From: Moniliella sp. 'wahieum'
Lineage: Eukaryota
Assembly (NCBI GenBank): GCA_003971905.1
Contig: RSEE01000028.1
Location: 248,001 to 312,000 of the forward strand
DNA: 64,000 nt
Direction: 5' to 3'
In this document: piece by piece, positions 1 through 64,000 of the stretch
How the letters are laid out: every line of letters begins with the position of its first letter
Numbering within the stretch: position 1 is the stretch's first letter
Notes under the pieces: model-generated
What the model was told of the DNA's origin: nothing
Databases searched by the model: none
The model's input: only the letters and a program-made list of their open reading frames with translations
Position numbers and translations under genes: made by a program

Positions 1-191
1 CAGTACATGCTTATGACTATCTGCCATCACTATCATTCGCCACTGCCTTTATTCAAGTAATCTTCCTTGCCTCCACTATTGCCTATACCAACATGCTATA
101 TAGCTACACGTCTGTCTGCTTATTATTAACTGTTCTGTTACCCGATCATACTCTTTCTGACGCCACACTCCCATTTTTGTCGATATAGCTA

Positions 192-560
192 TGTCACACT
201 CACGTCATGCTAGGGATCCCCTGACCCCACTAGGCCCGTAGGGGCACTTTGGCGCATGATTCTCATCAGTTGGAAGTTCTTGTGTCCACCTCTCGACTGT
301 GCCCCCTTCCTTCTGAGATACATGTACCTCCAGTCCGTCCATAGATGTATCCCCTCCATCTCCTCCGTTTCCTCTGTCTCACTGTTGGGGCGATACCCCA
401 ATCACGCCATCCTGCGTGATAGTCATCACCCCTCTTATCCGCCCGGAAGCTTCCTCAGCTCCGCGGTACCCTCGTCTATATAAGGCCCTACCCTTCTCAT
501 AGCCTCCTGTACCTCTCCTCAGAACCACATCCTCCATTCCACTCCTCCTTCAGCATCACG
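192..560 (+). mobile_element. Possible degenerate solo-LTR-like fragment
   Basis: Starts TGTCACA, has a TATATAAGG box (~477-485) followed by a pyrimidine-rich tract ending CATCACG, in TpA-rich non-coding DNA. No TSD found. Confidence 0.25.
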
Positions 561-1459
561 TTCCATGAAAACCGAAGGGCAAGGATGGCGCTCTCTCTTT
601 TGTCTCGATCTTCTCCGACTGCTACATCGTGTCCCTTTATCGGCGAAGTTCATATCTCAATCTCACAGCTTACGCTGGTTTAATCAAGAGACCCGTGCCA
701 GGTGATACGGCAAGAGCGCTGCATTTGGGCATATCCGCCCGCATCAACTGCGTCAACGTCAACGTTCAACCCATATACCGTCCTCTCGGAGAGATATCAA
801 ACGTATATAGTTTCGGAGATCGCATACACGCTATTATTATAAGGGTGACTGCGCGGCATGCGATGGATGCACCATTGCTATCACCTGGTGTTACGGTGTG
901 AGGTCGAAGTTTTTCCTGGCTGTACATCTGTTATGCCGCAGCTCTTGGTGACATCAATCATCTCTTCGATTTTGTTACCGACTATTAGTGCCACCCGAAA
1001 GTGTTTTTGGCAATCATGAAGGGGTCTCTCTTGGGTATGACCGAGAGAGTTGTATTTTTTCGGAGACTAAAGGTGCCCCTTCCTTCTGCCTTTTTACAGG
1101 GGTTTGCTTCCTCATGGCTGCACGCGCAAGCTAGTCTGTGAGTATCAACTGTGCTTTCGACTTTTCACAGAGAGCGATGAACTCTTCATCGTTGTTGAGA
1201 CTACGTTCAACGCGTTCACCGCGTCGTCACGCAAAAACGTTCCGCAGCGCGTGGCGTGTCAAACGCGCAATATGAAAGTTTCCAGTTCTGGCCCAAAGCA
1301 AACAGCGGAAATGCCACTGCTTAATTCCGCGCTTCGCCACCATCGTTGGGCACTTCAAACTGCCTCGTGCCTGCGTAGATGAGATCGGCCACACCTCCAC
1401 CCCGCACCATCCCGCCACCCCTTCCATCCTTCTGTCTCCTGCTATCCCCTGCGTAGACG

Positions 1460-2570
1460 ATGGACGCGACGCAGGCTGCGGGTCTGGTACCCCTTGCTGG
1501 GACACAGTTGGGGGCACCCGAACCCCCACATCACCATTCGGCACATTGACGCGGAGCGGGTGGATTTTATCCTCGAGGACTGCGATATGTCCTTCGCCAA
1601 CTCGCTTCGCCGTGTTATGATTGCTGATGTGCCCACTGTCGCCATTGACACGGTGGAGATCAGCGAGAATACACTTCGGTGATCCCAGACAGTTTCTTGC
1701 GCATCGCATGGGCCTCATTCCGCTCATCTCGACTGACACGGATCGGGTGCTGGTGGATGCCCGCGATTGCATTTGCGAAGAAGGATGCGAACGGTGCACT
1801 GTCGAACTGACGCTTCACGTTCGGTGTTCCCGTTCCCAACGGGCTACCCTCGACGTGACCACGGCGGACTTGATTCGATCGGCACCGCTGGGCGAGCCGT
1901 ACCCGGGCGATCCGATGATGAACAGCGAAGGTCCCTTCCCAGCCAACCCCAACAAGCATCCCGACTTTGGCAAGCCTACCTCGCAAGTCGGCACGGCGCA
2001 GCCCGCCATCCTGATTGCCAGGCTGGCTCCTGGGCAGGAGCTCAAACTGCGCTGCTTGGCCCGCAAGGGATTTGCCAAGGAACATGCCAAGTGGTCTCCC
2101 GTCTCGGCGGTAGGGTTTGAGTACGATCCATGGAACAAGCTCCGCCACACTTCGTACTGGTTCGAAACGTCGGCCGAGGAAGAATGGCCCTTGTCCCGCA
2201 ATGCACCATTTGAGGAACGACCGGATCCGGATCAGCCCTTGACTACAATGCTGTGGCCAACCGGTTTTACTTTGATGTGGAAACGGTCGGCAGCATGTCG
2301 CCCCAAGAAGTCGTTGAGACCGTACGTTTTCTCCCCGCCCTTTCTTCCAGTGTTGACCACCGACTGACGCGTTCCCTTTTTGGCCTCTGTCTCCTTCTGT
2401 AGGCACTGAACATTCTCGAGTCTCGTACTACCCAGGTGATTCAAGGGCTGGGTGTCCAAGGGCCCGACATGGCCATGGACACGGCCATGGGCATGAACGG
2501 GAATGGCCTCAACACACCCTATGCGCCCATGGCCGAGGCGAACGGATACGCCAATGGTGCCATGGCCTGA
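1460..2570 (+). CDS. RPB3: RNA polymerase II subunit RPB3 (apparent frameshifts; intron ~2322-2402)
   Basis: Motifs SFANSLRRVMIADVPTVAID, FLAHRMGLIPLIS, CICEEGCERC and GQELKLRCLARKGFAKEHAKWSPV, spread over frames. Confidence 0.95.
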
Positions 2571-3470
2571 TGTCGGGGTGGATGGCGGGGGGGAATGCAC
2601 ATTCGCCCAGTTGGGTGATCACAGTTGTCTTGACCATCTCGCCTCAAAAATGTACTTGTTGCGCGAAAGAAGGGCTGGGGCCGATTGCTATACGTATACT
2701 ACTGCAGACAACCAATGTTTTCTAGAAGGTATGGATTTCAGGAGCGGATGTCCGACAAGCGTAATGACACGCAACCCATGACGTGTGCAAGCACACGCGG
2801 GCTAGGTGCAAAGTGATGCTTGGCGAGCATGTTCTGGGCCACGCATGAAACTCGTACGCCAGTAGAGAGGCTGGCGACGAGCGATTAATGGGCCCATTAC
2901 CTGTCCTCGGCACAGAAGAGAAAGAGAAGCAACGACAAGGAGAAGGTTAGTGTGTGCATTCGACATGCATTGCGATGCACTGGCTTGGGCTTGGGGGAGT
3001 GGGCGGGGGGCCTGGATGGCGGAGGCGAGCGTGGTGGTCGGACAAAGAAACAGAACCGCCTTGTTCAAGCTGAAATAAGAAGAACAAAACTGGGCAGCCT
3101 CCACCGCGGAACGAGGCGCGGAACTGCATCACGTGCTGCTGCGTAAGATGCACGTGTACGCTAGGGTTAGATGGCGCGTTGATGCAACTTTCAAGCTTTA
3201 CGGGCCAAAGACACTGATGATGTCATGCATACACTGCCCCTGCAGCACTGTGAGCCTGAATAGTGACTGCCCTTCTGCTCGCTCACTTTGTCCAGATACA
3301 GTACCAATGTGACATGTCACTCGCAGGCCTTACCTTGTGTCCGTGCATGCCGGGGCTGGATTTGTCAGGCCTGTGCAGAGCTGGATGGACCCATGCATTC
3401 GGTAACCGGCAATCGAACATGCATCATGCATCATTCATCCTTAATCCTTAATCAGCGGACATCAGCCGCC

Positions 3471-5100
3471 ATGGCCTGGCCCCCCTTCCCACCGTTTCCT
3501 GAGCCCGACCACCAGCAGGCTCAATCCACTCGCCTCCCTCCCCACCTCGTTTCTGCATCTTCCCACTGCTCCTCGTCTCTCCTCAAGCGACTTACCCCAA
3601 CGAAGAATGCCTCTCAAGTACGAAGAAGTTGCCAAGCATACCTCGCGCGACTCGTGCTGGGTTATCGTCCATGGCAAGGCATATGATTTGACCGACTTTC
3701 TCCCCGAGCACCCGGGGGAAGCAAGATTCTACTAAAGTATGCAGGTCACGATGCCACCAAGGCGTTTGACCCCATCCACCCTCCCGGCACCTCGAGGAAA
3801 ACCTACCAGCGGACAAGTGTCTCGGGCCGGTCGACCCGGCGACGCTTCAAGGTGGGGTGGCGTTGATCGACAGTGAGAAGGCGGGGGCCGAGGCAGGAAA
3901 AAAGCCGAGCCCGACTCGCCTGACAAGGTACCCCTGCTGGGCAAGGTGCTCAATCTGTTTGATTTCGAGGTGATTGGCCAGCGTGTGCTGGATCCCGCTG
4001 CCTGGGCCTACTATTCCTCGGGCGCTGACGACGAGGTGACGCTGCGTGAGAACTCGGCGGTGTTTGGTCGGGTTTGGTTCCGGCCACGCATCCTCGCGAC
4101 GTGTCCCACGTTGACTTTTCCACTTCCATCCTCGGTCATCGCACCTCGCTTCCTGTTTATGTTACGGCCACTGCACTGGGTCGGCTGGGCCACCCCGACG
4201 GGGAGAAGAACCTGACGTGGGCGTGTGGCAAGGAGAATGTGATCCAAATGATTCCCACCTTGGCCAGCTGCAGCATGGACGAGTTGGTGGAGGCGCGCAC
4301 CCACGAGGACCAAGTCCAATTCTTCCAGCTCTATGTGAATGCGAACCGCAAGTAACAGAACGGCTTGTACGCAAGGCGGAAGAACGGGGAATCAAAGCAC
4401 TGTTTATCACGGTGGATGCGCCGCAACTGGGGCGACGGGAAAAGGATATGCGACTGAAATTTGACGATGTGGGTTCGCAAGTGCAGAATGACGAGAAGGA
4501 GGATGTGGACCGGTCGCAAGGCGCAGCCCGTGCCATTTCCTCCTTCATTGACCCTTCGCTCAGTTGGGATGACTTGCACTGGTTCAAATCCATCACCCGT
4601 CTGCCGCTCATCCTCAAAGGCGTTCAGTGCTGGGAAGATGCCGTGATGGCGGCCGAGGCTGGTTGTGCTGGCATTGTTATCTCCAACCACGGAGGCCGAC
4701 AGCTTGACTTTGCCCGCTCGTCAATCGAAGTGTTGGCAGAGGTGGTGCCAAATTAAAGGAGCGCAACTTGTTCCCCTCCCCTTGCTTCCAGATCTTTGTC
4801 GATGGCGGCTTCCGCCGTGCAACGGACGTGCTCAAGGCCATTGCGCTGGGCGCAACAGCAGTGGGGATTGGGCGGCCGTTTCTGTATGCGTATTCGGCGT
4901 ACGGTGCGGATGGGGTGGCTCACGCCTTGGGTTTGCTCAAGGCGGAAATGGAGATGAACATGCGCCTCCTCGGGGCGCGTACCTTGCGGGGTGACGCCCG
5001 ACATGATCGACACACGCTCCCTTTACTCGCACATCAATCCCCCCCGTACTCGATGGGCTCCCAAATCTGGCACACCTAGCCTGGCAGTGTCCAACTCTTC
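3471..5100 (+). CDS. CYB2: Flavocytochrome b2 / L-lactate dehydrogenase (cytochrome b5 domain + FMN alpha-hydroxyacid dehydrogenase); 3' end approximate
   Basis: b5 domain ([19 protein letters not shown]), [53 protein letters not shown]. Confidence 0.92.
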
Positions 5101-6461
5101 CAAACTGTAAAGCACCCAGCCCGCCAACCATGTCAATCGGCCATCACTGTGGATACACAGCTTGCTCGAGCAAGCGTCTCGCTTTGCCATGCTTGAATTT
5201 CTACATCACCACGCGAGCGTTGGGTGGGGTCGGGGAAGGAGAGGGGATCACCGTCTTTCCCCCCCCAACAGCTCCCATTTTTGGGGGCTTCATACCATCA
5301 TTTCCCCAACTCCATAGCTGGAATAGAAGGGAAAGCCTCGTCGAGACGGGCAATGGATCGGACATGAGCTAGAATCTGGTCTGGTGATGCTGCGGACTTC
5401 TTAATATTCCTGAGGCGCTTAGTCGCTCAAGGAGGGGTTACTGAGATGTGCTTACTAGTCCGAGGAAACCATGGCAGTGGTAGCTTGCAGCTGCGCTTCG
5501 ATATCCTGGTCCAAAATCCTTTGGCAGGCCGAGTGGTGGCCGGCGGTCACGTGATGCATGCGAGCATCAGATGTGATATCGCACGCACACGTCCTTACTC
5601 AATCACATCAATTGCGATTGCGACCTTGCGCCAGCTCGGCAGGCGGCATCGCGCATCCCAATCCCTCGTCCTTCGTCCCCGGTCCGGTCACGAGCTCACC
5701 GGTCCCGGGCTGCTTGAAGAGTGACTAGTGAGTGCGTATTGGCCTGAGGCACTGGGACGCAGTACGCACCGCCGCGGACTTGGTGGCTAACCACTGAGCC
5801 CTGCTGTGGCCTTGCTGCGCCTCGCCAGGCTTGCCTCAGCGCTCAGCCAGAGCAGGACGCCACGCCGGACCTGCAGCACCTCGCACTGCGGCAGCTACGG
5901 CACAGCGGCAGCGCACTGCCCCTGTGCGTCGAGGTGGAACATTCGACTAGCGCTGGCCCATCGGCACGCATGTCGGCTGCCCCAGAGTGGGGCCATGCGA
6001 GGGCCGTCCGGGCGGCTGCGAGCAGATCGCACTAGTTCCTGGCGCCGCGCTGGCTCGGCTTCTTAGCTTCTTTGGACATCTGATCGATGATCGACCAGAT
6101 CACATCTCAGATCGGGCCAATGAGCCGGCGCTGTCCAGCACGGCGGCAGTGCTGCGTAGTGCGGCATAGTGCTGCCCCGTGCTACGCTAGCCTGCGCTCT
6201 GTTGTTTGCTGTGCCGTGCCACGAGTCAGGCAGACATCCGGCAGCAACCCGGGCTGCCACCGCCACCGCCCCTCCCCCGCCTCCCCCATCCCCACTTCTC
6301 CTTTGGCCAGCTCTGCGAGTAGCCTCTTTCCTACCTGCACTCCCATCCGCGTCCTGGCTGGCGTCCTGGACCTCCCATCCCGCCTCGCTCTCACCAAGCT
6401 CCGCTATCCGCCAAAGTCACCTCACCATCTTTTTTTCACACGCAACACCCGTTTGGTAACA

Positions 6462-7680
6462 ATGAAGTTCGCTCTCTTCTCCTTCACTACCCTCCTCGCC
6501 GTTGCCCAGTCCGTCCAGGCCCTCCATCTCGGCCTGGCATGGGCTGCCGACCCAATGGGCCCATGAGATGGTTGGAACCCCGCGGTCAACAGTTACCATC
6601 ACTGGGAGGTGCGTTCTTCCATTTCGTCTTCTCTGCGACTTGTCGCTGAACCAGCCTGAATTTTTGTGATGATGGGCCACATTCCCCAGCTTTCCCACGC
6701 GGGTCTCCAGTTCGTGCCCACGCGCTGGGGTACAAGAAGAACAAAGACTGGCCTCGTCTGCGTAGCCTGTTCCCCAAGTACCGCTACCCTTCCTTCTTGC
6801 TTATAATGAGCCCGATGTGTCGTCTCAGTCCGACTACTCGCCTCAGGACGCTGCCGCGGCGTTCCAGCGTGAGCTTGCTCCCCTGCGTCAGTACGGCACC
6901 CGTATCTCCTCGCCCCAGATCTGCTGGAACGCGGACTGGCTCGAGCAATTCACCCAGTCCCTCGCCAATAAGGGCGGTACTACGATTTTGTCGCTGCTCA
7001 TTGTACGTTCCCCTTTCCCTTGTCGTGCTTCCTGACCGACGGAGACAACGGATTGACATTTCTGTTCTTCCAAGACTACGGCAGCTGGAAGTCGATCGAC
7101 CAGCTAAAGAGCTATGTTCAGGGCTTGCACCAACGTTTCGGCAAGGACCTTTGGATCACCGAGTATGGAGTCACTGCTTCGTCCAACCCGTCCACTGCGC
7201 AGGCCAAGCAGTTCATGATTGATGCTACCGAGTTCTTTGCTTCGACGGGCTATGTCAAGCGTGCCTTCCCTTCGGCATGTGGGCCACCCCTCCCGACACG
7301 CTTTGGTTCGGCGCAGAACGCGGCGTTTTTTCCAGTCCGGCAGCCTGCGCTCGCTCGGCAAATACTACCGTGCGTACTCGGCCTCGAAGCGCTCGCTCTC
7401 CGGGCATCTCCTCATTCGCGCGTGATGCGCCGCCAGCGCAACCTTCTTGCCCGTCTTGCCCAGCCCGACCCTGCGGATGGGAGAACTGGGACAATGTGAC
7501 GGAGACGTCCACTGCGACGAACAGTGCCAAGGCCGTGCTCATGGCTTGCCAAGATCAAAGATGCCCCACCCTTCAACGCCTCGGCTCGTGGCCCGGCCCT
7601 TGACCATGACTACACCCACCGTGCCTATTGAGGACTTTGTTGCAGAGCCCATCGCGGCGGACGACGACAATGACTTGTAA
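6462..7680 (+). CDS. Secreted GH128-type beta-1,3-glucanase (introns ~6609-6655 and ~7003-7074)
   Basis: Signal peptide MKFALFSFTTLLAVAQSVQA, with catalytic-type motifs FLLAYNEPD and LWITEYG. Confidence 0.8.
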
Positions 7681-9678
7681 TGTTGTTCGTCTTTGTGTGT
7701 CGGAACACTTGCCCGATCCTGCTTAATTTTGCGCTTGCTCCTCGTTTTTTTTTGCTTGCACCTTCACGGCTTCCCACTTCCACCCCTTCGCTACCTGATC
7801 TTCACTGCTTGCACATTCTTCTGCCAGTCACGGTCTCTCCTTGCGTTACGGGCCTTGCCATGGGCCATACCTCCTGTCTCCCTTCTCTATCCGCGTCTTT
7901 CTTTTGTTGTTCCTTTGTGTCGGTTCTCGCCCTGTGATTTGGCCCCAACTGTGTTGGTTTGGCCAGGCGCAACAGTGGTTCCGTCTTGGCGTGCTTTCAT
8001 GTCGCCAGTGTTAGTACTGCTCCAATGACACTTTCTTTCTTTCTTTTACCTGCTGTTGTTTTGTTTATACCTTTTTGGCAACCTTGTGCATAGACACTTT
8101 GTCTGCGCTTCCTCCCCCCTTCCAATCGTTCGAAGATCTGGATTCGAATGGCCCCTGCATTCGCTATGTCGTTACATTCACCTTTGCCCCTAGAGGCAGA
8201 CACCGTGCGGCTCTGGCGCGCGTGGTCCACCATGGTTACTTGCTTAACCTGGCTTGTTGATTCATAAATCAAGTGGCGGATTCCAAGTTGGAAAGATGGA
8301 TCTTCCGTCATGGACCTTATGCAGCCCCTCCATACGCAGCTGCGGCCCTTTTGGAAAGGCTATACACCTTGCGAACACTTTCTCTCTCCACCGCGGTGGG
8401 CTTGAGGTCTGAATTCCTGCCACCAGCACCGCATCCCAAAACCACAGTCCCAGTCCCTTTAATCTGCCCCGGTTCCCACCGCCTCACCTTGCTGCTGCCT
8501 CTCCCGAACACTATTGGGACCCGCGGTCCCGTACATAGGCCAAGGCGCCTTTTCACCCGTTGCCCCTTATTTGACCTCCGAAGCCTCCACGTGTATACTC
8601 AGGCTTGTTTGAACCCTTGTTTCCTCTAGATGGGGCGAGGCTTAGACCTAACCACCACCACCGCGATTGCATTGCTCTACATTTCCAGAGGTTCATCACC
8701 CAACCCTTTGGGTTCCTCCTCGTCTTACAACAACATGTGAGGGGTTTTGCTGTGATCACAATCGTGATCGCGCTCACAACCGTAGTTTTTTTTGCCCATA
8801 CGTGCTAACGGCGCCCGGTGGGGGGAGGATGCTCTTCTTTTGTGCACGACGGGTGTGTTGGAGGGAGTGGCAGTTGTGACAAATGTATAAGGGTGGGGGA
8901 ATGTGTGTGGGCATGTGTGTGGGCGAAGAATTTGAGAACAAGGCAAGTCCACCGAGAGAACGCGCAGAATATTGGAGCTGCGGCTGCCAATGCGTCCGCA
9001 TGCAAAGCAGAGACTGCCCTGTGGTGGGCTATCCACCTGGGCGTGGAGGATGGAGAGCTGATCCGATGAGTTGGGCCCCGTCCGCGAGACAGGGAATGAG
9101 TATAGAGAACAACAGGAGGGTCGGGCGGACCTTTTCAACTGGCGTCGCGGCAAGTGGGCTGGAGTGGGACGGGGGCAGTACATGTGGAGGGGGGGGCGTG
9201 TTGGTTCCTAGTTACTATAGTTACTAGGTTTCCCAGCACATTGCACACGCAGACGTATCTACGCGTTTACCCCGCCTACCACTCTCGTGGGTGGCGCCAA
9301 GCCCGCGGATGCCAAGCCGAAGTTGAAACATTGGGCGTGCCGGGCGGCTGCGTTCCGATTGTTGCTCATCGATCATCGCCCGTCGGGTGGCGCAGGGCCA
9401 CCGTGTTCAGGCACGTGACTGCTGAGCTGGGCCTGTCTGCTGGCACCGATGACACTCACGTCGTAGCCGTGGCTGCCGGTTGGCCGGAGGCCCAACTACT
9501 ACCTACCGCGTCGCCCCCATCCCCCCGCCACGACCGCCCGCATTCTCCGTCGACGCTCAACCTTCCCGGGTGCGTGTTGGGCTCAGCGCGCAGCCCGCGT
9601 TCCACGTCCACGCTTCCGCCCACCACCACCACCACCCGCCCCGCACTGCATCCATCGCTGCCACCTGGCACTGACGAA

Positions 9679-11837
9679 ATGCGGCGCAGACGCGACTCGA
9701 ACGCCAGCTTTGCCTCGGCCGCTTCTGCACGCACAGTGTACTCGAGCTTCTCTCTCGCCGCCTCGGTCTTTGCCGCCTCCCACCCGCTCCCTTCCCTCCC
9801 ACCCAGCGTCCAGCTCGACTCCACCCCCGCCCATGCGGTCGCCTCCTCTCCCGCGCCCCCTCGCGTCCGCACCCGCACTACCTCCAGCGCTGCCCCCGCC
9901 CTCATTCGTGCGCTGCATGATTGCTACGTCGCTGGCCGCTACCGCGAACTGAGCGGCACCATGGGCCTTGGCTCTGGCACTGGCTGCTTCCGCATCCGCT
10001 GCTGCTGCTGCTACGGCAATCGCTACTTCCCCTACTGCTGGTGGTGTGCCTCCAACTCCCCGCCGTCGCACCGCCTCGTCCGTCTCACTAGCCTCCTCCA
10101 CAATCGACCTCGAACTACGAATGAAGACGGTAACCGACCCTCGTCGCCTCGAGTGGGAAATTCAGCTTGCTCCACCAGCACTCCTCTTGCGCGCATCTTG
10201 CCCCTGCTCGACCGTGCTGCCGAGCTGGGCTCGTTGACCAGTATGGCCCGCCTCGCTTTGCTCTACGCATATGGGGTCCAGCGCCACCACCCTCCTCCTG
10301 TGGTCGTTGTTCTTGCCCGAGAACCTCGTAGGGCTGTGCACTGGGCCATTCGTGGTCTCCATGCTGCCATGGATCAGAACGATGTGGCCACTGTTGTATC
10401 TTTGGTTGCCTTGCTGTCACGGTGTGTGCGAGCGTCGGCCTTGGCTTGGCCCGCGCTCGACACGTTCCGTCCGCAAAAGTCCACGCTTGCCTCTTCCCCT
10501 GCCTCCTCCATTTTGCCCACTTCCACCCCAGTGCGCGCGCCAAAGAAGAAGAACTGTTGTCTGCCTCAGCTCTGTGGGAATGGATTGCCTCGCTCACTGA
10601 CACAGTTGAGCCTTTTCTCTCCACCCACACTTCCGCTCTCCCGGCCTTCGACGACCACCGACGATGTCGACGACGAAGAGGAGCCTACTCCGGTGGATGC
10701 CACGGCTAGCATGGCACAAGTTCACTTCCTTTCTGCTCTGGTGAAGCTACGCGACTGGCTGGCTGATTTGGCTCAAACCCCCGAGGACGCCGTGCTGGAT
10801 GCTGACCAGAGCCGTGACCTACTGGACTGGCTCAGTGCCCCCCCGGCGCCACGATCTCAGGAGGAGGAGCCGAGCAAGGGTCCAAACAAAGAGGTGCACG
10901 CTGCAGTACAGGCCGTGATCGAGGCTGGGCGAGCGCTCAAGGGGCCGGGGGCTGGTGATACCAGCGGAATTTCAGATGGCTCGATCCCGGTGGGCGTGCC
11001 CGAAGGGCTGTACACGGCGGTACAACATCTGAGCAAGGCCCTGTCCCTTTCCTTGGAGGAGGAGGTACCTATCAGGGTGCCCATTCCCAAACCCCCGTCT
11101 CCTCCCAAGCATCGCAAGGCCGCATCCCTCGCGCCTCCCGTCAGCCCGCCCACAGCACTTCCGCGCCGGCCCTCCAAGAGTGGTACCACCGCGACCAGTA
11201 CCCCCCTCTCCCCCCGGGCATGACGGCCTTCCCTTCCGCCCGGCCCACGTCGCTCTTCCTCCCATCGGCAAGCACCTCTCTTCGCTCTCATTTGACCCCC
11301 CGTGCTCGCACTCCCTCTGCCCACGCGGCGCTCAGTGCGTTTGCGCCATCTACTCGCGTCCCATCCATGCCACCGGGACAAGAAAACTTGGCGTCTCCTT
11401 TCCCGCGCGTGCGCACCGTCTCTAAGGCTTCGACCGCAGCCCCGGCTCCCACTCGGCTCCGGACGCCAAGCACAGCTAGCTCCACCGCCCGTTCGTCCCG
11501 AGGCGCATTAAGTTTGCTGGTCCAAGCAGGATCGGGTCGACAGAGCCTGCGTGCCACCAGCTCCATCTCAGTTTCTACCTCAATGGAAGAACCTACCCTG
11601 CCACCCACTTTGGAGCGTACCAGCTTACCCAAGCCCAGGAACGAACCGACCCAGGCAGAGAAGCCATCATCACAGGGTCTGCACCAGTCGCTCGCCGACC
11701 CCGAAGAGGCGAGCATGCTGCGTACCGACCAGACCTGCGTCACATGTGGACGGAGCGTGCGCAATGGGCCGTTGGATCGACAAGGCCGCGTGTTTTGCGG
11801 GCGCGAGTGCCGCTTGGCGGCCAAGAAGGTGGTATGA
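9679..11837 (+). CDS. Hypothetical protein with a Sel1-like helix pair and a C-terminal CxxC...FCxxxC zinc finger
   Basis: Long Ser/Pro-rich ORFs joined by frameshifts. LLDRAAELGSLTSMARLALLYAYG is Sel1-like; CVTCGR...VFCGRECR lies at the C-terminus. Confidence 0.65.
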
Positions 11838-12121
11838 TTGATTATCCTCCCACCGTGGTTCTTCCCTGGTTGATGGACAGCGGTCCTGTTGACCGAGTCC
11901 AGCCTGGAAGAGCATCAGGGGGCGGGAGGTGGAAGAGAGAAGGAAAAGGGGCTTCTATCATCCCTTTTTCCCTCCCCCCGCTTTTTCTCTTTCTCTCTTT
12001 CTCTCTTGCCCACGTGCTACATGGACTGACAAAACTCAATTTTCAATGCTCATAATCCCACTGTATCAGGCACTTTCTCTGCAACGAGTCGTCTTTCCCT
12101 CCCCTCTAGATCACGTCCATT

Positions 12122-12890
12122 TCATTGACAGAGCTTAAGGCTGGGACAGGGGGAACGCTACGTCTAAACCTAACCGTTCATCTTGCGGGGGTTACTTGGA
12201 AGCGCTACCAAGCTTAAGGAACCAGCGGGATCGCCAGGATATCAGGACCCTCCGGTTCTCGCCATCCGGTCCCGTACCCTAGGAAGCGCGTGTGGACACG
12301 GAGGAACGTGGTTGATATCCGAGCGAGGAACCATTTCCACTGAGACTTCGAATAGCCAACTCCTTCCAATGCGCAAACAACTTGCCCGCTGTCTTGGTGC
12401 CGTAGTATCCTCGCGTCGTCAAAACTAGGGGGAAAAACGGCTCTTGAGTGCGTCCCTGGTACTCGCGCGTTCTTGTCGCATTCTGCTTGTTCAAGCAACC
12501 GAAGCAGCTCCTTCTCCCGGCGTTCCAAGGGGGTTGCGGTGCTCTCATGCACCACCCTCCGGAACGCGCTCTGAGCCTCCAGCGATCCCGTGTCGCGCAG
12601 CGTGTGGTCTATCTCCATTCCTGAGCCTCCGAGTGCTCCGGGCCCCATCACGCGGCAGTCGGTGCGCTGTGTCCTCTGTCTCCTGCCATCCCCTTCCTCC
12701 ACCATAGGTTCGTTGCGGACGTGGGTGTCGGGGATGGAGCGTAGGAGCTGGAGAATGGGCTCCCAAGCCATCCGGCGATACAGGCTTCCAAATTATACAC
12801 GCTGTTTTTGTCAGTGCAAAGGCAGAGCATAACCCTAGCGACCGGAAAATGCCCCTACGGTATATGAAACTTTCGTGTGGTAGGTAGCTT
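12122..12890 (-). mobile_element. 5'-truncated, degenerate non-LTR retrotransposon, CRE/Cnl1/MoTeR-like, restriction-like endonuclease C-terminus
   Basis: Minus-strand peptides LPTTRKF, CLC..NLEAC (knuckle remnant), VRNEP..RTDCRV..EIDHT, LEQAECDK, FFPLVLTTRG and ARISTTFLR. Its 3' 139 bp recur at 38323-38461. Confidence 0.7.
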
Positions 12891-12965
12891 GGGCTGCCGT
12901 TGTGTGTGCCCATCGTCTGGGACGATTGATTGGCTTTTCTTGTACCATCACCTTACTCCTCCGCC

Positions 12966-13801
12966 ATGGCAATCGATAGGGAATCTGTCTTGGCCCAAAT
13001 CGGCGACGCATGCCAAACATACACCGATTCCCCCCCTCCCTCTGACAAGGAAACGTTGCGGAGGGAAGCAGGGGCTCTCGCTCAGTTGCTTGGGGCCGTG
13101 CGACAAGCCAATCGCTCCGCCGCCGAATCGGCCGCGTCCGGTCGGGCGCAGGTAGCAGCGCGGCGGCAAGCGGCCGAGCATGCCCAGCTGCGCCTGGCAA
13201 GTCTACGTGCCGAGCGGGCGCAACTCAAGCAGGCCATCGCTGCCTGTCGCCGTTTCCGTGCGCTGTACCCTACCATCAGCTTGCACTCGGAGGAGGAGTT
13301 TGACCAGCTGCGGAGCAAGGACAGGAGGAAGCATGATGCCCCGGCCGACAAGCCCGCGTCCGAGAAGGAGGAGAAGGACACGGATATGGAAGAGGCAGAT
13401 GGGGGCGCTGCATCAGCGCAGACGCCGGCTCCGGCGTCGACGGACCCCGAAGAAGGGGCGGCGGTCGAATCAGAGTCGTCGCCGCCAGGCCCTGCACCGG
13501 GAGAAGAGACGGCGCACGATCGGATGCTGGCCCGGCTTCAGTTTGAGCTGGAGGAGCGGCGGCGGCTGGAGAGTGTGCGTCTGGGGCTGCAGGCGGAGCG
13601 GCTCAAAGCGGCAGCGACCACCCGGCAGCGCAAGGCGGAGCTGCTGCGGCTGGAGCAGGACATTCAGAGTGTGATGCGGGTGCGTGCGGATCCTGTGTTG
13701 GTGTGTGTGTGGCGGCGGACAGAGTGCTGACGCAGGCAGGATGCTTGGACGGACAGGCGGCGCGGCCGATTGCCCAGTCGCTGGACAAGTTCCTCGAGTA
13801 G
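12966..13801 (+). CDS. THOC5: THO complex subunit 5 (FMIP/THOC5 N-terminal family); intron ~13680-13738
   Basis: AQLRLASLRAERAQLKQAIAACRRF, ISLHSEEEF and HDRMLARLQFELEERRRL match the THOC5 pattern. Confidence 0.75.
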
Positions 13802-13977
13802 GCGCACGCCGCATCAATCGAGCCCATCATAACCACCGCAGACAATCTGTTTTCTTTTCTGAGTGCCATAGACCTGCCCTGTCCAGTGAAAGTTTCAGGC
13901 CAGCTGCTGTCGCCAACTCGGCACGCAGCGTGTTGATCTCGGCCGCAACCACAACCACCGTCACTACGCGCCCGGCC

Positions 13978-16900
13978 ATGGACTCGTTCCGCATGCCTTC
14001 TGCACCGGGCCGGCCGTCGCGCGGAGATGGCGACGACACGTTTGCCCCGCCGCATCCGCGCCCCGGGCTCGTGCTCCCCCTGCCGCTGTCCTTTGCCGGT
14101 GGCGCCAGCAGTGGCCCGCGCGGCAGCAACGGCCCCCGTGCCGCCCCCAGCGTCGGCGAGGACAGCGCCGATGGCAGCACCAGCATGCTCACCCGCGCTA
14201 CGCTGCCGCCCATGGTGCGCCACGCCCCCTCGCACTCTCCCTTGCACCCCATGCTGCTTCCGGACCGCACACGCCCTCCGCCTTCCTGGCCGACGACTCC
14301 ACCAGCTCGGTGGTGCGGGACGACGAGCTGGCCAACTCCAGTGGCCTCCTCTTTCACGCCCCCATTTTTGCTCCCATGCGCCCAAACAGGAGGAACCTCA
14401 ACCCCATTTCTGAGAGCGTGCTGTCGCATTCGCCCGTCGGCCCCGCCTTGGGGCTGCCCCGCTCTGCTCCCTCTCACACCCCCCCAAATGGTCCGAACGC
14501 GCCAACGGGCTCTTTCACCCCGGCCGGGCCTGCTGGCCCTACCCTCGCTCCCCCCCGGCTCAAGGCCAAGAGGAGACTGGATCAGGGCCTGAGTGACTCG
14601 TACTCGGTTCATGCTTCGAGCCCACTCCGCGCTACCCTCGGGCACCCGCGCATGGACGTTTCGGATGGCCCCGAGACGCCTGTGCACGCGGAGGAGGCCA
14701 TGGCAGAGCCCTTTGCGTCGGACCCTCCTCTGAAGGAGGACGACGCTAGCCGACAGGCCCGACCATGACGCAAAAGCTCCGAGTTTGGATGCACGACGCG
14801 CTCAAGCACCATCTCTACGACACGGCCATCTTTTGGGGACAAGCTGCTGTCGCTCGAGCGGGGCGAAGAGGCTTACAATGACGCCTACTTTCTTGCCCTC
14901 GCTTATTTTTACACGCACCAGTACCGCAAGACGGTCGCCCTTCTTACTGCCCCCCTGCCTGCCCCACGGGGGACGCTGAGGCGGCGGCTGGGCGCCCCCA
15001 CCTGTGCCGGCAGCCAATCCAGCACATGTGGCTGACCCTTTGGTTGCCGCGCTCAATGGCACAAGAGAGACGGCCTTACTTCCGCTTTCCTCGCGCCGCG
15101 CGTCCAAACGCAAGGACCGCGCATTTACCGTCTCTGGCACCGGCACGGCTAGTGACGAGGACCCATCTCTGGCCCCCGAACCGTCCGAGACGGAGCCACT
15201 TGGGGCAGAGCGCATCCCCGCTCCTCCCAAGCCGGAGGAGGAGATGGATGTTCAAGCTGAGGCAGAGGCCGATGCTGCTGCCTGGGCTGCGACCGTGGCG
15301 GAGGATGCGACGGAGGGCCAAGCGTATGCCTGGATGGAAGATGTGGACCAGTGCATGGCCAGTGTCAGCTCGGCCGCGCCGCCGCCGAGCGAGGGCCCGT
15401 GCCTGGTGAGTTTCAGCCAGGCCTGCCGCTACTTGGCAGCACAAGCGTTGGTCCGCATTGGACGGATGCATGATGCTGGATTTGTTGGGACGCGATGCCG
15501 GGCGGTGGCGGGGAGCGAGCCAGACATTTGAGAAACGACCGGCCCTCGATGGCGGGATCAAGCTCGTTTCGTCGGCATGCCACTTGCGTGGCTTGATTTA
15601 CCTCCGTCTGGACGATTTGGACCGGGCCAAGGAAAACTTTCTTAAGGCTTGGCTTTGGACGTGAAGAATTTCGATGCGTTTGCCGCGTTGGTTGAGGGCG
15701 CCTTGGTCCCCCCGATGCGCTGTGGGACTTTGTCCAGAACTTGGACTATGCTGCGCAGAGTGAGGGCGTCATCTCCCAGGGCCAGCGGATCAATGAGTTG
15801 GACATGGTAAAGGAGCTCTACCTCCTTCGTCTGCCTACCGCTTCCGCCGACCAGGCCCATCGGGTCGGACAGGCTCGCCAGGTGCTGGCGCGTGAGTTTG
15901 GGATTACGCTGCTCAACCCGGATGTGCTCCTATCGGTCGCCGAAGAACTTTACACCCGATTGCGATGGGAAGACGCCCATACGGTAAGCCAGCGTATCAT
16001 GGACCTTGCACCAGATCATGCTGCGGCTTTGTGGGTGCACGTGGGCAGCATGGTCCATGTGCCACGATTGCATCCTGCCCTCTTTGCGTTGGCCCATCGA
16101 CTGGTCGCGTCGGATCCGGGTGCGGCGGTGAGCTGGTACGCTGTCGGTGCGTGGTACGCTGCGACGGGGCGGTGGCTGGATGCGCGGCGATACTTTGGCA
16201 AAGCCTCGCTCCTCGACCCGCAGTGCACCGGTCTGGCTCGCGTTTGGCCACTCGTTTGCGTTACAGGGAGAGAGTGACCATGCGTGGTGGCCTACTCGAC
16301 GGCGGCGCGCAAGTTTGTCCAGTCCCCGCTCCCGCCCATCTTTATTGCGATGGAGCACATTCACCAGGGCAACTTTCGACTTGCGCATCTCTTCCTCTCT
16401 GCCTCCCAGCAGGCCGGGGACGATCCGTTGGCCCAAAATGAGCTGGGCGTGGTGGAGTTCCATGCGGGCAACTACGAAGCGGCCCAAGCGGCGTTTGATG
16501 CGGCGCTGACGATTGCCAAACAGGGCAAGCATGCACTGGGGCCGTGGGTGCCAACGTTGCTCAACTTGGCGCAGACCCAACGGTTGTGGGGCAGCTGGAG
16601 AGCGCCTCAGCGTCTTACACCTTGGCACTCGAGTTGGACCCGCATTGCGCCCCGGCCTACTTGGGCCTGGGGCTGGTGCAGTTGGCGCAGGACCGGGTGG
16701 GCGAGTGCATCACCTCGTTGCACCAAGCCTTGGCTTTGGATCCTCGCGATGCAGGGGCCACCATGCTGCTGGAGTATGCGCTGGCCGAATGGGCCACGAC
16801 GACCGGCGGACTTTTTGACATGCTCGACCCCGAGGTGGTTCAACGCTTGTCACGTCCCACGCCCCCGCCCCCGAGAACAACGGCGCTGGATACGAGCCAG

Positions 16901-17080
16901 AGCCGGAGTGCCCACTCGGTGTCTGCCTCCCTCTCCCGTTTCCCCGACCTGTCTCGGTCACACGATGCGTCGCACTATTCGCACTCGCACTCTACCGAGA
17001 CGTCGGTGGGTCGGCTGTCGCAGTCGCAGAGTATGCTGCTGGATGAATCGGCGAGCGCGAGCGATATGATGTTCGAATAA
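13978..17080 (+). CDS. CDC16: APC/C TPR subunit Cdc16/Cut9/APC6 (frameshifted)
   Basis: [75 protein letters not shown]. Confidence 0.88.
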
Positions 17081-17352
17081 GAAATACGATGCGGCGGGTC
17101 ACCACCGATGTTGCGGCCAGCAGAGGGCAGCAGGAATGAGTACAGAGTGAGGAGTGAAAAGGTGAGTTGGGACTAATGCACTAATGGGCACTAATGGGAT
17201 ATGCGCGGGGAAGAAGAGGATGAACAAGGGACATGCAAATGTGAGAGGGATGAATGGGTAAAAAATTGAAGGGACGCAATGCAAAGAGAAGGAGGAGATG
17301 GTCCTCTTTTGGTGGAGCAAAAGCAAGATGCAGATAAAAGGAGAGGCTCGGC

Positions 17353-20300
17353 TCAAGCATCCGAGCTGAACGGGGTACGGGGAAAAGGCAGGCTGTCGGG
17401 AGTGGCAGCGCCCAGCACGCCCTCGAGATGCAAGCCAATGTGAACAAAGAGCGTTGCATGGGGCAACGGGTTCAGATGGGCATCGTACAGGCGCAAATGG
17501 TGGTAGCCCTCGGCGAGGGAACCAATGCTGGCCATGTGCGCTGCTACCAGCTTCCGACCCGCTTCGGCCTCCTCGGAATGGGAGCGGCGACGGAGGGGGG
17601 CGAGCAGCTTGTTGGTTTGCGCATCTCGTCCTCAGCATGGGACCAGACTTGGAACCGGACAAAAGCCAGGTCCAACAGTCCGCCCGTCAAGCTCGTAGGT
17701 TTTGGTCTCCCGCCCGCGCCGACGCACCCACACAACGGCACGTCCACCGCCACCGACAGTTCCTCTTCCCAGCGCGGGTTGAAGCCGTTGCGGGAGACGA
17801 CGTGGGTACTTTGCGGTTCCGATGCTTCTCCGCTTTCGCGTCGGATCAGCTTGGCCAGCTGCCCAGCCGAGATGGCGCGCTGATCTTTCCACTGCGGCGG
17901 CGTGTGCAACGCCAGCGACACGGACGGCGACAGCAGCCCTCCTCCACACGAGGTAAGAGTTGGGCCGACTTGACCTGCACCACTAGGCGAATCCGGACGG
18001 TAGCCGTCGGCTGGTATGGGTCGCGCAACGCGCGAGGCTTGAGTACGTACCCGGCCGCTGCGTTGCGGGCAAATAGCGCATGCGACAGTTCCAAGCCCAA
18101 ATCACTCGTTTGCCAATTCAGCGCTACCTGTTGGCACCCAGCCATCCAGAACGCCAATGGGTCGGGGTTGGCCGAGGTGTGCTTTCGCCGCGCTACATTG
18201 TGCATGAGCGAGGGGTAGATGCGTACCAGGTGGTCGCGCGTGGTCCACCAACTGGGACAAATGTTTCTTGCCTCCAGCTTCGGAGAAACTCAGCATCTGT
18301 TCCGGCGGCGCGGGGTCAAACCCACGAAACTTGACACCGACCGTGTACACCAGAAGCTGGGCCAGGCGAGGCGACAAGGCTCGTTTCGACGGCCGTAGTT
18401 TTCGTCCGAGGCGACCAAAGTTCTCGTCCGAGGTTGAGGCCTCGTCAGAAGCACTGCACCTTCGCTCGACGAAGTCAATGAGGGGGTCAAGAGCAGCTCA
18501 TCGTCCCTGGCTGGAGAGGACAATGACGATTGCGATGATGGCGATGGCGATGGCGAGGGTGATGGCGAGGGTGATGGCGATAACGATGACGACGGCGATG
18601 GCGAAGGGGAGAGGGATCGAGATGAAGAGAACGAAGACAAAGGTGAGGTGTTGGGGGTCGGCGGCTGAGCTGCGTGATCGGGGACATGCTTGGCCTTGAT
18701 CAAAATCCGTCCCCTCAGTTCCCGCGGTGAGGGCAGGTTGGGCGCATGGACCGAGGAGGGCAGACGGTGGGTAAGCAAGGCCGGGCCCAACTCGGTGCGG
18801 AGGATGGAGGCAAGGCGGTCCTGTTGCGGCAGAGTATTGTGCACCTCGAGACAGAGAATCAGAGGCCAGGGGGAAGCGGCAAACGCATAGCGTGCCACGG
18901 CGCGCAACGCATCCCGAATGCCCAACCGCGTGGTCCATGTTCGACCATGTGTCACCACCGGTTCGCCCTCCGCACCGTCCCAGCAATCAATCTCGATCGA
19001 CCGTGCACCCGCTTGAAGCGCGCGAACTAACCCTTCCACCTCGCTGCCTCCGACCAGTTGGCCCGACACGAGGTAGGTGTTGTGGCTAGCCGCAATGAAG
19101 TACTCGTTCAGAGGCCGGTCCATGTCATGCGCACAGCCATCCTCCTCTGAAGAAAGCGCGGGCGGGGCAGGCTGTGGCGTGGCGAGCGCCAAAAAGCGCC
19201 TCGGGGGTGTGGGCCGACAAGCGCTGCACATGGGGGTGGGACGGGCCTTGTTGCATCTGGGGCAACGGCCAGGGTGCATATCGATCGGCTATCGCGCAAT
19301 TGTCTGCGCTCAGCAGAAAGGTGGTAAACCCATCGAGCGTCAGCAACCCCGTTGTGCGTCGGCATACTTGCGGAACAGCATGGACAGAGCACCGTCGTCC
19401 AGCATCATCTGGTATGCCAACAGGGTCAGCAACGCACATTCTTACACAACAAGACACCAGGCGGGGGAAATGGGACGAAAGCACGGACCTTTTGCTGGTG
19501 AGCCAGAAAGCTCCCAAATCTTGCTGGCTCATCCCCGCGCCTGGCTCCGACCAGGCGGCGTAGATGGCGTCCACCTCAGCCGGTGCGTGAGGAGCCGGAC
19601 AAAAACGTGGAACTGGGCCAGGTCCAGAGTACCGCCCGGCTGGTATCGGCTTGAGCAAAGAGGCCGCCAGCGTCGGCTGGGAAGTCGTGAATGCCGTTGG
19701 CGGCACAACGCACCCACCTGTGCTGCCAAGTCGAGACGCTCACCCGGAAGGAGGAGGGACCAAAACCGCAGCGTGGGCGGCCACCGCAACCTCGGTCAGC
19801 GCAAAAGCGCGGGAGGCGAAAGGGACGTGGGGGCGGTCAGCGGGGGCACCGGGCTCGGGCCGAGAAGAGCATGTTGGGCGAGCAGAAGGCTGAAGCGCAC
19901 GCCGCCAGCAGGCAAAGCTGGCGTCGACAAGGCAATGAGTGGAGCTGTTTGTCCGCAGGCGGGTCCCCGGGCCGAGCAAAAACCCGTAGCAGACAGTAAT
20001 CCACCGAGATTCATGTGCCGAAAACCGAAACTGAGCGCCTCCCGGTCTGCTGCAGCGGCTGCCCCAGCACGGAGGAAACGAGAGAGGCGATGTAACGCGG
20101 TTGGATTTTTTGCTCGCCCACGTCATCTCTCCGGCGACAGCGTCGAGACGGAAGCGGAAGAACCGCTGACGGACCTTGCGGGTGGTGACTTTAAGCATCA
20201 CTTCCCCATTTTTGGCGGAGGGCAGTCGAGGGGGGGTGGTGAGGCAACGGTGGGGTGAGAGCGGAGGAGGCAATCCGAGCATCAGAAGAACGACGACGGA

Positions 20301-20691
20301 CCAGCGGGATGGTTGAGAAGACTCCCGAGCTGGGAGGACCGAGGAGGCTGCGGGGGTGAAAGCGCCGGGCGAGAGAAAAGGGGCGGTCAACAACAGGCAA
20401 CGTCGCGGCACGTGCAGGGAGGCGAAGCTGGGGAAGAGGTTGAGGCTGAGGTTGAGGTTGAGGTTGAGGTTGGGAATGAAAATGCAGAGGCGGATGCGGA
20501 CAAGGGTCAAGAGGAAGATGGGGTGGAGGGTAAAGTGAAGGGGGAGACTCAGGATCGAGCTGGATTAGTTGGGGCGCCACCACTGCGCCTGAACTGGCAG
20601 AGGCGGGCAGGGGAGGCGGCATGGGCGCGGTGGCAAGAGTAGGCTCGGACTGGTGGCGGATGATGGGCATGGTGGATAGCGACGCGGACAT
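17353..20691 (-). CDS. PLC1: Phosphoinositide-specific phospholipase C (PH-EF-X-Y-C2)
   Basis: X box YFIAASHNTYL..IEIDCWDG..HGRT; Y box LVRIYP..GCQQVALNWQT..GYVLKP; C2 NGFNPRW..GYHHLRL. Confidence 0.92.
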
Positions 20692-22551
20692 TGGGACCAG
20701 AGTAGCGCGAGGGCAGGAATGGTGGTCTCAAGGGCTCGAAGTGTAGGCTGGGATCGGGACAGTCATGGAGGCGATTGGGGGGGGGGGGGCAGGAAGGACG
20801 CTAAGGTTGAAGGACAGAAAGGGGGCAAGCGATCGGAGCGGCCGAGGACAAAAGAGTGGAGGGGGTTCTACCGGTTACCGTCGAGGCGCGGTGAAGCTTG
20901 AAGGCGAGGTGCCGGAGCGGATCCAGCCGTCTTTGATGACTCGATAGCCCTCGTGACAAAAAAGCCAAGCCAAGCCGAGCAAGGAGGAGTGGGAGCAGTG
21001 TGATCAGTACGTCCTGTCGATCAGATCTGCAAGTTCCGGCCGGCCGTACCAGCAGCGCGCACAACGGGAGGTGGTATAGACTGAGCCGGGTGGAATGGTG
21101 CCGGCTGGCGTTGGACTATAAGGCGCATCTTCCGATCCAGATCTTCCCGTTTGTTGTCTGTTGTCCGTTTTCCCCGACACGACTCACTGCGTTCGCTCTG
21201 CCTGCTCGCTGGGCCTGAGCGTCCGGTTTGGCCTGGGCGCTTGGCGCACAACCCGTCGTCATCGCCTTCTCGATCATCGACACAACCGGCCACCCTCGGA
21301 TGGGTGACACTGATGCGGACGCGCTGACGCACCACACATCACCCATCAGGCACCGCCGTCAGGCGCCACTGCACCACAGCAGGCCACAATCATCCAATGA
21401 ATCATCTGCCAGGCAGGGCCGATCATCGATCACCCATCCTATCGCGGGCCTATCGACGGCGGGACACTGCCCCTGTCCTAGTCCGTTAGCACCCACAGCG
21501 AGGCTGGCGCTGTGCGGCGCAGCGCCAGTACTCACGCAGTGTATCAAGTACGCTCAGTCCGCAGTGCTCAGTCGGCCAGTGCCGGCTGGTGCCAGCAGCG
21601 TCGATATCGCAACGCGATCAGCCGTGCTGTGCTCGGCCGTGCTCAGCGCGCCGCGGCTCGGCGGCCCAGCCCTGCGCGGCCTCCGCCATCTTCTTCCCTG
21701 CTTTCCCCGCACCCTTGGCTCCCCCTCGGGCCGGACCGGACCTGTTGGAAAGCGCGGATGGTCGATAGACGATAGACGATGTTGGCAGCACACACTCCCC
21801 ATCCGCCCCCTCTCCGCCTCCTCTCGCAGCCGCCGTCGCACTGATTGCACTTGGCTCAAATAGTCCATCGCGCTCGGGCGCAAACCGACGCAAAGCAAAG
21901 CCTGCGAAAAGACGCACCAGCCAGCCCATTCTTTCCCTCGTAAAGCTTAACCTCCTTCTACAGATACCCATCCTCCCAAGCCAATCCTCATTCGTATCTC
22001 TTGTTCTATAGGCAGCATCGACATCCACCCTCATTTTTTCCCTTCTTCGCGCGCCGCGCGTATCGCCAGGTACATTGTTAGCGCGGTAGCGTTATCGCTC
22101 CCTTCTTTTCCGTCAACGCCGTCGCTGCACACACTTCAGGGCTTCAGGGACCAAATATCACTACATCACAATGAGAACATGTCAGACCATTGACATATGG
22201 ATCCACCCCCCAAACAACGTCTATGCGTGGTCATGCATTACCTGGCCACCAAACAGCAGCACGGCTGGGGCTTTTGTCCCACCCATGCACCCGCCACGCA
22301 CGGTGCCAGGCCCTGATTGGGGCAGCAAAAAAGAGTACCAGATACGAGGAAGAGGCGGGCAAACACTAACAAGGACAGAGAACTAGGACAGGCAGAGGGC
22401 GCCAAGACGCCCACAGGGAGGGCAGCACAGCAGGCAGACGCGATCCAATGCAGTGTCAGCACCAGGTTCGCAACGACACCCTCTCTTGGTCGTTCTTTGG
22501 CTTTCCTACCACACTCCGGCACGCTCAGCCTTCGGCCCAGCGCATTGCGCT

Positions 22552-24055
22552 TTACGGGAGCGTCTCCTTTTCCCGCTCACGGCGTCGTGGCCGAGGGCGG
22601 ACCCTTGTACAGATCGACCGAGGTGTGTGCATGCACCCAGTTTCCCACACGCCGGTGAAGATAGGCGTGGTACGACTCGGGCCACGGGCCGGGTTGGCCA
22701 CCGTACACCAACCACCCGGGACAGGGGGCCTGCGAGCCGGCTGCTGCAGGGGCGTGGAAGTGTGCGAAGCCGGGGCGGAGAGAAGCAGGTGCGGTCTTGG
22801 TCGACGCGGAGGGTCGAGCGAAAGGGCATCGGGTGCTGGTCCAGCGCCGCTGCGCTTGCCGCCTTTTCCAGCGGCGGGGAGAGGAGGGAGCCGGCACAGA
22901 GCTCGCACCCGCCCCCTCGTTGCCTGCCACCGTGGTCCCACCGAGCGTGGCGGGCGCATGATCGGCACACGTGCAGGTGCCTCCCAGGTGGACTGGCAGG
23001 TTTTCGGCAGGGATGTAGTCGAGCAAGATCGACTTGTAGTCGGCGCCAACAATGTCAATCTTCTCCCGTGTCGCGACGGGAAGCCAGCCTTTGATGTAGC
23101 CAAACATGGTAGCAAACACCCACGGCGCATTGATGATCTGCACCCGGCCCGACAGCTCGGGAAGTTGTTGTCGAGAATGCCGAGCAAGGTTTGCAGCTGC
23201 GCCTTCATGGCCCAAAACGTGCCCAGCCCCAGGCCTTCGACATTGACAATCATCAAGTTGTCCTCGATCGGCCGCGGCACCTGGGCCGACGCGCAGGCAT
23301 ACTGGTACCGCACCGCCGCCTCGAGGCTGACCGAAAACTTGCCACAATGTCGGCCGGGTGACCTTGTTGAAGATGGCGGTCGTGTTGATCCCAGCCAAGT
23401 CCTGAATAAACACGGGCGGGCCAAGCTTGTCGTCCTTGTGGAAGTACTCCGCCATCCCAACTCGCTCACCTCCCGCTCCCGGGCCAAGTCCAGCCCGATG
23501 CCAACTTGTCCTCCAGCCCAGCGGCGGCACCCCATCGTACGACGCTTGCGCCAACGCCACCTGCGCCGCCGCCTGCTCCGGGCCCGACGCGGGCACCACG
23601 GGCGGCGCGTCGTACTTCCACTGATGCGCACGCACGTACATCTGCACCGCTTGCGCCACGTTCCACTCGCGCGCACGCAGCCATCGCAGCAGGTGGACGC
23701 GCTGCTGCACCACCACTGGCTGCGAGCCCCCACGTGCTTCCACCTCGTGGGGGGCGGGCCGCTGTGAGGCGGGGCCGGGCAGCTGGCTCAACGAGGCCAG
23801 GCAGCGTCGGCGTAACCGATTCGGGGCGCAGAATGGCAGCGGGTGCGATGGGATCGTAGGGGGTAGGGAAGAAGCGCAGTTCCTTCATGTCGTACAGAGT
23901 CATGACAAACTGGGCCAGGAGGGCTTCCTGTTGCGCACTCATGTTGCCCACATGGCCAGAGGGATGGAAAACGCCTGAACGACGGGGTCGTTGGCGTAGG
24001 GGTCCGGCGGGAGGAGGGAGGAGCTGGGCGCCGGCGGCGACGGTTTGGACGACAT
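22552..24055 (-). CDS. Sec14-family CRAL-TRIO lipid-binding/transfer protein
   Basis: LLRWLRAREWNV, YFHKDDKLGPPV, PELSGRVQIINAPWVFATMFGYIKGWL, IPAENLPVHLGG. Confidence 0.85.
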
Positions 24056-24722
24056 GTTGTGGGGATGGGATGGGACGGGACGGAGAGGAGAGAAGAGGAG
24101 ACGAGGTGCGATGGGCTGGGCGGGGCCAGGAGACAGACGGCAGAAGAGACGCCAGGACGCGGGAGGGAGGACCAACACAGACAAGCCGGCGGGAGGCAGG
24201 GAGGCAGAAGGCGGCCGGGGCAAGGAAGGAGGCAGCCCAGCCAGGCCAGTGGGAGCACCGCGTGCTGAGCTCAGCCGGGCACTGAGGTGGAGCGCAGGCA
24301 GCCAAGCGCCACCCAATCGGCCGAGCTGGACGGTGAGCGCCCCACCGGTGACCCTCACCCGTGCGCGCCCCTGCTCACCGGTCGCGTCAGACGCAGGGCG
24401 ACACTGCCCGCGCAGACGGCCAGTGTCCGTGCGCATGCGTGGCAGCTGCCCCCGTGCCCGCCGCTTCGAGCGCGTCGCCCCACGGGGCCGCTCAGGCTGT
24501 TCCCCTGCCGACGACAGTGGTGTCGTACGAGCGGCCGCGGCGATCGGTGACCGGTGATCACATGCATCACACGCATCCATCGTCGCTTCGTCTATTACTA
24601 TTCCGCAATTCCCCTGCCCCATCCCGCAGGCGCGTGACCGAGGCACGTGACGGTCACGTGTCACCGTCCCCTTCGCCCCCGCCCCCCATCCACGGCTCCT
24701 ACCCCACCGTCCGTGCGGGGCC

Positions 24723-24781
24723 AGCTCAGCACAGCGCAGCACAACACAGCTCAGCACAACACAGCTCAGCTCAGCTCAGCT
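24723..24781 (+). repeat. Degenerate pentanucleotide array (GCTCA/GCACA/ACACA)n
   Basis: Read directly: cagctcagcacagcgcagcacaacacagctcagcacaacacagctcagctcagctcagc. Confidence 0.8.
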
Positions 24782-24926
24782 GCCACCTCGCTATCCCTCT
24801 CCTATCCTATGCGCACACACCTCCCCCCAGCATTCCAGCGGCATGGATCGAATTGCAATAACCTAGCGCGCCTCGTCTTCCTTGCGGTCCACTGCGGCCC
24901 TTTGCAGCGCCCAGCAGAGTGACCGC

Positions 24927-26649
24927 TTACTTGGCCAAGAAGCCCGACACATGCTCCTGCACGACCGACTTGATCTGCGCATCGAGCTCCTTGGTCATCG
25001 TGCCCTTGGCAATCTCGGCCAACAGCTCGGGCTTGGTGGTGAGGAACTCACGGAAGTTCTCCTCCCACGCCACAATTTGGTCGACGGGCACCGTGTCAAG
25101 CAGACCGTTGACACCGGCGTAGATGATCGGCACCTGGATCTCCACACCCAGCGGGTGGAACAGGCCCTGCTTGAGCAGCTCCGTCAGACGCGCGCCACGC
25201 TCCAGCGTGTAACGCGTACCGGCGTCCAAGTCCGAACCGAACTGGGCGAACGCAGCCAGCTCACGGTACTGAGCAAGGTAGAGCTTGAGCGAACCGGCAA
25301 CCGCCTTGTACACCTTGGTCTGAGCCGCCGAACCGACACGCGCGACACGGACAGACCCACGTTGACGGCAGGACGCACACCCTTGTAGAACAGCTCGGCC
25401 TCCAAGAAGATCTGGCCGTCGGTGATAGAAATGACATTGGTGGGAATAAACGCCGACACGTCACCACCCTGCGTCTCAATCACAGGCAGAGCCGTGAGCG
25501 AGCCGCCGCCAAGCGAGTCGTTCATCTTGGCCGCACGCTCGAGCAGACGAGAGTGGAGGTAGAAAACGTCACCGGGGTAGGCCTCACGACCGGGGGGACG
25601 ACGAAGCAGCAGCGACATTTGACGGTAGGCGACAGCCTGCTTCGACAGGTCATCGTACACGATCAGGGCGTGCTTGCCATTGTCACGGAACCATTCGCCA
25701 ATCGCGCAGCCCGAGAAGGGAGCGAGGTATTGAAGAGGGGCAGCCTCCGACGCGGTGGCGGCCACGACAATCGAGTACTTCATCGCGTCACGTTGCTCAA
25801 GCACCTTGACGAACTGAGCAACAGTCGAACGCTTCTGGCCCACAGCGACGTAGACACAGTACAGCTTCTTCTTCTCCTCGTCACCGTCGTTCCAGCGCTT
25901 CTGGTTGAGGATGGTGTCGAGCGCAACAGACGTCTTACCAGTCTGGCGGTCACCAATGATCAGCTCACGCTGGCCACGGCCAATGGGCACCATGGCGTCA
26001 ATGGCTTGATACCAGTGGCCATGGGCTCGTTGACCGAGCGACGCGGCAGAATACCAGGGGCCTTAAGCGAGATACGGCGGCGAGTGGTAGCGTTGATGGG
26101 GCCCTTGCCGTCAATGGGAGTGCCAAGAGCGTCCACCACACGGCCAAGCAGCTCCGGACCGACAGGCACGTCGACAATCTGGCCAGTACGCTAACCGAGT
26201 CACCCTCCTTGATGCTGCGGTCGTTACCAAAGATGGTCACACCCACATTGTCCGCCTCCAAGTTAAGGCACATGCCACGCACACCCGACTGGAACTCAAC
26301 CATCTCCTCAGCCTGCACGTTCCGCAGACCGTACACACGGGCAATACCGTCACCAATCGCTGACGAGGGAACACAAGCGTTAGTAGGTGAGGCGGTACAA
26401 GGCGGAGCGGCACTCACTCAGCACACGGCCCGTCTCCTGAACATCAAAACCGCTTTCGGCACCAGCAATGCGCTGCTCGAGGATCGAGGAGACCTCAGAC
26501 GCAGCTGCCTTGGCGGCATAGCCGCGCGCCATGGCAGGCGCCGCCGGGACGGAAGCGGCGCGAAGAGCGGCGGCCGGGGCCACGCGCAGAGCAGTGCGGG
26601 GCACAGCGCGGGCAGCGAGGCCAGCAAGACCGGCGTGACGAGCAAGCAT
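24927..26649 (-). CDS. ATP1: Mitochondrial F1 ATP synthase alpha subunit (intron 26360-26417)
   Basis: Presequence, [53 protein letters not shown]. Confidence 0.98.
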
Positions 26650-27271
26650 TGTTGTCAGAGCCAGGCTGGTGGGGGTGGGTAGTATGCAAGAAGCGCTGCC
26701 CAGCGCATGAGAAGAATGGTGCACGGCCGCCGCGCAAGGCACTGCCCCGCTGCCAGCGCAGCCACCGAAGCAGACCCGACACTGCCCCCCCGCTGGGTGG
26801 AGGCGGCAGAGTGCTGGCAGCTGCCGCCCGCCCGGCCGGGGAGGCAGGCCATAACACTGGCGCCGTGCGGGTCTGCGTCCAGCGTTACGTGAGCACTCAG
26901 GCTTAGAAATGGGCCGTCGAGCCCAACCCTAGCAGCAACCCTATTGCTATGTCTACCTCTTACCCCTCTTACCTCTGGCCTGTAAAGCTATAAGCTGCAT
27001 CCTTTAACCTTTACCCTGTTGCTTCTACTTCTGTTCGCTGCGTGTCGTCTGACGCTCATCGAAATACACCCTCGTCCCGGCCGAGAGTCAGAAAGATGGG
27101 GCCAGGTGGGCCGAAAGTGTGCAGGCCATCACCTCGGGCTCTCGCTGGATCCAAACCACAAGCACAAGCACAAAATCCATCTATCTACAAGAAAGTAATG
27201 GGTTGTTGCATCCCGGACACGCAGAAGAAGATCGATGCTTTTGGAGGCGAACAAGAAGGCCGAAACGAAGC

Positions 27272-28703
27272 TTAGCCGATCAGGTCGCCCAACGCGTTCA
27301 TCTCGGGACCACCCGATTCGCGCAAACCCATTTCAAAGTACGAGTAGATGGTCGTCACAGCCATTAGGATGCCTGTGCCCGAGCCAAACGCGCCAATCAA
27401 GTCGGCCGCGACTGAGAGCGCACCAATCGTGGCGCCACCCCAGGCAGCGGCAGTGGGGATGATTTTCTTCAGTTCCTTGTACATGGAGCCATCGCGGTGG
27501 CCGGCCATGACCATGCCATTGTCCTTCAGCTGCTTGGCCACCTCCCGTGGGCCCGATCCCGACACGTCAATCCACGCCTTGGAAATCACCGCACACATGA
27601 CCAAAGTGAAGGCGACATTGACCAGGGTGTGGATCGGGTCCTTGGCCGCGTCGGACAGGGACGTTGGTGGAGAGAGGTAGTAGGACAAGCCGCCAACGGC
27701 ATGCAGCGGCGAGTCGTCGAGCGGCTCCCACACACCCAGCAGACGCACAAGCAAGTGCGACGGGAAGCGCGAGGAGAGCATTTGCGAAATGATAAACACA
27801 TTGCTGGTCAAGGTACTGGTGAGCATGATGGGCATGTTGGATGTATAGAAGAGCTTGACGGGGTACCGCCCCTGCTGGCCGCGGAAGCGAACCGATTTGA
27901 TCGGGATCTCAACGCGGAAGCCTTGGAGGTAAATAACGGCAAGGAAGACCACAAGGGTGGCGAGGAGGTTCATCACGTTGGGCAAACGGTCGCGGAAAAA
28001 GGCCTCCTTTAGCGCACGAGTCTTGTCGTTCCAGGTAAAGAGAAGGTGCACCAGGGCAACCAGGGCGCCCTCAAACTCGGGACCACGACCAGTGTTAACC
28101 GTGGTGGGGCTAAACGCCTTCCATACAATGCTCTCGCAAATGTTGGTAGCAATAAACAGGCTGATTCCCGATCCCAGGCCGTACCCCTTGACCAACAGCT
28201 CGTCCAACAGAATCACAATGAGTCCAGCAACGACAAGCTGGAGATGAGCAGCAGGCACACCCGGCGCCGAGCTGCGAGGGGGGGCCATACAGACCGGACA
28301 GAACGTATACCGTAGCCTGACCGAGCGAGATGAGAATGGCAAAAAGTTTCTGAGCGCCACCAAAGAGGGCACGGTCCTCCTTGAGGCTAAAGTCAACCTC
28401 AATGAGGTTGGCGCCAGCGAGCAGCTGCATGATCATGCCCGAGGTGATGATGGGACTGATTCCGAGTTCCATTAGTGTCCCGCGATTGGAAGCAAGGATG
28501 ACACGCATCCAGTAGAGTGGGTCGGAACTGTCGGAGGACATGATGCCATAGAGAGGGATCTGCGACGAGACGAGAAAGATGCCGAGCACAATGGCGGTCC
28601 ACAGCACTCGACTGTGAAAGGGCACCTTGCGTTCGGGGGCAGCAACCTCAGGAAGGACCCCCATAAAGGGACGCACCAGCGCCAAGAAGCGGAACGAGCT
28701 CAT
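27272..28703 (-). CDS. SEC61: Sec61 translocon alpha subunit
   Basis: [61 protein letters not shown]. Confidence 0.97.
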
Positions 28704-29170
28704 CCTCTCCCCACGTGCGAATCTGAGGCCAGGGTCGGGAGTATGGGGTGGTGATGGTAGGCAACCGACTTCCTTCGCAGTCATGCATCATGCCATCCTG
28801 CAAGGAGCCACACTGCGCCCCACCACGTGGCACATTTGGCGCTGTACATATTCTGCCAACCCTACTGCTGCGGTCACGTGCTGGACCCTCTCCGGTTTTG
28901 GCTGGCCATGGCCTCCCTCGGGCGAAAGTGGACGTGGCGGCGTGCACGCGTACACATCGATGGTCCACTGGGATGCATTTCGTGGGGAAGCGAGCGAGGG
29001 AGAAAACAGGGTAGGACGTCTTGGTCCGGACGAGGGAGGAGAAAGATGGCTTCCAGGAAACCAGAACAGGGCGAATCAACGAGTCTTGTGTATTGTTCAT
29101 TGCGCATTGTGCATTTGGCAAACGTTAGCCATCACCGTGCAAACAAAAAGGCCAACGAAACTGGCCAGGC

Positions 29171-30779
29171 TCACAAATGGGCAGTAGCGTCCTTCGACCA
29201 GGCCTTGGCCCGCTCCTCATCCCACACACCCTCGCGATGGAGGAGGCCATGGACATGCTCCTCCGGGTCAGTGCGGAGGAAACCGGAGGGGGAAAAAGCA
29301 GCACGGATGTGGCTGATGAGGATGTCGGGGACCTCGATAGCAGGAAAGTGGCCCCCAACCTCGGCCTGGGCGGCCCAGACCAAATTGCTTTGGGTTTCGA
29401 GCCAGCGCAGATTGGCTGCATCATCTCGCCAGGAAAACGACTGAAGGCGAGGGGTTGTTTTACATAGAGTGCCGAGTGGGACACGAGCGCTGCAGCATCG
29501 GGGTTAAGGCTGTATGGCAAGAGACTGGTGCCGATACAGCCAGTCTGCCAATAAAGCGTCATGAGGGACAAATACTTGGTCAGCCCCAATCGCGGGCGAC
29601 GCTTCTCGATCGCACCCATTGCCACCAGGCTAGGTTTGTCCGTCAACAAGGGATACGCGATGGCGCTGGTGTACGACAAAAGACTGCGGGTGAGTCAAGC
29701 AGAGCATGCATCACCGCCCCCGGCCGATACTTTTGGATGTAGTATACGCCCATCTTCTTCACGAGTGTAAGTCTGGCCAGCCACAGAGATGAGCAAGGTT
29801 GGTAAAGGAGTCCTGATCGCCTGACAGAAAAAGACAAAAACGTACTTCTCGACTTGGTTTTGGTGTGACCTTACCTGCCTTGGCCTGGAGCGGCGCTTTG
29901 CCCGAGCTCTTACCTTGATTTTTGCCTTGGCTTTGGTCTTACCCCCACCCGAAGGCCGGGGATGATGAGGCCCAGGGAAAAAGTTGAGATGGACAGCTTT
30001 AACAGCGGTGCCGGGCAGATTGGCAAGGACACGGGCATGCAAAGAGCCCCAGTCGGTGCCATGCACAGCATAGCCGGACCAAATACTGCCGCTGCCTCCT
30101 TGCCCGTAGCCAAGGCCGTACATCAGCGCATTGAGAATACGCGCATAACCAAACATGTCCCCGATGTATGTTTGCTTGAAGGCGGAGGGGTGCTCCATAC
30201 GAACCCAGGAAGGGATGGAATGACGACATGGAATGCAGGGTCAGAAGGATCGCCTGTAGGTTCAACGGTTAGTGGGAGGGGGCTAGTGGAAGTAAAGCGG
30301 CTGGCAAGAGGGGCGAGCGAGAGATACATACTTGGGTTGGTTAGCGGCTCAATCAGCTCCCAAAACTCGAAGAAAGATGAGGGCCAGCCATGCAGGAGGA
30401 GGAGCGGAATAGCATCTGGGCGGCGGGAGCGGCGATGAACAAAGTGCAGCTGGTGGCACCAGTCGATATCCGCCACATAGTGGGGGTGCTGTTCCAACGT
30501 AGTCTGGAAGGCGTCAAAGTCAAAGATGCGCCCAGTAGGCCAACTGATCCCGTAACAGCGTCGGGTCGGGCGCCTGCTGCCGAGAGGGCATGTCGGACGG
30601 CAAAATTTCCCAGGGCAGCGTCCGGTCCGCCGAAGCGAGGCGGGCAATGGCCGGGTGCAGTCGTAAGCGCAGATCGTCGACCATGCGCGGGGAGGCCACC
30701 TCCGGCTCGAACGGCTTGAGCCTCCGCACAGGGGCACAGGCTCCGAGAGTGCCTTCTCTGTTGTCCATTTGTCGACCAT
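29171..30779 (-). CDS. Microsomal-type (EHN) epoxide hydrolase; introns ~30256-30329 and ~29821-29875
   Basis: LHFVHRRS..AIPLLLLHGWPSSFFEF, FHVVIPSLPGF, nucleophile elbow HGTDWGS, catalytic His in GGHF. Confidence 0.88.
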
Positions 30780-31685
30780 GGCGGCTGGTGTGGTGGTGGC
30801 GCGGGAGGGGGGGCGACGAACGATCAACCCAGAAGGGTTCAGCCTGAACGGCAAGGCTGGCCTGATCCAAAGCGCACGGTGGCGCTTCGGCTTTGCCCCA
30901 CACTGAGGCGCCGGACGAGCCGAGGGTTACGTAAAGCCGCCGCTGCCCCTAATGCATTCGGGGGAGGGTAGGCGGCCGCGGAGCTGGGTGGGGAGACTTG
31001 TGTGGCCAGCCGAGCCCTCCGCCACCACACCGCCACCACAGCCGGGTCGGCCGGAATGCATAATTGCGCAACCGAATGCCGCGCATGGCTAGCGCCGCGA
31101 GTGGCGTGTCAACTATCAAGTTCCCACGCTCCTCTGCACCAATGGGAACGTGGAAACCATATCAAATTTCGCCTCTGATCAGTATCACCTGCAACAACTA
31201 CTAGTAAGTTTCCCTCTCAGAACCATTGCCATTAACCACAACCTGGGGAATATTGGCCACATCCATGCGGAGAGATAACTAGGCGTTTGGCCCTGGGGAC
31301 ATGCTCCTTCGCGCTCACGCTCCCGCGCTTTGCTGCGACATGCAGCTTGGGCGCCTATGGACCCGATTACGAATGGAGAGAAGGAAAAGTACAAAAAGGG
31401 CTTATTCAGGAGTGTCCCGGTAGGAAGGAGGGGAAAATGAAGGTTGCCTCACCTCTGCAGATCAGAGACCGGCACGATCTCAAAGACAGGGGGTGAGGGC
31501 GATGGGGGGTAGTCGAGGGGTAACTTGTAAACTGTGAGATGGAAGGAAAAGTCACAGAAATGAAGGTGACATGAAAGACGTAAAGGGTGAGTCGAAACGG
31601 GGGATAACGTGTAAAGGAACCATGAGGAGAGAACGAGGAACCAGACCGGGGAGATATGGAAGACCGTGACGAAAGGGGAAGAGAA

Positions 31686-33740
31686 TTAGATACTCTGGGC
31701 CCCAGGATCCTTCACCTCCTCCACTTCAAGCTCGCGGGTAAGCTTGAGACATGCGTCCACATTCGGTTCGGCGGCGGTCATGACCAGCGCGGGTGTACGA
31801 CGGACAAACTTGGCACTCGCGTCCTGAGATGCCAGCATCACCCCTGGCTCTGCTTCCGCGACGGGGTGGTCGCCCCGTACCACAGCCTGCGGTCAGGATT
31901 AACTCGGCCGATCCGTCCGAGAAACGGGGGGGAGCGCTGTCTCCTTCCTCTGCTGCTGCCAGCCTCTCGTCCAATACAGGGGCCGAAACCGCAGTCGCGT
32001 GCCGTGAGACGTGCGGGCTGAAGTGTAGCGACGCGAAGTCCATGGTCATGGCCTGATTCTTGGGCAAGAGCTGACCACTCGGCATGCATCTCCCGCGCCT
32101 CGGCTTGGAACGCGGCGATAAAGCCCGAGGGGCACCTGCTAAACTCGACCTCCCCAAATGCAGAGAAAGCAGAGGAGGTGTCCACTGTGCCGAACTTTCA
32201 TGGTATGCTGCAAGCCAGGGGTGCTGAAGAGCGTCTTGAGCCGAAATCCGCTCGAGGGATCCCAACGAAGACATTGGCGGATCAAGTCAACGGCCAAAGG
32301 GTCGGTATCGGGGAACTGTGCTTCAAGTGAGGGCTCGCCGAGGACCCCATGACAAGACGATGCGTTGGGCCGATTGCGAGGAGGAATGGGCGAGCAAGTC
32401 GGGGACGGGCTACCAATCACGTTGTAGATCCGTGATAGTTGATCGACGTAGTCCTTGCCAGGGAACAAGGGTTGACCTAGAAGGAGCTCAGCGAGGATGC
32501 ACCCTACCGACCACATATCCATCTCGGGGCCGTAGCCCTCGCGGAACAGGAGCAGAATCTCGGGCGAACGGTACCAGCGCGTGGCCACATGGCCAGACAA
32601 GGGTTCGCCGGGGTAAAAGAGGCGGGTGGGCTGGTCACTGTGTGCACGCGCAGCTTGCCTGGATGCCAACCAGGCGGAGAACAGCGGAAACGGGTTCATT
32701 GTCGGGGCAACGAGAGCATGGAGAAGAAAGGTGCTGTGCGCTAGCGGCATGTTGCAGGGCTGGACTTGCTTTGGTAGAAAGAGAGGGCGTGTCGGACCAA
32801 GCGCGAGCCAACCATAGTCGCAAATGCGTAACGCACAGTCTGAATTGACTAGCAGGTTGCTCGGCTTCAGATCCCGATGGACAATGTGGGCAGCGTGTAT
32901 GTACCGTACACCGCGCAATAGTTGGACGGCAAAATATTGGAGGTGAGCGTTGCTTAACGATTGACGGGAGCGGATGATCTGCAAAAGGTTGGCTTCCGAC
33001 GGGGCCATGACCAAGTAGATTTCACCCAACTCAACAAAGGTAGCGTCAAAATCGAGAAGGACAGTGGATTGTCGCACATGCTCAGGTGACGCAGGATGGC
33101 AACTTCACGAAGTGCATGGCGAGCGACACCACCATGTTTGAAAATGCGGCTCATTTTCTTCAGGCTAAAAAAACGAGTCAGTGCGGGGGCTCAAGCCCTT
33201 GCGCCAAGAGAGATCATTGTTACTCACGCGACCGTCACGTTGAGAACCGAATCGTGAGCCAGAGCTACACAGCCATAGGAGCCAACACCGAGCGCACGAA
33301 CGAATTTGTAGCGCTGGTGGACGTGGAAAGGGACGCCAAGGCACTCAAATGTGTGGTAACCATGCTGGCGAGTCGGTCGGGGAAAAAGTGGGGTACAATT
33401 GGCCGGGAACACTCACGGGTGTGGGCGCCGCCCGGGGTTGGACGGCAGCATCGGATACACCTCGCCTGCGGCCGACAACAGGAGCACGAACAGAAACTGG
33501 TGAACAGGATGATGGAGGTGGGATGACTGCAGGGGCAGCAGCAGTGGGGGGGGCAGGCGCTGCACTCATGGTAGGCAAGGGGGGGAGTGGGGGAGGCACG
33601 TCGAGCGCGCTGAAGGGGGCAGCAGGTGAAAGGGGCACAGGTGGGGGCGTATGAACAAGGCGATGAATACGGCGCTCACGGCGCCCACGGCGGGGCAAAA
33701 GCGGCGGAGCAGGAGTGAAGGGCGGTGGTGAGAGAGGCAT
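31686..33740 (-). CDS. Atypical MAP-kinase-like protein kinase (intron ~33162-33228)
   Basis: LGVGSYGCV, ALREVAILRHL, HRDLKPSNLLVN, ICDYG, VATRWYRSPE, DMWSVGCILAELL..PLFPGKDYVDQL, ALQHPWL. Confidence 0.88.
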
Positions 33741-36700
33741 GACAGGTGGGGGATGACGGGGGATGGCGGTGGTGGAAGTGGTATTAATGCGCACGCGAGA
33801 TAGGAAAAAGAGGGCGCTTCTAATGTTGTGGCAAGGAGGGAGATGGTCCACGCGCGCGCGTGTGCGCGCAGGCGCGTACTGCACAGTTTTTCAGCATCCC
33901 AGCAAGCGAGTGCGGTTTGTGTGGGCGCTACGTGCCATGTGAAATCTGAGATTCTAAGATCCGACCAGGCTGGCCTCTGGCCCGTGGCCCGCTCGGCTAG
34001 ACGTGGGTTTTGTAGGGCGCTGCCCTGTGTTGCGGTGTGGGGTGTCTACCCATCGACTTCTCAGCACCGAGCGGGACCATCGATCGCCATCGACCAACCA
34101 ACTGCATCACGGCCGTCGTCAACGTAGTTCAACGAGTTCAACTGGACGTTGAATTCAATGTTCAACCGAACGTTCAATATATTCTACCGCCCCCGTTCGA
34201 CGGCCGAGGAGCTGAGGTGGGGCCGTGAGATGCCTGGCGCGTTATTGGTGACGGCTCACTGAGGGGCAGCGAGTCATCGATCATCGCATCAGAGCTCAGC
34301 CTGAACATAAACAGAAGAAGCACGCGGTGGGAGTGTTACATGTTACTAGTTGCTGCTTTCGTCCTTGCCACCGGCACAAAACGTCGTTCATATCACCGGC
34401 CAACTCGCACCTACCCGCTGTTATACTACTCCTGTCGGCGCCAGCTCAGCACTCGGTCCCAAGTTTTCCCTCCATTTTGCCAAAGCTTGAAGATAAGAAT
34501 CGTATTGACTCTCCATTTGCCCTTGCCTGTCGTCTCCCAGGCACCGAGGCAACGCTGAGGAGCTGAGGTTCATGTACATACAGGCTCAGCGCTCAGTGTG
34601 AGCCTCAGCCGCACTCAGCAGCCGCGGAACCGAACCCCACAAATGGGGGGACTCGAAGCTTGGAAAGCTTAAGCTATTGTAAGGGCTTGAAGATATAGCA
34701 CTCTTATCATTTGTAAAAGCTTCAACCTTCAAGATAAAAGGACAAAGGGAACGCCGTGTGCCACCGCTGCAGCACTTATATCAGAAGAGGCTCTTCGCTC
34801 ACGCAGCGTGTGCAGCTAATCCGTGCCCACATCAAGCAGGAGGCCAAAACCAGTCGAGGAGAGTCATCGCCAGCAGATGAGGCTATCGCTGCCCTCTCAG
34901 TGACTCCCCCCATTCTCCGCTCCCAAAAAGAGGCCGAATGTATAGCGCGAGTGGATGCGAATGAGCGTGGTAGACATGTGTACAAAGCGATAAAAACAAT
35001 CGATAAACGATCTCCAATGATATAGATTCTTCCCGTCGATCACAGTATGCGATTCTGCAGAGGAGGTAGAGGAGGGTGTCTATGGTTTGGACAGCACTGC
35101 ATCGCCCTCCGTCTCTGCAGGAGGACGAGAACACTCCATGGCGGCGACCGGGATCCGGCCGGTTTGAACACAAGCCAACAGGAAGGTTCACATCAGCGTT
35201 GCCTGAACGAGAGATCCATGGCTGGATGCACCAGCTACCAGCATTAATAACAAGTTTGATTTGGACATTTCTACCTGGACAACACTGTCGATCAAACGAG
35301 CTTAACTTTCTGCGTATCTTCGTTCATCGTCTTGGCAGCGCAGATATGACGTTGTTTCTGTACACAGGTGTGACTCCACTCTACTTTGCATTTTGGAAGC
35401 ATAGATAAGTAGAGATCAACAGAAAAGTGTTAAAACGACCTTGTTTGTCCTAGCTTCTCCCTCATAATAGACTTGTCGGCACTGCCACCTCCTCTTTCTT
35501 TGGACAGCTGACACAGTAACTAAATGTTCAGTGTGGATTCGGTCGATGCGACGATGCGTTTCTTGAATGAGGAGTACTTCAAACGAATTGTAACCATCTG
35601 AATTCCCGAATCTCAAGCGAATGAGCGGAGAATTTTGAATTGGCGCATGCACAACCCAGTTGCACAGAAAACAAAAACGGCACGTCGTGCCATCTCCTTA
35701 TCATCTGGATCCAGGCCAGCATCTCGGAGATCGCAGTCGACGAAAGTGAGAGCGGAAGTCTGGGTTGGCCTGGACCGACGACACATAGTTCGCTACTGCC
35801 GCTGCCGTCAACGTCCTCAACAGCTGTTGCAAGTGGCGTAGAGTCGGATATGGGAGTGAAGCGGTGGCTAAAGAGTTTGGGCTGGCTCGCGCTACCAAAT
35901 GGGAGGCGTTCGCTCAGCTTGACCTGGATGGTTTCACAGCAAAAAGATTATGGTTGCGATCAGCTCAACCAGCCCGCCAAGCGACACTGTCCCTTGGCTG
36001 CAGCAGCATGAAAACGTCACCGTCATGATTCTGATCGCAAAACGCGTGTCCAATGACTTTACTCGCATCTCCGCCGTAGTTGCGAGCCACTGTGCGTCAT
36101 CTTGTGGATGAAAGGCACAAGACGTCGCTGGAGAAGTAATAGAGCACTCGTTCCTCCATGAATATACGCGGTGCCGGCAGTGCACCTCAAATTGTCGGAG
36201 CAGATGTGGAGAAGAAGGCATTCAAGACCAGCATTCGCCCGCTCTGCGTCCAGCTCTATCGTGAAAGGAGAAGTATGTGTTTGTTCGACAGAATCCGATC
36301 CACTGTCTGAATAAAGAAGGCGCTTGGTTCCTCAATGTTCTATGCTCTGAATTCCAGCCGGGTGAGGGTTCGTCAGTGGTCATGTGGTGCTTTTACCGCC
36401 TGCCACCCAACAAACGAGTTCCTTCTCTACTGCGAGTCGCACAGGAGGGCACACCAGTCCCTGTGAGGATGTAAATATGCTGCCCGAGCGAATCGACTTT
36501 TTGGCCCAAGTGACCGGCATCAGTTTCTCCAAAGTATGGCTGAGCAAATCCGTTCATCACTTCGGCCCAAGCCCTATATATACAGTAATGCAGAGTGACA
36601 ATCAATAAGAGAGAGAGGGCCGCTCCCCAAAAGCAATCAGCCCCCGAAGCGAGAGCCAACCTAACCTTGGGCCTGACGAAGACGCCTGATATGCTGATGG

Positions 36701-37821
36701 TATATAGCCGAAAAGGTGCGCGTTCTGAACCACAATCCCAATTGTCTTCTTATTGCTAGAGTCGATGGCCTGTCAATAATGCGCGAGAGGGTGAAGTGAT
36801 CCAGACGCGCCATAGGCGGATGACTACATCCAAGTCCTCACCGAGGCAACAACAATTCGAGTGCAATTGCTGAGGATTACGTGCGATGATATACAAACTC
36901 CCTTAGTTCACCAAATGACTTTAATGACTGGGCACCTCTGTGGCTCCAGATTGATCTTGGTTGCCATTCCACCCTACGCCCGAATGCTGTGGTTATACCA
37001 TTCGAGCGGTTTCCGATGGCTTCCAGGCTATATAACTGGCATCGCCTCAACTTTTCTGGACGTTAATTTCCCCCGTCGGCACCCCACCTTACCCACCCCC
37101 ATCCACTCCTCCATTATAGGCTTTGGTATTCTGATGATATTTTCCTAAGGCATGGCAACTCGATGTCCCTCTCTCTCATTTCCTTCGCCTCCCCGCGGTT
37201 CATGAAATGTTTTGGTCACAAGATACTGAGCCGCTTTGTGCATAACGGAATAACCGACACTCACCCTCTCGAGTGGCGTGAGATGCACGCAGCTCTTTCT
37301 AGTATAGTAGCTGTCTCTTGCGCCGTAGAGAATGAACAAAGAGAAAAGATGATTGAAAGGCATCGACGGCGGAGAGAGGATTTTCGAGGGGTGAGCTTCA
37401 GGGCGCTGGTTGAGAGATGATCGATGATCGCCATCGATGCCCAAAAATCGATAAGCGATCGCGATAAAGCGATCGTAAACAACAATCGTTCCTGATGCAG
37501 ATTATGCATGAATGCATGAAACGTTGAACACGTTGAACGTTGAACGTAGAACGTCGATCGTAAATTCTCGATTACCGATCTATTCAGACATAAACGTTAG
37601 ACGTTAAACGGGTAATGCTTAAAGCCTTTAAGATGCTGTTAAAACGATAAAAGAACGTTATGCGTTAACGCGTTAAGCTCGTTAAGGCCGGCCTTTTAGG
37701 CCTACCTAGCTTTGGCTTTTGAGTCGTAGAATGGTATTACGTTGCCGGTGGCGATTCCCAGTTTCAGGTTACCCATTAGATCGATTGTCGATTATCGATT
37801 CGATTATCGATTATCGAGATA

Positions 37822-37995
37822 CGAGGAGGACCACCGGGCCTACGGCCCGGTCGGCTGGGGCTTCGCTCCAGCATGGTGCTGCGTCGCCACCTTAGCCACC
37901 GTTCCCTTTCGCCACCTTAGCCACCGTTCCACCACCGTCGCTACCGTTCCACGCTGGAACCCTTCCACGCTGGAGAGGGCAAATAATATCACCGA
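37822..37995 (-). mobile_element. Non-autonomous mini-Helitron, copy 1
   Basis: Minus strand reads A|TCGGTGATA...two GC hairpins...CTCG|T, with an internal ~9-bp GCCACCNTW-like minisatellite. Homologous to 38075-38221. Confidence 0.6.
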
Positions 37996-38074
37996 TACTC
38001 TGGCTGCGGGTGGCGGGAAGTGTCACGGGGCAGCTGAGGTAAAAAGTGCAGGGCAACCAACCGATTTTATGATA

Positions 38075-38221
38075 CTAGAAGACCACCGGGCCTACGGCCC
38101 GGTCAGCTGGGCTTCGCCCCAGCTTGGTCCTTGGTGCACCGTCGCCACCGTAGCCACCGTTCCCCCGTCGCCACCTTAGCCACCTTTCCACTGTTCCACG
38201 CTGGAGGAATTTTATCACCCA
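38075..38221 (-). mobile_element. Non-autonomous mini-Helitron, copy 2
   Basis: Minus strand: hairpin ACCGGGCC-GTA-GGCCCGGT, then GGTCTT-CTAG|T, the canonical Helitron 3' end. The 5' end is A|TG (degenerate). Confidence 0.65.
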
Positions 38222-38324
38222 TGTGCATGGCTGAGCACGCGGGGGGGGTGCGCATTCCGCCCGCGCAAACAAATAGGTAAGCATGACGTAAGAAAAAAGG
38301 GGGTCTGCGATATAAAAAGGGAGA

Positions 38325-38470
38325 GAGCCGGAGGGTCCTGATATCCTGGCGATCCCCCTGGTTCCTTGACCTTAGTGGCGCTTCCAAGTAACCCCCGCAA
38401 GATGAACGGTTCGGTTTAGACGTAGCGTTCCCCCTGTCCCAGCCTTAAGCTCTGTCAATGATATGAATTC
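38325..38470 (+). mobile_element. Very short 5'-truncated retrocopy of the element at 12122-12890, flanked by a 10-bp TSD
   Basis: 38323-38461 matches the reverse complement of 12122-12260 (7 mismatches in 139 by my alignment). AAAAGGGAGA occurs at 38315-38324 and 38471-38480. Confidence 0.85.
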
Positions 38471-41400
38471 AAAAGGGAGATAGAGATACCTGTCACATGT
38501 CACATGTCATGCACGTTATACTGCGGGCAGCTGTGCCGGCGGAAGGAAAAGATAGTTTGCGGTGCGATGGGAGTATTAGCACAGGTAATACATACCTGGG
38601 ATGGGCGCAATGCTAGGCGCTGTGCACTGGGTGGGGAGGCGGTATAAACGACTACTACTTCAAGGAGAACGAGAAAGAAATCATCAGAGTATGTAGTCAG
38701 TACATCCGATCTCGGAATGCGGAGTACAGCGTACATGGATGAATCGATGAGCGCTGAGCCAAAGATTAATTTATCACTACGCCGTGGCTACTGTAACGCG
38801 TGACGTATGACCTCTGACACATGTGGCGGCCGTTGACAACGTTGACATGGTACGTTGACACGTTGACACGGGAGTCCCTAAGGCCTAAGGTCCCTCCTAG
38901 TTTGTCCCTCCTGCCACCGGGAATTTGGTATCTGCCAGGGTAGAAAATTGGCAGAACGCATCGAACGTTGAACGTACGTGTACGTTGAAACACTGCCCCA
39001 TCGATCATCGATATGGGCTTTCGTCTTTACATAATTTTAGCACTGCTCTAGCCGCGTGCCCGTCGACGGCTGTCTCAATATTTACGCCTAACACGATCAT
39101 TGCAGCGCCCGCCGGCATGTGCTGAGGACAAGGCCGCATGCCACCTGTCACATGTGCCGGTGACCGCGACGCAGGGACGCAAACAGAACCTGTGACAGGT
39201 GACGCGGTGACGTATGTATCTGACATGCGACATCGCGGCTGACATCGACACATGTCTGCACAGCGCTGCACTGCCATGTGCGCCACGGTCTCGTATTTGT
39301 TTACCTGCTCTCGCCATCAACGTCATCTATCACCACGTCATCGTGCCCGAGTCATCATGCATCATGCATCATGCATCGTTGAAGCTTCACGCTTCACGCT
39401 TCAAGCTTCACACCTTCATGACGCAGTCTCCAGCTCATCAGATGGCTGATCTCAATACTCAATGATCGAGCTTTTCTTTTCGTCGTCTGGGGACGCAATC
39501 TTATAATCATGCAGCGCCATATAGCGTGTTGCCGAGCACACAAAATATTCAGCGGGAGCACACTCATAATCCTAGCGCTCTCGGCGCTCCCTCAGCGCCT
39601 CGGCACAGTCGCTCGCCATTGAATGAGCGCTGAGTAGGTCCAGCCTGAGCGCTGGGTCTCAGCGCTGAGTACCTGAGTATGAGACGCGCAATACTCTCTA
39701 TGTGTTCAACCAACGTTCACCATTACTTTCTATGTTACAGAGCCCACCAATCGGGTTCAGACTGGAAGCTGTCCCTCATCAATCGTCACCAAATCTGGCA
39801 ACCAAATAGACGATGGGGATTGATTGCTGATGAGCGATAGTAAACCGTCGCGGTGAGGGAGGAGAAGGAGGATGGAGTGAAAGAGAGGGAAAAAACTAAG
39901 CTACGATTACCGAAGCTTCGAGAAGGAGGCACGTCGGACTGTCGCACTTTCGCCCGGGCGGATGTAGCGGAGCTAGCAGACGGATGGAAGTGGTTGGGAA
40001 CGTCGGAGTCCGGCTATACCCTTGGCACACTGCACTAGTGTCCCAACGACACATGTGCCTCGTCGTAGTCCGCATCACACGGAGCGCCTCTCCCGTGCTG
40101 TTACGCAGAGGATCATTAATCAGTTATCACTTAATCACTATACACAAGCGCCAGAAAGTAGGGCAAAAAGTCTTTTGTAATTCAGACAGGCACCGATCGT
40201 CGATGGCGTATTGAAGCCGAGATATTGTGGTGGAACTCTCCGCCCCTCTGCGCTGTCTTACATTTCGTCCGTATGGTCCCCCGTCCCCGTGTGGCCTGAA
40301 TTTTTTTGGAAGACGAAAAGGGCATTTGAGTTTGCGGGCGGTGAAACTCTTGCAGCGCGTTGTTGAAACGCTTCATATACATACTCATGCATGATGCATG
40401 ATACATATGGTGCAATATGTCAGCCTGAGCATCCTGAGGCCTGATGGCCTCAGCCTCAGGGGCCAGGATGCGGGTTTTTACATATTATTTTAGTAACACA
40501 AAGCGGCAAATTTTGAAGGCTGGGGTTTAACAATGCCTAGGATACGAACAGGGGCTGGAGGCTGAAGGAACCTTCGTTTTGGTGCCTATGTATGTATCAG
40601 GCATCGTACGCATCATGCAACTTTCAGTACGGCCGACGCAACGTCTGTGCACAGGCTGAGCCAGCATTATTAAATTGATCGATGATCTCAAACTAATAAA
40701 CAAGGCTGCCATAGTCGGGAAGCAACGAGCATGGACTCACAGAAGTACGCTTCAAGGAGGCAAATGACTTTGTTTTTCATTCACTGGCGAAGCCTGAGGC
40801 CGATGAGGTCTCAGATGGAAGTTCGCGCATTAGCACGGCAATAGGAAGGGAGCGGAGGAAGGATTGCCAAATTGTACTCAAGAGACCCGTAGCAAAGCCT
40901 ATATAGGGACTAAAAGGCGGACCTTTTATGCCCAAGGCGAAAGGGAAAAATCAGTTGAAGGTGCCTCGGTTCATGCTTTCTTTCTTGAGCCAACTTACAG
41001 CGTAGGGATAGTCTGTCGACGCCGACGCCCTACTTGGCGGAACGAAGCGGACAGGGGGATTCGCAGAAGTGTGGGTACGAACCCGCAGGAACCGGGCGTC
41101 GGATTGCTGAAGTGCAGCCTTATACAGACCTACTCAGGGCGCCTCAGATCCCCCGTAACTCAGTAATACTTAGTACCCCGGGGCAAACAGTACACAGCAC
41201 TCATCTCAGGCTGAGCTCAGGGCGAGGTCCTCTACAGATGAATATGGCATGTGGACATGTTACATGTGACGTGGGACAGTTGACAACAAGGCGAAACAGC
41301 CGTACACCGATCACACACCGGGTATCATATACGTGTACGTACTCAGTAAAGACACCCCCGGATCCACCATCCATCGACCATCGACCATCGACCATCGACC

Positions 41401-41921
41401 ATTTTTGATCGCAGACACCCATTGCGTCTGCGACAGACTACAGACTAGACCCCGCCGTCTGCGACAGACCACAGAATAGCCCCATCATACATCTGCATCA
41501 TGCACCATGCATCACACGTGCGCCACCACTAGCATGTGAAATGGGGCAGGTGGCAGCGTGAAGCTTAAAGCTTTACGCACACTGCCTCCATTTCGGCTGG
41601 ACCGCTGGGATTCGGTGGTCGATGAGCGAATGATGCATATCGATGATCGAGGATTGGCTGTCCGGTCTTCCGGTGACGGGACGCCATGACCCGGTGACTA
41701 TGACTCCGCCGGGGAGACCAGTGCCCTCCAGCGCCTCAGCGCTGATGCATGACGCATGCTTGATGGCCCTGCAGATTGAACGCGGCTGAGCGGCTCCGCG
41801 CTGAGGCCGAGGCCCCCAAATCCGGTGCGACAGGAGCTTCTGCAGCCCCCGTCTTTGCCTTAAAAGACAACACACACCGCCTACCCGCCCCTCCCCCGTG
41901 TTTCCCCTCCCACTCGCCATC

Positions 41922-43133
41922 ATGTCCTTCCCTCCCTTCGTCGTCTCCACATCCCTCGTCCCAGGGTGCGAGGAGACGCTCCTGCACGCCCCCCTCGTCG
42001 GCGCGCCGACGCAGCTCGCAATGCTGCCCACCTTGTCTGGCGCATTTGCCACAGCGCAGCGACACTGGACCCACTCAGTTCACCCAACTTTCCCCCACCC
42101 CGGCCACTCGCACCACGCCGCGTCTCACCCCCCTCCATCTGAACCCACTTCCTCTCCCGCCTCCTCCTCGGTCTCCTCATTGGCATCCGACGTTTCCTTC
42201 GTCCCGACGCAGTTGCAGCCCCCGAGGGCGCAGCTCTCGGCTTCCAATCATTCCTCCCACCACCCAGCACATCGCCGCACGCTTAGCCGCCAGGAGATGG
42301 CTAGTCAGCGTCAAAATGTCTACATTGTCCGCTGCGCCCAGTGCGACAAGTTCTTCACCGACCGCGGGATGAAGGCGGTGCTGTTGCTCAAGCCCCATGT
42401 CACACTTTACAGCACCGACGCGATGCCCGCCAACTGCAGTGCTGTTTATACCCCCCCCCTCCGGGTCAAAGTCTGCTGGACTCGGACGTGCCGCAGGAGC
42501 GGACGTGCAACTGCTTAACCCAGACGCTCGGATGCAATGGATGCGGGAGCGTGGTGGGTTACAATGTCATTGCACCCTGTGCAAAATGCAGTGGAAATGT
42601 TGCCAAGCACAGCCAAGGTTCAAACGGGTACGTCTTTCTTCTTACGCTCTCATCTGCTCACCTTACTCATAATTCGTTGGTATCATGGCAGGCATCGCAT
42701 CGTTTTCCACGCTCTGAAATTAGCATCCATCCCAGGCGCTATGTGCGGGGCGAGCGCGGGTCAACGTCATGAACGTACCACTGCGGCTCAAATTGCTTCT
42801 GGAAGAACAAGCGCTTTTGGTTTCGCAAATCCAGTGTCTTCCTCCTTCCTCGCGCTCGGAATCGGCCGACGGGGGTGAGACAGAGAACGGATTCGTCTCA
42901 TCACCGGCATCGTTGCAAGATGACAACCTGGTCGTTCTCCAGAAACGGCTGTGGACGATCAACCATGTCCTGCGCTTACACTAACATCGCTCCTCAAACA
43001 ATTTGATCGGGGTGCTCGCATCATTCTGGAGGGCGAGCCGGTATATTGGTCAGACATCAACCAGGAAGGCGGGGACCGGACGCAACCTTTTGACCCGGAG
43101 GAATTCCTCCATTTGCCCTTGACGGCCAGATAA
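41922..43133 (+). CDS. FAM72-family (Yippee-like zinc-binding) protein; intron ~42628-42691
   Basis: CAQCDKFFTDRGMKAVLLL..LYSTD, RTCNCLTQTLGCNGCGSVVGYNVIAPCAKC, NG|HRIVFH. Confidence 0.85.
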
Positions 43134-44161
43134 CCGTCCCTGGTTTCTACCTGCTTCTCACCCATCCCTCGTATATTATCTCTGCTCACCCGCGACAACA
43201 TGCAAGGTCGCCTAGCCCGTTGTGGCTTCCAACGTTTGATACCTCTTCACCTTATTTACACCACACCCACTCCATCTGGCCGCCGCGTCCGCGTTACGAT
43301 CGCGCGGTGGTAGGCTGCCCCTCCCCCCCCGCTCGCGTTCTCTCTAACTTCATCATCACCGTTCCCTTAATATTGTTCCCTGAGCCCACTCTTTTCATTA
43401 TCTGTTCTGCTGGCCAGTGCGGAAGATCTTCATGGAAGAGAAGTGTCAAGCACTGGCTACAAGCCAGCTCCTCACTGTCCATTTTAATCTCCTCCCACTC
43501 TCTCACATCCCGTGCATCGATATTAACTCCCCTCCACATCTGTTTTGATTGTGCTGCCTCCTCATATGTTGGTATACATCCCTCACTGGCCTTGTTCGGA
43601 CTCGATTGGCAAAATGGATCCCCCTCACAGTCACAAGTCGCAATAGTTTTCGGGGGTGAGTGGAGAGGGTATAGCGGCTGGGCTCTCTTTCCGACGACCC
43701 CGACAAGTGTAACGATTCTTCAAAGTCTATTTCCGATCTCTGATCGGGATTTCTCACCCCTCTCGATTCCAGCCCCTTCCAATCTTTTGCGCGGGCCATA
43801 CCCTCAGGGCTAACAGAGCCAGCAAAAAAGTGGGGCAGATGGATGGGGATGTGGGGTTGAAGCTGATGGTGCACAGTGTGATGAATCTAAGCCTACTAAG
43901 TGATCGGTTTTTATGATGAACACCCTGATAATGGAAACACAAGCTGCTGTGGCACACGCATAGTGTGATTTGAGCCGAGACATCTTCAAAGGCTAGGCAC
44001 TAAAAGGCGACCAGACCGAGACGTGAATATAGCGTGAATCCCAAGGGAAGACCCTAAAGCCTCTACAGAAATTAAAAAAGAGGAACTGAACACATTGATC
44101 GCAGGGGGCGAAGGGTCTATAGAAATGACTACTACATACTATAACTGGGCTAAATATGTGC

Positions 44162-44197
44162 GTACTCAGGTACTCAGTACTCAGTACTCAGTACTCA
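44162..44197. repeat. Heptamer array (GTACTCA)x5
   Basis: Read directly; one of the T-N-A + palindrome arrays. Confidence 0.9.
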
Positions 44198-46276
44198 CGG
44201 CCCACCAGGGAAGACCGGACACACAGACTTTTCGGCCGTTGCCGAGAGCGAGTTCGGACTTTATGTTGCGTTTCGGCAGGCAGGACATGATCATATTGTA
44301 TGCGTGTAAAGGGAGGAAAAAGGAACGATGCCTGTGTGGGGGGTCACACTGGTCAACACACAGGTCTCCACGACCACATGTATTCTTCTTTGTCGGGTGA
44401 GAACCTCTGCGAGAGCGGACAGTAAAGGTCGGATGAATCACTGAGAGCCGACCTGGCAAACGAAGCGCTCCTTAGTTCTGGCCCGATGAAGGTTTGTAAA
44501 TGCGTTTATGAATCCGGCAGCCGCCTCACCTATGGCGCTCTCTCATATGACACCTCACGATCATCACTCCGATGCGATCGCGCACAAAACACGTGCCTTT
44601 TTTCAGCTTTTTTGGTGACGTGGGTGGACGGCCCCTCCCTTCAGAGGAGCGACCCACACACTTCTAGGGATGCTTCCTGTTTGGAGAGGAGATACCCACT
44701 CACATTTTATCCACAGTCTACTATTGATGGATCTCAACAGAGGGCGACAAGCGAGAAGAGGTGAGAGAGGTTCAGTACTGTACTCGGTGCGTCGGTTCGT
44801 GTACAAGTGGTATACTTGTTGGCATACTCGACAATTCTCTCTCAGAATGATCATGTACATAGAGGAACCTTTTGATCTTTTTGGTGAGCACTCTGGCCCG
44901 ATCAAGGCAGGGAACCACAGGCTAGAGGTCCTCGACTTGTTGCATCAAAAGGTAATATCGGCTTGCCTAGTCTCGGGCGTTAGCGGATCGTTGAAGAGCG
45001 GGCGCTTGAAGGCGGGCTTTCTGGTGGGATGGAAGCTGTGACATAGTGATGAATTGAGCCAGAATGCCTTCGATCGATGATCGTCGCCCTGTCCCTGCAG
45101 TACTTCGGGCAAGAACAGGTACTATATCCGCAATGACAGCAGTGGACCGGAGGGCTTTGAGATTGGCACCGAAGAAGAGAGGTTTGGTGTGTCCAAAACG
45201 CCTCAATATTCCTCTCTCTGCCTTGCGACATGTGGGGTGAACGGTTGTCTGATGAGGGAGCTGGTGCTGAACGCAGAGATCGAAATGCGGCCGCCAACAG
45301 CCAAACCTGAAAAGAGGGACCCAGGAAACCGACCGATGCACTTTATTGACTGCCACATGACGTGGGTGTAGCAGCCTCGTTTTACGGTTATCTTGCCGGG
45401 TTTGAGAGCGACGGTGGGGATGTCCTCGAGGTCTGCTGGGAAAGAGAGCGAAGGGGAGATTTTTTCCGTCCCGAGTACAGTCATGCATACAGGAGCCACA
45501 GTGGCATCGGATCATTTGGGCGTCTTCACTAGCATACTAGTAGCTCTTCGTCCCTGCTGCTTATAGTATTGGACCACATCGGACGGCCTATCCGTCTCAT
45601 CGTACCCACATTCACATATGCTACTTGGACTACACCTCAATGAACACATTACACACCGGCTTGTTCAGTTCGCCTGTTCATTCTCCCCAATCGAGGAAGT
45701 GGTAGAAATACAGGGCCATCGCATCGCACCCAACAGGCATCCATGCCAAACGAGCGGTGATGACACCAGCACAAAGGCTAACCGCTCGGGCGTCAGCCCA
45801 AGGAAGGGGTCGCGCGCGTGGCACCAAGCCAGAGGGGTGCGGGGGTATATGTGGCCGTGACGACATATACCAGTGTGCGCGACAAGAGAACCACGCGGAG
45901 AACCACAGGCGTGCGGGGATTATGCGAGCGCACAGGCGCCCCCAGCCCCCGTGCAACGATGATGACCAGGGAGAGCCAAGAGACTATCACACCATCCCAT
46001 AAAAGGGGGATAGTAGAAACAGCGTGACGGATGGAAGAAAGGTGAAAGAAGGGTTGGAACAAACTTGTCGGGAATGGGGGTAGGGGGGGATGGGATAAGA
46101 TGAAAGTGCAAAAACGAGCGAATCGTTCGGTTGCATTACTTTTGGTTGCTCAGTCGGTCACTGCGACCAGGTAGGCTGATATTAGGACCAGAGACAGATA
46201 ACGGACCGAGCCGAGACGACAGCTTTGAGCTGTTTATCATCTTCCTCGTGAATTCGGACGCGGCGGTCAAAAGAAT

Positions 46277-48271
<1,995 letters not shown>

Positions 48272-49018
48272 GGTGGGCGTGGGAGATGGTGGGGGAGCAG
48301 CAGCCGCCGCGGCCGCCGGGTGCTGGGCAGCGTCGGCCGCCCCGCCGGGTGGGAGGCCCTGTCGGCTTAGTTCAGCCTGTCGCACTGCCTGCGGGTGCGC
48401 AGCCGTGGAAGAAAAAAAAGCAGGCACACGGGCGGCTCCTGCGGGCTGCTGCCTGAAAAAACAGGCAGCATGCAGCCACGCAGCCGGCACGGCGCCACAG
48501 CCAGCCGCCCCTCGCTCCTCAGCTTCTGCCCGCTTCGGTGCAACAGGCGGGCCTTACCTCAGCCCCGATGCCCGCCATCTGCCCTTGCCACTCGAACGAC
48601 CCCCGCAGCGGACTGATTACTGCGAGGCCACGTGATGCGATTGGCTTGGCTACGCTTGCTTGCCGACACACGCAAGACACGTCCTCACCAGGGGTATGCA
48701 CTTCGACCACTTGGGTGGCCCATGTATTTGCCACCCACCGCAGGGTTATATCATCGCTTCAGTCCTGCAAGGCGGCCTTCATACCATCTGGCATACGGCC
48801 AAACAACATCCCCGGTTCTATTGTCGTGAGGCATTTCGCCGCATTACATCCCTTCGGCAGAAGAGCTACCAGTCTCCCTTACTAGGCTTCACTTCTCAGT
48901 CAAGTAATCCTATCCGCCTTTCTGGCGTCCGAATGACGAAACTGGCTGAAGCAAAATCAAGGTCCGAAAGTGTGCGCAGGTATGTGGGCCGAAGTAGAGA
49001 CTGGAGGCGAGATGGGGA

Positions 49019-49139
49019 GGGAAGGGAAGGGAAAAGGGAAGGGAAGGGAAGGGAAGGGAAGGGAAGGGAAGGGAAGGGAAGGGAAGGGAAGGGGAAGGGA
49101 AGGAAGGGAAGGAGGAAGGGAAGGGAAGGGAAGGGAAGG
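49019..49139 (+). repeat. (GGGAA)n microsatellite, ~120 bp
   Basis: Read directly; starts ~15 bp downstream of the SH3 gene stop. Confidence 0.95.
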
Positions 49140-49152
49140 ATGCCATGGGTTA

Positions 49153-50134
49153 TTAGAAGATGTCGCCAATGATGCCAACTGTTGCTCCAACTGCCAAACC
49201 GCCAACCACGGCCTGGCCAACATTCGAGTTGGCCATCTTGCTAAACTTGGCTCTGCGCGCTTTCATCGTCGCGTCCGATTCCCTTTGGTCCCAGAGCTGT
49301 CGGGGGGGTAGTATCCTCCGGCCGGAGGTCCGTAGTTACCGTACCCGCCCGGACCAGGTGGGGCAGGGTAGGCAGTTGGTGCAGCATCGTACATTGGGGC
49401 GCCCGTATAGTAATCCGTCCGAGGCCCCAACGCCACTGGGGCGTTTGGTACCGCCGCCTCATAACTCGGGGGGGAGTCCTTTGCTCCTATGGCTGAGGAG
49501 CGGTGAGGGGGAAGAGCGGGGGGTGCCTTGACCACTCAACATAATTTGCTGGAAAGAGACGGTTGTTCGCCTCTGGCCCCTTCGCACCCACTCGGTGGCC
49601 CTTCCACCAATCCTCGGTCGTCCGCTCCACAACAACCAACAAATCGCCTTACTAAAGCCCAACTCATCTTCTGCCGAGGCCGAATAATCCCATTGGCTTT
49701 GGCTCGTTCCCCCTTTTCGTCCTGAGGTGGAGTGGCGGCAATCCGCTTTGTGGGAGCCGGGGGAGGGGCGCGCTTGGGCACGCCCTTCACCCCCTGTGCC
49801 GCCTTGGCTGCGGGCGGTCCTGATGGCGGGGTCAGCCCACCCAGACGAGCGGTTAGACTGGCCACCGATGGGCGCCCGCCTTGATGGTTGCAGGTGAGGA
49901 GTATCCAGAGGCAGGTGTGGGGGCGAGACGTAAGAGGCCGTGCGCGATGGTGCGGGGCTGAGCCCGGGGCTGGGCCTGGGCTGGGTGGATACCGCGCTGG
50001 CCGATTGCGTCCTGGTGGCGGGCAACGGGTGCAGTGAGAGCGTCTAAAGCATTTTGGTCGATGGCACCGCGCTGGTGCAATTCCTGGGCAGCCTGGAGAA
50101 CGTTGGCAATGGTGTAGGCACTGGTCGCTTCCAT
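49153..50134 (-). CDS. SH3-domain protein, Pin3/Lsb1-like
   Basis: AKAQWDYSASAEDELGFSKG..EDWWKG..GLFPANYV, PPSY motif, glycine-zipper tail VGQAVVGGLAVGATVGIIGDIF. Confidence 0.75.
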
Positions 50135-50399
50135 CGTGTGGTTTGTGCGCAGTGGTGGCGGGGCAGATCGTTGGCCGGGCGGCTCGGCGCAAGCGCTCGC
50201 TCAGCTGAGCACCTCAAGCTTGTACTTTGAAAGGAGATATGCACGTGATCAGAGCGAGATGGCGGAAGTGCACCTAGACAATCGGCAGGACGAGTGCGGC
50301 GGAATGGCGCAGGGGGTTGCACCGCTGATTTTTTGGGCTGGGCTGGTCGGATTCTGCTTTGGCCCAGCCCGCTGCTACCCAGCAACACCACCGTCCAGC

Positions 50400-52492
50400 A
50401 TGTCCAAGTCCATCTGGCGCGGGCCGAAGGCACAGCACTTTGAGCTCGTTCATCGTTCGCAGCGCGACCCGCTCGCCAACGACCCTGATCTGACCAGCGC
50501 GTGCTCGCTCCGCGCCAGCGGGCCAACGAGGTCCGCCGCCAAAGGGCTCGGGCCTGACCCGCAGCCAGCTCGAGCAGGCGGCGCTGCGTCGGGTCAGCGG
50601 GCCAACGTGGGTGAGGCGGCGCGCTACGGCATCTACTATGACGATACCGACTACGACTATATGCAGCATCTCAAGACCGTCGGCCAGGGCGGTGAGCCCA
50701 CCGAGGATGACGCTCCTGCCGGGCCGACCTTCTTGCTTGAGGCGCCCACGAAAACGAAGGCGCCCAAACCGGCGCCACTGGCAACCGGTATCGCTTTCAA
50801 GGATTCCACCGCCCCCGTCTGTCGGGGAGGCTTCTTCCGTTTCTCACGGGATCCAGCTTCCGCCCGAGGCCTTGCCATCGGCCCTTGAGCTGAACCAGCC
50901 CTACCGCCACGCCCCCGGGAAAAAGGAGGGAGAGGTGCATGGTTTGCACCTGGTTGAATGCCCACTTGCGTCAAACGCTCGAAGCGTTGGACGATGAGGA
51001 GTTTGTTGAGGACGATCTGGAAGATGACTTTTTTGAAGGCATTGTTCAGGAGGGTGTGCAGAATGGTACTGACCCGACTGGATGGAGCAAGCGCCTGAGG
51101 GTGACGAACGTCTCTGGATGAGCACTGCCGATCTGATTCAGTCCAAGGCCGACCAGGGAGAAGAGATTGACGAGGAGAACCTCTCTCTGACCGAACGGGT
51201 GGCCCTGTTCAAGGCTGGTGGCCTGCCGGGCATGCAACGGCCTAGCTACTCTGATGAGGAAGATGAGGAAGAAGCGGCGGATGAGGTGGGATCTCTACGC
51301 GGTCTTCCATCAGCGGCCAGGAGGGCGCCCCGAGCGGCGTCTTCCACAGGCGGCTCCTCTTCTATCTTTGGCGACGAAAAAAAGAAAAAGAAGGCCGGTG
51401 TGAAAGCTCGGTATGCGGCATCGCAAGCGGGCAATCTGCGTTTAGTATGTCGAGCAGTGCGATGAGTCGCAACAAGGGTCTCTCGAGGTCGACACCCGTT
51501 TCGATGCCGTGCTGCGCCAATATGGCCGTCTCAACACGGACGACGATGACGTGGCTGCGTTTGGTACCGGCGTCGATGACGACGACGACCAAGAGATCGC
51601 TATGGAGGCGGAAGCTCGGGCGGAGGCGAGGAGGCTGAAGAGGAAGAGGCGGCCGAGATGGAGATGACTGAGGCTCAAAAGCAAGCTTTGGACCGGGCCA
51701 TGAACGACTTTATGGACCATTATGACGTCTATGGTGGCAAGCTGGCTTCAAGCTTGGCGACCGCGGTACGTCGGCGGCGGATAAGGTGGGACTGCTCGCC
51801 AGAGCTTAGGAGAGGCTCGGATGCCCGATGAAGCTACGTGGGCTGCCGAGCAGCAAGAGTATGAGCAGAACCCCGACGCTGGCATGCCCGAGGTTCGCAT
51901 CATTGGTTCCAACCGTGAAAAGTGGGACGTGGAGACCATTCTCTCCACTCGAACCAACCTAGAGAACCATCCGCGCACGATCAGCGCCGCCAGCGTCAGC
52001 ATTGCCGCCTCAAGTGCGTACGCCCCCACTACGTTGGGTAGCCAGCGCATCTCGGCCCGCGGTATGCTTGGGCCGGATGTGGAGCCTAAAGTGAAGGTGG
52101 ATCTGCGGACGGGGATGTCCAAGGTGGTTGGTTTCCAGAAGCGCAGGGCGGGGCCCCGAGCGCTTCCTCGGACCAGTCAGCTCTCCCCTCCGAAGCTGAT
52201 GAGGATCAAGAGCCTGAAGACGATGCAGCCGGCGAGAGTGGTACCGAGTCGGACGATACCATTGGCCCCTTTACCGTTGGCACCATCACAAGGCCCAAAG
52301 GGGAAGTTCCGAGGACAAGAAGGCGCGGAAGCAAGCGGCCAAGCACGACAAGCAGCTGCGTCGTCAACAAAAGGCCGCACCAAACAGGCGTTCAAATCCG
52401 AGGCCAAGCGCCAGGCGAGCATGCGGGGTGCTGCTGCTGCCAAGGCTGGCGACGTATCGTCGGCAGAGCGTGCCGGTGCGTTGCGTCTGTAG
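50400..52492 (+). CDS. LTV1: 40S biogenesis factor Ltv1
   Basis: FELVHRSQRDPL, GEAARYGIYYDDTDYDYMQHLK, WDVETILSTRTNLENHP. Confidence 0.92.
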
Positions 52493-53358
52493 TGGCTTTT
52501 TGAGGAGGCCCATCTCTCTGTCCCTTGGGTGGGTCCTGCTACTTCTGTTCCCCAGCATCGTGTCTCCTGATTGCATTTCCATTTACCCCTCGAGCATGGC
52601 ATGCCGAACAACATGCAACTCAGTAACAATCTTCCCGCTGTTTCGTTGTCTGCATGTAAGCCTAATATCTATTCCTCCTAAGTAGGTCTCCCATGGCGCA
52701 CGCGCGTTTCAGATAAAGTTGCTCAAGCTGTTGGTATGCGTATGCCTTGGTGGTGATACAGCATGTGTACAATGTATAGCCTGTAACGGCACAAGGTACC
52801 GTACTGTGTTGGTCGATGAACGTGACTGTCATATACAACTAAAGCCAAGTGAAAGGTGTTGGATCGGGCACTGCAAGTCTCCTGCGCATACACACTGGAC
52901 GGTTTCCGCACTGACCACCTGACCATCGGGCCACGCATCCGGCCGTTCTCGTCAGCCTCCCACGGCTGAGGTCTCGCAGCGGGACTTATTTTCATGACTT
53001 TATCCCTTCCCGGTTGATAGGCAGCCGGCGATAGCTCCATTCCACCTGTGGTCCAAGCAATGCACGCTGGTGGACCAAGCGTCCCGTGACGATGTGATGA
53101 ATTGGAGGGGGGGATGGATGAAGACAAGTGTTCTTTGTTTTAGTAGAGGGGATTCAAGACGATTAGAGAAGGGATGACCAAGATAAAGAAGAGCACAAGA
53201 GCAACGTGTCCCTAGCAAACAAGCAAAGCGAAAGACGGTGGTTCGGTGGACCGACAACAGAAAAGAAGGGAGCGATGGCGGAAACCGTTGAAACGGTGAC
53301 AGACATGCCAGACAGCGCCAAAAGCGGGCCTTATCCTGCGCTTACTGCTCAATGGGCG

Positions 53359-56300
53359 TTAGCCGCGGCCGGGGGTCCCGCTCACTGCCGCCGTGGGAGA
53401 TGAGGGAGTGGGTTCCGAGAGCGTGAGGGTCAACTGATTCGACGTGGAGATGTGCGAAACAGGCGTCTTGGTAGGCTTGGCCCCTGAAGCAGGGCTAGGC
53501 GGGGTCGCAGTCCCAGTCGAGTGCAGTTGCGCCGCGGTGGGCGCTGGGGAGGCCATCACCCGGCGCAGTGCACGGAGCCAATACGCATTGTCGCCAGACG
53601 GGTCTTCGTAGTAAAACTGGCGTTTGGACGCTGTCGTGAGCACAAACGCTTTCGAACCGCGTGGCTCAAGGGAGAGCACCAGCTCGGGCTCAGTAGGGGC
53701 AGAGGAGGTAGCGTCTTGCTCTTCTACCGCCTCCGAAGGTTTGGAGGGCAGCGGGAAGACCGGGCCACCAGGCATCGACCAAGGCGCAAGCACAAACTCG
53801 ACCTTGAGAGTACCCTGGCCCAGGGGCGGCTTGACACACACCAAGCGTCCAAAGTCGGTCAGGACCAAGTCACGCCGTTTCGGCGAAAAGAGGTAGGCAG
53901 CACCCGACTTGCGCTGCAAAACAGGAGCTGCAAGAACAATGTTCTCCCCGGGACGGAGGCGCCAAGCATGGTCCACGGCCCCACTTGTTGTCGCAGATGC
54001 CTCGTCGGCAGCAGGGCTAGACTGAGCCAGGCCAGTTGCCTCATTCCGTCCCTCGGTGGACGGAGTGGGGGGCGTGCTGGGCTGAGCAAGGGTGTGGCCA
54101 AGCAGGCTGGATCGACGGAAGAATAGGCGCGATGGAGAGGAAGGCTTGGTGGCGTCTTGTCCTTGTACCACGCTGGCCAGCCCATGAACAGGAACCAGGG
54201 AAGAGCGCTCACCCGACGGGGCCGTACGGTGGCGTGGGGTCGCCGAAGTGGGGGAGGGCACGGGTGTGTTGGCCCCTGCCGCATATGACGCAGCGGACGA
54301 AATGATGGTGTGTGTGGGGGGCACAGCTGGGTTCGCGGGCATGCCCACCGGGTTCACGTGTGGAGCAGCAGCAGACACGGGACCTGGTGGGACGATCGAA
54401 GCCTGCGAGGCAAATTCAGACGAGGGGCGAGGTGCAGTGGCCGAGGCAGGCAGTGGTGCTGCTACTAGGAAAAGGCGTGCGCGCATCCGAGGTGGGTGTC
54501 GCGTGGGAGTGGTCGCCTTGGGCGCGAGCAAGGCCTTGGAGAGCTGCCGTTTCGCTTTTTGACGAAGCTTGCTCGACTTGAGCCTGTCTCGCACCTTGGA
54601 GGGCGAGGGACGGTCCATCTGCTGAGCCGATCCAACCGAGACGGGGCGGGTAGCGTGAGTCCTCGGTGGCAGACTCGAGGCAGAAGACTCTACGGGCCGC
54701 AGGGCATACCAGTCGGGGCCAGAAGCGGGCGGCCGAACGGGCATAGGCCCATTGCTCGTGTGACGCTGCAGGCTCGATTCGTACCCCGAAGGGGCAAGGC
54801 TGGAACGATCATCCAGCTCGTTGTCCGCATCATCCACCTCAGCGGCCTCGGCCACAGGAGCACCTGATATACTGCTTGTCCCTCCGCTAGTCAAGGAAGG
54901 TGACTTTTGATCCTGGGGGGTCACCCCTCATCCCGCCCAATGGCCGCTGAGGGCCTGCCGAGACGATCGAGGGCGAGCGGACAGACGCAGAGTACCTCTC
55001 ATCCTCTGTCGGTGCCATTTCGGATTCGGTGTCGAACATAGCAAAGACATCTTCCGTTTCCCCCTCTGGAGTTTTGGGACGCACAACGATTCCCGGTTTG
55101 AGCGACGGGGCAGGTTTCGTCCACAAGTCGCGCCACACCTCGGGGAGGGAGGCGTTGATGCTGTCGTCGGTGCCCGTAAGGGTTGCATCACCCTCGTGTG
55201 AACTGGTCCCTCAAAGTCGAGGAAAGGAGGGCAGATTCATCGCCCCTCACGTCAACTTGGTCTACTCCGTCAGAGCGGAAGAAAGGGTGGTGGACAAGGT
55301 CGGACCAACGAGCTTCGCCCAGGCGGTCTCGAGGTTCATGTTGAAGAAATGCCGAAACGAAGGAGCGGGCGGCGGGGGGAAGAGCAGCGGGGAACGTGAC
55401 CGGGTCGTGAAGAATTTTTTGGAAGGTGACATACTCGCTAGGCCCCCGGAAAGGCGGCACGCCAGCCAAGAAGTGTGTATATGACGGCTCCAAACGCCCA
55501 CCAGTCGCTCGCAGATGTGGTTTGTTTCGAGTCGAGAAGTTCAGGGGAGACGAATTCAGCGGTACCAACAAACGAGTTGGCTGTGTCTGCCCTAGGGGAG
55601 GGTTGCGCCTCCGACGTTGGCTCGTTAGATGTGATGACTGCCGACAGAGGGTGGCCCTGCGCGTCCCGATCAGTACACTTGGCTGAACCAAAATCAGTGA
55701 TGCGAATTCGCCACTGAGCATCAAGAAGAATGTTCTCCGGCTTCACATCGCGGTGTACAACACCTAACTTGTGAATGGCAGCCAGTGTCTGAGCAATCTG
55801 GGCTGCCCAGTAGCGGGTCAATTCCAGCGAGATCGAGCCCAGGCGGCGTACGTGAGATTGCAAGTCCCCATGAGGCGCCAGTTCCAAGACAAAGTCTGGT
55901 TAAATCAAAGAGGGTCAGACACGTGGGGTTTTCAACCAAGGGGCAGCAGTAACGTACAGAGACTATGACGGTCCTGGAATGTCCAGTACAGGGTAACGAC
56001 GCCCTTGAGCCGTACACACCGAGACAACGCCTCTTTCTCGATCCCGACGTAACGGCTTTTCTTTTCCCGCATGATGTGAACCTTATCCACACCTTGATCG
56101 CATACGCCGTCTTGCCTTGGGCTTCTGCCCGTTGACGCACCAACGAGGCCGCCGGCACTCCGGCAATCGCTTCTGCTGCCGAAACGCGACGATTGGGATT
56201 CGCATCCCCATTGAACCAAGGTGGGAGGGGTCCCCTGCATCCAGCGGAGTCGGCGCCTCCGTTGGCGGCCCGGAGAGTTCATCCCATGCCATCAAGACGG

Positions 56301-58623
56301 AAGAGTAAGATCCCTCGCCCAAGATCACCAAAGCTAAAGTCGCTCGGGCCACGCGGGGTGCGACGCTGGGCAGAGAGAGTCGCCTGTGCGGGTGTCGGTG
56401 TTTGGCTGGGTTGAATGCGGTGGGGAGTGACTGGGCCTTCGGGGGTGAAGCCAAGGCAGATGGCAGAGCTTGGCTGGGAGGAGGAGCCAATTTGGGAGTC
56501 CAAGGAGTAGGTGTGTGTGGTGACAGGCCGGTTGCCCGACAAGTAGGACGTCGAGACGGGTGTTGTGGCGCCGGGTGAGTTTGCCAGCTGACGGGTTGGG
56601 AACGGCATGGCCGCCGTGGGTGTACGAGGCGTGGCATTTTCCGTAGTTGACACGGAAAAAGGCGCTGTAAGAGTCCCATTGACGCGATCCGCCTTGATTA
56701 AGGAGGAACCTCGTTCTTCCCCCCGGGCGGCTAGAGCTGTATCGGGAGACAGACCGAAGGGGGTCCATTCCGCCTTGTTCTGCTGTGGCGACTGCCCACT
56801 GAGCACCGTGGCAGCCGAGTCAGCTGTCGTGGAGCGAGTAAAAGACGGACGAGGGGAAGGTTGAGGTGCCAAAGGGTCGTCCATGGCGACCGAAGCGGCG
56901 GCAGCTGCAGCGACAGCAGCTGCTCTCTCACTAGCTCCATCGGCACCTTGACGAAGATGTGGTGGCGCCGGCCGAATAGGAGGTTCGGCAGCCAAGCGCA
57001 CGTTACCTTGATCGGTGCTTGCAAGCGGAAGGAAACGGAGCCCTAGGCCGGCAAAGTCATCCGCCGTCAGAACACCTCCGCTCGATCTTGGGGAACGCCA
57101 TTTTCATCAACTAGTTCTTCTTGTGAGCGGGCAACTCCACCGCACCAGTACCCATACGCTCTAGCGCTGGAAGGCGCAACTCGGGAGCTGCCTCACGGCC
57201 CGATTCGCCAGTTTCGTCGGGTTGAGGAGCCACAATCGATATTTTTGGATGCGAGTCGTCAGCATTGCTGGAGTACTCGGTATCCCCATCCGCACCCTGA
57301 AAGGACAAAGACGGGAGAATTACGGATCCAGATTGAATAGGCGACGTTTCGGGATGCAGAGGAGGCCGCCGGTGAGGCGTGGCCTGCCCATCCAGTAGGA
57401 TGTCTGATGATGGCGGTGGGTTCAATGCAGACCACTTGACAAACTCGGCAGGGGTCAGGCGTTGGCGCCAGTACTCAGCTTGGGCGTGGTAGGGGTTTGC
57501 CCCTGCCGTCGCATCAACCAGGCCAGGCTCGGAATCGTTCAACGTGTCCGGCAAATACGCCGCTGCTGCCGAAGTGGGGGCGGGACAGGCGATGGTCGGA
57601 GCGGCAGAGATGGGACGGGACGAGGGGGAACGAGCCGAGTGAAGCGTGGGTGTTGTGCCTGTTTCTGGCATATTCGGGCTCGGCGTTTGTGCCTGGGACG
57701 GAATGGTGATGGTCTGGGTGGAGCTGCGCTGTTGAGGACGGGGAGGGCGGCACGGTAGGGGGAAGGCGGTGTCGCCGATGCGGAAACAGGGGAGGAGGCC
57801 ACCTGGGTTGCGGGGTTGGTGTCAAGCTGAAGGTGATTGAATTCAGGGACGAGGGGCGAGCTCATGTCCCGGCTACGTCGGTTGGAAAGCAGCGCGGCCA
57901 TCGGCGGGCGGGAGCCCAAGCCCGGAGCATTTCGAAATTGCCAGTCATGCGCAGTCTCTTTGGGGAGACGGCGCAAAGGCGCGGGGGAGTGTGCCATCGT
58001 CATGGGTCCGATGGCCGGCGTCAATGAGTTGGACGGAGAGTGCGATGGAGATCCGCCCAGCAAAGGAACAGGACGAGCGGTTTGAACGGACGACATGGAC
58101 CCCACCGAGGCGCCGTACATGGAAGGTGTGTGGGGTGGCGTCGAATGCGAGGCGGCAGCACCTGCGCCCGTGCCCGGGATTGGGCGGGCGGGAGAGGGAG
58201 AGTGCGCGCGACGGGGGGGGGGGGGGGGAGGGAAAGCAGGCGCGCGTCGCGGCCATCGTCGCGCGGGGGCGGCGACTGGGACTGGGGCAGGACGGATTCG
58301 AGCGTGGTTCCCGAGACGAGCACGGGCCGCTCTGCGCCGGCCGGCTGGCGGGGGGGGGGACAAGGGCTGCTGCGGGCGCGGCGGGCGGGGCGGGCGGCGC
58401 GTAGGCGGCGCGGACGTTGCCGAGGGGCGCGAGGCGGAAGGGGTGGCCTCGAGGGAGGAGGTGCTTGGTGGCGGAGCTGACGCTGCCGACGGACGTGGCG
58501 CGTTCGAGGGACGAGAGGGGCGGGTGGGCGGGGCGGGGCGGCGGCGGTGGAGCTGGTGGCGCTGAAGCGGAGGGGGTGCGGCGGGCGGTGCGGGATGCCT
58601 GCGGCGGTGCGCCGCTCGGCCAT
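53359..58623 (-). CDS. PKH1: PDK1/Pkh/Ksg1-type AGC kinase with long low-complexity N-terminus and C-terminal PH domain (start approximate; intron ~55897-55959)
   Basis: RGPSDFSFG..GEGSYSSV, HRDVKPENILLD..ITDFGSAK, ANSFVGTAEFVSPELL, PH-like KRRDLVLTD. Confidence 0.88.
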
Positions 58624-58967
58624 CGTCGGTGGGGGGGGCGGCGGCGAGGAGGCTGGCCGAGCAGATGCGGCCGGCGCGGCTGCGGGCCTACTCGCGAGTC
58701 TGGGGGCTGAGTCTGCCTGGGCCCAGCAGCCCCCTGCAGGTCACCTGACCGGGCGGAACGAAGAGCCGCTGGGCCTGTGCTGGCTGCAATTTGAAATGCA
58801 CAAACACACGTGACCAGCAGCGCTGCCCACGGCGACTGACCCTGCCTGCACACTCGCCCGCTGCCACGCACACTCGCCCGCTGCCTGGATATCGCATTCG
58901 CATTCGCCGTCGATGCTCGGCCCTGTCACATGTCACATGTCATCCCAAGCATCCTGCATCCCCCGCG

Positions 58968-60204
58968 CTACGCCGCCCACACCTGCAGGCGCGCGTCCCA
59001 GGACCCCGTGCACAGCGCCTGCCCGTCGGGCTGACCCCGAGGCACGACACCCGGCTCTCGTGGCCCGACAGCACCCCCACCCGCTCCATCTCAGCGTGTC
59101 CCACAGTTGCACCTGCGGCTCGTCGTGCGCCACGGCCAGCATGCGCCCCGAGTGCGTAAACGCCAGCGACGTGACCGGCTTGCGCAGCACCGGGTTCGAG
59201 TACTCGGCCAGCTCCCGGTCCGCCCGTAGATCCAGCAGCTTGCTCGTCCCATCCTCCGAGCCCGTCGCAAACCATTCCCATCGGGGAAAAAACTCACTGC
59301 GTTGATGTCCATCTCGTGCGCATGGAAGCTCTGCACCGATCCTTGGCACTGTCCACGCGTATCCCACAGCTTGGCGTAGCCATCGCACGCCCCCGAGAGG
59401 AAGAGGGACCGGTTGGTCGGGTGGAGAGCAAGGCCCATCACGTCGGCTGAATGTTCATAGTACGCACCTTTTGGTCGACCGGTTTCAATGTCCCAGAGCT
59501 GCAGCTCCGGTCGCCCGACGACGTCACCATTTCCCGGTCCGAAATGAAGCGGCAGTGCGACATGAAGGCCGAGTGGCCCACCAGCTCTCGGGCGGGCTGC
59601 GCGGCGTAGGACAGGGAACGATCGTGTCCGATATGGGATCATCCAGACTCGGCAGGCGAAAGACGTAGCACATTCTCCAGTCCGCCCGTGGCCACCAGAC
59701 GTCCGGAGGGGGAGTAGGCACAGTCCATGACCCATTGGAAGCGGAGAGGTAGGACATGGACCTTGTTGCTGGTGTATGCGTCCCATACCAACAGCTTTCC
59801 ATCCTGCCCGACCGACACGAGGTGCTGCGAGTCGGCAGCCCATTGGAGAGCGTATACTTTAGCAAGGTGGCCCTTGAGCGTGCGGCGTACGCGCAGCTGG
59901 GCGGTGCGGGGGAGGGGGGGAACGGTGCCTTGGCTGACGGCACGGAGTGTAGTATCCGCGAGGGCTTCCCTCTGTTGGGCGACCTGTGCTTTGAGGCCAT
60001 CGGCCGTGCGGCGAGCGTCGGCAATGCGACGCTGGAGGTGTTCGGCTTCCTCTATTTGCTGTGCTCGAGCAGCTGGGGTAAGGGGAACAGTGCCGGCGCT
60101 ACGCCCCTGAACATGGAGTGGCTGCTGCGCGGAGTGGAGACGGGTGGAGGTGGAGGAGAAGGAGCCGTTGGTGCGGGAGCCAGCGTGGCGAGAGGGTAGC
60201 TCAT
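58968..60204 (-). CDS. Heterotrimeric G-protein beta subunit (divergent)
   Basis: Coiled coil, then [65 protein letters not shown]. Confidence 0.92.
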
Positions 60205-60532
60205 GGCGGCAACCGAGCGGAGGCGAGGCGGGGAACACAACGGGTAGGTTGCTGGCGTCGGCCTGTAGTGGGAGGGGGAGTCAAGCAGGCCAAGGCAACA
60301 ATGCAGACGGGAGGATGCTCGCAGGGAGGTGAAGTTTGGAAGGAGCCAGGTGCAGAGGAGGGCTGGCCACTGGCCGAAGGGGCGGACGACAGCAGCGGTT
60401 TGCGTGGGGATTTGAGATGCGAGGACTGAGTGAGATATGGATGCGCCTGTCCAAGCAGCCCAAGCGCTGCCGCGCTCACGTCACCCCACCCTCCGGCCGC
60501 ACCCATGACGTGTGACATGTGACTCGCTACGA

Positions 60533-60573
60533 GTGACCAGTGACCAGTGACTAGTGACTAGTGACTAGTGACT
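60533..60573. repeat. Heptamer array (GTGACYA)x~6
   Basis: gtgacca gtgacca gtgacta gtgacta gtgacta gtgact. Confidence 0.9.
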
Positions 60574-61317
60574 GCCGCCCGAGGCAGTGTGGGGCACGTG
60601 GGTGGGATGCAGCAGCGTCACCCGTCACCCGTGTCGGTCATGCGTGGTGGGGAGGCACAACGCCAGTGTGGGCGCAGATGCGCCCTCGCTAACCCTGCCG
60701 TTTCCGCCACGTGCCAGGAGGCGCTGTGGCGCCCCGGAGATAAGGGCGACGGAAGGCCACGGCGCTGGACGGGCTACACGCAAAGGCCACGCAGTTGTCA
60801 TGGGTTCACCCATACGTTGCCATGCAACACCAGGAGGATGCATGATAATCGATAATCGATAGTCCCTGTCTTCCCCGGCCCTCTCTCGTACTTCCTCACT
60901 GCCTGCGTCCTCATACGCAGTCTACAAATACACCCCTTGTCCACACTGTGTTGCCAACAACCTGCACCACAATCATATAGGGCCTGCCACCAACATTAGT
61001 TGATGCCGCCATCTATACTCTTTGGGGGGTATCCCTACAAGGTGGGCCAATCTCTGTTGGAAGCGAAGAGATTACGCGAGTGCTAGTCGTTGATAATGCG
61101 ATAGCCCAGCGATCCCTTGCAGCAGCGTTTGTGGATACTGTTTTGTACCTGAGGCATGTCAAGCGCATGGGGGCGTGAGAGCGTGCGCCATTGTCCACCT
61201 ATGTACCAGACACCCTACTGTACCCCTTTTGATGGTCTCTCCTTGTGATGCATGCGATGCAAATAAACGGATGAACCAGTCAGTCATATGCTGCCCAAAG
61301 TCCCACACTCGGCCCCA

Positions 61318-61351
61318 TTACCGGTTACCGGTTACCGGTTACCCGGTTACC
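61318..61351. repeat. Heptamer array (TTACCGG)x~4.5
   Basis: Read directly. Confidence 0.9.
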
Positions 61352-61991
61352 TCTGCCCAGGTATTTTTGCTTTTCGCAGCTGCAAGTAAGAGAGCCACCC
61401 TCCATATACCACGATGCATTATCGGCATATCGATGATCACTCGTCGATCATGGAGGTCATCGAGATCATCGATCATCCTTCTGATCCTGCTGAGGCTGAG
61501 GCGCTGAGGCCAAAGAACAGATGGTGCAGGTCCAGTGCCTGTTGGGCTGTGCGCAGCGCAGCGAGGAGCGCGGATCCTCATTGGCCGGAAGGCCCACGGC
61601 GGCAACCGACGACGCGCTCGGGTGCCTGCTTGGGTAGCCACATATCGAAACGAGTGAGAGAGGCGCCGGAGATTGTCCTGAGGCTTTTGGCTGAGGGTCT
61701 GAGGATCTGAGATCTGATGCACTGATGTGCATGAGGCCTGAGGTCTCAGGGCGGATGATTGGTACACGGTGGCCAGTGGGTGGGTGGCGGCAGGCGGTGG
61801 CTGATGGGCTTGGTGTGGCTTGCAGTATTGGCAGTGTATCGGCGGCCATACTGGATACCAGATCATGCACCATGCCAGACCAGCCCACAGCCATCCAATG
61901 TCACACGGACAAATCACATGTCACAATCTCACATGTCACAATCTCACATGTCACATGCATGCCACATGACATTGTCACAGACGCTGTCAGT

Positions 61992-62024
61992 CGTGACGCG
62001 TGACGCGTGACGCGTGACGCGTGA
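61992..62024. repeat. Heptamer array (CGTGACG)x4.7
   Basis: Read directly. Confidence 0.9.
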
Positions 62025-62349
62025 TGCATATGCATGATCATCGACCATTCCGGCGCAATTTACCCCAGCAGGTCACGTGGGTGGCGCAACCCCCGTTTCG
62101 GGTGGAACGACCGACCCGAAATTTGGTCGTTCTGCCCGTCAACTCCAGTCCAGTAGCAGAGCATGACAAAGGCCTCTGACTCCTGACTTGGCGGCGGGCG
62201 GCAAGGGCAACATAGGTTCGAGCCTACCCGGCCCCACCACCGCCATCCCATCCTCCTCCTCTAATGAAGGGGCCATTTGGGTCAAAGTATATCCCCGCCC
62301 ACCGCGTCCCAGGAAGTGTTGTGCCCAATCCAGCTGTGCTGGCCTCTCC

Positions 62350-63116
62350 TTCCAGGGCAACAAGACGGTGCTAATTGACACCTACGCCGGCTTCACTTAC
62401 AACATTGTTGAGGACGTTGAGGTTCGTCGATGGCCGTGCTGATTTTTTTTTTGGCTTGGCTTTCTTCTCCCCCGTTCTGCTTCCGGCCAAACCACTAACC
62501 CCCTCCTTCGTCTGGTTTCGTGCAGTACCTAACTGATCTCGGGGCCGATGTCGTCGTCTTCCGCAACGACAGGGTCACGGTCGAGCAATTGGCGCAGCTC
62601 GCGCCGCACAAAACCTGGTCATCATCAGTCCGGGTCCAGGCCACCCGCTGAAAGACAGTGGGGAGTCTATGCCGGCCATCCACCTGTTTGCGGGGGCCTG
62701 ATTCCCGTTTTGGGGTCTGCATGGGCCTGAAAACGATGTAGGCCGCCTACTCGGGCGTGATGGAGTGTACGGGGGAAATTGTGCATGGCAAAATGTCGGG
62801 TGGAGCACAATGGCAAAGGTCTCTGTATGCTGCATTGGAAGTGGCTGGCGTGATCGGGACGCGCTACCAACATTCGCTCGCGGCCAACATCCATACCCTG
62901 CCCCCCCAGCTTGCTGTTACATCCAAGACCGCCTCGGGGGTGGTGATGGGCATCCAACACAGCCGCTAGGCCATGGAAGCCATCCAGTTCCACCCCGAGG
63001 GCATCCTCTCTCGCTTGGGCAAGGGCGTGATTGCCAATTTCCTTTCCTGGGCCTCTGGCTTCGGCTTATATTTTGACGGTCGTTTGCACTCGTATTTATC
63101 CGCACTAAGCTGGTGA
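62350..63116 (+). pseudogene. Truncated anthranilate synthase component II (class I glutamine amidotransferase) fragment
   Basis: VLIDTYAGFTYNIVE|intron|YLTDLGA, IISPGPGHP, LGVCMG, QFHPE. In-frame TAG at 62967-62969; no IGPS/PRAI domains follow. Confidence 0.75.
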
Positions 63117-63532
63117 GGCAGAAACGTACACAAGGGAATAGAATGGCCACAACAACTAACTTGGAATGGAGGGTGAAAGGTTCTTAACCGCTGGAACAAG
63201 AGGACGGTGCCATACCACGAGTGAAGGGTGACAGACGGGAGAACAACGAGAGAGGTACTAACCAGTTCGATGGAGCGGGGTTCTAATCGGAAGCGAGGCA
63301 AGTACTGAGATGATTTTGAAATGCTAGTGACAGCACAGTGTACGATGCAGGGCAGAAATGAGAGCAATGGCTGGTAAGTACAAATGCGCTATATATTTAG
63401 CTGAACGCAAAGGCGTAACCACATACAGGGGCAGACACAGGCCATATAATGCAAACTCTTGAGCAAACGAGCACAAATCGTACAGGGGAGGGTATAGGAT
63501 GAAGAAATAAACCAAATAGAGAGAGCACAACC

Positions 63533-64000
63533 TCAACAAAGAGGTGCAGCGGGGGGGGCGGGATCCCTACTTTTTTCCCGTTCCCGACGAGGCTCGTGTA
63601 GCCCGCCCAACATGCCCGTCCTTATCTTTCGGTCCTGCTTTCCAGGCGGGGGCGCATCGCGGGACGGGGAAGGAGTGGAATCAGACGGTGTAGGACCGGG
63701 GGTTGGAGTGGAGAGAGGAAGAGAAGGGGTAACTGACCGTGGTCCGAGCGGGGTGAAAGAAAGAACAGAGGAAGCGGTGCTAGCAATGCTCGTCCTTGAC
63801 TCTTCGACTCTCGTGCTCGACTCGGGAGGGAAGGCGTCGAGTTCGGCCCCCCGCTCCCAGTACTGATAGAGGAGCCAAACAGCGACGCCAGCACTCGGTT
63901 CTGCACCGCCTTGTCCCGTTCAATCTGGGCTTGAAGAGCCGCTAGCGGGACCCGCCCCGGCGGACCCACGGGCCGAACAGGTGGAATGGACGGAATGGGG
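63533..64000 (-). CDS. Partial ORF of unknown function running off the window edge (could be TE-derived)
   Basis: Coding-like Ser/Pro-rich frames (LAALQAQIERDKAVQNRVLASLF); no recognised motif. Confidence 0.3.

What the first reader, a model, noticed from the sequence alone, without database searches (positions are those of the whole stretch)
3420..62024. One grammar behind many unrelated intergenic repeats: (T-N-A + 4-bp palindrome)n, period 7
Seen: arrays with different sequences follow the same rule, a TGA/TCA (sometimes TTA/TAA) triplet alternating with a 4-bp palindrome. Examples: CTAG (5722-5731, 60548-60571), CGCG (61994-62024), CCGG (24548-24557, 61318-61340), GTAC (44170-44197), TCGA (6081-6094, 60844-60861), ACGT (37530-37554), TGCA (39355-39377, 40385-40401), CATG (38493-38509, 58926-58942), AGCT (39380-39410), GCGC (39624-39633), GATC (61704-61717), GGCC (40435-40444, 61732-61741). 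That is all 12 G/C-containing 4-mer palindromes; I did not see the four A/T-only ones. TGA and TCA mix within one array, and some arrays change palindrome in register (TCA-GCGC-TGA-TGCA-TGA at 41736-41752), which simple slippage does not produce. Inference: a sequence-independent process makes short inverted duplications at T-N-A centres. Candidates are fold-back or template-switch synthesis, hairpin-capped break opening, or a nuclease cutting near TSA with a fixed stagger. A dimeric protein selecting TGA half-sites 4 bp apart is an alternative. From memory, Ustilago maydis intergenic DNA has related TCACGA/TCGTGA heptamer arrays; this is unverified here.
Basis: partly seen in the sequence, partly recalled or inferred. 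Interest (0 to 1): 0.8.

Follow-up and report, generated by a model that had tools for sequence, protein, structure and literature searches.

The report
Transposon excision scars forming heptamer repeats
The non-coding DNA of this smut-related fungus is dotted with tiny 7-base insertions at T-any-A sites that are most likely scars left when a cut-and-paste jumping gene landed, duplicated 7 bases and later cut itself out, so they record past jumps and seed new short repeats.

Summary
In the window 68 of 167 TNA-N4-TNA spacers are palindromic (about 10 expected); other centres show no excess. The rule recurs genome-wide.

It is not an inverted duplication at TNA. Homeologous contigs show one-step indels XY-TNA-UV <-> XY-TNA-Y'X'-XY-TNA-UV (29 of 71 clean 7-nt indels; controls 0). 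The duplicated stretch almost never passes the 7-bp window NN-TNA-NN, and the added palindromic part is 2 nt.

I found a young ~4.9-kb TIR element family (CTCACTG ends, EnSpm-like transposase remnant). Its targets are NN-TSA-NN at 12 of 12 distinct flanks, and 5 of 6 complete copies carry an exact 7-bp duplication.

Best reading (0.78): footprints of flank-hairpin excision by such transposons, extended by repeat visits and slippage.

Against: this family's flank preference is much narrower than the scars' (8/12 vs 16/211). No autonomous copy was found, no excision was observed, and no reads were listed.

Earlier scan notes reached the same reading on other windows of this genome and supplied the element lead. 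New variant of a known kind.

The parts
759..770 (.). 7-nt scar, TCA-ACGT-TCA, one flank templated
3422..3433 (.). 7-nt scar, TCA-TGCA-TCA
5720..6092 (.). three single 7-nt scars: CTAG (5720-5731), GCGC (5836-5847), TCGA (6081-6092)
9366..9377 (.). 7-nt scar, TCGA
17173..17186 (.). 8-nt class scar (one target base kept past TNA)
20892..21432 (.). two 7-nt scars: AGCT (20892-20903), TCGA (21421-21432)
24546..24557 (.). 7-nt scar, CCGG
28781..28792 (.). 7-nt scar, TGCA
34274..34595 (.). cluster of three 7-nt scars: TCGA (34274), CATG (34334), GCGC (34584)
36914..36929 (.). 9-nt class scar: whole 7-bp target duplicated plus 2 palindromic nt
37416..37815 (.). cluster: TCGA (37416), 8-nt class (37507), 9-nt plus ACGT array (37523-37545), 8/9-nt classes (37663-37686), TTA-TCGA-TTA (37802)
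38491..38890 (.). cluster: CATG x2 (38491-38509), GCGC (38748), 9-nt class (38832), 8-nt class (38854), TAA-GGCC-TAA (38877)
39199..39678 (.). cluster: 8-nt class (39199), TGCA x2 (39353-39373), AGCT with slipped CGCT units (39380-39410), 8-nt class (39665); complementary-centre dimers at 39380 and 39659
40385..40687 (.). TGCA array (40385-40401), GGCC (40433-40444), TCGA (40676-40687)
41736..41752 (.). palindrome-switching array GCGC/TGCA; its outer flanks do NOT match the two-visit prediction (one of 3 such among 24 switching arrays)
44164..44197 (.). GTAC x3 array preceded by an 8-nt class unit
58924..58942 (.). CATG x2 array
60511..60857 (.). CATG (60511), CTAG x3 (60546-60573) preceded by slipped non-palindromic CCAG units (60532-60551), TAA-TCGA-TAA (60844)
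61318..61743 (.). cluster: TTA-CCGG x3 plus 8-nt unit (61318-61350), TCGA (61464), 8-nt class (61495), GATC plus 8-nt units (61698-61727), GGCC (61732)
61914..62024 (.). three CATG scars inside a 15-bp tandem repeat (61914-61955) and CGCG x4 array (61992-62024)
62407..62422 (.).

Best explanation
Each unit is an excision footprint of a cut-and-paste DNA transposon that duplicates a 7-bp target XY-TNA-UV (mostly TGA/TCA). (1) Insertion duplicates the 7 bp. SHOWN for resident CTCACTG-ended, EnSpm-like elements. (2) Excision seals both flanks as hairpins. INFERRED from the palindromic additions. (3) A host nuclease opens each hairpin 2 nt off the tip, leaving 4-nt self-complementary overhangs next to TNA: UV-V'U' on one side and Y'X'-XY on the other. 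INFERRED; the product is SHOWN. (4) End joining keeps one overhang whole and usually removes the other down to TNA, perhaps helped by T-A pairing within TNA. This gives TNA-p4-TNA, a net +7 nt; partial trimming gives the +8 and +9 classes. Products SHOWN, route INFERRED. (5) The scar is itself a symmetric target, so repeat visits and 7-nt slippage build arrays, and visits resolved towards opposite flanks give palindrome switches. INFERRED. More than one related family, or older ancestors with looser flank preference, must have contributed.
For: Homeolog alignments (323,512 columns, 19 blocks): 29 of 71 clean 7-nt indels obey the rule for TNA, against 0, 0 and 0 for ANT, CNG and GNC centres. 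In 20 of the 29 the empty allele lacks 1-2 of the inserted bases, so they are not slippage insertions. Of 295 isolated same-centre dimers, exactly one flank templates the palindrome in 182, both in 47 and neither in 66. Bases kept past TNA, j = 0/1/2/3/4: 596/55/46/4/1 in 514 kb, a sharp stop at the 7-bp window; products that also keep V' or V'U' exist (5 and 2; 3 and 6 in partner contigs). An unbiased scan of 35 geometries shows its main excess at arm 2, loop TNA. Resident elements: 13 of the 14 matches of a flank-unbiased terminus search that were confirmed as family ends have TNA in register; the 14th is the homeolog of an in-register copy with 2 extra nt. Twelve of 12 distinct flanks are NN-TSA-NN against a background of 3.8%. 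Five of 6 complete copies have identical 7-bp repeats on both sides. The five long copies differ by 0.25-0.83% and carry Tnp2/EnSpm-like fragments (profile E 1e-11). Twelve of 24 switching arrays have both outer flanks as two opposite resolutions predict. TNA positions diverge at 0.015-0.034 against a local background of 0.047, as expected without selection. Precedent: P-nucleotide footprints of Ac/Ds in Candida (PMC5873905, passages).
Against: The family's targets are much narrower than the scars': SW-TNA-WS in 8 of 12 target duplications but only 16 of 211 scar-derived sites, so it cannot be the only author. No autonomous copy was found. The majority sequence of five copies is broken and lacks the N-terminal catalytic region, and PF02992 finds only two matches, neither with TIRs that I could detect. 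In the aligned homeologs about 33 scar indels stand against no polymorphic element with a TNA-centred 7-bp duplication. The window holds no element. Direction (insertion or deletion) is not polarised by an outgroup; only one repeat-copy case is polarised, and imperfectly. One complete copy has non-matching flanks. A minor class XY-TNA-XY-Y'X'-XY-TNA (19 of 85 period-9 cases) and the complementary-centre class are not predicted by the simple model. Several 14- and 21-nt jumps from empty sites need hot sites or fast slippage. No excision event was observed.
Confidence: 0.78

Rival explanations
1. No element ever sat at these sites. A free or domesticated nuclease (for example the TIR-less Tnp2-like gene at G000:C34:513-517 kb) nicks 2 nt outside TNA, and a repair polymerase switches template onto the displaced flap or folds back, pairing TNA with TNA, copies 2 nt and rejoins.
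For: It explains the dominance of j=0, the multi-unit jumps and the large excess of scars over resident elements. The C34 gene shows both D motifs, CxxC, HxxxH and the E motif across three long frames, read by eye against the profile consensus, and no TIR was detected.
Against: The j=1 and j=2 classes have no pairing at the joint and stop exactly at UV. Classes with palindromic bases from both ends exist. Real elements duplicate exactly this 7-mer. The C34 protein is only about 30% like the elements' remnant, and it has no homeolog in the assembly to test selection. The other TIR-less copy (C17/C62) decays neutrally: 68 non-synonymous against 19 synonymous codon changes in 540 codons, versus 9 against 26 in neighbouring genes.
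Confidence: 0.12
2. Selection for a dimeric DNA-binding protein (TGA half-sites 4 bp apart) or for cruciform-forming DNA builds the motifs stepwise.
For: Scars are non-coding (1 of 54 and 3 of 223 in predicted coding DNA, crude model) and clustered (variance 6.5 against mean 1.6 per kb).
Against: All 16 palindromes are used; one outer flank dictates the palindrome; alleles differ by whole 7-nt indels; divergence at TNA is at the neutral level and at the spacer is not reduced.
Confidence: 0.03
3. Ordinary slippage: tandem duplication of pre-existing 7-bp odd palindromes, with the polymorphisms being microhomology deletions.
For: Slippage does extend arrays: non-palindromic units are copied at 39384-39403 and 60532-60551, and 9 of 29 rule-fitting indels are plain tandem changes. 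Polarity is untested.
Against: Monomer odd palindromes are enriched only 1.28-fold (ANT 1.24-fold). Tandem duplication predicts both flanks matching, seen in 47 of 295 against 182 one-sided.
Confidence: 0.04
4. Artefact of an error-prone long-read assembly.
For: The assembly has many 1-nt indels (2,196 of the clean gaps) and frameshifted conserved genes.
Against: Scars sit at the same places in both homeologs (263 ungapped dimer views, mean divergence 4%), avoid coding DNA, are shared by five copies of one element, and match a true target duplication.
Confidence: 0.02

Closest known systems
Ac/Ds (hAT) excision footprints with P nucleotides, flank-hairpin model (PMC5873905, passages read)
   Same: Short palindromic additions copied from the flank at the repaired joint, one or two dominant footprints, and short P tracts in a fungal host.
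   Different: Ac/Ds palindromes are centred on the complement of the base next to the element end, and the target duplication is 8 bp. Here the apex is flush with a 7-bp TSA-centred duplication, P is 2 nt, the transposase remnant is EnSpm-like, and the scars are an old genome-wide deposit, not assay products.
EnSpm/CACTA and the CMCT clade, incl. fungal CNIRT6 and CNEST (PMC12730594 and PMC12810828, passages read)
   Same: Tnp2-like transposase remnant with HxxxH and the terminal E motif; CACTG close to the end (CNIRT6 begins CACTG); subterminal repeat arrays.
   Different: Those papers give CA..TG termini and 2-5-bp duplications (3 bp for CNIRT6, TA for CNEST). Here the ends begin CT-CACTG and the duplication is 7 bp with a fixed TSA centre. 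Neither paper mentions footprints or hairpins (0 occurrences).
V(D)J coding joints and Transib excision (recalled, no call)
   Same: Flush flank hairpin, opened about 2 nt off the tip, giving a 4-nt palindromic overhang and P nucleotides; the same CMCT-related fold per PMC12730594.
   Different: Transib duplicates 5 bp (recalled); coding joints are heterogeneous and have no target duplication.
'10-bp repeats' of Ustilago maydis, suggested to be TE footprints (cited in PMC4081816, passages read; the primary paper is not held)
   Same: Numerous ~10-bp intergenic repeats in a smut genome, read as footprints; TNA-p4-TNA is 10 bp long.
   Different: Their sequence and rule are not given in what I could read, so identity with this grammar is untested.
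hAT7 of rust fungi (PMC12730594, passage)
   Same: 7-bp target duplication in a basidiomycete.
   Different: hAT transposase; no TSA centre is reported in the passage.
Short template-switch mutations (PMC5453318, search listing and start of abstract only)
   Same: The 7-nt product can be written formally as two template switches.
   Different: No fixed motif, fixed geometry or matching transposon target is part of that model as far as the listing shows.

Membership tests
Flank-hairpin transposon excision footprints | Direct duplication limited to the length of a target-site duplication | tested here: met
   j = 0/1/2/3/4: 596/55/46/4/1
Flank-hairpin transposon excision footprints | Palindromic nucleotides complementary to the flank end | tested here: met
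   596 of 819 period-7 XYTNA repeats have the exact 2-nt complement; 29 of 71 indels
Flank-hairpin transposon excision footprints | A resident element with the same target duplication | tested here: met
   12 of 12 NN-TSA-NN flanks; 5 of 6 complete copies with a 7-bp repeat
Flank-hairpin transposon excision footprints | Scar sites share the element's full target preference | tested here: not met
   SW-TNA-WS in 8/12 target duplications against 16/211 scar sites
Flank-hairpin transposon excision footprints | Scar seen to form on excision; hairpin intermediate | not testable with these tools
   needs an excision assay or population reads
EnSpm/CACTA (for the CTCACTG element) | Tnp2-type transposase homology with H(3-4)H and the last E | tested here: met
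   fragments match positions 306-627 of an 811-position profile of Tnp2 homologs, best E 1.3e-11; HxxxH visible
EnSpm/CACTA (for the CTCACTG element) | Termini 5'-CA..TG-3' | tested here: not met
   all 18 termini begin CT-CACTG
EnSpm/CACTA (for the CTCACTG element) | 2-5-bp target duplication (PMC12730594) | tested here: not met
   7 bp; a CACGG-ended element of the same genome has 2 bp
EnSpm/CACTA (for the CTCACTG element) | TIRs and subterminal repeats (the latter recalled as a CACTA trait) | tested here: met
   38 of the first 40 nt inverted; repeated short subterminal motifs
EnSpm/CACTA (for the CTCACTG element) | Intact DDE transposase | tested here: inconclusive
   majority sequence broken and N-terminal catalytic part not detected; the assembly is indel-prone
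hAT7 | hAT transposase | not tested
   no hAT family search was run; the remnant found is EnSpm-like
Slippage microsatellite | Empty allele already holds the whole unit | tested here: not met
   20 of 29 rule-fitting indels have only 5-6 nt of direct repeat
U. maydis 10-bp repeats | Same sequence rule | not testable with these tools
   sequence not given in PMC4081816; primary paper not held; no fungal genome collection

The most novel reading that the evidence does not exclude
An undescribed EnSpm-related lineage with a 7-bp TSA-centred target has visited this genome tens of thousands of times. Because each scar is a better, symmetric target than the site it replaced, the footprints self-propagate into a new class of heptamer repeat next to genes. 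In the boldest form a TIR-less, host-kept Tnp2 gene now drives the cutting, RAG-like.
Probability: 0.25. Interest if true: 0.8.

Novelty: new variant of a known kind. Interest (0 to 1): 0.55.

Why it matters
If right, the genome holds roughly 60,000 scars (about 0.9 per kb from 54 in 64 kb and 223 in 230 kb, extrapolated; homeologs are counted twice). They would form a fossil insertion map and a direct natural read-out of how a CACTA-related transposase excises (flush flank hairpins) and how the host opens them (2 nt off the tip). They also show a route from transposon traffic to new tandem repeats without resident repeats, and extend the target-duplication range of the CMCT clade from 2-5 to 7 bp. 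The work makes the old suggestion that U. maydis 10-bp repeats are footprints testable with one rule. The chemistry itself (hairpins, P nucleotides) is known.

Tried and rejected

Inverted duplication at TNA: rejected as the main route (same centre in 54 of 68).

Tc1/mariner-type remnants of element ends as the 4-mer: rejected because the 4-mer copies the host flank. A 3-bp TNA duplication (Harbinger type) was rejected for the same reason and because the duplication runs to 7 bp.

TIR plus TSD scan of about 0.85 Mb held locally: no TNA-centred 7-bp case. The element family was found only through a lead from earlier notes.

CACGG-ended 5.1-kb element: 2-bp duplication, not the source. Solo-LTR-like inserts: 5-bp duplications, one of four with TNA. 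Tnp2 relic at C17/C62: neutral decay, not domesticated.

Promoter versus terminator preference: the gene model was too crude to call strand, so only the coding/non-coding split is used.

Polarising indels with multi-copy repeats gave one imperfect case.

Paper searches listed no paper on this grammar or on a 7-bp EnSpm duplication. Subscription papers and Repbase entries are not covered. Supplements were not read; those of PMC12730594 (termini and TSD tables) and PMC4824034 (repeat families) may bear on novelty. A guessed genus name gave nothing; the organism is placed only as Ustilaginomycotina.

Full report
Setting. The window is G000:C28:248001-312000 of a 69.5-Mb, 223-contig assembly. Its DED1 and Sec61 proteins are closest to Ustilaginomycotina but have no close named relative: best named hits are 89% and 81-82%, and Tilletia Sec61 is 76-77%. 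The assembly is indel-prone and holds homeologous contig pairs at about 87-97% identity, which I used as alleles. Statistics below use a 514-kb non-redundant set. It includes the window and 100 kb that I chose near known CTAG arrays, so densities come only from the window and C13.

Observation. All 19 examples are in place. Palindromic spacers make up 68 of 167 TNA-N4-TNA sites (10.4 expected); ANT, CNG and GNC give 3/134, 29/409 and 32/479; Markov nulls reach at most 28. One array pattern has 641 genome-wide matches against 2 for its control. A scan of 35 arm-and-loop geometries shows its main excess at arm 2 with a TNA loop: 262 of 327 for TGA and 256 of 337 for TCA. All 16 palindromes occur, the A/T-only ones at low rate. 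The window holds 47 loci by the refined rule, with 69 period-7 matches for TNA against 0, 0 and 1 for the control centres. Scars are almost absent from predicted coding DNA (1 of 54, 3 of 223; crude model), about ten times rarer in dispersed repeats (5 in 47 kb against 880 in 857 kb), and clustered.

The elementary event. In 323,512 aligned homeolog columns, 71 clean 7-nt indels stand above the neighbouring lengths (54, 56, 29 and 26 for 5, 6, 8 and 9 nt). Twenty-nine of them turn XY-TNA-UV into XY-TNA-Y'X'-XY-TNA-UV; none does so for the three control centres. In 20 of the 29 the short allele lacks one or two of the added bases, so slippage cannot have inserted them; deletion between 5-6-nt repeats remains formally possible because no outgroup polarises them. 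The standing population agrees: of 295 isolated same-centre dimers, one flank templates the palindrome in 182, both in 47 and neither in 66, and monomer odd palindromes are barely enriched. The event is therefore a direct duplication plus two inverted bases, not an inversion at TNA.

A 7-bp window. Counting how many bases past TNA the first copy keeps gives 596, 55, 46, 4 and 1 for 0 to 4. The 9-nt class also shows genome-wide for one XY (308 matches against 53 control; of the first 100 listed, many repeat UV and many carry XY instead). Two of 29 8-nt and 2 of 26 9-nt indels fit these classes. Products that keep palindromic bases from both ends exist in small numbers. The palindromic addition is 2 nt in every clearly enriched class. 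This is what two flanks of a 7-bp target duplication would give if each were sealed as a hairpin, opened 2 nt off the tip (recalled as typical of Artemis-type opening) and joined with one overhang intact. The A of TNA equals the third palindromic base, so microhomology may help set the dominant joint; microhomology is reported for Ac/Ds footprints (PMC5873905, passages).

The element. Before consulting earlier notes I gave a transposon origin 20%. The notes reported 5-kb elements with 7-bp duplications and CTCACTG ends elsewhere in this genome. A pattern built from those hints gave 6 matches, 4 of them one TIR family. A terminus search not fixed on the flank gave 38 matches against 21 control. 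I held DNA for 16 of the 38: 14 are family ends and 2 are not; the other 22 were not examined. Thirteen of the 14 have TNA in exact register, and 17 of all 18 termini seen do. Four full-length copies (C34, C23, C35, C29) and one 378-bp copy (C20) have identical 7-bp repeats on both sides; the C11 copy has two different TNA-centred flanks. All 12 distinct flanks are NN-TSA-NN against a background of 3.8%. The five long copies differ by 0.25-0.83%, far less than the homeologs, so they moved recently. They carry broken EnSpm/Tnp2-like fragments and look non-autonomous.

What does not fit. This family prefers SW-TSA-WS (8 of 12), whereas only 16 of 211 scar-derived sites are of that type. Other or older relatives are therefore needed and were not found. 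PF02992 and three further protein searches returned only a TIR-less pair at C17/C62 and a single TIR-less gene at C34. The C17/C62 pair decays neutrally. The C34 gene keeps recognisable catalytic motifs over three frames and lies 8 kb from an element, but is only about 30% like the elements' remnant. A CACGG-ended element in C13 has an ordinary 2-bp duplication. No polymorphic TNA-centred element appeared in the alignments. Scars outnumber residents by hundreds to one; about 100 scar indels per aligned Mb is compatible with ordinary jump rates only under an assumed yeast-like mutation rate, which is my inference. The XY-Y'X'-XY class (19 of 85), the complementary-centre class and 14-21-nt jumps from empty sites are unexplained or need extra steps.

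Selection and artefact. TNA positions of dimers diverge at about half the local background, as expected for neutral sites picked as perfect in one allele; spacers are not conserved. Shared positions in homeologs and in five element copies argue against a sequencing artefact, but no reads could be checked.

Comparison. It works like Ac/Ds or RAG/Transib flank-hairpin excision. The element is EnSpm-related by protein but fails two defining tests, termini and duplication length (PMC12730594 and PMC12810828, passages), so I do not file it as a canonical CACTA element. The U. maydis 10-bp repeats were already suggested to be footprints (PMC4081816, passages); whether they obey this rule is untested. 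PMC4824034 (one passage) and PMC4455052 (passages) added nothing on it. Ten searches listed no paper describing this grammar, within the limits of the library.

Verdict. Real, and best read as a genome-wide deposit of transposon excision scars (0.78). It is a new variant of a known kind and was already noted by this scan on many other windows of the same genome. Interest 0.55.

Noticed in passing
L007-L016, L027-L086 (C108/C98, C13/C30, C36/C21 and others): Homeologous contig pairs at 87-97% identity, plus older copies at about 80% for genes of the window, which itself has no close partner: a hybrid or polyploid genome.
   Followed up: partly
L055:1656-6772 (G000:C13:351656-356772): 5,117-bp element with CACGGGCG ends and a 2-bp GA duplication, absent from the C30 homeolog; it carries scars inside.
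   Followed up: partly
L088:2762-6372 (G000:C34): Single TIR-less Tnp2-like gene with both D motifs, CxxC, HxxxH and E motifs over three long frames, scars just upstream, 8 kb from a CTCACTG element; candidate in-trans or domesticated transposase.
   Followed up: partly
L087:3600-6300 and L089: Tnp2-like relic at the same place in two homeologs, decaying neutrally; its upstream region has gained three scar units in C17 only.
   Followed up: yes
L097:241-5089 (G000:C11): Full-length CTCACTG element whose two flanks are different TNA-centred 7-mers: recombination between copies or an assembly chimera.
   Followed up: no
L091/L096, L092/L099, L090/L101, L093: Four of 12 insertion flanks are the same 7-mer at unrelated loci and in both orientations: an unusually strong target preference.
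   Followed up: partly
window 37819-38481 and 12114-12740: Modular dispersed repeat with many copies genome-wide (94 matches); the same modules lie near the ends of the CACGG element.
   Followed up: partly
L056:6163-7010 and three ~214-bp inserts in C13/C30: Solo-LTR-like TG..CA inserts with 5-bp duplications, polymorphic between homeologs.
   Followed up: no
514-kb set, 19 sites: Period-9 class XY-TNA-XY-Y'X'-XY-TNA, as if a palindromic addition had been made on a palindromic addition; unexplained.
   Followed up: partly
211 scar sites: Kept and trimmed overhangs differ in dinucleotide use (GA, CA, GG, GT and TG are the commonest kept; CG, CA, GC and AG the commonest trimmed): a possible end-joining bias.
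   Followed up: no
window 49014-49139: (GGGAA)n microsatellite of about 24 copies, unrelated to the grammar.
   Followed up: no
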